A stretch of DNA of 64,000 bases from Bacteroidales bacterium (GTDB taxonomy: Bacteria > Bacteroidota > Bacteroidia > Bacteroidales > P3). The stretch is from assembly GCA_031553195.1 (NCBI GenBank), contig JAVBLV010000001.1, positions 58,138 through 122,137 of the forward strand. The letters run 5' to 3'. The notes below the pieces were generated by a model, which saw only the letters and a program-made list of their open reading frames with translations, did not search any database and had not been told where the DNA came from. This document shows, piece by piece, positions 1 to 64,000 of this stretch. The position numbers were made by a program, and so were the translations under genes. Numbering within the stretch: the stretch's first letter is position 1; each line of letters begins with the position of its first letter.

Positions 1-1647
1 TGCTATAAAATCCCGGATAGAGTCAACGCCGCCCAATACCGCGCAAAGACGATCGAATCCAAAAGCGATGCCTCCATGCGGAGGAGCGCCGTATTCGAAT
101 GCGTCTAGTAAAAAACCGAATTGATTCTGCGCTTCCTGTTCTGAGAATCCAAGCATTTTGAACATCCTGTTTTGCAATTGTCGATCATAAATACGAATAG
201 ATCCGCCGCCTATCTCTACGCCATTAATAACCAAGTCGTATGCATTAGCAAAAACTTTTTGAGCTTCGGTTTCCAATAACGGAATATCTTCCGGTTTCGG
301 CGAAGTGAAGGGATGGTGTTTCGCATAAAAACGTTTCGTTTCTTCATCCCATTCAAATAAAGGAAAATCAATTACCCAAAGAGGTGAAAAAACGCTGTTA
401 TTTCTTAAGTTTAATCGATTTCCCATCTCTAACCGTAATTCGCACAACGCTTTTTGCGTTTTTTCTTCTGCGCCTGCCATTATCAAAATCAAGTCGCCAA
501 CTTTCGCATTAAATGCTTCCGCTACTTTCTTCAAATCATCTTGCGAATAGAATTTATCTACCGACGACTTAAATTCATCCTCTGTCGTATACTTGATATA
601 TACTAAACCGTTTGCTCCAATTTGCGGACGTTTGACGAAATCTGTCAATTCATCCAATTGTTTCCTCGTATATTCGGCGCATCCCGATGCATTTATCCCC
701 GCCACTAATTCTGCGTTGTCGAATACGCCGAAACCTTTTCCTTTCAGTAGAGAGTTCAATTCTACAAACTTCATTTCAAAGCGGATGTCAGGCTTGTCGC
801 TTCCGTAATATTTCATTGCATCTGTATAAGAGATACGAGGGAAAGTTTCCAATTCCAGTCCCATAACATTTATAAATAAATGCTTGGTCATGCCTTCAAA
901 AGTTTGCAAGATATCCTCTTGGGTTATAAATGACATCTCGCAATCAATTTGCGTAAATTCCGGTTGACGGTCCGCTCTTAAATCTTCGTCGCGAAAACAA
1001 CGTACAATTTGAAAATAACGATCAAATCCCGACACCATTAATAATTGTTTGTATTGTTGCGGAGACTGAGGCAAAGCATAAAATTCTCCCTGATTCATAC
1101 GGGATGGGACGATAAAATCCCTTGCCCCTTCGGGCGTAGATTTTATCAGAAAAGGAGTTTCTATTTCGATGAAACCCAATTTATTCAAATAATTGCGAAT
1201 CTCTATAGAGACTTTATGCCGGAGTTCCAGGTTTTTCCTCACTTCGTTCCGTCGTAAATCCAGATAGCGATATTTCATTCTTAAGTCATCTCCGCCGTCA
1301 GTATTATCTTCTATGGTAAAAGGAGGAGTTTTCGCTTCGTTTAAAATAGTTATGTTTTCTGCGACAATTTCTATTTCTCCTGTTGGAATCTTTGTATTTT
1401 TACTGCTTCGTTCCGTAACGGTTCCTCTTATTTGCAAAACGAATTCGCGACTTAGTTTACGGGCAAACATACAAAGATCAGGATTTGTCTCCATATTGAA
1501 GGCAAGTTGAGTAATTCCGTAACGATCGCGCAAATCTATAAACGTCATCCCTCCCAAATCGCGGGAGCGTTGCAACCATCCGCACAAAGTAACGGTTTGA
1601 CCTAAATTACGTAATGTTAATTCTCCGCAAGTATGTGTTCGTAACAT
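1..1647 (-). CDS. aspS: Aspartate--tRNA ligase, first ~549 codons. The C-terminus runs off the window edge.
   Basis: Hand translation from ATG (1647..1645) gives [47 protein letters not shown]. The same frame near 105..1 reads [26 protein letters not shown], the class II motif 3 region. Only short shadow ORFs lie on the other strand. Confidence 0.85.
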
Positions 1648-1722
1648 GTAAAATGTTGTTTTTTGAATTAAAGATGATGCGTAGATTGTAAGTGCATTTT
1701 CAAATCCCTCTTCGTAAACTTT

Positions 1723-3264
1723 TTATTTGGCGTAATTAACTGCCCTTGTTTCGCGAATTACCGTGACTTTTATCTGTCCGGGATAAGTCATTTCGCTTTG
1801 AATTTTTCTTGACAAATCATAAGATAATTGATTGGCTTCCGAATCGTTTACTTTTTCTGCGCCTACAATCACGCGCAACTCTCTTCCCGCCTGGATGGCG
1901 TAGGTTTTTACTACTCCAGGATAGGTTAACGCCAATTCTTCCAGCTTGTTCAAGCGGTTGATATATGCTTCCACAACCTCTCGTCTTGCGCCGGGTCTGG
2001 CTCCCGATATGGCGTCGCATACTTGTACAATAGGCGCTATCAAACTTTCCATTTCCACTTCGTCGTGGTGAGCGCCAATAGCATTACATACCTCCGGTTT
2101 TTCTTTAAAGCGTTCCGCCAATTTCATTCCAAGCACAGCATGTGGAAGATCAGGCTCGTTATCAGGAACTTTCCCAATATCGTGCAACAATCCGGCGCGT
2201 TTTGCCAATTTAGGGTTTAGACCTAGTTCAGCCGCCATGGTAGCGCTCAAATTAGCCACTTCGCGCGAGTGTTGCAAAAGATTTTGTCCATACGATGAAC
2301 GATACTTCATTCGTCCGACCATACGAACCAATTCATGATGCAAATTTAGGATTCCCAAATCGATACAGGTTCTTTTACCTGTTTCAATAATATCTTGTTC
2401 TATCTGTTTCCGTGTTTTAGAAACAACTTCTTCTATGCGGGCAGGGTGTATGCGCCCGTCGGTGACCAATTTATGCAAAGACAAACGAGCGATTTCTCTA
2501 CGAACAGGATCAAAACCGGATAAAATAATGGCGTCAGGAGAATCGTCGATAATAATTTCCACTCCTGTTAAGGATTCTAAAGTACGGATATTGCGACCCT
2601 CTCTTCCTATAATACGTCCTTTTACCTCTTCATTTTCGAGATTAAATACCGAAGCTGTATTTTCTATGGTTTGTTCGCTGGCTGTTCGTTGAATTGTTTG
2701 GACGATAATTTTTTTAGCTTGTTCGGCGGCGGTAATTTTAGATTCTTCTACAATATCCATAATGTAACTTGAGGCTTCGGCTTTTGTTTCTTCTTTTATC
2801 ATTTCCAACAACTGCTCTTTTGCCTGGCCCGCCGACATGTTGGCTATTTGTTCCAGTTTTTCAACGCTTGATTTGTATACTTTTTCAACTTCGGCTTTGC
2901 GTTTTTTTAAAAGTTCTATTTGATTATTAAGATTATCTGTTGAAGTTTTAAATTCGTTTGTTTTTCGTTGGAGTTCCTCTGCGCGTTGATTAAGACTTTG
3001 CTCTTTTTGCTTGAGTTTACCCTCAGATTGCATAAGCTTACTATTGCTTTCCTGTACTTGCTTCTCGTGTTCGCTTTTTAACTGCAAATATTTTTCCTTT
3101 GCCTGCAATATCTTTTCTTTTTTAATTACTTCTCCTTTTTCTTCTGCGTTTTTCAGTTCTTGTTCGCTTTTTTTAAGCAATTTCTTCCGCAACACAGTTG
3201 AAGTAACTAGAATACCTATTCCTATGCATAAAACGCCTACTAATATAGTTATTAAGATGTTCAT
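1723..3264 (-). CDS. rny: Ribonuclease Y
   Basis: 513 aa. N-terminal TM helix, long coiled coil, KH motif [14 protein letters not shown] motif LLHDIGK. Confidence 0.9.
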
Positions 3265-3336
3265 CGTAAAATTGAAATTTTAAATTATATATTGTGAATT
3301 AATTTATTTTTTAATATTTCCAACTCGTATGCACAT

Positions 3337-3527
3337 AAAAAAGCCTGCACTGATTCGTATGAGTTATGGTAAACTCCCAAATGTAAAGATTTGAGCGCCG
3401 GACGCCTCAAACTTCCTTAAATTTCTCTTACGAGAACAAGGCCTGTTCTACTCGTCCATGAGCTAACTCGGTTTGTATTTTCTGTTGAGTTTACAAACTG
3501 AAATTGAATCAATGCAGGTTTGCTTTA
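3337..3527 (-). ncRNA. ssrS: Structured ~190-nt RNA, probable 6S RNA
   Basis: Long closing helix between 3341..3356 and 3506..3521: 16 positions with one mismatch and one wobble. Inner helix GUAAACUC / GAGUUUAC. Two internal hairpins (AGAACA..UGUUCU; UUUGAG..CUCAAA). On the minus strand the 3' arm runs into UUUUUU. The region lies directly downstream of zapA, as ssrS does in E. coli. The ends are approximate. Confidence 0.5.
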
Positions 3528-3563
3528 ATTACAGGTGTATTTCAATGAACGCATGACCTTTTA

Positions 3564-3872
3564 TCATTTAGACAAATTTTCAGATAAAAAAATATCTAGT
3601 TCCTCTAGTTTTTTTATCATCCCTTCATTTTTGAACTTTTCTTGCTCTTGTAGTTTCAGGAGACTGGTTACATACTCTAAAGCCAGCATAGCAAGCAAGT
3701 CTTGTCTATCTTTGTAGGCATAAATCTTTGAATATTCTTTAGACGAATCTTCTATTATTTTTACAGCTTTCCTTATAGACTCCTCCTCGTCTCTATTTAC
3801 CCTTAATTTATAATTACGATCTCCTATAGTTACTGATATTGAAAGCTCGGTATCCATTAATTTATTATACAA
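3564..3872 (-). CDS. zapA: Cell division protein ZapA-like
   Basis: 102 aa. Size and the pattern ISVTIGDRNYKLRVNRDEEESIRKAVKII resemble ZapA. Immediately upstream of rny. Confidence 0.55.
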   Translation of the reverse strand: MYNKLMDTELSISVTIGDRNYKLRVNRDEEESIRKAVKIIEDSSKEYSKIYAYKDRQDLLAMLALEYVTSLLKLQEQEKFKNEGMIKKLEELDIFLSENLSK

Positions 3873-3873
3873 A

Positions 3874-4167
3874 TTATCCCTTTTGCGTAAAAAGATCTAT
3901 ACACCTGTCGATTTCACGAAGCAATTCATTGATCTTTAGTTTTATAGCTGTCGAATCGGATGAATTATTTATGACATTTTTTAGTTTTAATATTTTATTT
4001 TTTTCTACTAAATCGTTTATTACCTTTTGCTGATTTTCAATTATAGACAGTAGCTCTACTTTTTCTTTGCTCAGGACTTCATTCTTTTCCTTTTCTTTTT
4101 GATACGATTCTATAACTTTTCGAACCTTAAAATCTACCCCTGATAGTAACGTATTCAAGTTATGCAT
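3874..4167 (-). CDS. Small coiled-coil protein, function unknown, 1 nt upstream of zapA and probably co-transcribed
   Basis: 97-aa ORF rich in heptad-like K/E/L/N. Only 1 nt separates it from zapA. A -7 box lies 45 nt upstream. Confidence 0.45.
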   Translation of the reverse strand: MHNLNTLLSGVDFKVRKVIESYQKEKEKNEVLSKEKVELLSIIENQQKVINDLVEKNKILKLKNVINNSSDSTAIKLKINELLREIDRCIDLFTQKG

Positions 4168-4211
4168 CCTGTCTTTATCTTGATCCTCTTTCTAAAGAAG
4201 AATTTTTAACG

Positions 4212-4219
4212 CAAATATA
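4212..4219 (-). promoter_or_regulatory. -7 box TATATTTG (plus-strand CAAATATA) for the coiled-coil/zapA transcription unit
   Basis: Matches TAnnTTTG, 45 nt upstream of the start at 4167. Confidence 0.45.
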
Positions 4220-4389
4220 CATTTTTTTTCAATACGTTTTTCCCAAAATGTCCAAATAAACAAATTTCAAAGAATTGCCTCTACTGCCTTTCCTTTCGCT
4301 TATGGATGAAAAATTCATCATAAGATCACCCTTAAAATCATACCTTTTAGATAAATCAAATTCAATCGGTATAAGAGAAACGAATTTAC

Positions 4390-4980
4390 TTAGACTTTAT
4401 TATAATGATCTTTGATCATAAACCGATAAGGCAACAAGGCATCTTCTTCAGCGTAATCTACTCCGATTCTTTTTGATATAAGAATATCCGTATCGGGGAG
4501 AACGAGACCGGTATCTTCTATCCAAATCTCGTGGCTTAATAAAGACAAACCGGTATGTTTACATTCGATTCCTAAAACTTTTGAAACATTCCCCGGACCC
4601 TTTCCCACATTCTTATCTAAGATAGATTTTTTGCTCCTTGCAAGTATTGTTTCAAGGCCGGATACAGGTTGGATGGAACGAATCAAAACAGCATGAGGAA
4701 TTCCTTCTTTGTTTGTTACGACATTAAATAAAGAATGTATACCATAACATAAATAGACATAGGTTGTTCCCCCTTTCCAGTACATGACTTCGGTTCTCTT
4801 GGTTCTTCGTCCGCCATATGCATGAGAGGCCTTATCATCGATTCCTGCATAAGCTTCTGTTTCAGTAATAATTCCGGCCGTCGTCCGCCCGTTAAATGTA
4901 GTATAAAGACATTTCCCCAATAAATTTCGCGCAATGTCAACTACATTTTCTTCTATGTAAAAAGATTCGGGAAGTTTCAT
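4390..4980 (-). CDS. mpg: DNA-3-methyladenine glycosylase (Mpg/AAG family)
   Basis: 196 aa with ITETEAY, GGRRTKRTEVM and GPGNVSKVLGI, typical of the MPG family. Confidence 0.8.
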   Translation of the reverse strand: MKLPESFYIEENVVDIARNLLGKCLYTTFNGRTTAGIITETEAYAGIDDKASHAYGGRRTKRTEVMYWKGGTTYVYLCYGIHSLFNVVTNKEGIPHAVLIRSIQPVSGLETILARSKKSILDKNVGKGPGNVSKVLGIECKHTGLSLLSHEIWIEDTGLVLPDTDILISKRIGVDYAEEDALLPYRFMIKDHYNKV

Positions 4981-5307
4981 GCGTTTTAATTTTATATTCA
5001 GGTCAAATTTTTTTTAATGGAAAATGCTTGATGCTTATTTGAATAATTGAATAAATTGGGTTATAGTTTAGGGCTTAAAGTTTGAGTTAAAGTTGATTCC
5101 TCATTACTAATTGCTAATTCTCAATTATCCTTCTAACTTTAGAAACTTTTGAACATTACAAATGCTCAATCTCAAAATTTACCTTTCCCTTACTCACATT
5201 TTTTCCTTTTCATTCTTCATTTAATAAGACTTTTACCGTATGAGTATAAGGCTTAGCCTTGAATCTTTTATTTTATCATTAGATATTAAAATCCAATTGT
5301 CGGTTAT

Positions 5308-6516
5308 TTATAATTCCAACAAATGCCCCATTTTTTCTTGCTTTGTTTTTAAGTATTTTTGGTTATACTTGTTTGGGGAGATGATTAATGGAATGGTTTC
5401 TACAATTTCCAGACCATAGCCCTCCAATCCTTTACGTTTAACAGGATTATTCGTAATTAATCGTATTTTCCGGATATTCAAATCTCTTAATATTTGAGCC
5501 CCAATTCCATAATCTCGTTCATCCGGTCTGAATCCTAATTCCAAATTGGCTTCTACAGTATCCCGTCCTCTATCTTGCAGGGAATATGCCTTTAGTTTAT
5601 TAACCAATCCGATTCCTCTTCCTTCCTGGTTCAAATATACGACAGCCCCTTTTCCTTCTTTTTCAATCATTTCCATTGAAATATGGAGTTGTTCGCCACA
5701 ATCGCATCTGCAAGATCCGAAGATGTCTCCGGTCATACAAGAGGAGTGCATGCGTACCATAATCTTCTCATTTTCTTCCCATCTACCCTTTATTAAAGCC
5801 AAGTGTGTAAATTGATTTGTACAATCCGTATACGCAATCAACTTAAATTTTCCCCAATGTGTTGGCAACTCAACTTCTACTTCTTTCTTAATTAATGTTT
5901 CATGTTCAATACGATAAGCGATTATATCTTTAATTGAAATAATCTTCATATCAAATTGGGCGGCAATTTTCATTAATTGAGGAAGTCTGGCCATTGTTCC
6001 ATCTTCGTTAAGTATTTCAATCAGCATTCCGGCAGGAGTTAATCCCGACAGACGAGCCATATCAACAGTGGCTTCCGTATGTCCTGAACGACGGAGAACC
6101 CCTCCGTCAAGCGCTCGTAGCGGAGAAATATGTCCGGGTCTGCCTAAATCTTCTGAGTTTGTTTTAGGGTCTGCGAGCGCTCGAATGGTTTTCGCCCGAT
6201 CGCTTGCCGAAATACCTGTAGTACACCCATGCCCGACCAAATCAACAGAAATAGTAAAAGGGGTTCCATGAATAGATGTGTTGTTCGAAACCATCATTTC
6301 CAGGTTCAATTCTTTACAACGTTTTTCAGTAATGGGCGCACACACCATTCCACGTCCATGAGTAATCATAAAGTTTACTTTCTCGGGCGTTATTAATTCT
6401 GCGGCAGTAATAAAATCCCCTTCGTTTTCCCGATCTTCGTCATCGACAACTATTATTATTTTCCCGTTTCTAAAATCCTCAATCGCTTCAGGTATTGTAT
6501 TCAATTTTATATCCAT
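5308..6516 (-). CDS. ribBA: Bifunctional 3,4-dihydroxy-2-butanone-4-phosphate synthase / GTP cyclohydrolase II
   Basis: 402 aa. [10 protein letters not shown] and GHTEA (DHBP synthase half). CRCDCG and NQEGRGIGL (GCH II half). Confidence 0.9.
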
Positions 6517-6556
6517 AATAAAAAAACAGCTTTAGTATTTTAACAATAATAACGCA

Positions 6557-6564
6557 CAAAAGTA
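6557..6564 (-). promoter_or_regulatory. -7 box TACTTTTG (plus-strand CAAAAGTA) for ribBA
   Basis: Matches TAnnTTTG, 41 nt upstream of the start at 6516. Confidence 0.45.
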
Positions 6565-6707
6565 CTAAAAATTACCGAGTCAAATTCCTGCTTTGAATAG
6601 AAGCGGCGCTTTTGATTCCATAGCCTAGAATTCAATTAAATTTAAATAGAGAGAGGGTATTCTATAATCTCGAAATATATATTAGGAGAAAATAGGTATT
6701 CTTAAAA

Positions 6708-6745
6708 GATATAGAAAAGCCTGCCGAAAATACATTGGGCAGGCT
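6708..6745 (-). terminator. Rho-independent terminator after the bamA-skp-skp block
   Basis: 8-bp stem AGCCTGCC / GGCAGGCT (6718..6725, 6738..6745). Followed on the minus strand by a TTTTCT run, 26 nt after the stop of the 173-aa skp gene. Confidence 0.65.
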
Positions 6746-6770
6746 AGAGTATGAATAAAAGTTTTACTTC

Positions 6771-7292
6771 TTATTTCAGATTCAATTTCTTTTTTACCAG
6801 AGGCATGATATCGTCGCTCTCTTCATGATAGAGCAAATTCGCGGCATCTAATATATAAGTATATTTATTTTCTTTTGCCACTTCTGAAATGGTTTCTTTT
6901 GCTTTATTAACGATAGGGGTCAGTAAGACGTCCTGTTGATCTTGCATTGATTTTTGCGCATTTTGTTGAAATTCTTCAATACGCATGGCCATATCTTGCA
7001 ATTCTTTTTGTTTTGTTTGCTTGATAAGATCCGACATTTGATTTTGGTTGTTAAGGAAATCCTGGTAACGTTGTTCCAATTCGGTACGCATGGCTTTCAA
7101 CGTTGATTCCAATTCAGCCGCGCTTTTTTGTAGTATAGCTTGAGCAGAATCTCTTCCTGGCATTATTTTAAGTAGTTCGCCCGAATCAATATGTCCTAAT
7201 TTGGGAACTTTTTGGCCGAAAGCAGGAACGACCAATAATAATGCTATAAAAACCAATACAAATTCAATTTTACGTTTCATGTGCAAATTCAA
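6771..7292 (-). CDS. OmpH/Skp-family periplasmic chaperone
   Basis: 173 aa. Signal peptide, Q/E/K-rich coiled coil, position downstream of bamA. Confidence 0.7.
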   Translation of the reverse strand: MNLHMKRKIEFVLVFIALLLVVPAFGQKVPKLGHIDSGELLKIMPGRDSAQAILQKSAAELESTLKAMRTELEQRYQDFLNNQNQMSDLIKQTKQKELQDMAMRIEEFQQNAQKSMQDQQDVLLTPIVNKAKETISEVAKENKYTYILDAANLLYHEESDDIMPLVKKKLNLK

Positions 7293-7430
7293 TTTTAATT
7301 TATACGTAACATACTTTGGCCAAACAAAGATTCCAAGGATTTTGCCGCATAACGCAGTTCGTATAATAATTTTAAGATCCTTTTTATTTATATTTTAATG
7401 TTTCAACTTTACTTAAAGCGAAAAGTTATG

Positions 7431-7438
7431 CAAAGGTA
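7431..7438 (-). promoter_or_regulatory. Possible internal -7 box TACCTTTG (plus-strand CAAAGGTA) between the two skp genes
   Basis: Matches TAnnTTTG, 139 nt upstream of the start at 7292. Confidence 0.3.
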
Positions 7439-7530
7439 ATAAAATTTATTGAGCTAACTAGTAACTTACGCGACAAAATTAATCGTTACGTTCGTATAGA
7501 AAACTCATATTTTCCGATTTTCAAGAATTC

Positions 7531-8076
7531 TTATTTTTTAGTTTTACTGGAGGAATTTCCTCTGCTGACTTTGTATCCGAGATCGTCCAAAATATCATCG
7601 CTGATATCAAGTTTTCCGTCGGCATATAGAATGGTTGGCCCTGCCGATTTATCGAAAATAAATGCATAATTTTTTTCTTGAGCGCGTTTCTCTATTGCGT
7701 TATAAACTTTTTCTTGGATAGGCTTTACTAACTCCTGACGTTTTTTGCTCAAATCTCCGTCATTTCCAAAACGTTTTTTCTGTAGATCTTTGGCTTCTTT
7801 TTCGGCTGCAATAATTTCGTTTTCTTTCTTTTTCTTCAAATCGTCCGGTAAAAGCATGACCTCGGCTTGAAATGATTTATACATTTTGTCGATATTCTGA
7901 AACTTTGTTTCTATTTCTTTTTGCCATTCGATTGCATAATTATCCAACACCTTTTGAGTTTGCTCATATTCGGGAATATTAGACAAAATATATTCCGTAT
8001 CTACGTAAGCGTATTTTTGAGCATAAGTAATTACTGATGCCATAAGAAGAGCGGCAATTAAAATGAATTTTTTCAT
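7531..8076 (-). CDS. OmpH/Skp-family periplasmic chaperone
   Basis: 181 aa. Signal peptide ending in AQK, YAYVDTEYIL start typical of OmpH, directly downstream of bamA. Confidence 0.7.
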   Translation of the reverse strand: MKKFILIAALLMASVITYAQKYAYVDTEYILSNIPEYEQTQKVLDNYAIEWQKEIETKFQNIDKMYKSFQAEVMLLPDDLKKKKENEIIAAEKEAKDLQKKRFGNDGDLSKKRQELVKPIQEKVYNAIEKRAQEKNYAFIFDKSAGPTILYADGKLDISDDILDDLGYKVSRGNSSSKTKK

Positions 8077-8131
8077 AAGGCAAACTATTTTGTTATATTA
8101 TAAACGTTTAAAACCCAAATTGGTTTAAATT

Positions 8132-10624
8132 TTAATCGATTGATTGATTGATTGAGAAATGGAATTGACTACCGGATACCTTCGCGGCGCCGGGAATTCT
8201 ATCAAACCCATATCCCCAGTCAAAACCGAGCATACCAAACATAGGCATATATATCCTTATTCCTAAACCGGCTGCCACATAAGGTTTATAAGGATTAAAC
8301 TGGGTGAATGTAAGCCATGAATTTCCTCCTTCTGCAAATGCAAGTCCGAATATGGTCGCGGATGAAAAATCCAAAATAAACGGATAGCGTAGTTCCAAAG
8401 TAAATTTGTTAAATGCAGAAGCGCCGGTTTTTGGACTTAATGCCCCTGCTCCATATCCCCTGAGAGGAATTACTTCTTTTGCTGTTATATCCCAACCCGA
8501 AAGGCCGTCTCCGCCTAATGAATAGCGTCCGAAGGGAGAATAACCGATGTCATCGTTATAATACCCCAGGAATCCAAAACGTACGCGCGTAGTAAAAACA
8601 AGATTCTCTACAATGTTAAAATACCATGCCGCTCTGAAATTTATTTTATAATATTCCAACCACTTATACTTTTCTGCCGCTTCCATACTCGAGTAGTCTC
8701 TGTTATTAAGCAACGAGTAGGGGGGCGTCAATTGGAGATACAGTGAAATATCTGATCCTGTTCGGGGATATATAGGCATATCCAAACTATTTCTGGCAAT
8801 GGTTATATTATAGTTTAAATCGTTCGAAACCCCGTCGCTGAAGATAAAAGAATCCCCATATCCCATTACGCTATATTGCTGGAATGTAACGCCTTGTATA
8901 AATGTGAAATAATCGTCCGGCCATTTCAAACGCTTTCCTAAAGAAACAGAACCGCCATTAATTTTTAAATAATGAGTGGTTTCATTTTCCCAAAATCCAT
9001 TACTTTGATAAGAATGGAATGCAGAAACAGTCAACGCATTGGCCTTTTTCCCTCCCAACCATGGTTCCGTGAACGAACCATTGAAAGAATAATAATACGT
9101 TCCATTCGTTTGCGCTCTGAAACTTAATCGTTGTCCGTCGCCGGTAGGCAATGGTCTCCATGCCGAAGATTTGAAGAAATTACGAGTAGAAAAATTATTG
9201 AATGTAAATCCAATAGAGCCGATTACGGTACCTGCGCCCCAACCTCCAGAAAGTTCAAATTGGTCTGAAGGAACTTCCTCGACAGAATAGTTAATATCGA
9301 CGGTTCCGTTTTCCGGATCGGGTTTTACTTCCGGAACAATTTTTTGAGGGTCGAAATAACGTAAATTGCTTAATTCGCGTACCGAACGAATAAAAACGGC
9401 GTCGCGACTAAATAATTTTCCCGGATACGCTTTTAATTCGCGCATGATAACATGATCATTAGTTCGGGTATTTCCCGATACTGTGACTTTATTAATTCTT
9501 GCTTGTTTTCCTTCTCTTATTCTAATTTCAATATCGATGGAGTCATTTTCAACCAAAACCTCGACGGGAATAGCGTTAAAAAATAGATATCCATCATCCA
9601 TATATAGCGAATTAATATCGGTTCCGGAAGGACTATAGTGTATGCGTTCATCCAAAAGCGTTTTGTTATAGGGAGTTCCTTTATCAATACGCAAATATTT
9701 TCTTAAATCATCTGAAGAATATTTTGTATTTCCTACAAAGCCAATATTCCGGAAATAATATTTCTTGCCTTCATAAATGCTTATTTCTACAACTGCTTTT
9801 TTATCAGATATTTGATAAACCGTATCGGAAACTATTTTAGCGTCTCTGAAACCCCCTTCATTATATTTCTGAATAAGCAAATTCAGATCATTATTAAAAT
9901 CCTCATCAATATAACGTGATGATTTCCAAAATCTCCACCACTTAGCTTCTTTGGTTTCCTTTAACGCTTTCTTTACTTTACGATCCGTAAAGGACTCATT
10001 TCCATGAACGAGGATTTTATCAATCTTTATTTTTTGATTTTTGCTTATACGAAAGAATAGACGCACCTCGTCTCGTTGATTAGATGTGTCGGGTTCGGTT
10101 TTTATTTCGACAGATGCATTATGGTAACCTTTATCAGCGTAATACTGTTTAATTTTATTTTTGGAATTGACAAGCAGATTTTCAGTTACAATCTCTCCAC
10201 TGACAATATTCAGCTTTTCCCGGAGTTTATTAGCGTCAGATTTGTTGATTCCCTCAAATTTAAAACTTCCCAAACGAGGTCTTTGCTTTAATTCAATTTC
10301 CAGAAAAGCGGTATTCCCTTCTATTTTTTGGATAGAAATACTTACGTCTTCAAAAATACCTTGTTTCCAAAGTTTATCGATTGCCGTCGAGATTTTTTCG
10401 CCTGGAATCGCAATTTTATCGCCTATAGTAAGTCCCGTTAAAAGTAATATTATTTGATGGTCGAGATTGTCTCCGCCCGTTATCACAACGCCGCCAATTT
10501 CATAATTTCTTGGGGTAAGATAATCAATGTCTCCTGTTTCAGAGTTTCCAATCACTGATTGAGAGTATGAATAACCGCTTATAATAAGCAATATAAAAAT
10601 ACAGAAGATTCTTTTTAGTTGCAT
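8132..10624 (-). CDS. bamA: Outer membrane protein assembly factor BamA
   Basis: 830 aa. Signal peptide, repeated POTRA-like segments, aromatic-rich C-terminal barrel. Conserved uppS-bamA-skp order. Confidence 0.85.
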   Translation of the reverse strand: MQLKRIFCIFILLIISGYSYSQSVIGNSETGDIDYLTPRNYEIGGVVITGGDNLDHQIILLLTGLTIGDKIAIPGEKISTAIDKLWKQGIFEDVSISIQKIEGNTAFLEIELKQRPRLGSFKFEGINKSDANKLREKLNIVSGEIVTENLLVNSKNKIKQYYADKGYHNASVEIKTEPDTSNQRDEVRLFFRISKNQKIKIDKILVHGNESFTDRKVKKALKETKEAKWWRFWKSSRYIDEDFNNDLNLLIQKYNEGGFRDAKIVSDTVYQISDKKAVVEISIYEGKKYYFRNIGFVGNTKYSSDDLRKYLRIDKGTPYNKTLLDERIHYSPSGTDINSLYMDDGYLFFNAIPVEVLVENDSIDIEIRIREGKQARINKVTVSGNTRTNDHVIMRELKAYPGKLFSRDAVFIRSVRELSNLRYFDPQKIVPEVKPDPENGTVDINYSVEEVPSDQFELSGGWGAGTVIGSIGFTFNNFSTRNFFKSSAWRPLPTGDGQRLSFRAQTNGTYYYSFNGSFTEPWLGGKKANALTVSAFHSYQSNGFWENETTHYLKINGGSVSLGKRLKWPDDYFTFIQGVTFQQYSVMGYGDSFIFSDGVSNDLNYNITIARNSLDMPIYPRTGSDISLYLQLTPPYSLLNNRDYSSMEAAEKYKWLEYYKINFRAAWYFNIVENLVFTTRVRFGFLGYYNDDIGYSPFGRYSLGGDGLSGWDITAKEVIPLRGYGAGALSPKTGASAFNKFTLELRYPFILDFSSATIFGLAFAEGGNSWLTFTQFNPYKPYVAAGLGIRIYMPMFGMLGFDWGYGFDRIPGAAKVSGSQFHFSINQSID

Positions 10625-10753
10625 TCGAATAATGTTTGCTTTTTATTACAAGGTAAATCCACACTCTTTCGCCAAACGAGCATAGAAAAAAATATTAAAT
10701 TCAGTAGTTTTCATAACGATTTTAGTTCGGATTTATTTTACAAGCGAATAAAA

Positions 10754-11497
10754 TTAGCGTACTTGTTCGCTTGTCAAACCAAAACGTCGTTCCCGTTTTT
10801 GAAAGTCGATAATTGCTTCGTACAAATTATCTTTCCTGAAATCGGGCCAAAGTACAGGGGTGAAATACAATTCCGAATATGCCAGTTGCCACAGTAAAAA
10901 ATTACTCAACCGGTATTCCCCGCTGGTTCTGATTAATAATTCGGGATCGGGGAAATTTGATGTGCTTAAATTCGAAGATACTGAGTCTTGAGTAATATTC
11001 TCCCAAGATAATTTTTTTTCAAAAACATCTTTGGCTATTTGTTTAACGGCATGGGTAATTTCCCATCTGGAGCTATAACTCAGGGCCAATATAAGATCAG
11101 TTCCGGTATTAGACGCCGTAATATCAATCGCATCTTGAAGTTCGCGTAAAGTTTCCGTATGCAACAATGCTAAGTCTCCGATGGCTTTCAATGAAATATT
11201 GTTCTTATTTAAAGTGTCGATTTCGGCGTTTATGGTATCTACTAATAGCTGCATTAAGGCGTTTATTTCATTTTGGGGCCTGTTCCAGTTTTCGGTAGAG
11301 AAAGCATAAAGGGTTAAATATTTTATTCCTAATTCAGCGGCGGCTTCGATAGTTTCCCGAACGGCTGTTACGCCGTTTTGATGGCCGAAAGTCCTTTCTT
11401 GTCCGCGTTCCTTAGCCCACCTTCCGTTTCCATCCATTATTATGGCAATATGTCGAGGAAGTTTCTCCAGTTGAATAATATCTTTTTTGTTCATCAA
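10754..11497 (-). CDS. uppS: Isoprenyl transferase (undecaprenyl-diphosphate synthase)
   Basis: 247 aa with [22 protein letters not shown] and [20 protein letters not shown]. Confidence 0.9.
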
Positions 11498-11540
11498 ATT
11501 TGTCCAAAATATTAAACTATATTATTTAAAGAAAGGCTTA

Positions 11541-12464
11541 TTATAGTCTCGGATACCTTTTTCTGGAATCATAGTACTTAAATGTATCTTGGCGACAATT
11601 ATCCTTAGGAACTAAAAAACCCATCGAGAAAGTAAGCGTTACTCCGAAAAATGCATACCAATCGTCTAAGGCGGCATTGCCTCTATCGCTCCCCGGAACA
11701 TTATAAATACCTTCGTATCCGGGTAATTCATTTGTCCGGTCGCTCAAAATTACCGACATTTGTCCGTTCGTTCCTGATAGCACATTTGGTTCGACATACG
11801 TCTTACTTACATCGTCTATGTAATCAGTAAACGTTTTCCGAATTCCATATTCGACTCCTAAAGAAATATTTTTTGCAATACTGAATTTAAATCCGATCCC
11901 CATCGGAATAGAAAGTTGTACCAATGAATACGGTTTCCGGTCTTGATATTGGGCAGATCCTTGTCCTTCAGTGCCTAATTTATTCAGGTCATACCAAACG
12001 CCGTCATAGTACGCTTTAGGATTAAAAGAGAAAAAACCAACGCCTGCAAAAAGATAAGGAGCCCAACGATCTCTCACATCTCCGGTGTAATAGGGTAGAA
12101 AATTGAATTCCATTTGAATGCTCCCTTCAAAAATATAAGACTTGAAACTTAGGTTTCGCATTTCTATTATATCCGGATTCCCTCCTTTGAGCCAACCATA
12201 TAAAGCGTCTGCCTTAATCACCCAGCGACTGTTTATGGTGTATCTGTATATAAGCCCGCCGGCAGGAGAAACGGTTCCCAATGGGCTTAAATTATTTAAA
12301 TCCCCCATGTAGTTTGAGCCTCCCAAAAATAATCCTATTTCGGAACGAGCCAAAAATTGGGCTTTTGATTGATAAATATTACAAAGCAATAAGAGCAGTA
12401 ATACAAAAGGAAACGTCTTATTAAAGCCTACTCTTTTCATATAGATTTTTTTAAATATTTTCAT
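11541..12464 (-). CDS. Outer-membrane beta-barrel protein of unknown function, of the kind found next to uppS in Bacteroidota
   Basis: 307 aa. Signal peptide ending in AQ. Alternating aromatic/Gly beta-strand pattern. Confidence 0.5.
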   Translation of the reverse strand: MKIFKKIYMKRVGFNKTFPFVLLLLLLCNIYQSKAQFLARSEIGLFLGGSNYMGDLNNLSPLGTVSPAGGLIYRYTINSRWVIKADALYGWLKGGNPDIIEMRNLSFKSYIFEGSIQMEFNFLPYYTGDVRDRWAPYLFAGVGFFSFNPKAYYDGVWYDLNKLGTEGQGSAQYQDRKPYSLVQLSIPMGIGFKFSIAKNISLGVEYGIRKTFTDYIDDVSKTYVEPNVLSGTNGQMSVILSDRTNELPGYEGIYNVPGSDRGNAALDDWYAFFGVTLTFSMGFLVPKDNCRQDTFKYYDSRKRYPRL

Positions 12465-12634
12465 CAGGGGCTGCTATTGGGAGTGTTGAAAAAATACATG
12501 AATCTCAATCGCTTAATATTTTTTGATAATATTTCTTCCAGACATATATTCACTACAAAATCGTACAAAGTTATTATTTTTTTCTGTAAAATCCCCATAT
12601 AGTTTATGGAAGGATTTCTTTCCATAGCAATCAT

Positions 12635-12688
12635 AAAAAAATACATCCTCTGTTTATTGAAAATAAAAATACGTAATAAACAGAGGAT
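12635..12688 (-). terminator. Rho-independent terminator of exbB-exbD-tonB
   Basis: Perfect 14-bp stem (12645..12658 / 12675..12688) with a 16-nt loop. Followed on the minus strand by GTATTTTTTT, 29 nt after the tonB stop. Confidence 0.7.
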
Positions 12689-12716
12689 TATGGGATTTTT
12701 GAATAATGGAATCCTT

Positions 12717-13517
12717 CTAATTTGTACGAATAAATTTATATGTAATAGTTCCTATTTGTATATCGGCGGCATCATTATCGGGGCTAAATTTAGATTGTTT
12801 TGCCGCTTCTTCCGCCATTTTCCATAATGAACGGTCTACAATAGTAGTACCTCTTTCTCCTGCTTCGGACCGCGTAACGATACCATCCTTGTTTACCCAA
12901 ATTTTGACGACTACATTTCCCTGTTCGTTAGAAGTATACTGGGGTTTTGGTAAACTTTTTGCGCTTCTTCCGGAGAGGCTGAACGAAATACCTCCTTTCC
13001 CGGGAATGCCGCTATATGAATTTGAATTAGGATCTCCGCCGGGTTTTCCCTGGTCGCCTGATCCGGATGTAATTCCTTGGCCTGTTCCTTGTCCTCCTCC
13101 GGTTTCGCTACCCGTTCTTCGGTTTGGAAATAAAGCGTTGGTATTGACCTGAGGTTGCTCAGGCTGATCGGGTTTGTTTTGCTGCTGATTAGTAGGCTTT
13201 TGCTGTGTGTTGCTTTTCCCTGAATTTAGAGAAATTGTTTCCTCCCTTGTTTGCGTGGAATAGTCGGCGGTGGAGGTATGTGCAGGAGAAACGCTTGAGG
13301 CCGGACTTTCTTGTCCGAGAGGCGCCGCCGTTGTTGTCCCCAAACCTGTTTCGCTATTACCCACATTGACTTCCACTCCTTGTTCTTCAGGCAAAGGAAG
13401 CGGAACGCTTAACCCGAAGAGAAAACATAGCCCAAGGAGAACAATATGAAAAACGAGCGTCCCTATGGCTGCAAACAAAGAAGACTTGTTTTTATCGTTT
13501 TTTTCTGATGACCTCAT
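12717..13517 (-). CDS. tonB: Energy transducer TonB
   Basis: 266 aa. N-terminal TM helix, P/Q/G/S-rich linker, C-terminal GNVVVKIWVNKDGIV-type domain. 4-nt overlap with exbD. Confidence 0.65.
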   Translation of the reverse strand: MRSSEKNDKNKSSLFAAIGTLVFHIVLLGLCFLFGLSVPLPLPEEQGVEVNVGNSETGLGTTTAAPLGQESPASSVSPAHTSTADYSTQTREETISLNSGKSNTQQKPTNQQQNKPDQPEQPQVNTNALFPNRRTGSETGGGQGTGQGITSGSGDQGKPGGDPNSNSYSGIPGKGGISFSLSGRSAKSLPKPQYTSNEQGNVVVKIWVNKDGIVTRSEAGERGTTIVDRSLWKMAEEAAKQSKFSPDNDAADIQIGTITYKFIRTN

Positions 13518-13930
13518 TTTGTTTCTTTAGGTGATGTTGCCAAAATTACTTTATGCGTTACATTATTTTTTTCATTAATTGCATTTACTGCATCTATGAC
13601 GTTTACAACATATTGGACAGGAACCGATTTATCGGCTCTAAGCACGACGCTTGCATCTGGGATATTTCCTATTTCCTTCTCAATCATGGGTTGTAAGGTT
13701 TCCAGACTGGCCGGAGTCTCCCCGACAAAAAAAGTAAAATCATCGTTGATGTATACCGTTACATTTTGTTTCGCCATTGTTTTACTTGTACTTTGGGGAA
13801 GCAATAACTTAACGGCGTTAGGGCTGATTAAAGTAGATGTGATCATAAAGAAAATCAATAGAAGAAACACCAGATCAGACATGGTGGCCGAACTAAATTC
13901 CGAAGATATCCGGTTTTGACTTTTTATCAT
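13514..13930 (-). CDS. exbD: Biopolymer transport protein ExbD/TolR
   Basis: 138 aa. SDLVFLLLIFFMITS TM segment typical of ExbD. Confidence 0.75.
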   Translation of the reverse strand: MIKSQNRISSEFSSATMSDLVFLLLIFFMITSTLISPNAVKLLLPQSTSKTMAKQNVTVYINDDFTFFVGETPASLETLQPMIEKEIGNIPDASVVLRADKSVPVQYVVNVIDAVNAINEKNNVTHKVILATSPKETK

Positions 13931-14061
13931 GATTATTTATATATTAAATTAAAAGGGGCCTAATCCAAATACGGATTTTGATAGCCCTTATTGTAAAACA
14001 ATCTGTCTATAACTCTCTCAATTATATAATGTAAGTATTTGATTGAGATTAAAAAAACAGA

Positions 14062-14790
14062 TTATTTAGCGGGTTCGTGAAGCAAATCCATAAATTCTGC
14101 CGCCCGTGCTTCTAAAATGAAAACGACCTTGTTAATTCTCGCAACCAATAAATTGTACATTAAATAAGCCATAATTCCCACAATTAAACCGCCGACGGTT
14201 GTAATCATGGCCTCATAGATACCGCTTGAGAGTAATTGGATATCAATATTATTTCCTGCTTTTGCCATATCGAAAAATGCGCGCACCATACCTGTTACGG
14301 TTCCTAAAAAACCTAGCATGGGACCCACGCCGGCAACTACGGCGACCATAGAAACGCCCCTTTCTAACCGGGAAACTTCAAGCTTGCCAACATTTTCTAT
14401 AGCGGCATTAATATCAGGCAACGGACGCCCTAATCGAAATAAACCTTTTTCAATCATACGGGCAATAGGCGTTTGGGCGCTTTTTGCCAACGATTTTGCG
14501 CCGTCAATATTTCCGCTATGGATAAACTCCCGGATACTATTCATAAATCCGGAATCCTCTTTTAATGATTTATTGATTGCCAGGTAGCGTTCAATAAAGA
14601 TATAAACAGTTAAAATAGAAAGGATTAATAATACAATCATAATCCATCCGCCTTTTATGGCTAAGTCCATAACAGACAACTCGTCTACCCCTGTTTGCGC
14701 GGCAGTTTGTACGGCATTAGAGCCTACTTCATTAATTTGCAATAAAATACTCATATTATTCAATTCTTTTTTGCGGTGTAAAAGTAACAC
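14062..14790 (-). CDS. exbB: MotA/TolQ/ExbB proton channel protein. The true start is probably the internal Met at ~14754.
   Basis: 242 aa. Three TM helices. The GFLGTVTGMVRAF motif is typical of ExbB/TolQ. Confidence 0.8.
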   Translation of the reverse strand: MLLLHRKKELNNMSILLQINEVGSNAVQTAAQTGVDELSVMDLAIKGGWIMIVLLILSILTVYIFIERYLAINKSLKEDSGFMNSIREFIHSGNIDGAKSLAKSAQTPIARMIEKGLFRLGRPLPDINAAIENVGKLEVSRLERGVSMVAVVAGVGPMLGFLGTVTGMVRAFFDMAKAGNNIDIQLLSSGIYEAMITTVGGLIVGIMAYLMYNLLVARINKVVFILEARAAEFMDLLHEPAK

Positions 14791-14884
14791 AAACTTTTAG
14801 GAAGTTATTGTGTTGATCCAATAAAATATCAACATATCATTGTTAATTACCAAAAATGATCCAGACTGGTTTTATCAAAATCAG

Positions 14885-14892
14885 TACCTTTG
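14885..14892 (+). promoter_or_regulatory. Bacteroidota -7 box TACCTTTG (consensus TAnnTTTG) upstream of the radical SAM gene
   Basis: Exact match to TAnnTTTG, 87 nt before the ATG at 14979. Confidence 0.4.
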
Positions 14893-14978
14893 TATCCCAT
14901 AGTATTAGCTCTATTTTTCTTATAAAATCTAATGGGGGAAACGCAACTAAAACCATATTTGGCAGAATACTCTAATAA

Positions 14979-16028
14979 ATGAAACGCTACACCATTCCGA
15001 TTTTTATCCCTGAACTGGCATGCCCTTTTCGATGTATTTATTGTAATCAACATGTTATTTCGGGGAAAATATCCATTCCTACAAATAAACAAATTAAAGA
15101 CACAATCGCCTCCCGCCTGTTAACATTCAAAAGAGACGCTTATATAGAATTAGGATTTTTTGGGGGAAACTTTACAGGGATTCCCTATGAAATGCAGGAG
15201 GAATTGCTATCATTGGTTCAACCGTATATCCATGAGAAAAAAATCAATTCTATTCGCATTTCTACCCGGCCGGATTATATTTCGCCCATCGTTTTGGCGA
15301 TACTTAAAAAATATCATGTCGAAACAATTGAACTAGGCGTGCAGTCTATGGATGATGAAGTTCTTTCTTTAAGCAGGAGGGGATATGATTCCGAAACGGT
15401 TGTGAAAGCCGCGGGAATGATTCGGGAGGAGGGTTTTAATCTAGGAATGCAAATGATGATAGGCTTGCCCGGCGATTCGAAAGAAAAGTCGCGAGAGACG
15501 GCAGAGGCAATTGTAAAACTTGGCGCCGTATGCACGAGGATCTACCCTACGCTTGTTGTTAAAGATACGGAGCTTTCTAAAATGTATCAAACGGGGAATT
15601 ATCAGGCGCTTTCTATGGCGCAAGCTATTGATTGGACGAAAGAACCTTTGCGGATTTTTGAAGAAAATGGAATTACCGTGCTTAGAGTGGGTTTGCATCC
15701 TACGGAAGGATTTATCTCAGGAAGCGATTTTTTGGAAGGCCCTTTCCATGTCTCTTTTAAAGAACTTGTACTGACGGAAATTTGGAAAGATCGTTTGTGG
15801 GAAGCGTGCGCTAAGGAAAAAGATATTCGAAAAAATCTTCTCATTTCTATTTCAAAAAAAGATATGAATTATGCAGTTGGTTATCAGTCTAAGAATAAAA
15901 TTTTTTTTAGTCGGCATTTTGAGAAAGTTCATTTTTATGGTCATCCCGATATAAAGAGTCCCGGATTTGAAATCAAGACAGAATTTGATGAAAATAATAG
16001 CGTTTTAGGAAAAGATGAAATTCAATAA
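14979..16028 (+). CDS. Radical SAM protein (ELP3-like core without an acetyltransferase domain)
   Basis: 349 aa. CPFRCIYCNQ (CxxxCxxC) at residues 15-24. Confidence 0.7.
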   Translation: MKRYTIPIFIPELACPFRCIYCNQHVISGKISIPTNKQIKDTIASRLLTFKRDAYIELGFFGGNFTGIPYEMQEELLSLVQPYIHEKKINSIRISTRPDYISPIVLAILKKYHVETIELGVQSMDDEVLSLSRRGYDSETVVKAAGMIREEGFNLGMQMMIGLPGDSKEKSRETAEAIVKLGAVCTRIYPTLVVKDTELSKMYQTGNYQALSMAQAIDWTKEPLRIFEENGITVLRVGLHPTEGFISGSDFLEGPFHVSFKELVLTEIWKDRLWEACAKEKDIRKNLLISISKKDMNYAVGYQSKNKIFFSRHFEKVHFYGHPDIKSPGFEIKTEFDENNSVLGKDEIQ

Positions 16029-16093
16029 TAAAGATTCGATGGATGGACTTGGCCAATCATCGATAAAAATTTGTATTATTCAAAATTGATTCA

Positions 16094-16101
16094 TATCTTT
16101 G
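16094..16101 (+). promoter_or_regulatory. -7 box TATCTTTG upstream of the SPFH gene
   Basis: Matches TAnnTTTG, 45 nt before the ATG at 16146. Confidence 0.45.
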
Positions 16102-16145
16102 TGATATCGTTTTAATATCATTTTAAACTTAAAAAAACAATTGGT

Positions 16146-17063
16146 ATGGAAAAAATTATTAAACTTTCTCAAAATGGCTACCCTCATCTATTTCTGGCAT
16201 TATTGATGTTGTTGTCGCCTCTTTTGGCGTTTTTATGCGTATTGCCGATTTTAATTGCAATTACATGTTTGCTTTGTTTGCTTTCGTTTTTCTGGTTCTC
16301 AGGATTAATGATTATTAATCCCAATCAGTCAAGAGTATTGACATTATTCGGAAAATATAAAGGAACTGTAAAAGAAAACGGTTTTTTTTGGGTAAACCCC
16401 TTTTATGTCAAGCGAAAAATATCCCTGCGAGTACATAATTTAGAATCAGATTTTATAAAAGTCAATGATTTATTGGGAAACCCGATTGTTATCAGCGCTA
16501 TTGTCGTTTGGAGAATTGTTGATACCTATAAAGCCGCTTTTGTTATCGAAAGTTCGGAAGAGACGAGTCTGAAAACAGGGCAAAAAACGCATACCTACGC
16601 CAATAGTTCTTTCGAAAGTTTCGTAAAAATACAAGTAGAAGCTGCTTTGCGTAGTCTCGCGCATTCTTATCCTTATGATGATTTTGATGAAAACAAAGAT
16701 ACCATTTGCTTACGTTCCGGCGTGGACGAAATCAATAAGGCTTTGGAAAAAGAAATCAGCGAGAGATTAGTAATTGCAGGCATTGAAATTCAAGAAGCCC
16801 GTATTTCCAATTTATCTTATGCCCCCGAAATTGCAAGTTCTATGCTTCAGCGGCAACAGGCGCAAGCTGTAATTGCCGCCCGAACTAAAATTGTGGAAGG
16901 CGCCGTTAGCATGGTAGAAATGGCTTTGGAGAAATTATCCAAAGAGAATATTATTCAACTTGACGAAGAAAGGAAAGCGGCAATGGTTAGTAATTTATTA
17001 ATTGTTCTTTGCTCGGACCACTCTGCAAAACCGGTAATTAATACAGGTACTTTATACCAATAA
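16146..17063 (+). CDS. SPFH/band-7 domain membrane protein
   Basis: 305 aa. N-terminal TM helices, then stomatin/prohibitin-like core and an A/Q-rich helix (QRQQAQAVIAARTKIVEGA). Confidence 0.7.
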   Translation: MEKIIKLSQNGYPHLFLALLMLLSPLLAFLCVLPILIAITCLLCLLSFFWFSGLMIINPNQSRVLTLFGKYKGTVKENGFFWVNPFYVKRKISLRVHNLESDFIKVNDLLGNPIVISAIVVWRIVDTYKAAFVIESSEETSLKTGQKTHTYANSSFESFVKIQVEAALRSLAHSYPYDDFDENKDTICLRSGVDEINKALEKEISERLVIAGIEIQEARISNLSYAPEIASSMLQRQQAQAVIAARTKIVEGAVSMVEMALEKLSKENIIQLDEERKAAMVSNLLIVLCSDHSAKPVINTGTLYQ

Positions 17064-17077
17064 AAGCGATAGCATCT

Positions 17078-17254
17078 ATGGATAATAAAAAGGCGTTTCC
17101 ACTCCGTTTGAATAAAAAAATGTATGATGCCATCGAAAAATGGGCTTCTGATGAATTCAGGAGCGTTAATGGGCAGATTGAGTGGATATTAAATGAGGCT
17201 TTGAAAAAAAGGGGCGGTCAAAAAATAAAAAACCAAACTCCAAACATTATATGA
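17078..17254 (+). CDS. Small Arc/MetJ-type ribbon-helix-helix protein (58 aa, below the ORF-track cutoff)
   Basis: Hand translation: MDNKKAFPLRLNKKMYDAIEKWASDEFRSVNGQIEWILNEALKKRGGQKIKNQTPNII. The FPLRL..Y..I...A....RS.N..I pattern is RHH-like. Starts 14 nt after the SPFH stop. Confidence 0.45.
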   Translation: MDNKKAFPLRLNKKMYDAIEKWASDEFRSVNGQIEWILNEALKKRGGQKIKNQTPNII

Positions 17255-17530
17255 TAACTAATTGAAACGAGTTGTATGAGGCTTAAGTTGACGACATTGA
17301 ACTCCAGGGTAGGTACTAGTTCAGTACTTGTCTGAAAATCGAACAGGTAACAGGGCTTCTTTTGAACGGATTGTATGAAGGTTGATAATTGATATAATCG
17401 AAGTTGTGCGGGTCTTTGATACATTTGTGATAGATTCTTTGGCGCAAATTTACTGATACGCATAAGCTTGTAGCGCGAAATGGACACAGAATTTTATAGG
17501 CTTGCAAGGCAAAAAATGGGCGCTTTGGCT

Positions 17531-17663
17531 AGGGCAAACGCATCAAAAATGCAAATATCTGATTTTGGAATATTTGAAAAATAGTATTTTCCTATTTGAA
17601 TTTGCAGATATATATGATTATCAATAATTTAACTTATTAAAATAATTTTGATGCGTTTGCCCT
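17531..17663. repeat. 18-bp perfect inverted repeat (AGGGCAAACGCATCAAAA / TTTTGATGCGTTTGCCCT) bracketing a 97-bp AT-rich segment
   Basis: Arms read directly at 17531..17548 and 17646..17663. The spacer also holds a 14-nt near-direct repeat, TGCAAATATCTGAT / TGCAGATATATGAT. Confidence 0.8.
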
Positions 17664-17805
17664 GAGCAGGATTTAGGGTTTTTAGAGATTCCCTTTATTC
17701 AAATAATTCCCAAAACGAACGTAAAACCAATTCCAATAAACATTCTGCCATCTCTGCAAATATACGAGATCTGTTCAAACTCGCTTTGCCTTCAAGTAAA
17801 TTTTG

Positions 17806-17813
17806 TACTTTTG
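17806..17813 (+). promoter_or_regulatory. -7 box TACTTTTG upstream of purQ
   Basis: Matches TAnnTTTG, 24 nt before the ATG at 17837. A TTTG lies ~18 nt upstream at 17785..17788. Confidence 0.45.
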
Positions 17814-17836
17814 CATAAAGATTAAAGATTTATCTC

Positions 17837-18529
17837 ATGAAATTTGGAGTAGTTACATTCCCAGGGTCAAATTGCGACCAAGATATGATATATGCGTTAA
17901 GAAATATATTTAATCAAGAAGTTGTAGAACTCTGGCATAAAGATATTGATCTGAAAGAAAGCGACTTTATCATTTTACCCGGCGGATTCTCTTACGGTGA
18001 TTATTTGCGTTCAGGAGCCATTGCCCGTTTTTCGCCTATTATGAGTTCTATCATTCCTTTTGCGCAAAAAGGAGGATACGTATTAGGCATTTGTAATGGA
18101 TTTCAGATTTTATGCGAATCGGGACTTTTGGAAGGAACCACTTTGTTACATAATACCAATAGGCAATTTATTTGTAAAAATACTTTTATCTTACCACAAA
18201 CTCAAAAGACCATTTTCACAACTAAAGCCTCAGGGAAAAAACCATTAAAAATACCGATTGCCCATGGAGAAGGTCGTTTTTTTGCCAGCCAGGATACGTT
18301 GAAGAAACTGAACGACAACAATCAAATCCTTTTTAGGTACTGCGACATAAATGGCAATATTACAGTTGATGCAAATCCTAATGGTTCCGAAGAGAATATT
18401 GCCGGAATTACCAATAAAAAATATAATGTTTTCGGTATGATGCCGCATCCTGAAAGGGCATGCGACAAAGAATTAGGAAATACGGACGGCGCCGTTTTGT
18501 TCGAATCAATCCTGAATTCTATAAAATAA
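17837..18529 (+). CDS. purQ: Phosphoribosylformylglycinamidine synthase, glutamine amidotransferase subunit
   Basis: 230 aa. FPGSNCD, GGFSYGDYLR, GICNGFQIL (catalytic Cys), MMPHPER. Confidence 0.9.
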   Translation: MKFGVVTFPGSNCDQDMIYALRNIFNQEVVELWHKDIDLKESDFIILPGGFSYGDYLRSGAIARFSPIMSSIIPFAQKGGYVLGICNGFQILCESGLLEGTTLLHNTNRQFICKNTFILPQTQKTIFTTKASGKKPLKIPIAHGEGRFFASQDTLKKLNDNNQILFRYCDINGNITVDANPNGSEENIAGITNKKYNVFGMMPHPERACDKELGNTDGAVLFESILNSIK

Positions 18530-18540
18530 AAAGATAGTAA

Positions 18541-19140
18541 ATGTCGCTGCAATCCTGTTTTAGCGAAACTCTAATTGAAGCGGGCTGCGACGAAGCCGGA
18601 AGAGGTTGTCTTGCAGGCCCTGTATATGCGGCGGCGGTAATATTACCTAAGGATTATCATAATGAGTTATTAAACGATTCGAAAAAACTTACGGCCAAGC
18701 AACGCGAAAAACTCAAACAGGAAATTGAAAAACAAGCAATTTCTTGGTCTGTAGCAAGCGTAGACCATATAACGATTGATCGGGTCAATATTTTGAATGC
18801 TTCTTTCTTAGCTATCAATAAAGCGATCTCAGGCTTAAAAAACAAACCGGAATTATTACTTATTGATGGCAACCGTTTCAAAAATGAAACAGGCATACAA
18901 TATCAATGTATTATTAAAGGAGACTCTAAATATATGTCTATTGCGGCCGCTTCCATATTGGCAAAAACCTATAGGGATGAATTTATGCTTCAGTTACATG
19001 AAGAATTTCCCCAATATGGATGGAATAGGAATAAATCGTATGCAACAAAAGAACATAGGGAGGCCATTATCAAATTCGGACAAAGTCCATGGCATAGAAA
19101 AAGTTTTAGCGTGGGACTGCAAACAAAGTTAGAATTCTAA
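18541..19140 (+). CDS. rnhB: Ribonuclease HII
   Basis: 199 aa. AGCDEAGRGCLAGPV and DSKKLT motifs. Confidence 0.9.
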   Translation: MSLQSCFSETLIEAGCDEAGRGCLAGPVYAAAVILPKDYHNELLNDSKKLTAKQREKLKQEIEKQAISWSVASVDHITIDRVNILNASFLAINKAISGLKNKPELLLIDGNRFKNETGIQYQCIIKGDSKYMSIAAASILAKTYRDEFMLQLHEEFPQYGWNRNKSYATKEHREAIIKFGQSPWHRKSFSVGLQTKLEF

Positions 19141-19183
19141 ATAATTATTATTAATAATCCTCTGAGAACTGGATCCGCTTTAG

Positions 19184-19340
19184 AGGTTGTTTAAAAATTT
19201 TTCCATGAAGTATTTTGAGTCTAAAAATGCGCTTTTTTGTCGGAATTTTTACCAAATAGCGCTACTATTCTTGAAAAATCCCGCCTGCAAACTCGCTATT
19301 TTTATCTCTCAAATCTTTTCCACAAAAATTTAAACAACCT
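19184..19340 (+). repeat. Copy 1 of the ~155-nt imperfect-palindromic intergenic repeat
   Basis: AGGTTGTTTAAAAATTTTTCCATGAAG ... TTCTTGAAAAATCCCGCCTGCAAA ... AAAAATTTAAACAACCT. The 12-nt termini are exact reverse complements. Lies 44 nt after the rnhB stop. Confidence 0.85.
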
Positions 19341-19537
19341 TTTAAAACCGAGTAAAAACAAAATGTCCTAATAGATTGAATAAATCATTTTACAAAAACT
19401 TATGTTTATGATTCTTTATCACAATGTAAAGGATTCCCAAAGTCGGAATATTATTATACAATTCCGATGAACATATTTCTTGAAAAGTTGTTTAAAATCT
19501 GTCTCTGAAAATTCCATTACAGACTATATTTATCACT

Positions 19538-20089
19538 ATGTTTAAAAATCTAAGGCGTTCCATCGGTTTCTTTTTTCTACAAAAACAACGACCGGCAAAA
19601 AGGCGCAAAAAGTTATATAACTTAAGAGAAGCCAAATCGGTAGGAATGCTCTTTTATTTGACAACCGAACCTGATTGGGAAATCTTACGTCAAGTATATT
19701 TAGAATTAACTAAACAGAAAATAACCGTCAGTTTACTTGGTATTTGCCTGGAAAAACATCTGCCCGATTGGGTATCTAAATTAAGTTTTCCAATACTAAC
19801 AAAAAAAGATTTGAATTTCTGGCTGCTTCCCAAGGCAAAGAGAAATGTTGCAGGATTTTGCGCAACTCCTTTTGATATTTTGATTGATTTTTCTACAAAT
19901 GCAAATATACAGAACCTAGCTATTGTCAACTGGTCAAAGGCATCGCTAAAGGTTGGCAAGCATGATGCCGACAGTTTGCAATATTATGATTTCGTTTTAA
20001 AAGACCCCGACGCGTCATCTTTTCAAGAGCGCGTCAAAAATCTTCTTTATTATTTAACAACAATAAAAACAATGAGTTATGAAAATTAA
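19538..20089 (+). CDS. Conserved hypothetical protein, overlapping the dapA start by 11 nt
   Basis: 183-aa ORF. No motif I can name. Confidence 0.45.
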   Translation: MFKNLRRSIGFFFLQKQRPAKRRKKLYNLREAKSVGMLFYLTTEPDWEILRQVYLELTKQKITVSLLGICLEKHLPDWVSKLSFPILTKKDLNFWLLPKAKRNVAGFCATPFDILIDFSTNANIQNLAIVNWSKASLKVGKHDADSLQYYDFVLKDPDASSFQERVKNLLYYLTTIKTMSYEN

Positions 20090-20972
20090 TTTCACAGGAA
20101 CCGGCGTTGCGGTTATAACTCCTTTTCATAAAAACGGCACTATTGACTTCACTTCATTGGGAAAAATATTAGAACATTTAATTTCCAACGATGTTGACTA
20201 TATCGTTGCAATGGGAACCACAGGCGAAGCAGCCACCCTTAGTCCTATTGAAAAAACAGCCGTGCTCGATTTTATTTTGGAAACTGTTAATAACAGAGTT
20301 CCTGTTGTGCTTGGAATGGGATGCAACAATACATTTGAGATAATTGAAAAGATAAAAAATACTGATTTTGAAGGCATTTCGGCAATTTTGTCTGTTTCGC
20401 CTTATTATAACAAACCGCAACAACAAGGCATTTATCTACATTACAAGAACATCTCGGATGTGTCGCCCGTACCAATTATTATTTATAACGTACCCGGGCG
20501 AACGGCTTCTAATATTACCGCCGAAACAACATTGCGCATAGCCGCCGATATGGACAATGTTATTGGAATAAAAGAAGCTTCGGGAAATATGGTCCAGATT
20601 ATGGAAATTATTCGCCAAAAGCCGAAAGATTTTTTAGTTATTTCGGGAGATGACGCGCTTACCTTACCTATTCTTTCAGTGGGAGGAAACGGAGTTATTT
20701 CTGTCGTTGCCAACGCCTTTCCTCTTGAATTCTCAAAAATGACGCATTATGGCTTGAAAGGAAATCTAAAATCAAGCATGGATATCCATTACAGAATTCT
20801 ACCTATTATAAACGCTTTATTTGAAGATGGAAATCCGAGCGGTATAAAAGCGGCTTTGGAAATCCTGGGATTATGCAGCAATAACGTTCGTTTGCCTCTG
20901 GTAAAAATAAACAAAGCGCTCTATAATAAAATCTCCAATTTAATAACAGATTTTAAACTGCTTAAATTCTAA
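20079..20972 (+). CDS. dapA: 4-hydroxy-tetrahydrodipicolinate synthase
   Basis: 297 aa. GTTGEA, YNKP, IIIYNVPGRT, GIKEASG. Confidence 0.9.
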   Translation: MKINFTGTGVAVITPFHKNGTIDFTSLGKILEHLISNDVDYIVAMGTTGEAATLSPIEKTAVLDFILETVNNRVPVVLGMGCNNTFEIIEKIKNTDFEGISAILSVSPYYNKPQQQGIYLHYKNISDVSPVPIIIYNVPGRTASNITAETTLRIAADMDNVIGIKEASGNMVQIMEIIRQKPKDFLVISGDDALTLPILSVGGNGVISVVANAFPLEFSKMTHYGLKGNLKSSMDIHYRILPIINALFEDGNPSGIKAALEILGLCSNNVRLPLVKINKALYNKISNLITDFKLLKF

Positions 20973-20992
20973 AGAATATAATTGCAAAAAAC

Positions 20993-21028
20993 GCCCGCCA
21001 AAACATTCAATTCTGCGCGGGCTTTTTT
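20993..21028 (+). terminator. Rho-independent terminator of dapA
   Basis: Stem GCCCGC / GCGGGC followed by TTTTTT, 20 nt after the dapA stop. Confidence 0.65.
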
Positions 21029-21073
21029 AGTTCGCCCAGCATGGTTATAAATCTAACGGGTGTGAGTCCCTAA

Positions 21074-21229
21074 CATGCCCTGATAGCGGGAAGTGTCCAG
21101 CCAAAGACAAGGGTGTCTGTTGCGAAGCTCATGACATTATCTGTTGATGGCGTTATTGGGTTGGATGTGTTGTCGCAATACAAAGAAACCATTATTGATT
21201 TTACGAATATGCGCATGGATATCAGGTAA
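21074..21229 (+). pseudogene. C-terminal remnant (~50 codons) of a retropepsin-like aspartic protease gene
   Basis: Frame reads HALIAGSVQPKTRVSVAKLMTLSVDGVIGLDVLSQYKETIIDFTNMRMDIR*. The DG[IV][IL]G[LM]D[FV]L...IDF tail is typical of clan AA bacterial proteases. There is no N-terminal part because the dapA terminator abuts it. The region looks GC-richer than its flanks by eye. Confidence 0.4.
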
Positions 21230-21263
21230 TTGAAAAACGTAAATAAAGGTTCTTCCGCTTATA

Positions 21264-21293
21264 ACAAAAGAGGCCGTCTTTCCGGACGACCTC
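21264..21293 (-). terminator. Terminator after the 186-aa OMP gene
   Basis: Stem GAGGCCGTC / GACGACCTC (one G.U pair). On the minus strand it is followed by TTTTGTT. Confidence 0.55.
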
Positions 21294-21352
21294 TCCTCAA
21301 ATCAAATAGCAAATTAACATTTCCTGTCTCTATAATGGTTTTGAGATTTTAT

Positions 21353-21913
21353 CTAGGGTTTTCTACACGGTAAGTAGATCTGGAATCCGATGCCTAAGGT
21401 AAGATCCCCAGTATAGGTCTCATTTCCAAAGCCTACCCTGCCATTATATTTTAACAGCGCTTCCAGTCCGATATTCTCAGTAATAAAATAGGCAAAGCCA
21501 GGACCAAATCCGAATCCAAATCCATTTGTCGACGATCCATTGGCCGGATTGGTACCTTCAATGCCGGCATTTGCCTCGAAGAAGAAATTGGAATGTTTAG
21601 CGACCTCTATATTTTTGTCGTTGACATAATATCGTCCGAGAGGGCCTATTCCATAAGAAATACCTGTTCCTACGTCGGATATATGGTCAGCGCTGAAAAG
21701 AGTATAAGCGCCTATGGCTAAATTGTCTTTAATAAAGAAGGCTGCTTTTGGATTTAATGTGAAAGTAATTTCGCTCCCGGAATTTAATCCGATATTCAGA
21801 TTAGCAACATCGCCCCCCACCATTATATTTCCTTTACGGGTTTGCGCATTTACTTGATTTATGCCTATGCTCAAGGCAAATAGAATTGTTAAAGTTAGAG
21901 CTGTTTTTTTCAT
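21353..21913 (-). CDS. Small outer-membrane beta-barrel protein (OmpW/OmpA-barrel-like)
   Basis: 186 aa. Signal peptide ending in NAQ. Alternating beta-strand pattern with GFGFGFGPGFAYF. Confidence 0.55.
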   Translation of the reverse strand: MKKTALTLTILFALSIGINQVNAQTRKGNIMVGGDVANLNIGLNSGSEITFTLNPKAAFFIKDNLAIGAYTLFSADHISDVGTGISYGIGPLGRYYVNDKNIEVAKHSNFFFEANAGIEGTNPANGSSTNGFGFGFGPGFAYFITENIGLEALLKYNGRVGFGNETYTGDLTLGIGFQIYLPCRKP

Positions 21914-22548
21914 AGAAATTTATTTAAATTGTTAAAATTGAGATTTCTGACAAATGATATATGTTTTGTTTATTATTCTAAAATATAAATTTCAAACAAT
22001 AAACAACTGTAATTCGTTTTTGTTCAGAATTTATATTTATCCCATTTACTATAAATAGTCTATGTTTGATGTTAAAAGCAGATCTTGTAAGTCTTGAGAA
22101 TCTATGCTATGGGATTTAGCAGATCGGATTATTTTTGTATACAATCATTACAAATTTTCCAGAGGGTAGATTCTGGATATTGGAAATAACATTGCATGAA
22201 CTCGGTAATAAAAACAGAATAGGCGTATTTTATCTTATCACTCTTGTCAAAACCATTAATGGATTCCTTTCGCCTCACTCGTTTTACTCAGTCGGAATGA
22301 CAAAACGTTGTTTGTTTAGTTTTGGTTTAAAAACGCTCGCTTAAAGTTCTCAAAGATCGAAAAGCAAAACGCAAAGTTTTTTTTGACGCATCTTTTGAGT
22401 ATACATCCATCATTAAAGCATGGCATTGATTATTTGCAAATAAACCCGACCCCATGTTAGCCTGCCATTCGGAAAACGGTTGCATTTAGATATTAAGGCC
22501 CTTTTACGTTAAATAAAAAGCGAAGAATACATTCAAATCGCAGATGAA

Positions 22549-23541
22549 TTACTTATAAAAGTTTTTCTCAAACGCAGAAAACTCCCCTTTCTTTAGGATA
22601 AGACGATTCCAAACGGCTGAGAGAAATCCGAAACCATAAGCCGTTAGTTGAATTAATGATGCAATAATAGATAGAAATCCAATTTTAAGGCTTTGATTTT
22701 TCAGGGTTGAATCTATTAAAATAAGAATACAATAAAATACGATTGGAAGCAAAGACCATCTACAAAAGATGAAGCCCAGTAATAAGAAAAAGACAAAAAT
22801 AGTGAATGCAGCCGGAAGCAGATGCACTATTTTTAACGATTCGGGATATTTCAAATACAAATTTATACGAGCAATTCCCGAATTATATACTTGTCTGAAA
22901 AACTTTTTCCAGTCAGTGCGTCTTTTATGATATACCCATGCCGTAGGGAAAAGCGATACCTTGTAACCTGCATTGTACAAACGAATACTGAAATCAATAT
23001 CTTCTCCAAACCTCATTTTAGAGAATCCTCCCAAAGCCTCGTACACGTTTTTCCTGATTCCCATATTAAAACTCCGGGGATAGAATTTATCTATTTTTTT
23101 CTTGCCCCCGCGTATGCCGCCGGTAGTAAAAAAAGAAGTCATGGAGTAGTTGATTGCCTTTTGAATATCGGTGAAATTATCCGCCGCTTTATCGGGGCCG
23201 CCAAAAGCATCTGCATTGGTTTTATCTAATTCGGAAATCACAGATTCCATATACTGAGGAGGAAGGATGCAATCCGAATCCAATACAATAATATATTCCC
23301 CCGCGCTTTTCGAAACGCCATAATTGCGCGCCTGTCCGGGGCCTCCGTTGGGAATAAAATAATAAGAAATGTTCAGCGTTTCTTTAAATTTTTCGATTAT
23401 CCATTCGCAGGGAACCTGAGACCCATCTTCTACAATAACAACCTCAAAATCTTTACTTCCCTGTTTAGTAAGACTATTTAATAACTCATCTACTTCATCC
23501 GGACGATTATAAACCGGAACAACAATTGAAAAATAAGGCAT
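22549..23541 (-). CDS. Family 2 glycosyltransferase with C-terminal TM helices
   Basis: 330 aa. SIVVPVYNR start, VLDSDC (DxD-like). Confidence 0.8.
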   Translation of the reverse strand: MPYFSIVVPVYNRPDEVDELLNSLTKQGSKDFEVVIVEDGSQVPCEWIIEKFKETLNISYYFIPNGGPGQARNYGVSKSAGEYIIVLDSDCILPPQYMESVISELDKTNADAFGGPDKAADNFTDIQKAINYSMTSFFTTGGIRGGKKKIDKFYPRSFNMGIRKNVYEALGGFSKMRFGEDIDFSIRLYNAGYKVSLFPTAWVYHKRRTDWKKFFRQVYNSGIARINLYLKYPESLKIVHLLPAAFTIFVFFLLLGFIFCRWSLLPIVFYCILILIDSTLKNQSLKIGFLSIIASLIQLTAYGFGFLSAVWNRLILKKGEFSAFEKNFYK

Positions 23542-23680
23542 TTCTTTTTCTTATTGGATAAGGATAATTTTCTGATCTGACATTTATAGAATGAACGGAT
23601 TTATTCACAAAAAATTAAAAATGAAGATATTATGGATTTTATGATTCCCAAAAGTAAGGTCTTATAGAAGCGTTTTTAAA

Positions 23681-24412
23681 TTATTTCTTCGTTTGACTTC
23701 CTTTAACCTCTTCGTACTCTTTATTTAAACCCTCTAAAATTTCTTTTGTCAAGTCCAGATTTTCGTCAATGTATAATACAGGACTTTCGATAAATGACTT
23801 TTTCAAAATAACTGTAAATTTACCGTTTTTCTCATTATAATTTTTGATGAAAGCATAAATGGCATTTACTAATTTTGTGTTTTCGGTTAGTTGTTTTTGT
23901 TGTATTTGCATCATCATCGATTCCTGCATTTTACCCAAATCTTGCTGGCGTTGCTTAAAAGATTCCTCTTTCTTTTTTTGTTCGGATAAAGTAAGCGAAG
24001 CCCCCGTCTTTAAATAGTTTTCATAATCGTTCTGAACCGAGCGGACTTGGGATTCAAAGTTTTTTTCAAGATTTGTTTTTAAAGCCTGTAATTCCTTTTC
24101 CAAGTCTTTTGCATATTGGTAATTAGCTATGAGAGTATCCGAATTAATATACGCAATAGTAATGGCTTCGTTTCCGGGAGTTGCCTTTGTTTGAACGGAT
24201 TGTTTGGTTATCGATTCTGTTTCTTTTGCTTTTTTATTATTTGTGAAAAATGATGCATATAGTATAGCTAAGCCTATTAAAAGAATCACATTGAGAATCA
24301 ATAAGCCTGTATAAATTGGATTCTTCGTTTTCTGACCGGGATTCGGATTCAAAGGATTATTATTATTTTCGAGGTTTGAATTTTCGACATTGTTTAAATT
24401 TTCTTCTGTCAT
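23681..24412 (-). CDS. Membrane-anchored OmpH-like coiled-coil protein
   Basis: 243 aa. N/P-rich N-terminus, one TM helix, then an OmpH-like segment (IAYINSDTLIANYQYAKDLEKEL). Occupies the position usually held by ftsZ. Confidence 0.5.
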   Translation of the reverse strand: MTEENLNNVENSNLENNNNPLNPNPGQKTKNPIYTGLLILNVILLIGLAILYASFFTNNKKAKETESITKQSVQTKATPGNEAITIAYINSDTLIANYQYAKDLEKELQALKTNLEKNFESQVRSVQNDYENYLKTGASLTLSEQKKKEESFKQRQQDLGKMQESMMMQIQQKQLTENTKLVNAIYAFIKNYNEKNGKFTVILKKSFIESPVLYIDENLDLTKEILEGLNKEYEEVKGSQTKK

Positions 24413-24487
24413 AGCTAATTATATTTTGTTTTATTTATTCCGGAATATTTGAAATTTTGCGTTCCATTTGGACTTGATAGTAGGATT

Positions 24488-25822
24488 CTACTTAATATCG
24501 TCGTTAAATAATTTTCCTATCCAATCCTGGAAAAAGCTATCGGTTTTAGAACCAAAAACTTTTTCTTTTTGTTTCTTTTGTTTAGTTGTTTCTTTCTTTG
24601 TTTCTACAGGATCTACTTGTGGAACTTGTTCTTCTTCCTCCAAAGGAATCTCCGTCTTTGAGTTTTTATTTTCAGATTCGCGGATTCCATGAATTACCAA
24701 TCCTATTCCTGTTGCATGCATCGGATGATTCAACTCGCTCGGAATTTCGCCTTCCAGATGTTCATTCGGAACGCCTATACGCGTGTCGATACCTGTTATA
24801 AATTCCGTCAATTGAACGGCATGTTTCAACATGGCTCCTCCGCCGGTGAGCACGATTCCTCCAATGAGTTTGCGCTCATATCCCGAAATTTTTATTTCAC
24901 GATATACTTGCTCCAAAATCATGTGCATACGCGCTTCGATAATACCGGCCAAAGTCTTCATCGATATCTCTCGCGGCGCTTTATTCCGTATTCCGGGAAT
25001 GGCTATCACATCATCTTCTTTATTAGCGCTGGCTAAACAAGACCCGAATTTTATTTTCAACGCTTCGGCCTGGTTTCGCATTATACAACAACCCTCCTTG
25101 ATATCGTCGGTAATTACATTCCCACCCATTGTGATAACAGCCGTATGCCGGATGATTCCTTCATGAAATATAGCAATGTCGGTAGTTCCGCCACCGATAT
25201 CAACAAGCGCTACGCCGGCGTCCTTGTCCCGGTTGTCTAAAACCGCTTCGGCAGAAGCAATAGGTTCCAAAACAAGCCCTTTTACCTCTAATCCGGCAGA
25301 TCTTACGCTTCGGCTGATATTCTTTATATTTGCCGCATGTCCTGTTATGATATGGAAATTACCTTCTAAACATGCGCCCGCTACTCCCACAGGCGTAGTG
25401 TTGATAATTTCTCCATCCACTATAAAGTCTTGAGGCAAAACATGTATAATCTCTTCTCCCGGCTGCAACATCAAACGGTATTGGTCTTCAATCAAACGAT
25501 TGACATCTGATTCGGTAATGATTTCATCTTTATGGTTTACCATAATATTACCCCGGTTCTGCATACTTTTAATATGTTGCCCCGCTATTCCCACATATAC
25601 TTCCCCAACTTCTACATTTGCCTGTAACGAAGCTTCCTGAACCGCTTTCTTTATAGACTGGGCAGTAAGTTCTATATTTACGACGACTCCTCTGTTTACG
25701 CCTACGGATTCGGTTTTCCCGCTTCCCAATATATTCACTCTTCCGTTCTCTGCCCTATGTCCGATGAAACAAGCTATTTTGGTAGTGCCAATATCCAACC
25801 CTACAATAATTTCATTATCCAT
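24488..25822 (-). CDS. ftsA: Cell division protein FtsA
   Basis: 444 aa. GLDIGTTKI and VDIGGGTTDIAIF actin-fold motifs. Basic linker and amphipathic C-terminal helix (FFQDWIGKLF). Confidence 0.9.
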   Translation of the reverse strand: MDNEIIVGLDIGTTKIACFIGHRAENGRVNILGSGKTESVGVNRGVVVNIELTAQSIKKAVQEASLQANVEVGEVYVGIAGQHIKSMQNRGNIMVNHKDEIITESDVNRLIEDQYRLMLQPGEEIIHVLPQDFIVDGEIINTTPVGVAGACLEGNFHIITGHAANIKNISRSVRSAGLEVKGLVLEPIASAEAVLDNRDKDAGVALVDIGGGTTDIAIFHEGIIRHTAVITMGGNVITDDIKEGCCIMRNQAEALKIKFGSCLASANKEDDVIAIPGIRNKAPREISMKTLAGIIEARMHMILEQVYREIKISGYERKLIGGIVLTGGGAMLKHAVQLTEFITGIDTRIGVPNEHLEGEIPSELNHPMHATGIGLVIHGIRESENKNSKTEIPLEEEEQVPQVDPVETKKETTKQKKQKEKVFGSKTDSFFQDWIGKLFNDDIK

Positions 25823-25832
25823 AGTCTTTCCA

Positions 25833-26627
25833 TTATTTTTTTGTACATACTACTTGATTCTTATATTTAAGATTGATGGCGCTGTATAAGCTCCATCCGA
25901 TATTAGAAAATCCTTGTTTATATAACGCCACAAGTTTTTCAAATTTTTCGTCGAGGTCGTTCACATCGCCCAAAAGAATGATATGATCTCCAACTTTAGG
26001 AACCAATTCAAATTCATCATTCTGATTTACGTATATTTGATCTATCTGAGCCTTTAACAACGGATCTTTATCAATGTATTTAGCTAAATCATATATTTTT
26101 ATTAGCTCCGATTTGTTCCATGTACTATCTCTTCTTAACAACTCGATAGAAATAGATTCCGATTGTCCTTTAGGAGCCATCTTAATATTCCCGCTCGCAA
26201 TAGTCACATGAGACGGATTAACTTTGCTAACAGGAAAAGAAATACCCATCTGGTCTATATAAAATTCTTTATTCGACAGGGTTTTTACTCTTACTATCGG
26301 TTTGCGTTGTTTCACCTTTATTCCTAAATAACCTTGAAGATTTATATAGGCATTAACGTCTTCTACAAACGGATTTTGTTTAAGCAGGGCTTCCAATTTC
26401 CGGATATTTACTTGGGCTATTTCCTTTCCTAGCAAGTTACCTTCGCCGGCAATTAAAATTTGGCCTAATTCCGATGAACTTATTAATGTATCTGCTCCCT
26501 GATAATTTATGGATATAGTTACTTCCCTGATTTGCGTCTTTTTATGAATTGCATTGGTAATAATAATGATAGCGACAACTATAATTATTATTCCTACTTT
26601 CCAGGTTATAGACCAAAACTTCTTCAT
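25833..26627 (-). CDS. ftsQ: Cell division protein FtsQ
   Basis: 264 aa. Single N-terminal TM helix, POTRA-like region. Sits 10 nt upstream of ftsA. Confidence 0.6.
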   Translation of the reverse strand: MKKFWSITWKVGIIIIVVAIIIITNAIHKKTQIREVTISINYQGADTLISSSELGQILIAGEGNLLGKEIAQVNIRKLEALLKQNPFVEDVNAYINLQGYLGIKVKQRKPIVRVKTLSNKEFYIDQMGISFPVSKVNPSHVTIASGNIKMAPKGQSESISIELLRRDSTWNKSELIKIYDLAKYIDKDPLLKAQIDQIYVNQNDEFELVPKVGDHIILLGDVNDLDEKFEKLVALYKQGFSNIGWSLYSAINLKYKNQVVCTKK

Positions 26628-26743
26628 CCGAATTCCTTTAAATTCTTTTATTTAAATAGTAAATAATGATTTCAAGAACAGATAATTTCAACATCGCTTT
26701 CGAACAAAAAAAACCATAAGATAAATAATAAGTTCATTTATGA

Positions 26744-26903
26744 GTAATCGTTTAAATTTTTATGGAAAAGATTTTGAGGAATAAAAACGGCTATTTTGCA
26801 GACGGGATTTTTCAAGAATAGTAGCGCTATTTGGTAAAAATTCCGGCAAAAAAGAGCGTTTTTAGATTCAAAATGCTTCATAGAAAAATTTTTAAACGGT
26901 TAC
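26744..26903 (-). repeat. Copy 2 of the palindromic intergenic repeat (opposite orientation to copy 1)
   Basis: GTAATCGTTTAAATTTT ... GGGATTTTTCAAGAATAGTAGCGCTATTTGG ... AAAATTTTTAAACGGTTAC. TGA lies on both flanks. Confidence 0.85.
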
Positions 26904-27312
26904 TGAGTATCTAAAACTTCATCTAAACAACTTTAACAATCAAAATACGCTTATCTTCAATACGTTATTCAATCAGACGATATATCAAATTGTTTCTTGT
27001 CATTTGTAATCATTCTGTAATGAACTTTACTATGAAATTTGTTCAGGAATCATTATATATGACAAAGTTACGGTTAAAACAAGTATTTTACAAGCAATGA
27101 ACAAATTTCGTTTAATTTCTTTTCAAAATCCGAGAAATAAAAATAACTACTTGACAATATTCCGTGAAGAATAATATTTTCAAATCCAGATAATTTAAAG
27201 TAAATTACAAATTGCAATGCAAATTTACAACCTTTTCAGCAGAGAAATGAAAATGGCAAAAAAAGATAATGAAAAAAATCCGGTTCATGCAGTATAAAGA
27301 CGGATTGTAAAT

Positions 27313-27354
27313 AAAAAAGGTTATTGAAACTAAACTAGCTCAATAACCTTTTTG
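27313..27354 (-). terminator. Terminator after the Y-rich-protein / barrel gene pair (structure is bidirectional)
   Basis: Stem AAGGTTATTGA / TCAATAACCTT flanked by A-runs and T-runs, ~45 nt after the stop of the 494-aa gene. Confidence 0.6.
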
Positions 27355-27395
27355 TTTTTGAATAAGTCTTTGCAGAGATGGCTTATACCAATCAA

Positions 27396-28880
27396 TTAGA
27401 ACCTAAAACCAAATGTTGTAATAATTAAATTTTCGCTTTTATTGACCTTTACAGGTTCTATCTGATAATAAGGATCGTACATGTAATAATTTACTTTTTG
27501 CAAAGTATGAGCATAGGCCAAATCAATATACCAAAATCTGGATTTATAGCCAAGTCCTGCAGAGAAAGCATTCTTATTTCCTGCATTAGTCCCTGATTTC
27601 GCATAGGTTGTATTCTGATAAGGACTTCCAAATAAAGCATAACCTGCGCGAAATACTGCTTTTTTATAATTTAAAGATCCCCCGGCTCTAAATACATGAC
27701 CGGATTTGTACACATTTTCTATTATATCATTAACCGTGTTTTCCCATCTGTTATCATCTAACTGATAAGTCATGAAGGAATAATTGGTATATTCATAATC
27801 AACGCCTATAGAACCGGCTAAGGTAGAATTTTGATCGCCAAACGTTGCGCCGACGCTTCCCAATACTTTAAAGGGAGTTATCAAATAATATTCCGAAACT
27901 ACAACAGGAGAATAAGCGTCTATCCCTTCATAATAATCGGCTAAAGAAGAACTGTACGAATCATCATACATCGAATAAAAAGTAGGGGTATGGAAAGCCG
28001 CTCCAATACGCAACCACTCCGTCGGACGTAAAATGGCTCCGATTTTTAAATTAACCCCCCAACCTTTGGTATACAAATCCTCAAAATAGTCGAAACTAGG
28101 ATTCCCGTCGGACAAATACTCAGAATATACGGAATGTCTTTCATAAGAAAGATAGGGAATTCCCAATGTTGCGCCCAAGTATAAAAAATCGTTATAATTT
28201 CCGCTGATGGATAGCGCAAATTCATCAATTCCTCCTTTTTCAGAGAAATCTTGACTTTGCTCGCTAGGCCCTTGGGCTCTAGAAAAATAACGTTTTCCTC
28301 CCGTGCCGGGGAGCGTATCCATAAGATACGTATAAAATGCAAGTCCCGCCGTAAAAGGATCTAAATTCGAAGGCGTTAGACCATTTGAGTTATAAACCCA
28401 TTCATCGGTAATAGAGTAATCGGGGTTACGTCCGTAAATACTTGTCGCATTATTAAATGCGGCTAAACGGTTATAGCTAAATCCTACTTGAAATGCTTTC
28501 CAATCATTATTTGCTTTGGTAGGAACAGCTAACAGAAGACCCACGGGCGCCCAATAAAAACTAGACCTGAAATCACTGGCTTTTGATCCGAAATAATCAG
28601 AGGAGGAATAGCCTATATGAAGCGAGGGCGAGATAAGAAATTCAGACCGGTAAAAAAGGCCCAAGCCTGCGGGATTATAGCTTGAGGCCGTTAAATCGCC
28701 GCCAAGCGCGCCGATAGCGCCTGCTCTTCCTACATAAGAAGCCGTTCCGAAGAGGCCATATTGACTACTACGCAATGCATCTTCTTCAGTTTGAGATTTT
28801 ACTTGCCCAATACTTAGACAAAGAAATGTAATGATGAAAAATCTTTTCATACAAATTGCCGATTTTAACTTTAAATACAT
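27396..28880 (-). CDS. FadL/PorV-like outer-membrane beta-barrel protein. The start is probably the Met at ~28850.
   Basis: 494 aa. Signal peptide MKRFFIITFLCLSIGQVKSQ. N-terminal GRAGAIGALGGDLTASSYNPAGLG motif as in FadL/PorV-type barrels. C-terminal ..TTFGFRF. Confidence 0.6.
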   Translation of the reverse strand: MYLKLKSAICMKRFFIITFLCLSIGQVKSQTEEDALRSSQYGLFGTASYVGRAGAIGALGGDLTASSYNPAGLGLFYRSEFLISPSLHIGYSSSDYFGSKASDFRSSFYWAPVGLLLAVPTKANNDWKAFQVGFSYNRLAAFNNATSIYGRNPDYSITDEWVYNSNGLTPSNLDPFTAGLAFYTYLMDTLPGTGGKRYFSRAQGPSEQSQDFSEKGGIDEFALSISGNYNDFLYLGATLGIPYLSYERHSVYSEYLSDGNPSFDYFEDLYTKGWGVNLKIGAILRPTEWLRIGAAFHTPTFYSMYDDSYSSSLADYYEGIDAYSPVVVSEYYLITPFKVLGSVGATFGDQNSTLAGSIGVDYEYTNYSFMTYQLDDNRWENTVNDIIENVYKSGHVFRAGGSLNYKKAVFRAGYALFGSPYQNTTYAKSGTNAGNKNAFSAGLGYKSRFWYIDLAYAHTLQKVNYYMYDPYYQIEPVKVNKSENLIITTFGFRF

Positions 28881-28892
28881 AAATCATCTAAA

Positions 28893-30425
28893 CTATCGTC
28901 TTCCTCCGGAACTTCTACCTCCTCCGCTACTGCTTCCTCCGGAAGAACTGCCTCCTCTTGGAGCGCTGCTGGGAGTGGCCGGCGAAGGCGACCGGGAAGG
29001 AGAAACAGATGGCGTACTACTAGGCGCAGATGTTCTTGTCGGGGTATTATACCGGGGATTGTTATTTTCCGTCTGGCGATTGTTATCCGAGCGGGATGGC
29101 GTATTTGTTGCCGGCGAAGTATATCTGTTTTGCTCTCTACTTGGCGTCGAATAGCTTCCCCTCTCCCTATTCATACTCGAACCCGAAGAATTGGTTGTAG
29201 GAATTGTTGTCCGTTCAGTTGCACGGGTTTGTTCCGAAGCAGGTTTTCTATATACTTCGCGAGAAGAAGAGGGTGAGGGAGTATTATTATAAGTTCTATC
29301 GCCTGCGCCTCTGTCTCTGTTCATTGTCGCCGCATTAGGATTTATATCTACCCCGCCCCTCCGTTGAAACGAAGGGCTATTAGAAGCCGGTTTATCATAA
29401 GTTCTTCCATTATTTACAGCTTCATTTCTGATTTGATTTGTATTTCTGTCGATCGAATTTGAATTGGCCGCTCTATTATAATCATTTCTCCCTGTAGGAG
29501 TCGTGACTCTCGAGTTATTCGTATTGCCGGCTCTCGCTTCATAACGCTCGCCGAAAGTCCTGCTATCCCTTGTAAGCGAGGAGGAAGCGTTTCTCGATGA
29601 AGGCGATCTCATGTATTCATTCGACCTGGTCGCATTGGAAGCCATACTGCTTCTAGCTCCTAAATTTCCGCCAGAACGAGATTCCGTTGCCGCGCCTCTG
29701 CTTCCGGCCGTCCGGGAACCATAGTAAACAGGTCTTCCATAATAGCAGGAATTCCAGTCATAGCTGTTATAGTAGCAGTTGGCGGCATAATAACCATTCC
29801 AATATCCATAGTTATATCCTGCCCAATAGGCTCCTCCCCCATACCACGGATAACCATAATATCCCCAACCCCAGCCCCAACCGGCATAATAGTAAGGGGA
29901 ATAATAATACCATGAGGGATACCACCAACTATAACCCAAATATATGCTTACGCCCCAATAATTAGGGTCGTAGGTATACCAATATGCATTGGTATAATAA
30001 TCATTATAATAACTCCATCCGCAGTTAGTACCGTAAAATCGTTTCAAACGCGCGGCATAAGCATAGTCATAATAATCATCTTCGCTATAATTTGTATAGC
30101 TGCCATAATAATTATTTGTGACATAGGTATTTCCGTCATCGTCGGTTCGGAGGCTGGATTTCGCCGCCCCATCAGGTTCCGAACGTTCAATCGTTTCCCT
30201 GCTCTCGGTAGATTGTAGGTGGACGGAACTATCTACATATCTCTTGGGTTCTTGATAAGAAGATTTCTTCTCTTTCGAGGGAGAATAAAGCACGTCGTCA
30301 TAATTTTCTCGTTGAGCAAATAGGAATATGCTGTTTATCAACAAAAAACAAACCATTAGCAGAGACCTGTAGTATGCGTGTTTTAAGTTTAAAGTTTTCA
30401 TATAACCTCCTACGTTTCTATTCAT
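28893..30425 (-). CDS. Secreted low-complexity protein: signal peptide, Tyr/Trp/Gly/Asn-rich block, then long Ser/Arg/Asn/Thr/Pro-rich tail ending in GGSSSGGSSSGGGRSSGGRR
   Basis: 510-aa ORF. Hydrophobic signal LLMVCFLLINSIFLFAQ. Residues ~104-237 contain about 43 Tyr and 13 Trp by my hand count (for example GWGWGWGYYGYPWYGGGAYWAGYNYGYW). No family I can name with confidence. It resembles YXWGXW-type repeats. Confidence 0.6.
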   Translation of the reverse strand: MNRNVGGYMKTLNLKHAYYRSLLMVCFLLINSIFLFAQRENYDDVLYSPSKEKKSSYQEPKRYVDSSVHLQSTESRETIERSEPDGAAKSSLRTDDDGNTYVTNNYYGSYTNYSEDDYYDYAYAARLKRFYGTNCGWSYYNDYYTNAYWYTYDPNYWGVSIYLGYSWWYPSWYYYSPYYYAGWGWGWGYYGYPWYGGGAYWAGYNYGYWNGYYAANCYYNSYDWNSCYYGRPVYYGSRTAGSRGAATESRSGGNLGARSSMASNATRSNEYMRSPSSRNASSSLTRDSRTFGERYEARAGNTNNSRVTTPTGRNDYNRAANSNSIDRNTNQIRNEAVNNGRTYDKPASNSPSFQRRGGVDINPNAATMNRDRGAGDRTYNNTPSPSSSREVYRKPASEQTRATERTTIPTTNSSGSSMNRERGSYSTPSREQNRYTSPATNTPSRSDNNRQTENNNPRYNTPTRTSAPSSTPSVSPSRSPSPATPSSAPRGGSSSGGSSSGGGRSSGGRR

Positions 30426-30432
30426 TATTTCG

Positions 30433-30440
30433 TACCTTTG
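30433..30440 (+). promoter_or_regulatory. -7 box TACCTTTG for proS
   Basis: Matches TAnnTTTG, 56 nt before the ATG at 30496. Confidence 0.45.
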
Positions 30441-30458
30441 CAGTACATTTAGTTAGTG

Positions 30459-30466
30459 CAAATATA
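30459..30466 (-). promoter_or_regulatory. -7 box TATATTTG (plus-strand CAAATATA) for the Y-rich protein operon
   Basis: Matches TAnnTTTG on the minus strand, 34 nt upstream of the start at 30425. Confidence 0.4.
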
Positions 30467-30495
30467 CACTTTATCAAAAATAGATAACGTACATA

Positions 30496-31971
30496 ATGGC
30501 AAAAAATTTTGTAACACGATCTGAAAATTATTCAGAATGGTATAACGAGCTTGTAATAAAAGCTGATTTGGCTGAAAATTCGGCAGTTAGAGGTTGTATG
30601 GTCATTAAGCCCTATGGATATGCAATATGGGAAAAGATGCAACAAACTTTAGACAAAATGTTTAAAGATACGGGGCATGTGAACGCTTATTTCCCATTAT
30701 TTATTCCCAAATCATTTTTTGAAAAAGAAGCTGAACATGTGGAAGGTTTTGCCAAAGAATGCGCAGTGGTAACCCATTCTCGTTTGCGGGCAAAACAAGG
30801 TATGCAAACCTTGGAAGTGGATCCCGATTCGAAACTGGAAGAAGAATTAATTGTAAGGCCTACTTCCGAAACTATCATTTGGGATACTTATAAAAAATGG
30901 ATTCAATCTTATCGGGATTTGCCTATTTTGTGTAATCAATGGGCGAACGTAGTTCGTTGGGAAATGAGAACCCGCATGTTTCTGCGGACGGCTGAATTTC
31001 TTTGGCAAGAGGGTCATACAGCGCATGCCACAGAAGAAGAAGCTGTAGAGGAAGCGCGTAAAATGCTTGAAGTATATGCTACTTTTGCAGAAAAATGGTT
31101 AGCGATTCCGGTATTGAAAGGAAGGAAATCTGCCCAAGAACGTTTTGCAGGCGCGTTGGAGACTTTTTGCATCGAGGCTATGATGCAAGATGGAAAAGCG
31201 TTGCAGGCAGGCACCTCTCATTTTTTAGGGCAAAATTTTGCTAAAGCTTTTGACGTTAAATTTTTGAATAAGGAAAATAAATTGGAATATGTTTGGGCTA
31301 CGTCATGGGGCGTTTCTACCCGTTTGATGGGCGCCTTAATTATGACGCATTCGGATGATAACGGGTTGGTATTGCCTCCAAAATTAGCGCCTATTCAAGT
31401 GGTTATTATTCCTATCTATAAAAATGAAGAACAACTGGCGCAAATTTCGGAAAAAGTTTCGGAATGGAAAAAATCATTAGAGGATAAGGGAATTAGCGTA
31501 AAATATGACGACAGGGAATCTCATAAACCCGGATGGAAATTCAACGAATATGAATTCAAAGGGGTTCCTGTTCGAATTGCAATAGGCCCCCGCGATCTTG
31601 AGGAGGGAACCGTTGAGGTAAGCCGTCGCGACACGCTGGAAAAAGAAATTTTCCAACAAATCGACTTAGCTTCGAAAATTGAACACCTGTTAGAGAATAT
31701 TCAACAAAATTTATATCAGAAAGCCTTAACCCTACGGGAAGAAAAGACTTATAAGGCTGATACATGGGAAGAGTTTAAAGATATAATAGAGAATAAACAA
31801 GGTTTTGCGTTAGCACATTGGGATGGTACCAGCGAAACCGAACAAAAGATCAAGGAAGAAACCAAGGCCACTATACGTGTAATTACTTTTGACGGCGTAG
31901 AGGAAAGCGGAACTTGCATATATTCCGGAAGGCCCTCTGGCAGACGGGTAGTTTTTGCAAAAGCTTATTAA
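30496..31971 (+). CDS. proS: Proline--tRNA ligase (archaeal/eukaryote-like type)
   Basis: 491 aa. N-terminus [23 protein letters not shown], plus class II motifs ([13 protein letters not shown]). Confidence 0.9.
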
Positions 31972-32129
31972 CTTCGAAGATTGCTAATCGTTATAAGCAT
32001 AAGTAAAATAAATTTCTGAAATAGAAGTAATATCGATAAACGGATTAAAAAAACTTTTATAAGCAAATTGGATATTAACAAGGAAAGTTATGTTTTACGT
32101 TTATGCGAAAATAAAAACCTAAAAATATT

Positions 32130-33219
32130 ATGATCCCCAGCGAAATAATGAAAGACCTCGAAAAAAGGGTCGAGGACTTGAGGAGGTTCCTTTGACATTG
32201 ATGAAAAAATCAAACAAATAAAGGAAGAAGAAAAACAAACCCAGGAAGCGGATTTTTGGGAAGATCCTAAAGCAGCTAAGCTGTTGTTGTTGAAAATAAA
32301 AGAAAAAAAGATTTGGACAGACGCTTTTGCAGAAGTGCGCGAAAGTTTGGAAGACAGTAAAGTATTATACGAGTTTTTCGAACAAGGGGAAGCCGCCGAA
32401 GAAGAACTAAACAAACAATTGCAAGTTTCTTTGAACCTATTGGAAGCATTGGAATTTAAAAATATGCTTGGCAATGAAGAAGATCGTTTAGGCGCAATCA
32501 TTACAATTAACTCCGGAGCAGGAGGAACCGAAAGTCAGGATTGGGCGGAAATGTTGATGCGAATGTATATTCGCTGGGCGGAAAGAAACAAGTTCAAAAT
32601 AACCGAATTAGATATGCATGAGGGCGATTCGGCAGGAATCAAATCTGTTACTTTGGAAATAGACGGAGAATTTGCTTACGGATATTTAAAAGGGGAAAAT
32701 GGCGTGCATAGGTTGGTGCGGCTTTCGCCTTTCGATGCAGCCAATAAACGTCATACTTCTTTCGCTTCGGTATATGCATATCCGATTATTGATGAAAACA
32801 TAGAAATTGAGTTAAATCCGGCCGATATTACCTGGGATACGTTTCGTTCCGGCGGTCCCGGCGGACAAAACGTAAATAAAGTTGAAACGGCAGTTCGCTT
32901 AAAACATGAACCCAGCGGAATCATTATCGAATGTCAACAAACCCGTTCCCAATTACAAAACAGAGAAAAAGCTCTACAAATGTTGAAATCTCAATTATAT
33001 GAGATCGAACTTCGTAAAAAGAGGGAAAAAATTGCCGAAATAGAAGGAAGCAAAAAGAAAATTGAGTGGGGTTCGCAAATTCGTAACTACGTCATGCATC
33101 CTTATAAAATGGTAAAAGATTTACGCACAGGCGTTGAAACATCTAATGTTCAAGCGGTAATGGATGGAGATCTGGAGGCTTTTATAAAGGCTTATTTGAT
33201 GGAGTTTGCAAACGAGTAA
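32130..33219 (+). CDS. prfB: Peptide chain release factor 2, made by a programmed +1 frameshift: join(32130..32192, 32194..33219)
   Basis: Frame 0 reads [21 protein letters not shown] then TGA. The +1 frame continues [29 protein letters not shown] into the 311-aa ORF, which carries SPF and GGQ motifs ([24 protein letters not shown]). Confidence 0.9.
32181..32196 (+). promoter_or_regulatory. prfB +1 frameshift signal AGGAGG-TTC-CTT-TGA-C
   Basis: An SD-like AGGAGG lies 3 nt before the CTT TGA C slippery/stop context, the same architecture as in E. coli prfB. Confidence 0.85.
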
Positions 33220-33336
33220 GCAAATCAAATTTTCATTACGCATAAAACATAAAATTCGAATACAGATAATTCCATGATTTTTTAACATATTATAAATCAA
33301 TTATAAAATAGATTTTAATCATAAATTTTTTGTCGA

Positions 33337-34935
33337 ATGTTGAAAAAGATTCCCCATACATTTACGATTGTCTTTTTTCTGGTATTATTTGCAGCCGTAC
33401 TCACATGGATTATTCCCAGCGGAGAATACTCGCGCGAGCAAAAGGAGATCAACGGAAGCGTAAAAACGATTGTGGTTAATAATTCTTACCACAAAGTAGA
33501 AAAACAACCTCAAACATGGCAGATTTTTTCAGCCTTTTTTAAGGGTTTCGTAGATAAGGCCAATATTATTGTTTTTATTCTTATGGTCGGCGGCGCTTTC
33601 TGGATTTTAAACGGCACTAAGGCTATTGATGTGGGAATTATGGCCTTTTTACGCAAAATACAAAAACTGCAACACAAAAGATTCTTCAAACATTTGGGCG
33701 TTAACAATATTATCATGACGCTCATTATGATTATCTTTAGCTTATTTGGCGCTATTTTCGGAATGAGCGAAGAAACCATTGCTTTTGTTATTATTTTTGT
33801 TCCTTTGGCTATTTCTATGGGATATGATTCTATTACCGGACTATGTCTTTGTTATGTGGCGGCGCATGTCGGGTTTGCCGGCGCCATTTTGAATCCGTTT
33901 ACGATTGGAATTGCCCAGGGGATTGCCGACCTACCGCTCTTTTCCGGATTAGGCTACCGGGTATTTTGCTGGATTGTTTTGACAACCATTACCATTACAT
34001 TTGTATTATTATATGCCGCGCGAATAAAAAAGAATCCGCAAAAATCGTGGGTCTATGCGTTAGATAATTATTGGAGGAATCGGGCTCAGGCCAGCGAACA
34101 GGAAACAGTTGCATATCACACACCCCTTGCAGCATGGATAATATGGATTTTGCTTTCAGGAATAATGTTGGCATGTTCATTCATGTATCCTTGCACGGCA
34201 ATAGAATTAGGCGAAAGCAAATATGCTATTTATGCCGTGCCTGTTTTATCTGCTTTGTTCCTGATCAGCGGCTTTTTCGCATTACGTAAATCGGTGCATT
34301 TCTTTATTTTGGATATTCTTATTTTTACCATCCTCTTTCTGATTATCGGCGTTTTGGGATATCAATGGTATGTGGAAGAAATCGCATCTTTGTTTTTTGC
34401 CATGGGGATCTTTTCCGGATTGGCTTATCAAACTCATTTCGACAAATTGATGAAACAATTTTTGGAAGGAGCCAAAGATATTATGAACGCCGCTTTAGTG
34501 GTCGGTTTGGCCAGCGGAATTATTTTCATTTTACAAGATGGAAAAGTTTTGGATACCATCTTATACGGATTATCAAAGTCGTTGGCTAATTTAGGAGAAG
34601 TTGCCTCTACCGGCGTTATGTACGTTTTTCAAACAGGTTTGAATCTCATTATGCCGTCAGGGTCTGCCAAAGCTGCCCTGACCATGCCGTTAATGTCTCA
34701 ATTCTCCGACTTAATCGACGTTTCGCGCCAAACAACGGTTTTAGCATTCCAATTTGGCGATGGCTTTACCAATATGATAACGCCAACCTCGGGAGTTTTG
34801 CTCGGATGTTTGGGTGTTGCCCGTATTCCTTATACTATTTGGTTTCGGTGGATTTATAAATCTATCCTGATTCTCATTCTGATCGGTTTCTTATTAATTT
34901 TACCGACGCTGTATTTGCATTTAACAGGGTTCTAG
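33337..34935 (+). CDS. YfcC/DcuC-type multi-pass membrane transporter
   Basis: 532 aa with about 12 hydrophobic helices. Overall resemblance to the YfcC family. Substrate unknown. Confidence 0.5.
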   Translation: MLKKIPHTFTIVFFLVLFAAVLTWIIPSGEYSREQKEINGSVKTIVVNNSYHKVEKQPQTWQIFSAFFKGFVDKANIIVFILMVGGAFWILNGTKAIDVGIMAFLRKIQKLQHKRFFKHLGVNNIIMTLIMIIFSLFGAIFGMSEETIAFVIIFVPLAISMGYDSITGLCLCYVAAHVGFAGAILNPFTIGIAQGIADLPLFSGLGYRVFCWIVLTTITITFVLLYAARIKKNPQKSWVYALDNYWRNRAQASEQETVAYHTPLAAWIIWILLSGIMLACSFMYPCTAIELGESKYAIYAVPVLSALFLISGFFALRKSVHFFILDILIFTILFLIIGVLGYQWYVEEIASLFFAMGIFSGLAYQTHFDKLMKQFLEGAKDIMNAALVVGLASGIIFILQDGKVLDTILYGLSKSLANLGEVASTGVMYVFQTGLNLIMPSGSAKAALTMPLMSQFSDLIDVSRQTTVLAFQFGDGFTNMITPTSGVLLGCLGVARIPYTIWFRWIYKSILILILIGFLLILPTLYLHLTGF

Positions 34936-34936
34936 C

Positions 34937-35081
34937 AGGGTTTCAAATTTTTGTGGGAAAGGTTTTGAGAGATAAAAATAGCGCATTTGCAGGCGGAATT
35001 TTTCAAGAATAGCAGCGCTTATTTGGGAAAAGTTCCAACAAAAAAGAGCATTTTTAGGCTCAAAATACTTTTTAAACACCT
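34937..35081 (-). repeat. Copy 3 of the palindromic intergenic repeat, with a ~14-nt internal deletion
   Basis: AGGGTTTCAAATTTTTGTGGGAAAGG ... GGAATTTTTCAAGAATAGCAGCGCTTATTTGGG ... CTCAAAATACTTTTTAAACACCT. Starts 1 nt after the transporter stop codon. Confidence 0.8.
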
Positions 35082-35119
35082 TCTAAAATATAGCGTCTCA
35101 AAATGAATCAAATTATGTG

Positions 35120-35127
35120 TAACTTTG
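35120..35127 (+). promoter_or_regulatory. -7 box TAACTTTG upstream of gldH
   Basis: Matches TAnnTTTG, 32 nt before the ATG at 35159. Confidence 0.45.
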
Positions 35128-35158
35128 AAAGTGTTAAACTATAAATCTGGCTATAACA

Positions 35159-35650
35159 ATGAAGAAACTACGTATTTCTATTATGCTTTTCATTATTTTA
35201 TTGATGGGAGCTTGCAGTTCAAAAACAGTTTTTGACGAACGTTTTCAGTTCACGGATTATAAATGGAATCATTTTAAACCAATTGTTTTTACGGTAAACA
35301 TAACGGATATAAACATCTGTTATGATTTATTATTAACCCTACGTTATATTCCTCAGATACCTTACGAAAAATTTCCTGTATTAATTCAAATTAAAGACCC
35401 GTCGGGAGGAGAACGCACTTTTACGCATACTTTTAAAATTAAAGACCCTGATGGAAATTTAATAGGGGAAGGATTGGGCGATTTGTGGGATTTGGAAGAT
35501 AAAGCTAAGGAGTATTTCTTTTTTAACGAAACAGGGAAATATGAATTTAAAATTAGCCAGTACACGCAATATTATGATGCCGTGTGTATAATGGATCTGG
35601 GTTTGAAGATTAACAAATCGAAGATCGATTATAACATTGAAAGCGAATAA
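35159..35650 (+). CDS. gldH: Gliding-motility/T9SS-associated lipoprotein GldH
   Basis: 163 aa. Lipobox LMGAC. VFDERFQF..W, LR..P..PY and DPDGNLIGEGLGD align by eye with remembered GldH features. Confidence 0.5.
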   Translation: MKKLRISIMLFIILLMGACSSKTVFDERFQFTDYKWNHFKPIVFTVNITDINICYDLLLTLRYIPQIPYEKFPVLIQIKDPSGGERTFTHTFKIKDPDGNLIGEGLGDLWDLEDKAKEYFFFNETGKYEFKISQYTQYYDAVCIMDLGLKINKSKIDYNIESE

Positions 35651-35774
35651 TTTTGATAGATATAAATCTGTGTTTTAAAAAGATTAAAAACAAAAGGAAG
35701 TTTTTATATTTTGAACAAAATATATGATTAGTTGTTTCCTTTAACGATACCTTAAAACTTTAAATGTTATAATT

Positions 35775-36446
35775 ATGAAAAAGCTTCATTTAGTAATCTC
35801 AGCATGTTGCATTGCCTTATTACCGTTCTCCTCCTGTAATAGAAACGCTTCGGAAAATAAAACACAAGCTTCCGATTCTCAGGAATTAGCAGAAAGCGGA
35901 ATTTCGTCAAAACATTTAGCCGTAGATATTCTAGAGTCTAAAATCTATTGGAAGGGCTCCATGCCTCTGAATAGTCATCACGGAACGTTGGGTCTTAAAG
36001 AAGGGAATCTTTACATTAATGGAACTCAACTGGAATCGGGAAATTTCATAATAGATATGAACACTATTTTTTGTGAAGATTTGAAAGATCCTAAAATGAG
36101 CGAAAAATTAATCGGTCATTTGCAGAGTCCTGACTTTTTTGATGTAGGAAAATATCCCGAAGGACGATTTGCAATAACAAAAGTAGAGGATTTTGCTACG
36201 GATTCCACGACTCATCGCATAAACGGTAATTTATATTTAAAAGGAGTGGAGAAAAATATATCTTTCACAGCTAAGATTACCAAAGAAGGCGAAATCTATA
36301 AAGCTGTCGCAGGTCCTTTTACTATTGACCGCACCCAATGGGGAGTAAATTATAAATCAAAGAATATTTTTAAAGATTTACAAGATTCGTTTATTAAAGA
36401 CGAAATTGAAATACGTTTGCTTATCTTGGCTAAAGAAGCAAAATAG
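35775..36446 (+). CDS. YceI-family lipoprotein
   Basis: 223 aa. Lipobox-like FSSC. GNLYLKGVEKNISF and the IDRTQWGV pattern are typical of YceI. Confidence 0.7.
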   Translation: MKKLHLVISACCIALLPFSSCNRNASENKTQASDSQELAESGISSKHLAVDILESKIYWKGSMPLNSHHGTLGLKEGNLYINGTQLESGNFIIDMNTIFCEDLKDPKMSEKLIGHLQSPDFFDVGKYPEGRFAITKVEDFATDSTTHRINGNLYLKGVEKNISFTAKITKEGEIYKAVAGPFTIDRTQWGVNYKSKNIFKDLQDSFIKDEIEIRLLILAKEAK

Positions 36447-36477
36447 AATCCTTGTTTTTCCCTCTTTTTTGAATTAT

Positions 36478-37161
36478 TTAAAAGAGAGGGAAAAACCGGA
36501 TAACGACAAGATAGGCGAAATAACCGGCAAACCCATTAAAAGCTAAAGCCCAAACAAAAGCGGGAATATAAGTTGTAGCGGCCAAATTAGCGGCGTCTCC
36601 ACTTTGCTTTGGTTCTTGTCCGGCTATTTTTAATAACACCAACGAAGAGTATATATTCTCAAAAAAAATTGCAAAGGCGAAAAACAAAGTTAATAACCGG
36701 TTAACCCAAGAGATAGAATAATAGATCAGAACAATATTTAATGCCATAAATAAGGCCAGCCAAACGATCCCGAATGTATTTCTTACCCAGAAAATAAGGT
36801 TGATAGCCGCTAAAGCAATGAATCCCCAAAGCACATAATGATATTTGTGTATACTTGCCAGATAAAAAATGACATAAGTAACCAAAGTGCAGGAGGAATA
36901 TCCTGCAAGGCTGGTCAGCAACTTGCTTATCCAATATTTAGACGTTGTCAGGGCTTGTCCCGAAGTATTCCTATTCAATTTAATATTACAAACCGTTCCG
37001 CTCGTAACAAGCGCGACAATGGCGTGTCCGCTTTCGTGAATAAATGTGTTTAGTAAACGAAAAACAATACCGATTTTAGGGAGAAATAAAAAAAGTAAGG
37101 CAGCGACTAAAACAGCGTAGAAAAGAACTGTTTGATTTGACAAAAAAGAATTCATATTCAA
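36478..37161 (-). CDS. M50B-family integral-membrane metallopeptidase
   Basis: 227 aa. HESGHAIVA (HExxH) within a multi-TM protein. Confidence 0.6.
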   Translation of the reverse strand: MNMNSFLSNQTVLFYAVLVAALLFLFLPKIGIVFRLLNTFIHESGHAIVALVTSGTVCNIKLNRNTSGQALTTSKYWISKLLTSLAGYSSCTLVTYVIFYLASIHKYHYVLWGFIALAAINLIFWVRNTFGIVWLALFMALNIVLIYYSISWVNRLLTLFFAFAIFFENIYSSLVLLKIAGQEPKQSGDAANLAATTYIPAFVWALAFNGFAGYFAYLVVIRFFPLF

Positions 37162-37910
37162 TCATTATTCCAAATATGCCAAGCTCTTTCAGCTTGCAGA
37201 TGTAGCATCTCCAGTCCATTCTTTATTTCGGCTTCATATTTTTCTCCCTCCTGTAAAAATTTTGTCTTTTCAGGATTATAAATCAAATCATACAATAGAT
37301 GATTCGTTGTGAGATATCTAAACGGGAATGGCAACATTTCATTATTATAAGGGAACATTCCGACAGGAGTTGTGTTAATAATCAGTGTATTTGTTTTTAT
37401 CATCCCTTCTGATAAATCATTATAAGAAAGGCAACTTCCAATTACTTTGTTTCGACTTACAAATTGGAAAGAAATTTTTAATTCCTTTAAAACGAAGGCA
37501 ACAGCTTGAGCCGCTCCCCCGGTTCCTAAAATTAACGCTTCGGTATGCCAGGGTTTCAATAAAGGAAGCAACGACGCCTTGAAGCCATATACGTCTGTAT
37601 TATATCCTATTGTTTCTTGTCTCTTTCCAGATCTATTTATTTTAACTACATTTACAGCGCCAACAGCATCTGCCACAGGATCAATTTCATCTAGAAAGAA
37701 CATAATACTTTTCTTATATGGAATGGTTACATTAAAACCATGTAAATTAGAATATTTTTCAAGAAATTCGGGGATAAGGCTTATTCCTGCTAATGGAAAA
37801 AATTTATATTCACATTTTGTGATTCCTTCTTGCTCAAATTTTTGTTTGAAATAAACAGGCGAAAAAGAGTGTCCTAACTCTACGCCTATAATTCCATATA
37901 GCTTATCCAT
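37158..37910 (-). CDS. aroE: Shikimate dehydrogenase
   Basis: 250 aa. GIIGVELGHSFSPVYF, NVTIPYK, GYNTD, GTGGAAQAV. Confidence 0.8.
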   Translation of the reverse strand: MDKLYGIIGVELGHSFSPVYFKQKFEQEGITKCEYKFFPLAGISLIPEFLEKYSNLHGFNVTIPYKKSIMFFLDEIDPVADAVGAVNVVKINRSGKRQETIGYNTDVYGFKASLLPLLKPWHTEALILGTGGAAQAVAFVLKELKISFQFVSRNKVIGSCLSYNDLSEGMIKTNTLIINTTPVGMFPYNNEMLPFPFRYLTTNHLLYDLIYNPEKTKFLQEGEKYEAEIKNGLEMLHLQAERAWHIWNND

Positions 37911-38561
37911 TTATTTCTTCCTTTTTCTTTTCTTTTTTAATCCATTATAAATTAAAAATAGAATAAATAGTATCCCCAGAACAAGCATTCCCATTGAAAG
38001 TTCAAAGAAATACTTATCGAATAAATCAATTCCTTGAACCAATACAAAATATCCTAGCAATACTAAAATAATATTCCAAAGACCGCCCCCAAGAAAAGTA
38101 TACAAACTAAAGTATCCCAAATTCATTCTTGCTAAACCGGCAGGAATTGAAATCAACTGACGGATAACCGGTATCAATCGTCCGATAAATGTCGAAGCCT
38201 TTCCGTGTTTTACAAAATAATTTTCGGCTTTTTCAATTTTAGACGCATTAATCAGGCACGCATGGGCTAACCGCGTATCTGCTAATTTATAGATGACCGG
38301 ACGTCCGAGATACATAGAAAGGAAATAATTAAAATAAGCGCCGATCATGCATCCTACTGTTGCCGATAGAAATATTATAAAAACATTGATATTCGTCGTT
38401 TTTGCTGCAAGCATAGCTGCCGGTGGGACAATAATTTCGGAAGGAAATGGAATGAACGAACTTTCAATAGCCATTAATCCCATAACGACCAAGTAAATGT
38501 AGACAGGCGGAATGCTTCCAAAATATTCAATCATCGATTGGATTGACGTAAATGCCTCCAT
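37911..38561 (-). CDS. DedA-family membrane protein
   Basis: 216 aa. FIPFPSEIIVPPAA and FIGRLIPVIRQLISIPAG motifs. Confidence 0.7.
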   Translation of the reverse strand: MEAFTSIQSMIEYFGSIPPVYIYLVVMGLMAIESSFIPFPSEIIVPPAAMLAAKTTNINVFIIFLSATVGCMIGAYFNYFLSMYLGRPVIYKLADTRLAHACLINASKIEKAENYFVKHGKASTFIGRLIPVIRQLISIPAGLARMNLGYFSLYTFLGGGLWNIILVLLGYFVLVQGIDLFDKYFFELSMGMLVLGILFILFLIYNGLKKKRKRKK

Positions 38562-38572
38562 TATAAGTTATT

Positions 38573-39973
38573 TTAGCTATTTAAATAATTTATTATCTCC
38601 CAATTATCCATCATTTCGGGACAGTATTTTTGAATGTTTTGAAGCGTTCTTTCCTTTTCGATTGCAATCGATTTGCTTAATGTCAAACAACACAAATAGA
38701 TATCGCCTTTTAAAAAACAATAAATGGCTGTTAAACTTATCAAATCCGGCGAGTCAGGAACTTCTGTTTTCCCTTTTTCCAATATTTCTAACGCTTCTCC
38801 GTACAATTCCTGAATTCCATATAATTGAGCGTATTTAAACCACGCTTCTTCACAAGCGGGATACAAATCCGTCAATTTCTTAAAATTCAAATGCGCTTCG
38901 GCCCACAAATGTTCTTGCGTTTGTATATCTGCAATGGTTAATAAAACTTCTATGCTTTCTGGACTCAGTTCCATTGCTTTTTTTAAATATGGGAAAGCAG
39001 AACCCAGATCGTCCATTTCATAAAAGCAAATTCCTACCCCTAGCCATGCTTCGGCAATATATGGGTCTAAATCAATGGCTTTTTTATAGTAAGCAGAAGC
39101 TGTTTCCCAATTTTCCAACTTTTCGAAGCATTCTGCAATAGATAGATAGAACCAAGATTTTTCACAATGGAAAGGTAAGCCTTCTTTTAAAACCTTAATA
39201 GCATCATGATATTTTTCCAACAAAATAAAACAATTCGCTTTTGCCGCATAGGCAGGTATATATTCATCATCTATAGCCAACACATAATCGAACGCATCTA
39301 TAGCTTTTTCGAACAGAGAGGTATTTTGATAACATGTTCCTAAACCGTACCATGCTATTTTTGAATAAGGATTCCTTTTTATGTACCCCGATAAAAACTC
39401 CAGACTCTCCTCTTCCCGTTCCCCCATTTCGATATTCATCAACAATTCATAAAATGTATTCTCATTTCCAGGGTTATACGATAAAGCCTTTTTGCAATAT
39501 TCAATGGCTTTATCATATTTGCCTAAATTATGATACTCAAAAGCAATATTGGTGTATATCTCGTCTAAATCTTCTCCTTGTTTGGTTGCCTTATTATATT
39601 CTTCAATTGCCTTTTCGTAACGTTGTAATTGACTGTATATGGCTCCCTTGGCAAAGTGAATTTCAATATTTCCGGGTTCTATGTGTTCAATGCTGTTTAA
39701 TATTTTCAGCGCTTCTTCCGATTTTTCGGAAATGGCAAGTAATTGAGCTTGCCTAAGCAATACAGGTATAGATTGGGGGAATAGATTAACGGCATGCTCA
39801 ATAGCCTTCTTCATTGAATCTAATTGTTCATTTTCAAAATAATAGTCGATAATACATTCAAATTCGTCAATATCGAAATATGAATGTTGTTTTTTCGACA
39901 ACATTTCTTCAAATCGAAAAATCAAGTCTTTGAAAGCGGCGCTATAACCGTCTTCGTATTTCTTATTACTCAT
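38573..39973 (-). CDS. Tetratricopeptide-repeat protein
   Basis: 466 aa with many 34-residue A..Y..A...P repeats. Confidence 0.7.
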   Translation of the reverse strand: MSNKKYEDGYSAAFKDLIFRFEEMLSKKQHSYFDIDEFECIIDYYFENEQLDSMKKAIEHAVNLFPQSIPVLLRQAQLLAISEKSEEALKILNSIEHIEPGNIEIHFAKGAIYSQLQRYEKAIEEYNKATKQGEDLDEIYTNIAFEYHNLGKYDKAIEYCKKALSYNPGNENTFYELLMNIEMGEREEESLEFLSGYIKRNPYSKIAWYGLGTCYQNTSLFEKAIDAFDYVLAIDDEYIPAYAAKANCFILLEKYHDAIKVLKEGLPFHCEKSWFYLSIAECFEKLENWETASAYYKKAIDLDPYIAEAWLGVGICFYEMDDLGSAFPYLKKAMELSPESIEVLLTIADIQTQEHLWAEAHLNFKKLTDLYPACEEAWFKYAQLYGIQELYGEALEILEKGKTEVPDSPDLISLTAIYCFLKGDIYLCCLTLSKSIAIEKERTLQNIQKYCPEMMDNWEIINYLNS

Positions 39974-39996
39974 TCAACAAGGCATAAATCAAGTTT

Positions 39997-40004
39997 ACAA
40001 AGAT
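39997..40004 (-). promoter_or_regulatory. -7 box TATCTTTG (plus-strand CAAAGATA) for the TPR gene
   Basis: Matches TAnnTTTG, 24 nt upstream of the start at 39973. Confidence 0.45.
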
Positions 40005-40218
40005 ACGAAACAAAACACAATAAATAAGAGAAAATACAATCTGAGATTCTCTGGTTTTATTCGTGTATATAACGGCATTATTTATTAAAATCGCACATTT
40101 CCAACTTTGCAAAACGAATGCATCCTATATTTTAATACAAAATGGCTTCATCCTATTTTTACGAAGCATCGTTATTTTCAAATTGGTCATTCCCGAATCA
40201 ATGGTAAATCGACTTTAA

Positions 40219-40378
40219 GTAACTGTTTAAAAATTTTTCCATGAAGTATTTTGGATCTAAAAACGCTCTTTTCTGTTGGAAATTTTACCAAATAAGCGCT
40301 GCTATTCTTGAAAAATCCCGCCTGCAAAATAGTTGTTTTTATCTCTCAAAATCTTTTCCATAAAAATTTAGACAACCT
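40219..40378 (+). repeat. Copy 4 of the palindromic intergenic repeat
   Basis: GTAACTGTTTAAAAATTTTTCCATGAAGTATTTTGG ... TTCTTGAAAAATCCCGCCTGCAAA ... AAAAATTTAGACAACCT. Lies in the divergent TPR/pckA spacer. Confidence 0.85.
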
Positions 40379-40583
40379 CTAAGAATTGAAATAATAAAAT
40401 TAACAAACAATATGTTTGTAAGCGTCATTCATTAAAAACCCTCGTATAAAAAATTCATATTCTTTCGCTCTTCTTACTTTATTCGAATACTTTATATGTG
40501 TGCAATCATATATGTAATCATCTGATATAAGAAGAATTAAATATTTATCTCATAGACATATACGTTCGATTGGGTTTTTTTAT

Positions 40584-40591
40584 TACCTTTG
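40584..40591 (+). promoter_or_regulatory. -7 box TACCTTTG for pckA
   Basis: Matches TAnnTTTG, 58 nt before the ATG at 40649. Confidence 0.5.
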
Positions 40592-40648
40592 CATAAACCA
40601 CTAAAACAAAATTAATAGAAACCACAAAAACTCCTATTCTATAAAATC

Positions 40649-42262
40649 ATGAAACAGGCATTTGAATTAAAGAAAAACAATTTTTTAAAGGAATTGAATA
40701 TCTATCCTGCAATTGTTCACTGGAACTTGCAGCCTGCGGGATTAGTAGAGAAAGCCATTCTTTCGGGAGAAGGCAAACTGGTTGATACGGGAGCTTTAGC
40801 CATTGATACCGGAGAGTTTACCGGTCGTTCCCCTAAAGATCGATTTATTGTTTACGATGCAATAACAAAAGATACCGTTTGGTGGGGAGACGTAAACATT
40901 AAATTTTCACAAGAAAACTTTGAGCAGTTGTATGCCTCCATATTGGCATACTTGAATGAAAAAGAAATTTATGTGCGCGATTCTTTTGCTTGTGCAGATC
41001 CTGCTTACAGAACCAACATTCGCGTTGTTAGCGAATATGCATTTCAGAATTTGTTTGCGTCAAACCTTTTTTTACGTCCTACCCAGGAGGAGTTAGCAAC
41101 ATTTGAACCCGATTGGGTGGTAATTGCCGCTCCCGGATTCAAAGCAGATCCTAAAGTAGACGGAACCCGTCAGCATAATTTTTCTATTATTAACTTTACA
41201 AAAAAGACAATAATAATAGGGGGCACCGCTTATACAGGAGAAATTAAGAAAGGGATATTCAGCGTGCTTAATTTCATCTTGCCTCATCAAAAAAACGTGC
41301 TTTCCATGCATTGTTCCGCCAATGTGGGCAAAGAGGGCGATACCGCCATATTTTTCGGATTATCGGGAACAGGGAAGACAACTCTTTCCGCCGATCCGGA
41401 AAGGGCTCTTATCGGAGACGACGAACATGGATGGTATGACAATACTATTTTTAATTTCGAAGGGGGCTGTTATGCAAAATGCGTCGACTTAACAGCAGAA
41501 AAAGAACCCCAAATTTTTAACGCTATTAAATTCGGGTCGCTGTTGGAAAACGTAAGATGCTATCCGGATACGAATACAGTTGATTTTTCGAATATAGAGG
41601 TAACGGAAAACACCCGAGCTTCATATCCTATATATCATATTTCTAACGCAATACCTTCATCCATTGGAAGAAACTGCAAAAATATATTTTTCCTAACCGC
41701 CGACGCTTTCGGCGTATTGCCGCCGATTTCGAAATTAACCAAAGGACAAGCCATGTTCCATTTTATTTCGGGCTACACGGCAAAAGTGGCAGGAACAGAA
41801 GCCGGAATTATCGAGCCTCAAACGACCTTTTCCGCTTGTTTTGGGAAAGCTTTTTTACCATTACACCCAACGGTATATGCTGATTTATTGGGAACAAAGG
41901 TAGAGGAAAATAATGTCAATATTTGGCTGGTTAACACCGGATGGACGGGAGGCCCTTATGGCGTTGGTTCCCGGATGAAATTACCTTATACCCGGGCAAT
42001 GATAACGGCGGCTATTAACGGAGATTTAAATAATGCGCCTTATGAAACAGACCATGTTTTCGGGTTACATATGCCCAAGTCTTGTCCGAATGTTCCTTCG
42101 GAGATATTGAATCCTCGTAATACATGGGCCAATAAATCAGAGTACGATCAAAAAGCAAAAGAACTTGCACAAAAGTTTGTACAGAACTTTGATCAGTTTT
42201 CGGATATAGCGTCGGATGAAATAAAAAATGCAATGCCCAGGTATTGCATGGAGACGTCGTAA
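40649..42262 (+). CDS. pckA: Phosphoenolpyruvate carboxykinase (ATP)
   Basis: 537 aa. GRSPKDRF, FFGLSGTGKTTLS, IGDDEHGW. Confidence 0.95.
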   Translation: MKQAFELKKNNFLKELNIYPAIVHWNLQPAGLVEKAILSGEGKLVDTGALAIDTGEFTGRSPKDRFIVYDAITKDTVWWGDVNIKFSQENFEQLYASILAYLNEKEIYVRDSFACADPAYRTNIRVVSEYAFQNLFASNLFLRPTQEELATFEPDWVVIAAPGFKADPKVDGTRQHNFSIINFTKKTIIIGGTAYTGEIKKGIFSVLNFILPHQKNVLSMHCSANVGKEGDTAIFFGLSGTGKTTLSADPERALIGDDEHGWYDNTIFNFEGGCYAKCVDLTAEKEPQIFNAIKFGSLLENVRCYPDTNTVDFSNIEVTENTRASYPIYHISNAIPSSIGRNCKNIFFLTADAFGVLPPISKLTKGQAMFHFISGYTAKVAGTEAGIIEPQTTFSACFGKAFLPLHPTVYADLLGTKVEENNVNIWLVNTGWTGGPYGVGSRMKLPYTRAMITAAINGDLNNAPYETDHVFGLHMPKSCPNVPSEILNPRNTWANKSEYDQKAKELAQKFVQNFDQFSDIASDEIKNAMPRYCMETS

Positions 42263-42307
42263 TTGTAAATATGGGAATGGATAATAAGTTGGATTTAATA
42301 TTTAAAT

Positions 42308-42339
42308 AATCGGGATAAATGAATTCGTTTATCCCGATT
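42308..42339 (+). terminator. Probable pckA terminator
   Basis: Perfect 12-bp stem AATCGGGATAAA / TTTATCCCGATT with an 8-nt loop. The T-run after it is weak. Confidence 0.5.
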
Positions 42340-42362
42340 CATCATTTAACAAGTTGCTTAAG

Positions 42363-43133
42363 ATGCCAAAAGAACAAACATCTCCGTTTTTGCCAAAAAT
42401 TTCCATAATCACAGTAGTTTACAATGCTGCAAAAGAGTTGAAAAAAACAATAGAGAGCGTTGCCGAACAAACCTATGAAAATATAGAATGTATTGTGATC
42501 GATGGGGCTTCTACAGATGGAACTCTAGACGTGATAAAAGCAAATGCAGATTTGATTACGAAATGGATAAGCGAACCTGATAAAGGTTTGTATTATGCTA
42601 TGAATAAAGGAATTTCAATGGCTGAGGGAGAATTTGTTTGGTTTTTGAATGCAGGCGACCTCATTGCAAGTAGCTATACCACAGAAGAAATATTAATGTC
42701 TCATCCTACTTTAGCCGATATCTATTATGGGGAAACAATTATTGCCGACGAAAACAATAATCATTTGGGAAGACGAAGGCTAAAAGCCCCTAAAGTATTA
42801 ACGTCAAAAAGTTTTCATTGGGGAATGCTGGTATGCCATCAGTCGATTCTAATACGGAGAAGCATTGTGGGTAATTATGATACTCAATACCGTATATCTG
42901 CCGATTTCGATTGGGTTCTAAGCGCGTTAGAAAAGGCGAACACTATTGTCAATACAAATGTTGTTATTTCAGTATTTGTTATAGGGGGTATTTCCGGAAA
43001 GAATTTTTTCAGAACCAACTGGGAACGTTATAAAATCATGGCAGCTCATTATGGTTTTTTTCAGAGTATTCTTTATAATTTTCTAATGTCTTTCCGGTTG
43101 ATTTACACGTACTTAAAATTAGGCAGATTATAA
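42363..43133 (+). CDS. Family 2 glycosyltransferase
   Basis: ATG at 42363 (the ORF-track start at 42354 is TTG). ISIITVVYNA start, IDGASTDGT, NAGD. Confidence 0.75.
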   Translation: MPKEQTSPFLPKISIITVVYNAAKELKKTIESVAEQTYENIECIVIDGASTDGTLDVIKANADLITKWISEPDKGLYYAMNKGISMAEGEFVWFLNAGDLIASSYTTEEILMSHPTLADIYYGETIIADENNNHLGRRRLKAPKVLTSKSFHWGMLVCHQSILIRRSIVGNYDTQYRISADFDWVLSALEKANTIVNTNVVISVFVIGGISGKNFFRTNWERYKIMAAHYGFFQSILYNFLMSFRLIYTYLKLGRL

Positions 43134-43314
43134 AGTTCCTTTTATAGGTATTTCCCCGAATTTAATTATCTTTTTAATATGTTTCATGTAATTGCTATAA
43201 CTTAAATTACTATCAATCTATAACTAAAAGGATGCTCCGTATTTGATTATGGAATATTTTCACGAAGAAATTTTAAATGCAATACTTTTCATACATTAGC
43301 GTTACTTTTTAATT

Positions 43315-44208
43315 ATGATAAAAAAAATATTTATTGTCTTTTTGTTTTCTTTGTGCGGAGTAATGTATATAGCATGCGATAATTTCGAAGGAGATCAGAC
43401 CGTTCCGGCCTTCTTGCAAATAGACAGCATCGCCGTCGAGCCGAATTCTAGGATCACGATTCCGCTTCACCAACAAAATTCAGGATTTTTGACGCATGGC
43501 ATCACAAGCGTAAGGATTGCCATTGACGGGAAGAATCTGGGAGTTTTTGATTTGCCGTGCTCCGTGCCCGTTCTACATGAAGGGAAACATGACCTAACCA
43601 TTAATGCAGTAATTAAACAAAATGGGATGGCGGCAACCCGTATTTACTATCCATTTTATGATGCATTGAGTCTAAAAGAGATTGAATTTAAATCCGGCGA
43701 GAAAACAACCTTGAATAATCCGTTATATGTGGGATATGCTTCATTTACAAACTTTAAATGGATGGAAAACTTTGAAAGTCCGTCATACGGATTTGATTCT
43801 ATAACAACCGTTTGTAAAGATCCTAATATTGTTAAATGGGGATCCGGTTGCGGAATGATTACTTTCAACGCCGAGTCGGAGAGCGTTCAAACAAAAACCA
43901 AGGATACGATTCCTATAACACAAACCAATGGGCAAGCTCTTTATCTGGAGATGGATTTTTCGACTAACACTTATTTTTCAGTCGGCATGGAAGGTTATTC
44001 TTCTTCGCTGAATCAAAAAATAAATATGTCGGCGGTAACCCTTAAACCCACGGATGGAACCTGGAAAAAAATATATATTTTATTAGGTAAAATCTGGCCC
44101 CAGATGGGAAATCCATCAGATATTCAATTGGTTTTCAATATTCCTGCAGAATACAACGTGCAAGGGGCAAAGGTGTACTTCGACAATATTAAAATAGTAA
44201 GCTATTAG
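43315..44208 (+). CDS. Lipoprotein of unknown function
   Basis: 297 aa. Lipobox YIAC. Beta-rich, ending in VYFDNIKIVSY. Sits between a GT2 gene and a priming sugar-transferase gene. Confidence 0.5.
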   Translation: MIKKIFIVFLFSLCGVMYIACDNFEGDQTVPAFLQIDSIAVEPNSRITIPLHQQNSGFLTHGITSVRIAIDGKNLGVFDLPCSVPVLHEGKHDLTINAVIKQNGMAATRIYYPFYDALSLKEIEFKSGEKTTLNNPLYVGYASFTNFKWMENFESPSYGFDSITTVCKDPNIVKWGSGCGMITFNAESESVQTKTKDTIPITQTNGQALYLEMDFSTNTYFSVGMEGYSSSLNQKINMSAVTLKPTDGTWKKIYILLGKIWPQMGNPSDIQLVFNIPAEYNVQGAKVYFDNIKIVSY

Positions 44209-44213
44209 TATTC

Positions 44214-45629
44214 ATGAATAAACGCCTGCAAACAATTAAATATATTGTCTGTGATATCATTGCCGCCGTCATTGCATGGATAGGCTTATTCATATTTAGG
44301 AAAATTGCAATCGAAAATTTTTTATTGAGCGAGACTTGTATTTTTCTAAATGATCCGAATTTTTATCTTGGGTTAGTTGTTGTTCCCTTTTTTTGGATTA
44401 TTTTGTACACGCTGCAAGGAGCATACCGCAATGTTTATCGGAAGTCCCGTCTTCAGGAACTTGGGCAAACATTTTTTAGTAGTTTAATCGGCATTATATT
44501 CCTCTTTTTTGTACTTCTTCTGGATGATAAAGTCAATAGTGGAAAAGACTATTACTATTCAATTTCCTCGCTTTTTATATTACAATTTACGTTTACGTAT
44601 TTTTTCAGGCTTATCTTGACTAGCAAGACGGTAAGACGTATTCATCATGAAAAAATAGGATTCAATACGCTCTTGGTCGGTAGCAAGGATAAAGCTTTAA
44701 GTATATATTACGATATTAAAAATCAAGAATTTTCTTCGGGAATTAAATTTATTGGTTACGTTACGGTAAATGGCAACATTCATCCTGAGATTGCCGGATT
44801 ATTACCAAATAAAGGGCATTTCACAGAACTGAAAAAAATTATTGAAAAAGAAAAAGTAGAAGAAGTAGTTATTGCCGTAGAAAATTATGAGCATGATAAA
44901 ATATATCAAATACTTACATTGTTAGAAGGGATGAATATCGTTATTAAAATTACGCCAGGCACAAAAGATATTTTATTAGGATCGGTAAAAATGACGTCTA
45001 TTTTCGATACTCCTCTTATACTTGTAAATCAGGCATTGCTACAACCTTGGGAGAAAGCGCTTAAACGGGCAATGGATATCGTTCTATCCATTATTGCATT
45101 GATCATTCTGTCGCCTGTATTTGCTATTATTGCTATAGGCGTAAAACTATCTTCAAAAGGTCCTGTTTTTTATCAACAAGAACGTATCGGATATAAAGGG
45201 AAACCCTTTCAAATGTATAAGTTTCGTTCCATGTATACAGATGCGGAAAAAGGGACTCCCCTGCTTTCCAGCGAAACAGATCCTAGAATTACCCATTTCG
45301 GACGTTTTTTACGAAAAGTTCGTTTAGATGAAATCCCCCAATTTTATAGCGTTTTAAAAGGAACGATGTCGTTGGTCGGACCGCGTCCGGAACGGCAGTA
45401 TTTTATCGACCAAATTGTGCAAAGGGCGCCAGAATATAAAGTTCTTCATTCCATAAAACCGGGAATTACTTCATGGGGACAAGTAAAGTACGGATACGCC
45501 GAGAATGTTGATGAAATGATAGAACGTCTTAAATACGATCTTCTTTATATAGAAAATATGTCGATAGCCACCGATATAAAGATTCTGCTTCACACAGCCA
45601 TTATTATTCTGCAAGGACGCGGGAAATAG
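44214..45629 (+). CDS. Polyprenyl-phosphate sugar phosphotransferase (WbaP/exopolysaccharide priming type)
   Basis: 471 aa. N-terminal TM helices and a C-terminal bacterial sugar transferase domain (KFRSM, LDEIPQF, GTMSLVGPRPE, PGITSWGQV). Confidence 0.85.
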   Translation: MNKRLQTIKYIVCDIIAAVIAWIGLFIFRKIAIENFLLSETCIFLNDPNFYLGLVVVPFFWIILYTLQGAYRNVYRKSRLQELGQTFFSSLIGIIFLFFVLLLDDKVNSGKDYYYSISSLFILQFTFTYFFRLILTSKTVRRIHHEKIGFNTLLVGSKDKALSIYYDIKNQEFSSGIKFIGYVTVNGNIHPEIAGLLPNKGHFTELKKIIEKEKVEEVVIAVENYEHDKIYQILTLLEGMNIVIKITPGTKDILLGSVKMTSIFDTPLILVNQALLQPWEKALKRAMDIVLSIIALIILSPVFAIIAIGVKLSSKGPVFYQQERIGYKGKPFQMYKFRSMYTDAEKGTPLLSSETDPRITHFGRFLRKVRLDEIPQFYSVLKGTMSLVGPRPERQYFIDQIVQRAPEYKVLHSIKPGITSWGQVKYGYAENVDEMIERLKYDLLYIENMSIATDIKILLHTAIIILQGRGK

Positions 45630-45696
45630 GAAATTATGTAATCGATTCGACATTTATGTTTTTTAATTTTCCCATAATTTTTTCAATTTTATTGTC

Positions 45697-46677
45697 TTGT
45701 TAAAATCTCTAACGTATAACATTTTTAATTTCTTGCATCGCTCTTTTATTTTAGCGTTGAAAAGCGCCTTTAAAACTTCGCTGGTACTTTTCAAGATAAT
45801 GATTCCTGTAAGTATCATAATAAAAATACTGCAAGAAACCGGCTGGATTGTCTATATCGGAAAATTGTTTGCGCCTTTGATGCGCTTAACAGGCTTGCCC
45901 GGCGAAATGGGTTTAGTGTTCGGGACGGCAATTTTATCAAATATATTCGGGGGACTTATCGCATTTTCTTCTATCGCTCGGAATATTCCTCTAACTATTG
46001 CCCAAACAACTGTTTTGGCGACGATGATATTGGTTGCCCATAATTTTTTAATGGAAATAACGGTCGCTTATAAAGCAGGGGCAAGAATACTTCCTATGAT
46101 TCTTATCCGTTTGGGGACCGCTTTTTTGATAGGAATACTGTTAAACTTTTTTTATTCGTTTACGCACAGCCTGGAAATGCCAATGCAAATGCCGGCTTTT
46201 GTGCCTCGGGCTTCGGAACAATCCTTAATTGACTGGGCTTTGGGAGAACTTCAAAAATATGCAGGAGTTGTTATCATAATTTTTGCTTTGATATTCTCAT
46301 TGGAGATTCTTAAACGTATTGGTTTCATTAATTTACTGACGAGGTTATTAACTCCTATTGTGAATGTTCTGGGAATTAACGCGAATGTGGTTCCTGTTAC
46401 TATAATCGGTATGACATTGGGTTTAGCTTACGGAGGGGCCATTATCATCAATGAATCTCGAAACGGACAGATTTCCAAGAAAGATATTTTCTACTCATTA
46501 TTCTTGATGGGAATTCTACATAGCATTATAGAAGATACTTTTCTTATGCTTTCTATAGGAGCCCACTATAGTGGAATTTTAGTTTTCAGAGCGCTTCTGG
46601 CATTTTCTTTAACGTTTCTTATTGTCCGCCTGACTCGTAATTGGGATGATAGGAAAATGAAATATCTCATACGGTAA
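45697..46677 (+). CDS. Nucleoside-recognition (gate) domain membrane protein. The start codon is TTG as called.
   Basis: 326 aa, multi-TM. IMIPVSIIIKILQETG and GLPGEMG segments resemble gate-domain proteins. Confidence 0.45.
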   Translation: MLKSLTYNIFNFLHRSFILALKSAFKTSLVLFKIMIPVSIIIKILQETGWIVYIGKLFAPLMRLTGLPGEMGLVFGTAILSNIFGGLIAFSSIARNIPLTIAQTTVLATMILVAHNFLMEITVAYKAGARILPMILIRLGTAFLIGILLNFFYSFTHSLEMPMQMPAFVPRASEQSLIDWALGELQKYAGVVIIIFALIFSLEILKRIGFINLLTRLLTPIVNVLGINANVVPVTIIGMTLGLAYGGAIIINESRNGQISKKDIFYSLFLMGILHSIIEDTFLMLSIGAHYSGILVFRALLAFSLTFLIVRLTRNWDDRKMKYLIR

Positions 46678-47066
46678 TCACTGAAATTAAATTTGTTATC
46701 AAAGGAAAGATACAGGATCTCTTTTGAAATAAGGTTTGCATTAACAATAAGAGCTTCATTATTCCCAGTATTGTCAATTCTGGACAATACTCCCTTCCAT
46801 TAAAATTGAGATATAAAAATCTGAAAGTTGCAAAATTGATCTCCTCCCCTGAAAAACAAGTAGCAATGATTAATCCTTTTATTTATCAGTACCTCAAAAA
46901 AAACCTCCTTTTTCTTAACTGGATGCTAATGATTTCATATATATTCCAATTAGTTGCATTAAAATATTCGAATATTATTTAAGGGATATTTCTAAATACA
47001 AAATAGTATTAATTACAAAAACATAATCAGTATTTAGATTGTTGTTTATATATTTAACCGATATTC

Positions 47067-47074
47067 TATATTTG
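47067..47074 (+). promoter_or_regulatory. -7 box TATATTTG for gadB
   Basis: Matches TAnnTTTG, 58 nt before the ATG at 47132. Confidence 0.45.
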
Positions 47075-47119
47075 ATTCAACTTGATAAAATAATTATAAT
47101 GGTTAAATCTTAATCTAAC

Positions 47120-47126
47120 AAGGAGG
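47120..47126 (+). promoter_or_regulatory. Canonical Shine-Dalgarno AAGGAGG 5 nt before the gadB ATG
   Basis: Read directly. The other starts I checked in this window (purQ, proS, pckA, glmS) show no such sequence. Confidence 0.6.
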
Positions 47127-47131
47127 TAACT

Positions 47132-48514
47132 ATGTCTTTACACATTATTCGCAAAGAAAAATCCGAAAGCGTATTCGATGCCTATACCCTTTCGGCGGCA
47201 ACGCAAATTATTCCCAAGTATAAAATGCCTTATGCTCCCAACGACGCGTCGGAAGTGGTAAATCTTATTCTTGACGAACTTTTGCTTGATGGGAATGCTA
47301 AACAAAACCTGGCAACTTTCTGCCAAACATATGCTGATGACGGAACTCGTAAAATTATGAATACTTGTATCAATAAAAACATGATTGACAAAGATGAATA
47401 TCCGCAAACAGCTGAAATTGAAAATCGTTGCGTACACATTTTGGCTAATCTTTGGAATTCGCCCGAAAGTAAATCTACAATCGGCTGTTCTACCACAGGT
47501 TCGAGTGAAGCTTGTATGTTAGGCGGTTTAGCTTTGAAATGGAAATGGCGCGAAAAAAGAAAAAAAGAAGGGAAATCTTACGACAAACCTAACCTGATTA
47601 CCGGACCGGTACAAGTTTGTTGGCATAAATTTGCCCGGTATTTTGATGTGGAATTACGCGAAATTCCCATGGAACACGGACGTCTGCTAATGAATAAAGA
47701 AGAAGTATTAAAACGTGTCGACGAAAATACCATTGGCGTGGCGCCTACTTTAGGCGTAACTTTCAATTTAGAATATGAAGATGTGGAAGCCGTCAGCAAG
47801 GCTTTGGACAAATATCAGGAAGAAACGGGTTTGGATATTCCTATCCATGTAGATGCAGCCAGCGGCGGATTTATTGCTCCTTTTATCCAACCAAATATAG
47901 TTTGGGATTTCAGGCTTCCGCGCGTAAAATCCATTAATGCGTCGGGGCATAAGTTTGGGCTTTCACCTCTGGGCGTAGGCTGGGTGGTTTGGCGCGAAAC
48001 ATCCGATTTGCCCGAAGATTTGATTTTCCGTGTAAACTATTTGGGCGGAGATATGCCGACTTTCGCCTTAAACTTCTCGCGGCCCGGCGGACAAATTATT
48101 GCCCAATATTATAATTTTCTACGCAATGGCTATGAAGGTTATCGCCGTATACAGCAAGCTTGCTTGGAACATGGAATCTATATTGCCGAAGAAGTCAGGA
48201 AAATAGGCATTTTCGATATTTTGTATGATGGGAAAAACGCTATTCCCGGCGCCGCATGGATGTTGAAAGATAATGTTGATCCGAATTTTTCTTTGTTCGA
48301 CCTTTCGGACAGGATGCGTACCCGCGGTTGGCAGATTGCTTCTTATACTTTGCCGCCTAATTGCAAAGACATGGTAATTCAGCGGGTATTAATCCGCCAC
48401 GGATTCAGTCGCGATATGGCGCAACTGATGATTGACGACTTGAAACGCTGTATCGAATATTTTGAAAAAAATCCGGTAAAGCAAGGTTTGAAGCAAAACG
48501 GATTTCATCATTAA
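47132..48514 (+). CDS. gadB: Glutamate decarboxylase
   Basis: 460 aa. PLP-lysine motif [12 protein letters not shown]-terminal YKMP and [12 protein letters not shown] segments typical of GadA/B. Confidence 0.9.
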
Positions 48515-48575
48515 TTAAACTTTACCGCAATGATTACAAAGAGTTTATGCAAAGAACGCTAAGATTTTGATGGTA

Positions 48576-48583
48576 TACTTTTG
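48576..48583 (+). promoter_or_regulatory. -7 box TACTTTTG for gadC
   Basis: Matches TAnnTTTG, 51 nt before the ATG at 48634. Confidence 0.4.
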
Positions 48584-48633
48584 TAAACTTTGTGCCTTTG
48601 TGGTGAATAATCAGCAACTCAATAAAAACTATT

Positions 48634-50076
48634 ATGAAAAAATATATCACTACCTGGCAATTGGCGTTAATGACCGCCGCTGCCGTCATCAGCCTCAGGG
48701 GACTGCCAATGATGGGCAAAGAAGAATTCACCATGTTTTTTTATATCCTCTTTGCCACCATTTTATTCCTGATTCCGGCCGCATTGGTCGGAGCAGAATT
48801 GGGAAGCGCTTTTGCCGAAAAAGGCGGCGGCGTTTACACTTGGGTGAAAGAAGCCTTTAACGAACGTTTAGGCTTTGCCGCCATTTTCTTGCAATGGATA
48901 CAAAATGTGGTTTGGTATCCTACAGTGCTTTCTTTTGCGGCGGCAGCCATTGCTTTTCTTATTGGGGAACAAGCTCTTGCGCAGAACGGAATATATGTTG
49001 GAATTTTCTCCATTGCCATGTATTGGTTTGCCACTTGGGTTACCCTGAAAGGAACTTCGGTCGTTTCTAAAATCACAAGTCGTGGATTTTTATTGGGAAC
49101 TGTATTGCCCGGCGTAATTATTATCATCATGGCTATTGTTTGGATAGCGACCGGGCAACCCATTGCTATGGAACATATTCCGGCTACCGAAACCACTTTG
49201 ATGGATGTAACCGCAGGACATGCTCACCCACGATTTTTCCCACATGTCAACAGTATTAGTAATATTGCTTTTTTAGCTGGAATCATTTTATTATTTGCCG
49301 GTGTGGAAGTGCATGCCGTACATGCCACTGAAATGAAGAATCCAAAGAAACAATTTCCGGCGGCCATATTTTTAGCAGCCATTATTGCTTTTGTACTTTT
49401 TACGTTGGGCTCGTTGGCCGTTTCCATTGTGATGCCTTATAAGGAAATCAACTTACAGGATGGATTGATGCTTACCTTCGAACATTTATTCAACACGTTT
49501 CATATTGGATGGATGACCAACGTGTTGGGCGCTTTGGTTGCTTTTGGGGCTTTGGCGGGCGTTATGTCGTGGATTTCGGGCCCAAGTCGTGGATTACTTT
49601 GGACAGCTCGCGACGGACAATTGCCCAAAACGTTGACAAAAACCAACAAAAACGGTATTCAAATCAACATCTTAATAGTACAAGGAATTATCGTTACCAT
49701 TCTTTCGTCTCTCTATTTTGTTATAGATGATGTGAGTGTGGCATTTTTCCTCTTAAGCGCCCTTACAATAGGGCTTTACCTGATTATGTATATGTTAATG
49801 TATGCCGCCGCTATTAAGTTACGGAAATCCCAACCCGATTTGCCGAGAATCTATAAAGTTCCGGGCGGGAAAACAGGTATGTGGATGGTTGCCGGCGTTG
49901 GATTTGTCGCCGTATTGTTTTCTTTTATCGTGGCCTTCTTCCCGCCGTCGCAATTACCTGTGGGAAGCCCTGAAATGTATGTAGGTTTAGTATTTGCAGG
50001 GAATGTGATATTCTTGATTATCCCTTTTATTATTAGCGCTATGCAGAAACGGAAGAAATTGAAAGTGGAAAATTGA
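48634..50076 (+). CDS. gadC: APC-family amino-acid antiporter, probably glutamate:GABA
   Basis: 480 aa with about 12 TM helices. Lies immediately downstream of gadB. Confidence 0.7.
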   Translation: MKKYITTWQLALMTAAAVISLRGLPMMGKEEFTMFFYILFATILFLIPAALVGAELGSAFAEKGGGVYTWVKEAFNERLGFAAIFLQWIQNVVWYPTVLSFAAAAIAFLIGEQALAQNGIYVGIFSIAMYWFATWVTLKGTSVVSKITSRGFLLGTVLPGVIIIIMAIVWIATGQPIAMEHIPATETTLMDVTAGHAHPRFFPHVNSISNIAFLAGIILLFAGVEVHAVHATEMKNPKKQFPAAIFLAAIIAFVLFTLGSLAVSIVMPYKEINLQDGLMLTFEHLFNTFHIGWMTNVLGALVAFGALAGVMSWISGPSRGLLWTARDGQLPKTLTKTNKNGIQINILIVQGIIVTILSSLYFVIDDVSVAFFLLSALTIGLYLIMYMLMYAAAIKLRKSQPDLPRIYKVPGGKTGMWMVAGVGFVAVLFSFIVAFFPPSQLPVGSPEMYVGLVFAGNVIFLIIPFIISAMQKRKKLKVEN

Positions 50077-50329
50077 GAGTTGAAAGTGATTTTTTTGTGG
50101 AAAACGTTTTTAACGATGAATTTTTTAATTTGAGGATTTAGAAACGATTTTATGGTTGAAAATGGAAAAATTCCATAGTACAGAATTTTGTGAAAACACA
50201 GAAAATTAAAAACGAATAGAACCAAATATATATAACACAGCAAAGTATAATAAACGATGAATATGAACGCAGAACGATGAATTTTTTTTGTCATCTATTA
50301 TAATTATTCACTATTCAAAGCCAACAAAC

Positions 50330-51745
50330 AATATGAGTTTTAAAAAATCATCAAGCATATTATTATGGTTGGTTGCCGTAGGTTACTTTATGCAGACTTT
50401 AGATACCACTATTGTCAATACCGCTATTCCGAGCATGGCGGCAAGTTTGCACGAAAGTCCCCTGAAAATGCAAGCGGTAGTAGTTTCTTATACCTTGGTA
50501 ATGGCTGTAATGATTTTGGTCAGCGGTTGGCTAGCCGATAAATTCGGAACGCGGAGAGTTTATCTGTTGTCGATATTTTTATTCACTTTGGGTTCTTTTT
50601 TTTGCGCCAATTCCAAAACCCTGGCGGAATTGATTATTTCCCGCGTAATTCAAGGAATGGGCGGAGCTATGTTGCAACCTGTCGGACGCTTGGCGGTATT
50701 GCGCGCCTTTCCGCATGAAAAATTTCTGAAAGCCATTAGCTTTGTTACTATTCCGGCTATGATAGGTCCTTTGTTAGGCCCTACTTTAGGCGGATGGTTG
50801 TCGCAAACGTTTTCGTGGCATTGGATTTTCCTGATTAATATTCCTATCGGAATTATCGGTTTCATTTCTTCTTTCTTTTATATGGAAGATTACAAAGCCA
50901 AAACCAATACTTTCGACATCTTGGGTTTTATTATGCTGGCATTGGGAATGATAATGGTTTCTTATGCGTTAGACGGCATAGTGGAATTAGGTATGCGAAG
51001 GGCGACGGCTATTTTATTTACCGTTATCGGATTGATATTTATTGCCGGTTATTGGTTGCACGCATCTCATAAGAAAAATGCCATTTTTCCTATGGATTTG
51101 TTTAAAGTAAGAACCTTCCGGGTAGGAATCCTGGGAAATTTCTTTTCACGTCTTGGCGGCAATGGTATTCCATTTTTGTTGCCGTTGTTTTTTCAAGTTG
51201 GATTAGGGTATTCGCCTTTAAAATCAGGGCTAATGATGTTGCCTTCCGCTTTGTCAAGCATTTTAATGAAGAGATTGGGCGTAAGTTTGATTTATCGGAT
51301 TGGCTATAGGAAGACTTTATTAACCAACACTATTGCCTTGGGAAGCGTTTTGGCGGCCTTTAGTCTAATGTCAGGCTCCATGCCGATATGGGTAATGTTT
51401 ATCTTGCTATTTTTGTTTGGCGGAATTAATTCATTACAGTTTTCGGCTATGAACAGCATTACCCTAAAAGATTTGGATGATACACAGGCAAGCAGCGGCA
51501 ATAGTTTTTTATCTATGATTATGATTTTTTCCATGACTCTAGGCGTAGCCCTTTGCGCCGCCCTGTTGGCTATGTTTAACGATATGTCAAAAATACAATC
51601 TAACGATAATCAATTATTTGCATTTCATATGTCGTTTATTTGCATAGGAATCATTTCGATAATCACAGCCGTTATTTTTGCACAACTTCCTAGAAAAGAA
51701 GGAACTATTATTTACCATAGAGAACATAAAGTACGCCAAATATAA
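50330..51745 (+). CDS. MFS transporter, 14-TM DHA2/EmrB-like
   Basis: ATG at 50330 (the ORF-track start at 50288 is TTG). LDTTIVNTAIPSM and GWLADKFGTRR motifs. Confidence 0.75.
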   Translation, partial: NMSFKKSSSILLWLVAVGYFMQTLDTTIVNTAIPSMAASLHESPLKMQAVVVSYTLVMAVMILVSGWLADKFGTRRVYLLSIFLFTLGSFFCANSKTLAELIISRVIQGMGGAMLQPVGRLAVLRAFPHEKFLKAISFVTIPAMIGPLLGPTLGGWLSQTFSWHWIFLINIPIGIIGFISSFFYMEDYKAKTNTFDILGFIMLALGMIMVSYALDGIVELGMRRATAILFTVIGLIFIAGYWLHASHKKNAIFPMDLFKVRTFRVGILGNFFSRLGGNGIPFLLPLFFQVGLGYSPLKSGLMMLPSALSSILMKRLGVSLIYRIGYRKTLLTNTIALGSVLAAFSLMSGSMPIWVMFILLFLFGGINSLQFSAMNSITLKDLDDTQASSGNSFLSMIMIFSMTLGVALCAALLAMFNDMSKIQSNDNQLFAFHMSFICIGIISIITAVIFAQLPRKEGTIIYHREHKVRQI

Positions 51746-51810
51746 ATTGTAAAGCTTTTCTGTTGGAGTTCTTGGTAATCAAAATTATTTGAACAATAAA
51801 AACAAACACG

Positions 51811-53112
51811 ATGAAAACTAAAAAAGAGATCTATTTGAAATATCTATACCTACTGGGGGTATTTATTATTCAAAGTTTTCAAGCCGGGGGACAAGATACC
51901 AACTTTCAGCAATTGCAAACCCAAATAACCCGGCTTGAACAAAAAATAAAATATTTGGATACCACAATTCGTTGTTTCGAACGCGACAGCCTCGCTGCTC
52001 CTACCCGTAACGATATTGAAAATCATCGGTTGCAGGGGTTGGTTATTACCGATATTAAAAGAATATCCTTACAAATCGGCGGATTTGTACAAGCGGATTT
52101 TATACATGATTTTATGGAAATGACCAATAGAGACGCCTTTCAAACTTCATCCATTGTTGTTCAGACAGATCATCACAACAACACGGAATTCAGTATACGG
52201 CAATCCCGGCTAAACTTTTCAGCTAAGGGCCCTACTCAATTCGGTGATTTTTTTGCTCTGCTTGAATTTGATTTATGGGGACCTAACGGAACGTCTAATC
52301 CCCGGATTCGCCATGCTTGGATCAATATAGGAAAATGGGGATTCGGACAATACTGGAGTAATTTTACAGACAATGATACATGGCCCAATTTAATTGACTT
52401 CTGGGGACCGAATGCCGCTATTTGGAAACGACAGGTGCAAATCCGGTTTACGCAACCTCTAAATAAGCATAATGTTTTGGCTTTTTCTTTAGAACAACCA
52501 GGTTCAGATGTAACCTTCCCTGTTGATTCTACTTCTTGGACTGTACGAACTTTGTACCCTGATTTTATCGGTAGTTATACTTTAAATTGGAACGATAACA
52601 ACAGCCATATCAAATTAAGCGGATTGTTACACCCGATTTCGTACGAGACAAATACCGAAAAAACTCAAAATATTATAGCAGGCGCCTTTAATATTGCAGG
52701 AAATATCCGTACGTTCGGTAACGATGCATTAAAATTTCAGGCTTCTTATGGAACCGGTTACGCCCGGTATAATGAAGATCTTAGCGGGATGGGTTATGAG
52801 GCTATGCCTAATCCTATGAACGGATACGAATTAGAATCTGTCATGCAATATTACTTTTGGATTTTCTACGACCATTGGTGGGGTAAAAAGTTCAGTTCCA
52901 CCATTGGTTGGGGACATGTAGGAATTAATCGGGAAGATTATTTTGCACCCGCAACCATTTCTTATACAAACTATGGCGCAGTGAACTTCCTTTGGTATCC
53001 AAACAAGTATTTCAAAACAGGAATAGAATTTCTTTATGGCAATCGCAAGAACCATAACGGAGAAACCGGCGAGAATTTCAGGATTCAGTATAGCGCTTTT
53101 GTAAGGTTATAA
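51811..53112 (+). CDS. Outer-membrane porin with an N-terminal coiled coil (DcaP-like)
   Basis: 433 aa. Signal peptide, heptad segment QLQTQITRLEQKIKYLD, then an aromatic-rich barrel ending in AFVRL. Confidence 0.5.
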   Translation: MKTKKEIYLKYLYLLGVFIIQSFQAGGQDTNFQQLQTQITRLEQKIKYLDTTIRCFERDSLAAPTRNDIENHRLQGLVITDIKRISLQIGGFVQADFIHDFMEMTNRDAFQTSSIVVQTDHHNNTEFSIRQSRLNFSAKGPTQFGDFFALLEFDLWGPNGTSNPRIRHAWINIGKWGFGQYWSNFTDNDTWPNLIDFWGPNAAIWKRQVQIRFTQPLNKHNVLAFSLEQPGSDVTFPVDSTSWTVRTLYPDFIGSYTLNWNDNNSHIKLSGLLHPISYETNTEKTQNIIAGAFNIAGNIRTFGNDALKFQASYGTGYARYNEDLSGMGYEAMPNPMNGYELESVMQYYFWIFYDHWWGKKFSSTIGWGHVGINREDYFAPATISYTNYGAVNFLWYPNKYFKTGIEFLYGNRKNHNGETGENFRIQYSAFVRL

Positions 53113-53113
53113 T

Positions 53114-53145
53114 GAAAAAACAGGTATCGTAACAATACCTGTTTT
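53114..53145. terminator. Bidirectional terminator between the convergent porin and aminotransferase genes
   Basis: AAAACAGGTAT / ATACCTGTTTT stem flanked by an A-run on one side and a T-run on the other. Confidence 0.65.
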
Positions 53146-53177
53146 AATTCATTTATTGAGAACAGGATTAATTTCTA

Positions 53178-54494
53178 TTATTTTTGATGCTCTTTATGGA
53201 ATTGTTGTAAACGCTTTTCCAATTCGGGTAACTGGGAGCGTTTAATCAGAGATACGCAAGCGCGGATTCCTTCGGTTCGTTGACTTCCGGTAATACCTAA
53301 TGCAATTGCACTGATTCCATAGTGGACCAATTCCGTTAATAAATCTTCCCCACTAAATCCCGGATAAGAAAAAGTAAAGTAAAATCCATCGGCGATAGGT
53401 TCATCTAAATCTTTGTCGTACACAATTTTAAATCCATTCTCGACAAACATTTTCTTCATTATCTTTGCCTTTTCTCCATATTCTTTTACATCCTCTACAA
53501 AGTTATAGCGTCCTTCATTAACGGCTTTCAAAATAGCGGTTAAGGCATATTGTGGAGAATGCGCCGTTCCGGAGCTTAAAACATACAAAGAACCAAAAAC
53601 CATTGCTCTTCCAAAGCTGTCGGTGTTATAATATTTTCGTAGTTCTTCCGATTTGGAATTAAATAACGTAGGGCTAATTACCATCATCCCAATACGTTGT
53701 CCTGCATAACTAAACGATTTTGAGCTTGATATCAATAGAATGTATTTCTCGGTGTATTTTCCTACCGAAGGTTGATAAGGAGGCACTCCGGGTTTTGAAT
53801 AGTCTTTGCGAAAATCCATTGCAAAATAAGCCAAATCTTCGATCACAACAACATCGTATTTAGAAGCTAATTCGCCGATAATTCTCAATTCCTGATCGGT
53901 GAAACAAATCCACGAAGGGTTGTTAGGGTTTGAATAAAGCATGCAACTAATGTCGCCTTTCGACAGATAAGATTCCAATTTTGCTCTTAATTTTTCGCCC
54001 CTATAATCATAAACGTCGAAACTTTCAGTAGGAATTCCTAATATTTGACATTGTTGTTTTTGAACAGGGAAACCCGGATCGACAAATAAAACTTTATTCT
54101 TTTTTCCGTTCATTCTACTAATCGTAAGAAACGAAGCAAACCCCCCTTGCATAGAGCCTACAGTTGGCAAACAACATTCGGTGGGGATATCCAGGTCGAC
54201 AAAATTCTTCACAAATAATGAAATTTGCGATTTTAATTCGTCGGTTCCATAAATCTCGGGATAAATGGATGCTACTCCATTACGTAGCGCTTCTATTTCA
54301 GCTTCTACGCCAATTTGAGACGCCGGAAGCCCGGGAATACCCATTTCCATTTTAATAAATTCTACCCCGGTTTCTTTTTCGATGTCTTGAATCATCTTTT
54401 TTACTTCGCGGATAGACGCTTTGCCAATGTTTTGTATACTGTTTTTTTGAGCGATTTTTGCGACAAGTTCGCGGTTTAATGGTATGTTGTTCAT
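53178..54494 (-). CDS. PLP-dependent aminotransferase (class I/II fold)
   Basis: 438 aa. SSSKSFSYAGQRIG (PLP lysine context). Confidence 0.7.
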   Translation of the reverse strand: MNNIPLNRELVAKIAQKNSIQNIGKASIREVKKMIQDIEKETGVEFIKMEMGIPGLPASQIGVEAEIEALRNGVASIYPEIYGTDELKSQISLFVKNFVDLDIPTECCLPTVGSMQGGFASFLTISRMNGKKNKVLFVDPGFPVQKQQCQILGIPTESFDVYDYRGEKLRAKLESYLSKGDISCMLYSNPNNPSWICFTDQELRIIGELASKYDVVVIEDLAYFAMDFRKDYSKPGVPPYQPSVGKYTEKYILLISSSKSFSYAGQRIGMMVISPTLFNSKSEELRKYYNTDSFGRAMVFGSLYVLSSGTAHSPQYALTAILKAVNEGRYNFVEDVKEYGEKAKIMKKMFVENGFKIVYDKDLDEPIADGFYFTFSYPGFSGEDLLTELVHYGISAIALGITGSQRTEGIRACVSLIKRSQLPELEKRLQQFHKEHQK

Positions 54495-54520
54495 TACAAA
54501 TATTATTTTTAAGTATCTAA

Positions 54521-55429
54521 TTAAGGATTAAATGCGCTTTTAACCTTATTCACATTAATAGGACTTATTAACCTGATTGCTTCTAATACATCGGTCTTTT
54601 CCGGCTCGGAAGCAGGGGTAAAAATACTGATGATTTCGCTGATTTTTGCATCGCCAAATAATTGCACGGCAAATAAATTCTGTTTTTCTTTGGTTACCGC
54701 TTGCACAAGTTTTAAAGCTTCAATAATGCTGGCGCGGGCTTTTGTTTGATTGACGCTCATCATGTCCAACCCTAAACGATGATATTGATAATTGGCTTCT
54801 CTCAAACCTTTGTATAAGGGGTTGGTATAATTTTCTATCAACCAATATTTATTTTTACTTCCTTCAAAGGATTTCCATCCCTTAGAGTCCGATTTGTCCG
54901 CTGTTTGAACAATAGTTTGAGCCATCGTAAAAAATGTCGTTCCGCCGTATTGAGAATAAGAATCAAAATCGAGTCCGAGAAGAATATATAAGTAGAAAGC
55001 AATGGTCGATGAAAGATTAGTGTAATATGTGTTAGAAGAAAACTCGATAGGAACGGTTTCATCGTAGGTGAAAACAAATTCAGGTTCCATATAATTAAAC
55101 ATCGTCGTCGTATAGTTGGAATTATATACAGGCCGGCGCGACTGTATGTTTAGTTGCGCTTTAAAAGTTGTTCTGGAAGTTTGTTCGGAAATAATAAGTC
55201 CGATGCTACAGTCTATCTTTTCTTCAGGTTTAAATGTATAGTTTGTCCATTTACGGTTATTTATGAAGTTTTCAAGAGCCGCTTTCATCGTTTCGAACAC
55301 TCTTTTATCTGTCGATTGTACTTGTTGCGCGCTTACCGAAACCTGACATCTGAATTCCTGCGCTTTTACCTTCGGGAAGAAGAAAAAACACAAATAAGAA
55401 AATAAAAAAACGACAAAATATTTCTTCAT
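54521..55429 (-). CDS. Conserved secreted protein of unknown function, of the kind found next to coaBC in Bacteroidota
   Basis: 302 aa. Signal peptide ending in KAQE. Confidence 0.45.
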   Translation of the reverse strand: MKKYFVVFLFSYLCFFFFPKVKAQEFRCQVSVSAQQVQSTDKRVFETMKAALENFINNRKWTNYTFKPEEKIDCSIGLIISEQTSRTTFKAQLNIQSRRPVYNSNYTTTMFNYMEPEFVFTYDETVPIEFSSNTYYTNLSSTIAFYLYILLGLDFDSYSQYGGTTFFTMAQTIVQTADKSDSKGWKSFEGSKNKYWLIENYTNPLYKGLREANYQYHRLGLDMMSVNQTKARASIIEALKLVQAVTKEKQNLFAVQLFGDAKISEIISIFTPASEPEKTDVLEAIRLISPINVNKVKSAFNP

Positions 55430-55448
55430 AATATGACCACAATGATTG

Positions 55449-55456
55449 CAAAAGTA
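55449..55456 (-). promoter_or_regulatory. -7 box TACTTTTG (plus-strand CAAAAGTA)
   Basis: Matches TAnnTTTG, 20 nt upstream of the start at 55429. Confidence 0.35.
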
Positions 55457-55612
55457 GCTAATTTTTCAATGTCCAATTATTTCAAAAAGAGTAAAAATGA
55501 AATCCTGCGCCCTGTTTACATTTAAGTAACAGTTCAAATTTTATTGCGCAAATTTCAGATACCTAATTCCCTTTTTTCTTGAGGACTGTTATTTTCGCTT
55601 ATACCTTACGAA

Positions 55613-56800
55613 TCAGAAGAGAGACGATAGTTTTTCCACAATATCGATAGCCGCTTCCTTTTTAGATTTTAGTTCAAAAGCTTCGATGTTCCCCTCTTTA
55701 TCCAAAATTGTAATTTTATTTGTCGGAACTGCAAAACCGGCCCCTTCGTCGTTAAGCGAATTTAAAACGATAAAATCAAGGTTTTTATTTTTCAATTTTT
55801 GTTTTGCATTCTCAATTTCACTTTCCGTTTCCAGGGCAAAACCGACTAACTTCTGATTTGATTTTTTTTGTTGTCCCAATGAAGCCAAAATGTCTTTTGT
55901 TTGTACAAGATTGATATTTAACGTATCATCTGATTTTTTTATTTTATTGGCAGAAAATTCTTTGGGTGAAAAATCGGCTACGGCCGCCGATAATATAGCC
56001 GCATCGGAAGAAGGAAAGTATTTCTCGCAAAGTTCATACATTTGTTGAGCCGATTCTATGTTTAAACGAACAACATTTGGATGGGAGATTGTTAAATGTG
56101 TGGGACCTGCTATCAGAGTGACTTTTGCACCCCGGTTTGCCAACGTTTCGGCAATAGAAAAGCCCATCAAACCAGTAGAAAAATTCCCGATATAACGAAC
56201 AGCGTCAATCTTTTCGTAGGTAGGACCTGCTGTTACCAAAATGCTTTTTCCTGTCAAAGAAGTTGTTTTTTGAAAAAAGTTTTCAATAAAACGAACAATA
56301 TTTTCGGGTTCTTCCATTCGTCCTTTGCCTTCGTAGCCGCAAGCCAAATCGCCAATTGCCGGCTCAATCAGATGAATGTCGTTCGATTTTAATGTAGATA
56401 AGTTCTTTTGTACGCTGAAATGTTCATACATCTTACAGTTCATACTTGGACAAATAAACAAAGGTTTTGAAAAAGCCAACAAAGTAGTTGACAATGCGTC
56501 GTCGGCAATTCCATTTGCTAATTTTCCGATAATATTGGCGGTTGCAGGGGCTAAGATCATCAAGTCTGCCCAATCGGTCAATGCAATATGTTCTGTTGAA
56601 TACTCATTGTCCGAAGAAAACATATCGAAATAAATATTATTTTGCGTAAGCGTTTCTAATGTTTTTTGAGTTACAAATTCCAATCCGCTCTGGGTAATAA
56701 CAACTTTGACTTCCGCCCCTGTTTTTTTTAGCAAACGAATAAGCGAAGGGATTTTATAAGCGGCAATTCCGCCGCTGATGCCAATAAGTATTCTGTTCAT
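55613..56800 (-). CDS. coaBC: Bifunctional phosphopantothenoylcysteine decarboxylase / phosphopantothenate--cysteine ligase
   Basis: 395 aa. GISGGIAAYK, PATANIIGK, ACGYEGKGRMEEP, AAVADF. Confidence 0.9.
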   Translation of the reverse strand: MNRILIGISGGIAAYKIPSLIRLLKKTGAEVKVVITQSGLEFVTQKTLETLTQNNIYFDMFSSDNEYSTEHIALTDWADLMILAPATANIIGKLANGIADDALSTTLLAFSKPLFICPSMNCKMYEHFSVQKNLSTLKSNDIHLIEPAIGDLACGYEGKGRMEEPENIVRFIENFFQKTTSLTGKSILVTAGPTYEKIDAVRYIGNFSTGLMGFSIAETLANRGAKVTLIAGPTHLTISHPNVVRLNIESAQQMYELCEKYFPSSDAAILSAAVADFSPKEFSANKIKKSDDTLNINLVQTKDILASLGQQKKSNQKLVGFALETESEIENAKQKLKNKNLDFIVLNSLNDEGAGFAVPTNKITILDKEGNIEAFELKSKKEAAIDIVEKLSSLF

Positions 56801-56904
56801 AAATATTCCGTCCTTCTTTTATTTTTTATTGAACTCTTTTTCGGACAATTTCATTTTTTGCCTTCGAGAAAATAACGGATTTTGGTTTGTAATCTTTTAT
56901 TGAA

Positions 56905-56912
56905 CAAAGGTA
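56905..56912 (-). promoter_or_regulatory. -7 box TACCTTTG (plus-strand CAAAGGTA) upstream of coaBC
   Basis: Matches TAnnTTTG, 105 nt upstream of the start at 56800. Confidence 0.35.
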
Positions 56913-56933
56913 CAATTTAATTTTTGCTTAAGA

Positions 56934-57087
56934 AGCTGTCTAAATTTTTCGAGAAAAGATTTTGAGAAATAAAAACAGCGAGTTTGAAGACGGAATTTTT
57001 CAAGAATAGTAGAGCTATTTAGTAAAGATTCTGACAAAAAAGAGCGTTTTTAGGATTAAAATACTTCGTAGAAAAATTCTAATATCC
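56934..57087 (-). repeat. Copy 5 of the palindromic intergenic repeat (most diverged; one terminus degenerate)
   Basis: AGCTGTCTAAATTTTTCGAGAAAAGATTTTGAG ... GGAATTTTTCAAGAATAGTAGAGCTATTTAG ... GAAAAATTCTAATATCC. Confidence 0.75.
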
Positions 57088-57287
57088 GATATTTTTATTC
57101 AGCTCGCATATAATTGATAGGATGTTTTAAACTACCGGATCTCTAAAACTGGTATTTATACCAATTGGAATTTGTAATTAGTCCGCAAAATAATCATTGT
57201 TCTAATCGCAATCAATTATATTCCAAATATTTTGGAAACATTTGAAGTCTGAAAGGTTGGACTATCTTCAATATGCAAATGGTATAA

Positions 57288-57482
57288 CGAGGAGCGGCAA
57301 ATGCCGCTTATTTCACTTTTTTTGATTTGGGAGTTGGTCTCGGCACAGCCATAGGCGGATTAATCATAGAAAAATTGAGTTTCCAATACCTGTATGCTGT
57401 TTGCGCCAGTTTTGCTCATTTAGGGATTGATTTATTTTTTACGGTATCGGCAGGCTATTTTAAGAGAAATAAATTAAAATAA
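57288..57482 (+). pseudogene. 3' remnant (last ~64 codons) of an MFS transporter gene
   Basis: Frame reads RGAANAAYFTFFDLGVGLGTAIGGLIIEKLSFQYLYAVCASFAHLGIDLFFTVSAGYFKRNKLK*, resembling the last two MFS helices. An in-frame TAA lies at 57285..57287 and no upstream coding continuation is visible. Confidence 0.45.
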
Positions 57483-57490
57483 TACAGAAT

Positions 57491-57549
57491 AAAAAATGGA
57501 CTCGTCCTAAATAAACCCACTCCGTTTATTTAGGACGAGTCCATTTTTC
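57491..57549. terminator. Very strong bidirectional hairpin terminator
   Basis: Perfect 22-bp stem AATGGACTCGTCCTAAATAAAC / GTTTATTTAGGACGAGTCCATT with a 7-nt loop, and A-runs and T-runs on either side. Lies between the MFS remnant and the 3' end of the M16 peptidase gene. Confidence 0.75.
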
Positions 57550-57575
57550 TTATACCAAGAACTGCTTTAAGAAGC

Positions 57576-60431
57576 TTATTTTTCTTTTTCAGTAACCTTC
57601 TTTTCCGGTTTTAGCGTTACCCTAACATACTCTTCGACGCTTAAGTATTTTTTAGCAAAAGCTTTGATATCGTCGTTAGTAATTGCATTTACATCTTCGG
57701 AATATTTTTCGAAACTCCTCAAAGAAATATTTTCCCAATAATAAACGTAGAGCATACCCACCCATGTATTATTCTGTTTCATAGCGGTCTCCCGTTTACT
57801 GATAAGTTGTTTCTTTACTTTCTCAAGCGTTTCTTTGTCGGTTCCTTTCTTTTGATATTTCTTCAACAAATTCAAAACGGCTTTGGTTATCTTATCCACG
57901 CGATCGGGTTTGCATTGGATGATCATAGATAAACTAATTTCAGAATTCGGATATTTTTCAATATCAAGTTCTATGTGAGGAGAATAAGCGCTGCCCATTT
58001 TCTCTCTTATTTCTTCCGTTATAGAAATTTGGAGCGCTTCGGAAAGAACAGAAACTATTGTCCGTTCTTTTGTGTTATCGTAATCGTCAAACATTTTGCA
58101 TTCGATTATCGCCAGCGTTGCTTTATCCTCAGTTCCTTTAATTACTTCTTTGTTTACAATGCCTTTTGCAAATGGAGAGGATCTGTTTATCCAAACTTCT
58201 TTTTTATTTGAAGAGGGCAAACTTCCAAGATATTTTTCTATCATTCTCAAAGTAGAATCAGAGTCGATATTGCCGACAAATAAAAAGGTGAAATTTCCTG
58301 AGTTAGGACCAAAACGCTCTGTATAGATTCTGTAAGCTTGCTCTAAATTCAAACTGTTCAAGTCTTCTTCCGAAGGGATGACAATCATACGCTTTGAATC
58401 GGGGTAGGTAGCTTTTTGCAATTCTTTATAAAAAGCGGCTTCCGGACTAGCATTGATGAATCTTAATTGATTTTTTAACTGAGAAACATATTTATCAAAA
58501 GCTTCCTGATCTTTCCTCGGTTCCTTAAAAAATAAATAAATCAACTGTAAAGCTGTTTCAAAATCTTTTGGAGAACAACTTCCTGAAAATCCTTGCGTTA
58601 ATTCTCCAATATTGGGAGAAAGAGCAATATTTTTACCTTTTAGTTTTTTCGTTAATTGAGTTTTGTCGAAGTCTCCGATTCCGCTTCCGCCAATAATATT
58701 GGCAGCCATGCTTGCATTAAAATATAAATTATCGTCATATAAAGAACTTCCTCCGGGGCTAAAAGCATTGATCAGGATTTCATCGTTTTTAAAATCAGTA
58801 GCTTTAACAATTACGCGTATTCCGTTATTCAAAGTATATTCGGTATATCCGAATTCTGCATTTGATTTTGTATTAATAATTTTTCCGCCGGTAAGCGTTT
58901 CTTTAATTAACGGCTCTTCTTTGAAGTTATCGACATAAGCGCTCAACGTTTCTTTTTTAGCTGCGTCTAATATAGATATGATAGTCTTTTCGGTGGGAAT
59001 CAATAGATCCTCTTTTTTAGGAGCAGTCAGCGCCAGAACAAAATTTTCGTCGGTTATCCATTTTGTTACTAATGCATTTACCTCTTCCAATTGAATATCT
59101 CCCAAAAATTCTGTAACATACTTTAGTTCTGTTTCTATGCCAGGGATAGGTTCCTGTTTCAAATAATTATTTACATATTCTCCGGCCAAAGTTGTAGACT
59201 GAGTCTTATCGGCTTCTTTGGCCGCTTTTTCGTAAGAACTCAAAATATCTTCTTTCTGGCGTTCAAATTCCGTATTGAGGAATCCATGTTGTTTTACCCT
59301 ATAGATTTCTCTCAAAATCATTTGCAGAGATTCGTCTATCTGATTTTCTTTAGGATAACAATCCGCGCTAAAAACGTCTGAGGAGTGACTCAAGAAATTA
59401 CCATAGGATGTTTGAGCGAAAATAAAAGGGCAATCGGGTTTTTGTCCCAACTCGTTTAACCGGCTGTTCAGCATTCCGGTAAATAACCTGTAGGTTAAAC
59501 CTGTTTTGTAATCACCTATGGTTGATTCTTTTACATGAGGATGCTTCCAGAAAAAGGACAAGGATATGCCCGTCGCTTCTTTATCGGTAGCAATGGCAAT
59601 AAGCGGTTCCTTATTGTTGGGAATATCATAATATTTACGTTCCCTTGGATTCTCATGCTTGGGATAATTTCCAAAATATTGTTTTATTTTGGCCTCCATT
59701 TTATCAGCATCAAAATCGCCGACTAAAATAATCGCCGTTAAATCAGGACGGTACCAATCTTTATAAAATCTGCGGATAGTCTCATATTTAAAACTTTGCA
59801 ATACTTCCAATGTTCCTATAGGCAAACGTTTTGCATAACGCGAGTCTTTCAGCATAATAGGAAGAATCGCATTTGATAAACGTTCGCTGGCGCCAAGTCC
59901 CGTACGGCGTTCTTCTATAATAACCCCGCGTTCCTTATCTATTTCTTTTACATCCATTAACATACCAAAAGCCCATCCATCCAAAACTTTGAATCCTAAC
60001 TCGATAGATTCTTCATTGTTGGTCGGAACATCCACGTTATAAACCGTTTCATCAAAGAAGGTATATGCGTTTACATGGCTTCCGAAAGTAATTCCATTTT
60101 TTTGTAAAATATTAATCATTTCGTTGCCTTTGAAATACTTGGTTCCATTGAAAGCCATGTGTTCCGTAAAATGGGCCAGTCCTAATTGATCATCGTCTTC
60201 CAAAATAGAACCTGCATTAACAGCCAGTTGAAACTGCGCTCTCTTTTCCGGTTTTTTATTTACGCGGATATAATAGGTCAATCCATTATCGAGTTTTCCA
60301 ACACGGACCTTCTTATCCACAGATATTGGAGCATTTAAGTCCGAAGATTTTTTCGATTTAGGTTGAAATTGGGCGAAAGTTATTAATGGGAATAAACAGA
60401 GCCCCAGGATTAAAAATTTGATATTTTTCAT
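57576..60431 (-). CDS. M16-family (pitrilysin/insulinase-like) zinc peptidase, double-length
   Basis: 951 aa. Signal peptide. Inverted zinc motif HFTEHMAFNGT (HxxEH). Confidence 0.85.
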   Translation of the reverse strand: MKNIKFLILGLCLFPLITFAQFQPKSKKSSDLNAPISVDKKVRVGKLDNGLTYYIRVNKKPEKRAQFQLAVNAGSILEDDDQLGLAHFTEHMAFNGTKYFKGNEMINILQKNGITFGSHVNAYTFFDETVYNVDVPTNNEESIELGFKVLDGWAFGMLMDVKEIDKERGVIIEERRTGLGASERLSNAILPIMLKDSRYAKRLPIGTLEVLQSFKYETIRRFYKDWYRPDLTAIILVGDFDADKMEAKIKQYFGNYPKHENPRERKYYDIPNNKEPLIAIATDKEATGISLSFFWKHPHVKESTIGDYKTGLTYRLFTGMLNSRLNELGQKPDCPFIFAQTSYGNFLSHSSDVFSADCYPKENQIDESLQMILREIYRVKQHGFLNTEFERQKEDILSSYEKAAKEADKTQSTTLAGEYVNNYLKQEPIPGIETELKYVTEFLGDIQLEEVNALVTKWITDENFVLALTAPKKEDLLIPTEKTIISILDAAKKETLSAYVDNFKEEPLIKETLTGGKIINTKSNAEFGYTEYTLNNGIRVIVKATDFKNDEILINAFSPGGSSLYDDNLYFNASMAANIIGGSGIGDFDKTQLTKKLKGKNIALSPNIGELTQGFSGSCSPKDFETALQLIYLFFKEPRKDQEAFDKYVSQLKNQLRFINASPEAAFYKELQKATYPDSKRMIVIPSEEDLNSLNLEQAYRIYTERFGPNSGNFTFLFVGNIDSDSTLRMIEKYLGSLPSSNKKEVWINRSSPFAKGIVNKEVIKGTEDKATLAIIECKMFDDYDNTKERTIVSVLSEALQISITEEIREKMGSAYSPHIELDIEKYPNSEISLSMIIQCKPDRVDKITKAVLNLLKKYQKKGTDKETLEKVKKQLISKRETAMKQNNTWVGMLYVYYWENISLRSFEKYSEDVNAITNDDIKAFAKKYLSVEEYVRVTLKPEKKVTEKEK

Positions 60432-60809
60432 ATATTTATTATTTATTGATTTGGTTATTTTTCCTGACTTTTTATAATGTTCAACAGAAACGTTTTGCTA
60501 AGTAATCCACTCTCCTGCTTCTGTTTTTTTACCAGCGTCAAAAAAATCGTCGCTTTTATGACATTGGCATAAATATCGCTCTATTATTTAAATAGAGACT
60601 ATAAAAGAACAAACGTTTTTGCTGTATTAAGCAAGTAATACACTGCAAAAATACAATAAATTCTGAATTCTATAGCACTTCACTATATTAAATGTTTCTA
60701 AAGATTTTTTCATTGACAATTGCGCTACGTATATTTTTTTCATAATCAAACGTTTATATAGGAAGCAAATAAATGGATAAACCAATATTTTATATCTTGT
60801 TTTATTTTG

Positions 60810-60817
60810 TAAATTTG
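60810..60817 (+). promoter_or_regulatory. -7 box TAAATTTG for glmS
   Basis: Matches TAnnTTTG, 37 nt before the ATG at 60854. Confidence 0.45.
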
Positions 60818-60853
60818 TAGTAAATCTTCAATGTTTAATTTTATTATTTATCT

Positions 60854-62698
60854 ATGTGTGGAATTGTTGGATATATGGGAGTTCAGGATGCATATCCTAT
60901 TTTAATAAAGGGATTACATCGTTTGGAATATAGAGGCTACGATAGCGCGGGAATAGCATTGTTAAATAAGGAAAAGGAACTAATCATTTATAAAACAAAA
61001 GGAAAGGTTTCCGATCTGGAGGAATTTACAAAAACGAAAGATATTAGCGGAAACGTAGGAATTGCGCATACGCGTTGGGCGACTCATGGCGAGCCTAATA
61101 ATGTCAATGCGCACCCTCATTATTCACAATCAGAAAATCTGGCGCTTATTCATAATGGGATTATAGAAAATTACAAGCCATTGAAAGAAAGCTTGATAGA
61201 ACTCGGATATAAATTCCAAAGCGAAACGGATACCGAAGTCCTGATACAACTTATTGAATATATGAAGACGGCCAACGGCGTGGACTTGTGTACAGCCGTG
61301 CAAATGGCCTTGAAAAATGTGGTCGGAGCTTATGCTATTGCCGTTATAGAGAAAGGAAATCCCAATATAATGATCGCCGCGCGAAAAGGCAGCCCTTTAA
61401 TAGTGGGAATCGGTAAAAACGAATTTTTCATAGGCTCCGATGCTTCCCCTATTATTGAATATACCAATAAAGTCGTGTATCTGGAAGAAGAACAAATTGC
61501 TATACTGGAACGGGGCAAGGAGCTGAAGATTAAAACCATTTCGAACGTGGAAACGACGCCTGTCGTTAAAGAACTGGAAATGAATCTCGACCAATTGGAA
61601 AAAGGAGAGTATCCGCATTATATGCTGAAAGAGATTTTTGAACAACCCAGAACTTTATCGGCAAGCATGTCGGGAAGAATTAATTTGGAAGGCACAAAAA
61701 TTCATTTATCCAGTATTATTGATAACAAAGAAAAATTTATTAATGCCCGCCGGATTATTATAACGGCATGCGGCACGTCATGGCATGCAGGTTTGATCGG
61801 CAAATATATTTTAGAAGACCTGGCTCGGATACCCGTCGAATTGGAATATTCTTCCGAATTCCGCTACAGGAATCCGGTTATTTACGACAACGATATTGTT
61901 ATCGCCATTTCCCAATCGGGAGAAACTGCCGATACATTAGCGGCTTTAGAATTAGCCAAATCGAAAAAAGCTTTTTTATATGGAATTTGCAATGTTGTCG
62001 GCGCGTCTATTCCCCGAATCACCAACACAGGATGTTATACCCATGCCGGACCCGAAATAGGCGTGGCTTCAACAAAAGCGTTTACGGCCCAGGTTACGGC
62101 TCTCGTTCTTTTGGCGTTGTCTATTGCGACGGAAAAAGGTGTTTTATCTCCCAAAGAACTGCAAAAAATTATAAAAGAACTTAAGACGATCCCTTCAAAG
62201 GTCGAAGAAATATTAAAGCTGAACAAAAAAATAGAAGATTACGCAAAAATCTTCACTTACGCTAAAAATTTTATCTACATGGGGAGAGGATATAATTATC
62301 CTGTCGCGTTGGAAGGCGCTTTAAAGTTGAAAGAAATATCATACATACATGCCGAAGGATATCCTGCCGCGGAAATGAAACATGGCCCAATTGCCCTCAT
62401 CGATGAGGAAATGCCGGTAATTGTGATTGCCCCTAAAAAAGGGATGTACGATAAAATTGTAAGTAATATTCAAGAAATTAAAGCCCGAAAAGGTAAAATA
62501 ATTTCTATTGTTACAAAAGGCGACAAAACAGTGAAGGAACTTTCCGATTATTCTTTTGAAATTCCTGATACTGAGGAATGCTTAGTGCCGTTATTATCGG
62601 TAATTCCCTTACAATTAATGGCTTATCATATTGCAATTGTAAAAGGACGGAATGTAGACCAGCCGCGCAATTTAGCAAAATCGGTAACTGTAGAATAA
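60854..62698 (+). CDS. glmS: Glutamine--fructose-6-phosphate aminotransferase
   Basis: 614 aa. MCGIVGY N-terminal nucleophile, two SIS domains, C-terminal PRNLAKSVTVE. Confidence 0.95.
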   Translation: MCGIVGYMGVQDAYPILIKGLHRLEYRGYDSAGIALLNKEKELIIYKTKGKVSDLEEFTKTKDISGNVGIAHTRWATHGEPNNVNAHPHYSQSENLALIHNGIIENYKPLKESLIELGYKFQSETDTEVLIQLIEYMKTANGVDLCTAVQMALKNVVGAYAIAVIEKGNPNIMIAARKGSPLIVGIGKNEFFIGSDASPIIEYTNKVVYLEEEQIAILERGKELKIKTISNVETTPVVKELEMNLDQLEKGEYPHYMLKEIFEQPRTLSASMSGRINLEGTKIHLSSIIDNKEKFINARRIIITACGTSWHAGLIGKYILEDLARIPVELEYSSEFRYRNPVIYDNDIVIAISQSGETADTLAALELAKSKKAFLYGICNVVGASIPRITNTGCYTHAGPEIGVASTKAFTAQVTALVLLALSIATEKGVLSPKELQKIIKELKTIPSKVEEILKLNKKIEDYAKIFTYAKNFIYMGRGYNYPVALEGALKLKEISYIHAEGYPAAEMKHGPIALIDEEMPVIVIAPKKGMYDKIVSNIQEIKARKGKIISIVTKGDKTVKELSDYSFEIPDTEECLVPLLSVIPLQLMAYHIAIVKGRNVDQPRNLAKSVTVE

Positions 62699-62895
62699 AC
62701 GAAGATGTAAAATAAACAAGGCATAAAATAAATGATAATCCGCAATGTTGCCCCTAACCTTTGAAAAGACAGGCTTTATTAACCCCTAAATCCCCTAAAG
62801 GGAATTTTTGGGCAGCCGTTTTTCTTAAATTAGCCCCCTTTAGGGAGTTGGGGGTATTATTGAGGATAGTTCATTAAAACAAATACAAACTTTTT

Positions 62896-63726
62896 ATGAA
62901 TAGAAAAGAGCTCATCGAATTAATTTACAGAAAAAAATCATTCCTTTGCATAGGGCTTGATACCGATTTATCTAAAATTCCACCTCATTTACTCAGGAAG
63001 GAAGATCCTATTTTTGAATTTAATAAATCAATTATTGACGCGACAATAGATTTGACTGCGGCTTATAAGCCTAACCTTGCTTTTTATGAGGCGCAGGGCG
63101 TTGAAGGAATGATTTCTTTGAAAAAAACGTTAGATTATTTGAATTCCTATAAATCTGAAGTTTTTACCATTGCAGACGCCAAACGAGGCGATATTGGAAA
63201 TACTTCGCAGCAATATGCAAAAGCATTTCTGGACCCGAAAGGGGCGTTCAACTTCGACGCTATGACCATAGCTCCGTATATGGGCGAAGATTCCGTAACT
63301 CCTTTTGCCGTTTATGAAAACAAATGGCTTATCTTACTCGCCTTAACATCGAATAAAGGCGCTTTTGATTTCCAATTTTTAGAAGACAAAAATACAGGCA
63401 GAAAATTTTATGAAATTGTATTGGAAACGTCTAAAGAGTGGGGAACTCCGGAAAATATGATGTATGTAGTCGGCGCCACTCAAGCCGAGATGCTGTCAAA
63501 TATCCGGAAAATCGTTCCTGAAAGTTTTCTTTTGGTTCCCGGCGTAGGCGCCCAGGGCGGAAGTCTTCAGGACGTTTGTAAATATGGAATGACTTCCGGA
63601 TGCGGACTTCTCGTTAATTCTTCGCGCGCTATTATTTATGCTTCAAATGGTGAAGATTTCTCTGATGCGGCTCGCGTCGAAGCGTTAAAAATACAACAAG
63701 AAATGGAGAAGGAACTTCGGTTATAA
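62896..63726 (+). CDS. pyrF: Orotidine-5'-phosphate decarboxylase (long, type 2)
   Basis: 276 aa. [24 protein letters not shown]. Confidence 0.9.
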
Positions 63727-63788
63727 AATTCGATTGATAAAAACGAAGAAACGTTTTTCATTTAAGTTATGAGTTTTCTCAGAAAATG

Positions 63789-63862
63789 AAAGAGAGTATC
63801 TCAAAAAAAACCTTGAAACATTATTTGATTTTTCCGGTTTTTGAATTTTGGATACTCTCTTT
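63789..63862. terminator. 12-bp perfect inverted repeat between convergent genes, a possible bidirectional terminator
   Basis: AAAGAGAGTATC (63789..63800) and GATACTCTCTTT (63851..63862), separated by a 50-nt spacer. Lies between the pyrF stop and the sigma-factor stop. Confidence 0.35.
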
Positions 63863-63889
63863 AAGTATATTTTTTTCTATAAAAATGAA

Positions 63890-64000
63890 TCAGTTCTTAT
63901 AATCGTTTAATTGCGACATTAATTTTTTGCGACAGAAAAAGATTCTGCTTTTTACGGTGCCTATGGATAAATCCATTTGTTCTGCAATTTCTTTATATTT
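63890..64000 (-). CDS. ECF-type sigma-70 family sigma factor, last 36 codons only (the N-terminus is outside the window)
   Basis: Minus-strand translation KYKEIAEQMDLSIGTVKSRIFFCRKKLMSQLNDYKN* matches the region 4 helix-turn-helix pattern (EIAE...S.GTVKSR). Confidence 0.55.
   Translation of the reverse strand, partial: KYKEIAEQMDLSIGTVKSRIFFCRKKLMSQLNDYKN

Follow-up and report, generated by a model that had tools for sequence, protein, structure and literature searches.

Correia/NEMIS in Neisseria, ERIC in Enterobacteria and RUP in Streptococcus pneumoniae are palindromic intergenic MITEs of about 100–160 bp, present in at least 100 copies and co-transcribed with nearby genes, with hairpins that affect RNA ends. 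They duplicate TA and belong with transposase families other than the one considered here. MITEs derived from the IS5 family include BrickBuilt, MITEPgRS/MITE464, MITE239 and MITE700 of P. gingivalis, as well as ATR of Neisseria, whose parent is ISNme1 (PMC4596501). MITECca01, from the Cardinium endosymbiont of Oedothorax gibbosus, has 169 mostly intergenic copies and is absent from sister strains (PMC9769881). Here we describe five repeats in a 64,000-nt stretch of DNA from a Bacteroidales bacterium (the window, meaning the whole stretch analyzed). They are part of a family of about 200 copies with a 160-bp unit, which is a clear MITE but an ordinary kind of mobile element.

The repeats had been proposed as five homologous, strictly intergenic elements lying in both orientations. 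All five are present between ORFs, copies 1 and 4 on the + strand and copies 2, 3 and 5 on the − strand, and their boundaries, refined from a 166-copy alignment, differ by 1–4 nt from those first assigned. Mean column identity among them in the alignment is 82%, and no sixth copy was found in the window. Copy 1 (19183–19341, 159 nt, +) has GAGGTTG-type ends on both sides, is flanked by TTA at 19180–19182 and 19342–19344, and lies 43 nt downstream of rnhB. Copy 2 (26744–26903, 160 nt, −), upstream of ftsQ, has two GTAAC(C/T)G-type ends and TGA at 26741–26743 and 26904–26906. Copy 3 (34936–35083, 148 nt, −) has an internal deletion near one end, of about 12 nt where about 14 nt had been predicted, and its flanks are TAG/TAA; the gene upstream ends with this TAG as its stop codon. 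Copy 4 (40219–40379, 161 nt, +) is indeed a hybrid, with GTAACTG on the left and CAACCTC on the right, between TAA at 40216–40218 and 40380–40382. It sits in a divergent intergenic region and is one of ten hybrids genome-wide. Copy 5 (56932–57089, ~158 nt, −) has the decayed terminus noticed originally, and its flanking duplication is no longer clear.

Extrapolation from the window had suggested hundreds of copies (~240); BLASTN against the 3.09-Mb genome recovered 206 loci, including 166 full-length copies, dispersed over at least 73 contigs. Together these loci make up 28.9 kb, ~0.9% of the genome DNA, or about one per 15 kb. The consensus is 160 bp long with terminal inverted repeats of ~20 bp (GAGGTTGTTTAAA...TTTAAACAACCTC), in which GAGGTTGTTTAAAAATTT is complementary to AAATTTAAACAACCTC and positions 1–13 are paired with 148–160 in 77–98% of copies. 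Length is 156–163 nt in 160 of the 166 full-length copies, and the 160-nt consensus encodes no protein family. The terminus pattern matched 197 times in the genome vs once for the reversed control pattern, so that the abundance is far beyond chance. Full-length copies are split evenly between the strands (83 + / 83 −), 159 of the 166 are intergenic, and the types of intergenic region carry copies in proportion to region length. Identity to the consensus has a median of 90.6% and a maximum of 98.8%; within the youngest subfamily, identity to the subfamily's own consensus is 97.5%.

Inspection of the flanks for target-site duplications, suggested in the original prediction, revealed a 3-bp direct duplication of TNA. 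Identical triplets flank 81 of the 166 copies (49%) vs 38 expected, with TTA/TTA in 43, TAA/TAA in 28, TGA/TGA in six and TCA/TCA in three, and mixed pairs occur nine times (TTA/TAA three, TAA/TTA six). The left and right triplets are strongly associated (Fisher test, p = 1.4e-12). Searches for empty sites or presence–absence polymorphism found none; the runs of a single study are the only ones with the organism, and contigs there break at repeats. Two runs of that study were also the only ones in which the neighboring rnhB protein was detected, on contigs breaking at the repeat; no joint skipping a copy was found in the DNA run, and a search for a sister strain or second assembly found none. 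Because no empty site or polymorphism was found, we infer mobility from the duplications and not from movement observed directly.

A transposase gene with matching ends had also been proposed as worth searching for, and we found one in an IS5-family IS. This partner is bounded by MITE-like ends and the same 3-bp duplication, is 883–894 bp long and has one ORF for a 253-aa transposase. At G000:C100:16254-17136 it has the ends GAGATTGTCTAAATTTT and GAAGTTGTTTAAATTTT and adjoins a MITE copy; this C100 IS, the only fully assembled cognate IS of the genome, is a pseudogene disrupted by a single in-frame TAG and a single frameshift. Contig C43 breaks off within a second relative, which has a GTAACTGTTTAAATTT end, and IS remnants are present on C25 and C43. 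Intact 894-bp ISs with the ends GAGGTTGTTTAAATTT...AAATTTAAACAACCTC are found on metagenome contigs L015, where the IS is flanked by TAA/TAA, and L021. The MITE ends are common to the C100 IS, the C43 IS end and the L015 and L021 ISs over 16–19 nt. Likeness is confined to the ~20-nt ends, and the internal 120 nt have no similarity to the IS interior. MITE-like ends were absent from eight other DDE_Tnp_1 loci examined in the genome.

The partner transposase matched NCBIfam NF033580 (IS5 family, E = 3.6e-60) and contains the Pfam domains DUF4096 (N-terminus), DDE_Tnp_1 and DDE_Tnp_1_2; its intact homologues, at up to 81% identity, each consist of one ORF of ~253 aa. IS1031-like ISs in ISfinder are about 850–950 bp long. 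One ORF and a target of 3 nt characterize the IS1031 group (PMC2516522). The partner resembles this group, which we chose over the IS427 group by features rather than by ISfinder comparison. The parent IS is rare, occurring in 2 of 151 genomes of the family. Since the only fully assembled cognate IS is a pseudogene, present-day activity of the MITE is doubtful unless an unassembled IS copy is intact; the ending of C43 inside the IS and a second IS variant at ~40x DNA depth hint at such a copy.

The MITE-type architecture seen originally is thus borne out by terminal inverted repeats, a 3-bp duplication, a cognate IS and 206 loci. We consider it highly probable that the family is an IS5-derived MITE that was mobilized in trans, was amplified in this lineage and is now decaying neutrally. 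The ~20-bp terminal inverted repeats would be putative binding sites of the IS5-family DDE transposase, which, supplied in trans by the 883–894-bp IS, would have inserted the MITE at TNA with duplication of 3 bp. The family grew to ~200 copies in at least three subfamilies, whose termini are of the GAGGTTGTTT, GAGGTTGTCT and GTAACTG types and parallel variant IS ends. Insertions have persisted almost only between genes, the copies are now in neutral decay, and the transcribed hairpin may often mark the point where RNA stops. The data show the anatomy of the MITE, its duplication, the ends it has in common with the IS, its copy number and distribution, and the pattern of decay; we infer both the mobilization in trans and the state of the MITE's present activity.

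Each copy had been described as an extended imperfect hairpin, and the hairpin is real: the median RNA folding energy over the 166 copies is −35 kcal/mol sense and −43.6 kcal/mol antisense, vs −19 ± 3.9 for shuffled sequence. The outer 6–7 nt are self-complementary within a copy, as predicted, but the suggestion that this shows the hairpin itself to be maintained proved only half right. The GAGGTTG and GTAACTG end types correspond to the termini of two related ISs, on C100 and C43, respectively; 75 copies have GAGGTTG at both ends, 23 have GTAACTG at both ends and 10 are hybrids. Because the end types are those of two related ISs and define subfamilies, the outer-end symmetry is best explained by the need of both ends to fit one transposase. 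Low-frequency mutations, which arose after insertion, are not rarer in paired positions (1.73%) than in unpaired ones (1.40%), mostly disrupt pairs, and give G-T and A-C outcomes equally often (59 vs 71). The copies decay after insertion without sign of selection on the hairpin.

These data bear on two other origins. Structured non-coding RNA genes, or a cis-regulatory RNA motif with a selected hairpin and no transposon, would fit the stable fold, the detection of the elements in RNA, and seven base pairs with double changes that keep pairing, among which only 46/116 (T-A in 105 copies, C-G in 42) and 63/97 are internal. The other five, however, lie in the putative transposase-binding ends, and the compensated changes are common to whole subfamilies and therefore represent few events. 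Stems show no depletion of private mutations, and the symmetry of G-T and A-C intermediates speaks against one RNA strand being under selection. The 3-bp direct duplication, the ends common to an IS and the even strand split also oppose this reading, as does Rfam, which gave no match at the gathering threshold for the window, at E <= 1 for copy 1, or on three extra loci; the repeat is neither simply a known IS end nor an Rfam family. We regard an RNA origin as very improbable. Even more improbable is that full-length IS copies were internally deleted at each locus. The MITE ends do equal IS ends, and IS remnants exist (C25, C43), but 160 of the 166 copies share the length of 156–163 nt and a common internal 120 nt unlike the IS interior, which independent deletions could not give; this uniform internal sequence refutes the idea in practice. 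The subfamilies consist of near-identical copies, and therefore the short unit itself was copied.

The amplified and decaying MITE is also transcribed. The RNA evidence comes from one metatranscriptome assembled as k-mer contigs; these break off at repeats and so hide the exact ends of the RNA. The original prediction raised the questions of whether the copies are transcribed and act as terminators: they are transcribed, and in four cases RNA enters a full-length copy and is absent from the unique DNA beyond (DNA depth 56–70). The element contains no canonical terminator, in the sense of a G+C-rich stem with a T run after it. At copy 1, RNA enters at depth 46 and is 0 at 19350–19509, where DNA depth is 62. 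RNA likewise enters the copy at 429–588 of L030 and that at 457–616 of L031 and is absent beyond, and the L031 copy at 4548–4707 behaves in the same way, weakly. At copy 2, RNA is 0 at 26919–27353 (DNA depth 70), and an unbroken RNA contig runs at depth 28 from inside the copy into ftsQ; the start of the ftsQ transcript lies within copy 2. The shortened copy 3 is the only read-through case, spanned by one RNA contig (33096–36000). At copy 5, data for RNA and DNA are not interpretable because DNA contigs are also missing at 56988–57251. A sigma-70 and intrinsic-terminator scan found nothing within the copies, and no exact Bacteroidota TAnnTTTG box was seen by eye in the consensus. With crude ORF calls, the MITE is antisense to the upstream gene in 72 copies and sense in 43 (p = 0.009), and between same-direction gene pairs the counts are 52 antisense vs 27 sense. 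Replication-strand bias was rejected as a cause: where genes run against the GC-skew strand, it is still gene direction that the bias tracks (18 vs 11, small numbers), and replication is therefore not the better explanation. These patterns hint that the MITE hairpins have terminator-like side effects on transcripts, of which the MITE itself may be the cause.

Co-option would go further: the host would use the hairpin as a terminator, RNA-processing or RNA-stabilizing site that sets operon boundaries, and selection would have shaped persistence and orientation. The loss of RNA beyond copy 1 and the L030 and L031 copies, the ftsQ start inside copy 2 and both antisense excesses are consistent with this, and we consider it possible but rather unlikely. 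The single metatranscriptome with its unseen RNA ends, the crude ORF calls behind the orientation test and the lack of a canonical terminator weaken it; post-insertion mutations show no pairing constraint, intergenic region types are occupied in proportion to length, and the orientation bias may reflect purging of harmful orientations, not benefit. That the ~200 hairpins serve a sizeable share of operons as functional transcript-end signals, either terminators or barriers to RNA processing, seems a little less likely again. If true, orientation-dependent polarity would explain the 2:1 deficit of sense copies between co-directional genes, and operon boundaries would have been rewired genome-wide, as with Correia elements in Neisseria. 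A related possibility, that a source copy has to retain a palindrome able to fold if it is to transpose, would account for the compensated internal pair 46/116.

The family is so far known only from one uncultured invertebrate-gut Bacteroidota genome. Searching 60 relatives with the consensus yielded no more than two short matches, both at chance level, and a plasmid collection gave none. An exact scan with a conserved 27-mer, a probe that recovers 66 of the genome's own 166 copies, gave 0 matches in GTDB species genomes (~185,000) and 0 in JGI metagenome contigs. Three Bacteroidales MAGs with the IS have 3–11 MITE-type termini vs 197 in this genome.

Recognition of the family explains some 200 intergenic regions at once, among them the long spacer upstream of ftsQ and the site of copy 3, which abuts a stop codon; copies should be masked or labeled before such regions are screened for promoters, terminators or sRNAs. 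For an uncultured Bacteroidota from an invertebrate gut, the family is a clean case of a MITE burst confined to one lineage, with a rare, already decaying parent IS and two to three end variants that track variant IS ends. The repeat breaks assemblies (contig C59 begins within a copy, and C43 ends inside the IS), and it could serve as a strain-typing marker.

Among known systems, Correia/NEMIS, ERIC and RUP work alike but differ by phylum, by duplicating TA rather than 3-bp TNA and probably by having no sequence in common with this family. REP/BIME with RAYT was rejected, as those are 20–40-nt palindromes without duplication, associated with an IS200-like RAYT gene, in contrast to a 160-nt unit with a duplication and an IS5-type partner. 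The partner, with its 883–894 bp, repeats starting GAG, one 253-aa DDE transposase and a 3-bp target, is like the IS1031- and IS427-group ISs, whereas the MITE itself carries no transposase. The P. gingivalis MITEs are likewise short, non-coding and from a Bacteroidota host; in these and ATR only the terminal inverted repeats, which begin GAG, match resident IS5-family ISs, and the interiors are IS-unrelated (PMC4596501). They have no sequence similarity to this family (ends GAGACCTTTGCA there, GAGGTTGTTTAAA here), and they reach 10–20 copies per genome vs ~200 here (~10x). BrickBuilt duplications are irregular, whereas those of this family are clean 3-bp TNA, and the whole element here is a hairpin without internal tandem repeats. 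MITECca01 has a parent of the IS982 family with intact copies, whereas here the parent is IS5-family (IS1031-like) with no intact copy assembled, and it is 240 bp long and occupies 3.5% of its genome vs 160 bp and 0.9% here. Both are lineage-specific bursts in invertebrate-associated Bacteroidota with comparable numbers (169 vs 166–206 copies), and MITECca01, like this family, was discovered only through manual inspection (PMC9769881).

The five window copies of the 160-bp non-autonomous repeat family (the MITE), copies 1-5 at 19183-19341 (+), 26744-26903 (-), 34936-35083 (-), 40219-40379 (+), and 56932-57089 (-), aligned with a mean column identity of 82% and shared long invariant blocks. Reading of the sequence and of the ORF positions confirmed the original prediction that they occur in both orientations and are all intergenic, that copy 4 has one end of each type, and that copy 5 has a decayed terminus (at one end). 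The predicted deletion in copy 3 is also present, with ~12 nt missing rather than ~14 nt. No sixth copy was found within the 64-kb window. BLASTN with the five copies as queries against the window's own genome (G000; 3.09 Mb, 122 contigs, 37% G+C; the window is C59:58138-122137) detected 206 loci, so that the extrapolation to hundreds of copies held. Full-length copies were found at 166 of these loci, 83 on each strand, and the family totals 28.9 kb, or 0.93% of the genome, with a density of one per 15 kb. The terminus pattern of the MITE had 197 matches in the genome, compared with 1 for the reversed control.

Alignment of the 166 copies with their flanks gave a 160-nt consensus, GAGGTTGTTTAAAAATTTTTC ... 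AAAAATTTAAACAACCTC, with sharp boundaries. T-N-A lies directly outside on both sides, and the left and right triplets agree as direct repeats (left/right TTA/TTA in 43 copies, TAA/TAA in 28, TGA/TGA in 6, TCA/TCA in 3, TTA/TAA in 3, and TAA/TTA in 6; Fisher test of left-right association, p = 1.4e-12). Had the inverted repeat extended outward, TTA would face TAA, which is the opposite of what was observed. Because the TTA and TAA flanks repeat directly and not inverted, TNA is a 3-bp target-site duplication, the feature that the original prediction had suggested looking for in the flanks; in the window, it is seen as TTA/TTA at copy 1, TGA/TGA at copy 2, and TAA/TAA at copy 4. The TNA target also overlaps stop codons. 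Among the 115 gene 3' ends located at most 200 nt from a copy, 21 have a stop codon that overlaps the MITE boundary or lies no more than 4 nt from it; at copy 3, the left flanking triplet (window 34933-34935) is itself the stop codon, TAG, of the gene upstream.

We searched the genome for longer elements with MITE ends and found an 883-bp insertion sequence (IS) at G000:C100:16254-17136, with the ends GAGATTGTCTAAATTTT and GAAGTTGTTTAAATTTT; the suggested search for a transposase gene sharing the MITE ends thus had a positive result. This IS adjoins a MITE copy directly, in the order MITE, TAA, IS. On its minus strand lies a gene for an IS5-family transposase (NCBIfam NF033580, E = 3.6e-60; Pfam domains DUF4096, DDE_Tnp_1, and DDE_Tnp_1_2), disrupted by an in-frame TAG and a frameshift, one of each. 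Metagenomes commonly contain intact single-ORF homologues of ~253 aa, with identities of up to 81%; their contigs carry a complete 894-bp IS with the ends GAGGTTGTTTAAATTT...AAATTTAAACAACCTC, flanked by TAA/TAA in one of them (L015). The likeness between MITE and IS is confined to ~20 nt per end, and the interiors are unrelated. The IS1031 group is described as having a single ORF and a 3-nt target (PMC2516522). We conclude that the partner of the MITE is an IS5-family, IS1031-like IS.

Only two other traces of the IS were found in the genome, on contigs C25 and C43. The latter (G000:C43:4444-4577) reaches the contig end, which falls inside the IS relative, and its GTAACTG terminus, GTAACTGTTTAAATTT, is identical to the second MITE end type; contig C59 likewise begins inside a MITE copy (G000:C59:1-142). 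Since repeats break the assembly, the copy number of the IS is probably underestimated. The DNA run also contained, at ~40x depth, a second IS variant, distinguished from the C100 copy by 14 differences and two deletions.

Several nested or neighboring elements were observed. At G000:C70:8694-9864 (L012 295-1465), a ~1.0-kb insertion interrupts a MITE copy at consensus position ~153; its 312-aa ORF resembles a transposase of the IS1595 type (zinc ribbon and DDE). MITE positions 145-153 are present on both sides, which reads as a 9-bp duplication of the inserted IS; the intact MITE copies represent its empty sites. A 784-bp stretch at G000:C71:4459-5242 (L010 260-1043), bounded by MITE termini and containing IS66-like transposase fragments, represents a composite or else a nested relic. 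In another organism (L021:4560-4795; ENA ERZ27241893 contig k141_142073), a ~235-bp element with a GTAACTG-type left end, a CAACCTC right end, and an unrelated interior adjoins an intact IS, in the order element, TCA, IS. It seems that the same IS lineage gave rise to different MITEs elsewhere, and that the IS lands preferentially beside its own ends.

Within the genome, 159 of the 166 copies are intergenic, though ~81% of the genome lies within crude ORF calls, and insertions into convergent, divergent, and tandem spacers are proportional to spacer length. Identity to the consensus has a median of 90.6% (range 69-99%), and the pairwise median is 84%. The end types are coupled (GAGGTTG at both ends in 75 copies, GTAACTG at both ends in 23, hybrids in 10), and the subfamilies differ at internal diagnostic sites too. 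Identity to the subfamily's own consensus is 97.5% in the youngest, which has GTCTAAA ends, and 93.8% in the GTAACTG subfamily.

The MITE hairpin is real: the median RNA MFE was -35 kcal/mol for the sense and -43.6 kcal/mol for the antisense strand, compared with -19 +/- 3.9 for shuffles. The covariation-like outer nucleotides had been taken to suggest that the hairpin itself is maintained. Seven hairpin pairs (2/159, 3/158, 4/157, 5/156, 9/152, 46/116, and 63/97) do carry double changes that preserve pairing. These changes are inherited by whole subfamilies and thus reflect few events, and five of the seven pairs lie within the transposase-binding ends. Several changes at the subfamily level have no compensating partner, such as A-C at 37/126 in 52 copies and T-C at 53/110 in 79. 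Mutations of low frequency occur as often in paired (1.73%) as in unpaired positions (1.40%) and mostly disrupt pairs, with G-T and A-C outcomes about equal (59 vs 71), and the paired fraction per copy (0.913) matches that obtained when the same substitutions are placed at random (0.897 +/- 0.068). Individual copies are therefore without selection for the hairpin. The symmetry of the ends is kept in the source elements, and the simplest reason is that a single transposase has to act on both ends.

A search of 60 relatives, 36 of the same family but none of the same genus, yielded no MITE copy. A conserved 27-mer, which matches 66 of the 166 own copies, had 0 matches in ~185,000 species genomes and 0 in JGI metagenome contigs. 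The IS is rare, occurring in 2 of 151 genomes of the host family. Named carriers of its close relatives are entries of the type "MAG: Bacteroidales bacterium EPI_MAG_...", with only 3-11 MITE-type termini each. The host organism was detected in a single study only, of an "invertebrate gut metagenome".

Transcription was assessed at the contig level in one metatranscriptome. RNA depth in the window varied from 0 to 167 while DNA depth was steady at ~68, so the RNA run is not dominated by DNA carry-over. At copy 1, rnhB RNA (depth 46) enters the element by at least 25 nt, and RNA is 0 over 19350-19509 (DNA 62). RNA likewise enters and is absent beyond the copies at 429-588 of L030 (contig C103) and at 457-616 of L031 (contig C59), and also, at low expression, at 4548-4707 of L031. 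A role at transcript ends is thus possible, as RNA enters the element and is absent beyond it in four cases; no canonical terminator was found in the MITE. Transcription reads through the truncated copy 3. At copy 2, RNA is 0 over 26919-27353 (DNA 70) and the ftsQ transcript extends from inside the element; in two further cases (L030, L031), downstream-gene transcripts start ~50 nt past the MITE. Copy 5 was left out of this reading because DNA contigs, too, are missing there. By crude gene calls, the MITE is antisense to the upstream gene in 72 cases and sense in 43 (p = 0.009), and between co-directional genes antisense in 52 and sense in 27; this bias tracks gene direction, not GC skew. The RNA pattern and the orientation bias, from one data set and crude gene calls, are compatible with orientation-dependent polarity.

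The same runs showed other features. RNA of the highly expressed minus-strand gene 27396..28880 (depth 167) ends no more than ~14 nt from the stop codon (window 27382-27396), followed by ~430 nt without RNA and then copy 2 and ftsQ. DNA contig depth in run X1 is ~0 over window 39000-39633 and 56988-57251 (flanks ~68), and a loose end at 57286 is common to the DNA and RNA runs; the zero-depth stretches have the look of structural variation at the strain level (MAG versus run) or of masked sequence. At a contig end, L030:4496-4647 (G000:C103:116795-116946) has a summed RNA contig depth of ~22,000 vs ~3,500 for DNA and no Rfam match; either an RNA of very high abundance or an artefact (adapter or repeat) may account for this.

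The element qualifies as a MITE on every criterion that can be judged from sequence. The family helps in annotating this genome. It is of mild interest because it is so dense, because its end types (two to three) follow variants of the IS, and because it may influence where transcripts end. It is similar in mode of working to Correia, ERIC, and RUP. No sequence similarity to described families was detected, and Correia/NEMIS, ERIC, and RUP are set apart by description: these classical families duplicate TA, whereas the present element duplicates TNA. The IS5-derived MITEs of Porphyromonas gingivalis (PMC4596501) work in a similar mode, and MITECca01 of Cardinium (PMC9769881) shows a lineage-specific burst alike.

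What the first reader, a model, noticed from the sequence alone, without database searches (positions are those of the whole stretch)
27396..30425. Secreted aromatic-rich, intrinsically disordered protein paired with its own FadL/PorV-like barrel
Seen in the sequence:
- The 510-aa ORF at 28893..30425 has a signal peptide.
- A ~134-residue block (nt ~29715..30116) contains about 43 Tyr and 13 Trp by my hand count, roughly 40% aromatic, interspersed with Gly/Asn (GWGWGWGYYGYPWYGGGAYWAGYNYGYWNGYY).
- It continues with a ~270-residue Ser/Arg/Asn/Thr/Pro-rich, basic, apparently disordered tail ending in GGSSSGGSSSGGGRSSGGRR.
- 12-42 nt downstream on the same strand is a 494-aa outer-membrane barrel with a FadL/PorV-type N-terminal motif (GDLTASSYNPAGLG).
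- A single terminator hairpin follows the pair.

Inference: this layout, one secreted low-complexity substrate-like protein plus one dedicated barrel, echoes functional-amyloid and fibre export modules (curli CsgA/CsgG, Fap FapC/FapF) and the PorV cargo shuttle. Neither protein matches a characterised family that I can name. It could be a cell-surface matrix, adhesive or phase-separating coat system.
Basis: partly seen in the sequence, partly recalled or inferred. Interest (0 to 1): 0.7.

Follow-up and report, generated by a model that had tools for sequence, protein, structure and literature searches.

The report
Conserved barrel and tyrosine-rich lipoprotein pair
Two neighbouring genes that sit beside the prolyl-tRNA synthetase gene in hundreds of Bacteroidota species encode a FadL-type outer-membrane barrel and an unannotated protein with a tyrosine/tryptophan-packed core and a long, positively charged floppy tail; I found no description of the pair, so it is a candidate new component of the Bacteroidota cell envelope.

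Summary
On the minus strand, a 510-aa ORF (28893-30425) has exactly 43 Tyr and 13 Trp in 134 residues, then a 273-aa basic polar tail ending GGRR. A 484/494-aa barrel follows 42/12 nt later, then a terminator hairpin.

The pairing is not chance. In 71 of 72 species loci with enough upstream sequence, the barrel homologue is preceded by a Tyr/Trp-rich ORF, and in 67 by a divergent proS. Searching from the partner side finds the same layout.

The barrel has a FadL fold: the AF2 model has pLDDT 88, the top Foldseek hits are BamG, FadL and TodX, and the NPA hatch motif is invariant. It falls far below the curated PorV, PorQ and BamG cut-offs.

The partner family has 724 clusters and no Pfam or NCBIfam model. 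It is not only low complexity. It has a conserved N-proximal DD[VI]YY motif, a 60-residue core more conserved than the barrel, and a basic C-terminus. About 80-90% of members carry a lipobox with no surface-export signal; the window copy does not.

Best reading: a stable outer-membrane barrel-lipoprotein complex docked in the BamG/BamH manner, with a polycationic tail as a binding brush. The curli/Fap-type export idea is not supported. The mechanism is inferred, not shown.

The parts
28893..30425 (-). Partner gene: a 510-aa secreted protein, rich in Tyr/Trp with a basic tail. The likely start is M9 at 30401, giving 502 aa, identical to public protein P0212.
   Evidence: ORF. Composition. 724 homologous clusters. 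100% match to P0212.
30315..30401 (-). Predicted signal peptide, residues 9-37, with cleavage LFA|Q. In this copy the Cys lies inside the hydrophobic core, so the protein is probably not lipidated. Most homologues do have a lipobox.
   Evidence: Read from the sequence. AF2 gives a confident N-terminal helix. Lipobox survey.
30282..30302 (-). N-proximal conserved motif YDDVLYS, the family's DD[VI]YY motif. D43 is invariant; D44 and Y46 are nearly invariant.
29904..30083 (-). Conserved core, residues 115-174: EDDYYDYAYAARLKRF...YYNDYYTNAYWYTYDPNYWGVSIYLGYSWWYPSWYY.
   Evidence: Invariant columns. Mean pairwise identity is 61% over the first 62 residues.
29715..30116 (-). Whole aromatic block, residues 104-237: 43 Y and 13 W. 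It includes the variable Y/G/W linker and the second conserved motif YYNSYDxNS (Y218, N220 and D223 invariant).
   Evidence: The summed Wimley-White interfacial energy is -43.9 kcal/mol; the lowest value in any other ORF window is -30.1.
28896..29714 (-). Basic polar tail predicted to be disordered, residues 238-510, net charge +22. It ends GGRR.
   Evidence: tails are net positive in every homologue; the last residue is R or K in 146/199.
27396..28880 (-). Barrel gene: a FadL-superfamily outer-membrane beta-barrel. It is 494 aa from the first ATG, and 484 aa from the ATG at 28850 used by the public call.
   Evidence: AF2 pLDDT 88.3. Foldseek. Family profile against TbuX.
28647..28793 (-). Mature N-terminus and hatch of the barrel: Q20-TEEDALRSSQ...GDLTASSYNPAGLG. 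The invariant NPA is at 28668..28676.
   Evidence: It runs about 7-8 residues longer than the aligned TbuX N-terminus.
27981..28016 (-). The most conserved barrel segment, WLRIGAAFHTPT (residues 279-290).
27314..27353 (-). Intrinsic-terminator-like hairpin that closes the two-gene unit.
30426..30495 (.). 70-nt divergent intergenic region shared with proS. It holds three TAnnTTTG motifs: + strand at 30433, - strand at 30466 and 30482.
   Evidence: 3 found against 0.16 expected per 100 nt. That TAnnTTTG is the Bacteroides -7 promoter element is from my own knowledge.
30496..31971 (+). proS (prolyl-tRNA synthetase), the conserved divergent neighbour.
   Evidence: Pfam. Synteny in 67/72 loci.

Best explanation
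**What it is (well supported).** This is a two-gene outer-membrane module conserved across the phylum Bacteroidota and almost always divergent from proS.
- Gene 2 encodes a FadL-fold barrel. FadL barrels have 14 strands; the strand count was not read from this model. It has a conserved N-terminal hatch with a Gln mature N-terminus, QxExDALRxSQ, then the NPA motif.
- Gene 1 encodes a new protein family built in a fixed order: signal peptide, usually with a lipobox Cys; a DD[VI]YY motif; a spacer; a highly conserved Tyr-rich core; a variable Tyr/Gly/Trp or His-run linker; a YYNSYDxNS motif; a 150-370-residue polycationic polar tail; and a C-terminal basic dipeptide.

**How it most likely works (inferred).** The barrel is not a fatty-acid channel. 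It is the membrane-embedded docking partner of gene 1's product, in the way BamG holds the conserved lipidated N-terminus of BamH.
- The N-proximal DD[VI]YY segment and the interface-seeking aromatic core bind the barrel and the membrane interface.
- The polycationic tail projects into the aqueous compartment as a flexible brush or tether for an anionic envelope polymer.
- By default that compartment is the periplasm, because the lipoprotein export signal is absent. Peptidoglycan or anionic lipid head-groups are then the likely ligands. LPS or capsule would be the ligands if the protein turns out to be surface exposed.

The window's own copy has lost the lipobox, so it would depend entirely on the barrel for membrane attachment.
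For: **Pairing**
- 71/72 species loci have a Y/W-rich ORF directly upstream of the barrel, with a median gap of 69 nt. 67/72 also have a divergent proS.
- Partner-first searches land in the same proS/partner/barrel layout.
- Variant loci L013, L072 and L084 keep an aromatic-block protein next to the barrel although proS is absent and the N-terminal domain differs. So the barrel-aromatic-block link does not depend on proS.
- There is weak extra co-evolution. The partial correlation of barrel and core distances, controlling for ProRS, is 0.31 with permutation p = 0.004 over 25 species.

**Barrel**
- AF2 pLDDT is 88.
- Foldseek hits BtBamG, EcFadL, PaFadL, FjBamG, PgBamG and TodX at E 1e-16 to 1e-11.
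- The family profile hits TbuX at 2.4e-7.
- NPA is invariant.
- The L013 orthologue passes the Pfam Toluene_X threshold.

**Partner**
- 724 clusters share a uniform architecture.
- The core is more conserved than the barrel: 61% against 39% identity.
- Roughly 62-64 of 68 usable neighbour sequences have a lipobox, and 164/199 cluster representatives do. They carry 0-1 acidic residues in the six residues after the Cys. The export-signal rule is quoted from PMC12578637.
- In non-lipidated variants the DD[VI]YY motif moves to within 0-5 residues of the mature N-terminus.
- The aromatic block has the most favourable membrane-interface energy of any ORF window here, whereas the tail strongly prefers water.
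- AF2 cannot fold the partner alone (pLDDT 50), which fits a protein that is ordered only in complex.

**Precedent**
- BamG2 and BamH2 are in a putative operon (PMC12578637 and PMC12611786).
Against: - No interaction was computed or measured.
- The barrel scores far below the BamG cut-off (best homologue 48.7 bits against 250; the window protein scores nothing). The analogy is therefore structural, not membership.
- BamH-type partners carry the surface-export signal; these partners do not.
- The side of the membrane is unresolved.
- The hatch with NPA is retained, as in true FadL transporters, so a transport role is not excluded.
- The ligand of the tail is pure inference from charge.
- Neither transcription nor translation is shown. 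Only sequence conservation argues for expression.
Confidence: 0.42

Rival explanations
1. Dedicated export module. The barrel is a secretion pore for the unfolded Tyr/Arg-rich protein, as with CsgG for curli or FapF for Fap. The protein then forms an extracellular adhesive, amyloid or condensate coat.
For: - The arrangement is one substrate-like gene plus one barrel.
- The partner is not foldable alone.
- Its Tyr/Trp/Gly/Asn plus Arg composition resembles mussel adhesive proteins and FUS-type phase-separating domains (from memory).
- Bacteroidota BamA has an extracellular Tyr/Gly/Asn-rich loop.
- About 15% of members, including the window copy, are not lipidated.
Against: - About 80-90% of members are lipoproteins with no export signal.
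- There are no amyloid-type imperfect repeats.
- FadL-fold barrels are plugged by their hatch, and the hatch is the best-conserved part here.
- There is no similarity to CsgG or FapF.
- The sharply conserved 60-residue core argues for a specific bound structure rather than a bulk material.
Confidence: 0.15
2. A genuine FadL-type uptake channel for a hydrophobic compound. The partner is an accessory periplasmic or membrane-interface protein, for example an aromatic 'greasy' acceptor, or is functionally unrelated.
For: - The FadL fold and invariant NPA hatch motif are retained.
- Homologues are annotated OmpP1/FadL transporter.
- The L013 orthologue passes the Toluene_X threshold.
Against: - Identity to every characterised FadL, TodX or TbuX is 11-14%.
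- No degradative or lipid-metabolism genes are conserved nearby; the context beyond proS varies.
- Single-copy, phylum-wide conservation with one specific partner is unlike substrate-specific uptake genes.
- In Bacteroidota, the FadL-fold proteins that have been characterised (PorV, PorP/SprF, BamG) bind proteins.
Confidence: 0.15
3. A non-canonical type IX secretion shuttle pair. The barrel acts like PorV or SprF and carries the partner as cargo, using its conserved basic C-terminus as the signal.
For: - The nearest curated sequence models are PorV/PorQ-family (17 of 27 homologues, sub-threshold).
- Cargo genes next to their cognate PorP/SprF shuttles are a known Bacteroidota layout (PMC12618676).
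- The window encodes gldH.
- The C-terminal basic dipeptide is conserved.
Against: - No type A or type B C-terminal domain was detected in the window partner or in 63 homologues.
- Scores are 22-39 bits against cut-offs of 90-325.
- A four-residue basic end is nothing like the known folded T9SS signal domain (about 80 aa, from memory).
Confidence: 0.08
4. Conserved gene order without functional coupling: two unrelated envelope genes that simply stayed next to proS.
For: All three genes, including housekeeping proS, remain adjacent. So ancestral order alone can preserve adjacency.
Against: - The layout is same-strand and tightly spaced, with a terminator after the pair in the window copy.
- The barrel keeps an aromatic-block partner in loci that lost proS.
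- The flanks on the far side of the barrel differ between loci.
Confidence: 0.08

Closest known systems
BamG-BamH (and the BamG2-BamH2 operon) of the Bacteroidota BAM complex (PMC12578637, PMC12611786)
   Same: - A FadL-fold barrel with a conserved, extended N-terminus is paired with a lipoprotein whose conserved N-terminal segment docks on the barrel.
- The paralogous pair BamG2/BamH2 is in a putative operon.
- It is specific to Bacteroidota and the FCB superphylum.
- BtBamG is the top Foldseek hit.
   Different: - The window barrel gives no BamG model hit. The best homologue scores 48.7 bits against a cut-off of 250, with 11-13% identity to BamG structures.
- The barrel is about 80 residues longer.
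- The partner is unrelated to BamH: it has no export signal and no folded domain, and it carries a Tyr/Trp core plus a polycationic tail.
- There is no evidence of association with BamA.
PorV / PorQ / PorP-SprF shuttle barrels of the type IX secretion system
   Same: - These are FadL-like Bacteroidota barrels that bind proteins rather than lipids.
- SprF-like genes sit next to the genes of their cargo (PMC12618676).
- Weak PorV/PorQ-family hits appear in 17/27 homologues.
   Different: - All scores are far below the cut-offs, and the window protein hits none.
- There is no PF11751 match.
- The partner lacks any T9SS C-terminal domain.
FadL / TodX / TbuX hydrophobic-compound channels (PF03349)
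   Same: - Fold, N-terminal hatch and NPA motif match.
- The family profile hits TbuX at E = 2.4e-7.
   Different: - Identity is 12-14%.
- The N-terminus is extended by about 7-8 residues.
- There is an obligate neighbouring partner gene.
- There is no catabolic gene context.
Curli (CsgA/CsgG) and Fap (FapC/FapF) functional-amyloid export
   Same: One secreted, non-globular protein plus one outer-membrane protein in one transcription unit.
   Different: - The barrel family is different.
- The partner is mostly lipidated.
- There are no imperfect amyloid repeats.
- No accessory genes (nucleator, chaperone) are conserved.
Lipoprotein-in/at-barrel complexes such as LptD-LptE and RcsF-OmpA/C/F, and the Lpp tether (from my own knowledge)
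   Same: - A lipoprotein is held by or threaded through a barrel.
- RcsF uses a basic disordered linker.
- Lpp has an N-terminal lipid anchor and a basic C-terminus (…YRK) that contacts peptidoglycan.
   Different: - There is no sequence relationship.
- The C-terminal residue here is mostly Arg, which could not be cross-linked as the Lys of Lpp is.
- The genes of those systems are not adjacent.
Tyr/Gly/Asn-rich extracellular loop 3 of Bacteroidota BamA (PMC12578637)
   Same: Same unusual composition, disordered in cryo-EM, function unknown, specific to Bacteroidota.
   Different: It is a 38-residue loop within BamA, not a separate protein. No sequence homology was tested.

Membership tests
FadL/Toluene_X superfamily (barrel) | Sequence match to PF03349 or to solved family members | tested here: met
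   The window protein alone gives no Pfam hit at E <= 1. The 27-sequence family profile hits TbuX (3bry) at E = 2.4e-7. Many homologues carry precomputed PF03349. The L013 orthologue scores 43.8 bits against the 29.7 cut-off.
FadL/Toluene_X superfamily (barrel) | FadL-type barrel fold with an N-terminal hatch | tested here: met
   AF2 model pLDDT 88.3, pTM 0.84. The 27 best Foldseek PDB hits are all FadL-family chains, with probability 1.0 and TM 0.58-0.68 normalised by target. The strand count was not checked on coordinates.
FadL/Toluene_X superfamily (barrel) | NPA motif in the hatch | tested here: met
   N59, P60 and A61 are invariant in 27 homologues. The PDB entries for FadL N33A, P34A and delta-NPA mutants show this is the family motif.
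FadL/Toluene_X superfamily (barrel) | Transport of a hydrophobic substrate through the lateral opening | not testable with these tools
   Needs transport assays or a structure.
BamG (NF053685) | Score above the curated cut-off (250 bits) | tested here: not met
   The window barrel has no hit. The best homologue, P0091, scores 48.7 bits. The family profile does not retrieve the BamG chains in the PDB.
BamG (NF053685) | Conserved N-terminal extension beyond the FadL N-terminus | tested here: inconclusive
   The mature N-terminus QxExDALRxSQ is conserved. It is about 7-8 residues longer than aligned TbuX. Where it lies in the model could not be inspected.
BamG (NF053685) | Partner is a surface lipoprotein with at least 2 acidic residues within 6 residues of the Cys | tested here: not met
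   There are 0-1 acidic residues in all 62 lipidated neighbours. The rule is taken from PMC12578637.
BamG (NF053685) | Physical association with BamA | not testable with these tools
   Needs a pull-down or cryo-EM.
PorV / PorQ (NF033709, NF033710, NF033711, NF052325) | Score above the curated cut-offs (90-325 bits) | tested here: not met
   The window barrel has no hit. Homologues score 15-39 bits, as partial matches to the hatch or to the last strands.
PorP/SprF shuttle + type B cargo | PF11751 in the barrel; type B C-terminal domain (CHU_C / TIGR04131) in the neighbour | tested here: not met
   Neither is detected.
Curli / Fap amyloid systems | CsgG- or FapF-type outer-membrane component; imperfect repeat units in the subunit | tested here: not met
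   No such Pfam or structural hits. Only a (GGSSSG)x2 and a (GW)x3 repeat are found.
YXWGXW repeat (PF12779) | Pfam match in the aromatic block | tested here: not met
   No hit at E <= 1 in the window partner and none at E <= 0.01 in 63 homologues.

The most novel reading that the evidence does not exclude
The pair is an unrecognised housekeeping envelope system of Bacteroidota. In this reading, a FadL-fold barrel holds, or threads through its lateral opening, a lipid-anchored protein built from Tyr/Trp 'stickers' and an Arg-rich tail. That protein would form either a polycationic tether between the outer membrane and peptidoglycan (a functional stand-in for Lpp, which to my knowledge this phylum lacks), or a mussel-glue-like, condensate-forming surface coat.
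Probability: 0.2. Interest if true: 0.85.

Novelty: new variant of a known kind. Interest (0 to 1): 0.62.

Why it matters
The Bacteroidota outer membrane differs from the E. coli textbook model. In 2025 its BAM complex was shown to contain a FadL-fold barrel (BamG) that grips a lipoprotein. How lipoprotein-barrel complexes are built, and how the envelope layers are held together in this phylum, remain open questions.

This pair adds a second barrel-plus-lipoprotein module, equally widespread. Its lipoprotein has an extreme and strongly conserved chemistry: about 40% Tyr/Trp followed by a polycationic tail. Neither gene has a family model or a name.

If the complex is real, it offers:
- a new envelope component to test in cultured carriers such as Chitinophaga alhagiae;
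- a natural case of a conserved aromatic/arginine 'sticker' protein working at a bacterial membrane;
- two new protein families to curate.

Tried and rejected
- **Family scans.** Pfam and NCBIfam scans of both window proteins found nothing. phmmer of the barrel against PDB sequences found nothing. The partner-core profile against the PDB found nothing.
- **Partner structure.** AF2 of the partner (residues 9-260, 32-sequence alignment) gave pLDDT 50 and no usable fold. No structure search was run on it.
- **Specific families.** PorV, PorQ, BamG, PorP/SprF, T9SS C-terminal domains, YXWGXW, CsgG and FapF were all rejected as memberships.
- **DNA repeats.** Repeat expansion as the origin of the low-complexity tail was rejected.
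- **RNA families.** Rfam over the whole window found nothing.
- **Literature.** Six searches found no description of this pair: FadL with Bacteroidota and disordered lipoprotein; tyrosine-rich; proS neighbourhood; DUF3300; arginine-rich periplasmic lipoprotein; PorV2. They did supply the BamG/BamH and SprF precedents.
- **Model organisms.** A third homology search, seeded from a Flavobacteriales-labelled MAG barrel, returned only uncultured genomes. Whether B. thetaiotaomicron, P. gingivalis or F. johnsoniae carry the pair is therefore unknown. Cluster look-up did find cultured Chitinophaga carriers.
- **Mirror-tree analysis.** It gave only weak support (partial r = 0.31, 25 species) and is confounded by shared phylogeny.
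- **O-glycosylation motif count.** Uninformative: 0 sites, with roughly 0.6 expected by my rough estimate.
- **Horizontal transfer.** I considered it as an explanation for the higher GC at 28-30 kb and rejected it. The excess most likely reflects the Ser/Arg/Gly/Pro codons of the tail.

Full report

Yes. Both ORFs lie on the minus strand: the partner at 28893..30425 (510 aa) and the barrel at 27396..28880 (494 aa). The public call for an identical protein starts the barrel at the second ATG, 28850, giving 484 aa.

- Residues 104-237 of the partner (nt 29715..30116) contain exactly 43 Tyr and 13 Trp, plus 18 Gly and 12 Asn. That is 41.8% Tyr+Trp.
- The other long ORFs of the window average 5.7%, and their richest 134-residue stretch reaches 14.9%.
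- The following 273 residues are 75% S/T/N/P/G/R/Q/K and 6% hydrophobic, with net charge +22, ending ...GGGRSSGGRR.
- This composition is not produced by tandem DNA repeats.
- An A-tract/hairpin/U-tract follows the barrel at about 27353..27314. It folds at -21 kcal/mol, z = -3.1 against shuffles.
- The 70-nt gap to the divergent proS holds three TAnnTTTG motifs, one facing proS and two facing the partner, where 0.16 are expected. That this motif is the Bacteroides -7 promoter element is my own knowledge.

**2. Is the pairing more than chance?**

A profile of 27 barrel homologues was scanned over one genome per GTDB species.

- Of the 72 loci with at least 1.5 kb upstream, 71 have a Tyr/Trp-rich ORF directly upstream on the same strand, with a median gap of 69 nt. 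67 also have proS divergently upstream.
- The labels cover Bacteroidales, Lentimicrobiaceae, Chitinophagales, Saprospiraceae, Flavobacteriales and Weeksellaceae, plus one bin labelled Chlorobiota.
- Starting from partner homologues instead gives the same proS/partner/barrel layout. The downstream proteins are 31-35% identical to the window barrel.
- Genes beyond the barrel differ from locus to locus.
- Three loci (L013, L072, L084) lack proS, and their upstream protein has a different N-terminal domain (sub-threshold DUF3300, E = 1e-4). That protein still carries an aromatic block with the YWAGY-type motif and a basic ...YRGRRK end. The link between barrel and aromatic block therefore does not depend on proS.
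- Distance matrices for 25 species give a partial correlation of 0.31 between barrel and partner core after controlling for ProRS (permutation p = 0.004). I treat this as weak support only.

**3. The barrel**

- The window protein alone hits nothing in Pfam, NCBIfam or PDB sequences.
- The family profile hits the toluene channel TbuX at E = 2.4e-7.
- Many homologues carry weak PF03349, and one orthologue passes its threshold at 43.8 against 29.7 bits.
- The AF2 model is confident: pLDDT 88.3, pTM 0.84.
- Its 27 best PDB matches are all FadL-fold chains. They are led by B. thetaiotaomicron BamG, E. coli and P. aeruginosa FadL, F. johnsoniae and P. gingivalis BamG, and TodX/CymD/TbuX, at 11-14% identity.
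- The best-conserved parts are the mature N-terminus and hatch, and WLRIGAAFHTPT. The hatch reads Q20-x-E-x-DALRxSQ...GGAxGALGGD...S-x-NPAGLG, with N-P-A invariant.
- The segment before the aligned hatch is about 7-8 residues longer than in TbuX.
- Against curated models the family is an outlier. PorV/PorQ-family hits reach 22-39 bits against a cut-off of 90. PorV, PorQ and PorV2 reach 15-29 bits against 220-325. BamG reaches at most 48.7 against 250. The window protein has none of these hits.
- It is therefore a distinct subfamily of the FadL/PorV/BamG superfamily. It is not a PorV, a PorQ, a BamG or an orthologue of a characterised FadL.

**4. The partner**

A profile of the aromatic core was searched against 1.84 billion representative proteins. 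It found 724 clusters at E <= 1e-3 and 474 at E <= 1e-10. Among the 150 listed, all are 198-661 aa, and in nearly all the core starts around residue 70-170. None of 63 diverse members has any Pfam domain. The core profile matches no solved structure.

The family is much more than low complexity. Its parts, in order, are:

- **Signal peptide.** Roughly 62-64 of 68 usable neighbour sequences, and 164 of 199 cluster representatives, have a lipobox Cys.
- **DD[VI]YY motif.** It lies 9-13 residues after that Cys. In the non-lipidated minority it lies 0-5 residues after the predicted A|Q cleavage.
- **Variable spacer.**
- **Core.** DDYYDYAYSARLRRF-x(8-10)-YYDDYYTNxYWYTYDPxxWGTSIYLGYSWWYPSYY, with 16-18 invariant positions. 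Its first 62 residues average 61% pairwise identity. In the same species the barrel averages 39% and ProRS 72%.
- **Variable Tyr/Gly/Trp linker.** One clade replaces it with 8-12 consecutive His.
- **YYNSYDxNSxYYGPR motif.**
- **Net-positive polar tail** of 118-376 residues in canonical members. The three variant loci have only 16 residues here.
- **Basic C-terminus.** The last residue is R or K in 146/199, and RR in 86/199.

Further properties:

- The lipidated members have 0-1 acidic residues in the six positions after the Cys. They therefore lack the Bacteroidota lipoprotein export signal as defined in PMC12578637.
- The window copy is one of the exceptions. Its Cys lies inside the hydrophobic core, and cleavage is predicted at LFA|Q.
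- AF2 does not fold residues 9-260 (pLDDT 50).
- On the Wimley-White interfacial scale the aromatic block sums to -43.9 kcal/mol. That is lower than any other 134-residue stretch encoded in the window (minimum -30.1, mean +23). The tail sums to +92.8.
- The protein thus combines a segment that seeks the membrane interface with a highly soluble polycation.

**5. How it most likely works**

*Shown:* two co-conserved, co-oriented, tightly spaced genes; a FadL-fold barrel with a conserved N-terminus; and a mostly lipidated partner with a conserved N-proximal motif and core.

*Inferred:* the two proteins form a stable outer-membrane complex.

The closest worked example is BamG/BamH. BamG is a FadL-family barrel whose extended, conserved N-terminus passes through the lateral opening. 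The conserved N-terminus of the lipoprotein BamH is wedged between BamG strands and contacts that N-terminus. The paralogous pair BamG2/BamH2 is in a putative operon (PMC12578637 and PMC12611786). Other Bacteroidota FadL-fold barrels (PorV, SprF/PorP) are likewise protein-binding shuttles, often encoded beside their cargo (PMC12618676).

I therefore propose the following:
- The barrel is the docking partner for the DD[VI]YY segment and the aromatic core.
- The polycationic tail extends as a brush or tether towards an anionic polymer.
- Because the export signal is missing, the default location is the periplasmic face. Peptidoglycan or anionic head-groups would then be the ligands.
- Surface exposure is not excluded. 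The barrel might mediate it, and Bacteroidota BamA carries a Tyr/Gly/Asn-rich extracellular loop of unknown function.

Confidence in the identity of the module is high. Confidence in this mechanism is about 0.4.

**6. Rivals**

- **Curli/Fap-like export pore.** The layout and composition fit. Lipidation, the conserved hatch, the lack of repeats and the unrelated barrel type argue against it.
- **True hydrophobic-substrate channel.** The fold and NPA motif fit. There is no conserved catabolic context, and the partner is obligatory.
- **Non-canonical T9SS shuttle.** Weak PorV-family similarity and the gldH gene in the window fit. No C-terminal secretion domain is present.
- **Adjacency without function.** The proS-less variant loci and the operon-like spacing argue against it.

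**7. Known or new?**

- I found no family model, no name beyond 'hypothetical protein' or 'OmpP1/FadL family transporter', and no paper describing the pair.
- The kind of system, a FadL-fold barrel plus a cognate neighbouring (lipo)protein, is known in this phylum. I therefore rate it a new variant of a known kind, with an unprecedented partner family.
- Cultured carriers exist: Chitinophaga alhagiae and Chitinophaga sp. SYP-B3965. The hypothesis is therefore testable.
- Whether the main model organisms carry the pair was not determined.

**8. Verdict**

The amyloid/export analogy is not supported. Interest is 0.62.

Noticed in passing
window 32131-32290 (+), frameshift site about 32172-32196: The release factor 2 gene (prfB) shows the classical programmed +1 frameshift site, GAGGAGG-TTC-CTT-TGA-C. 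A short ORF starts at ATG 32131. The PCRF and RF-1 domains are in the next frame, 32284..33219.
   Followed up: partly
window 26628-27395: A 770-nt AT-rich stretch lies between the pair's terminator and the ftsQ-like ORF. It has only ORFs under 50 aa and no Rfam match. This is unusually long for a genome this compact.
   Followed up: partly
window 22549-26627 (-): ftsA (24488..25822) is followed by an OmpH/Skp-like gene and a GT2 glycosyltransferase, not by ftsZ. I call the 264-aa ORF upstream of ftsA 'ftsQ-like' from its position only; it has no Pfam hit.
   Followed up: partly
window 35159-35650 (+): A GldH lipoprotein gene is present. To my knowledge this marks lineages that have gliding-motility / type IX secretion genes.
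   Followed up: no
partner homologues P0128, P0131, P0136, P0138, P0141, P0146, P0147, P0159-P0162 (alignment A2): One clade replaces the Tyr/Gly/Trp linker between the two conserved motifs with 8-12 consecutive histidines. This suggests the linker needs planar or pi-rich (or metal-binding) side chains rather than a particular sequence.
   Followed up: no
L013 3812-6452; also L072 and L084: In these variant modules the barrel follows a protein with a sub-threshold DUF3300 N-terminal domain, an aromatic block and a ...YRGRRK end. There is no long tail and no proS. In L013 the neighbours are BON-domain, DegP-like and PBP-like genes. The L013 barrel passes the Pfam Toluene_X threshold.
   Followed up: partly
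literature, PMC12578637: Bacteroidota BamA has a 38-39-residue extracellular loop 3 with 12-13 tyrosines, also enriched in Gly and Asn. It is invisible in cryo-EM and has no known function. Its composition echoes the partner's aromatic block.
   Followed up: no
window 28001-30000: GC content rises to 44.7% against about 36% for the window. I attribute this to the Ser/Arg/Gly/Pro-rich tail of the partner, not to foreign DNA; the attribution is inferred from composition and was not computed.
   Followed up: partly
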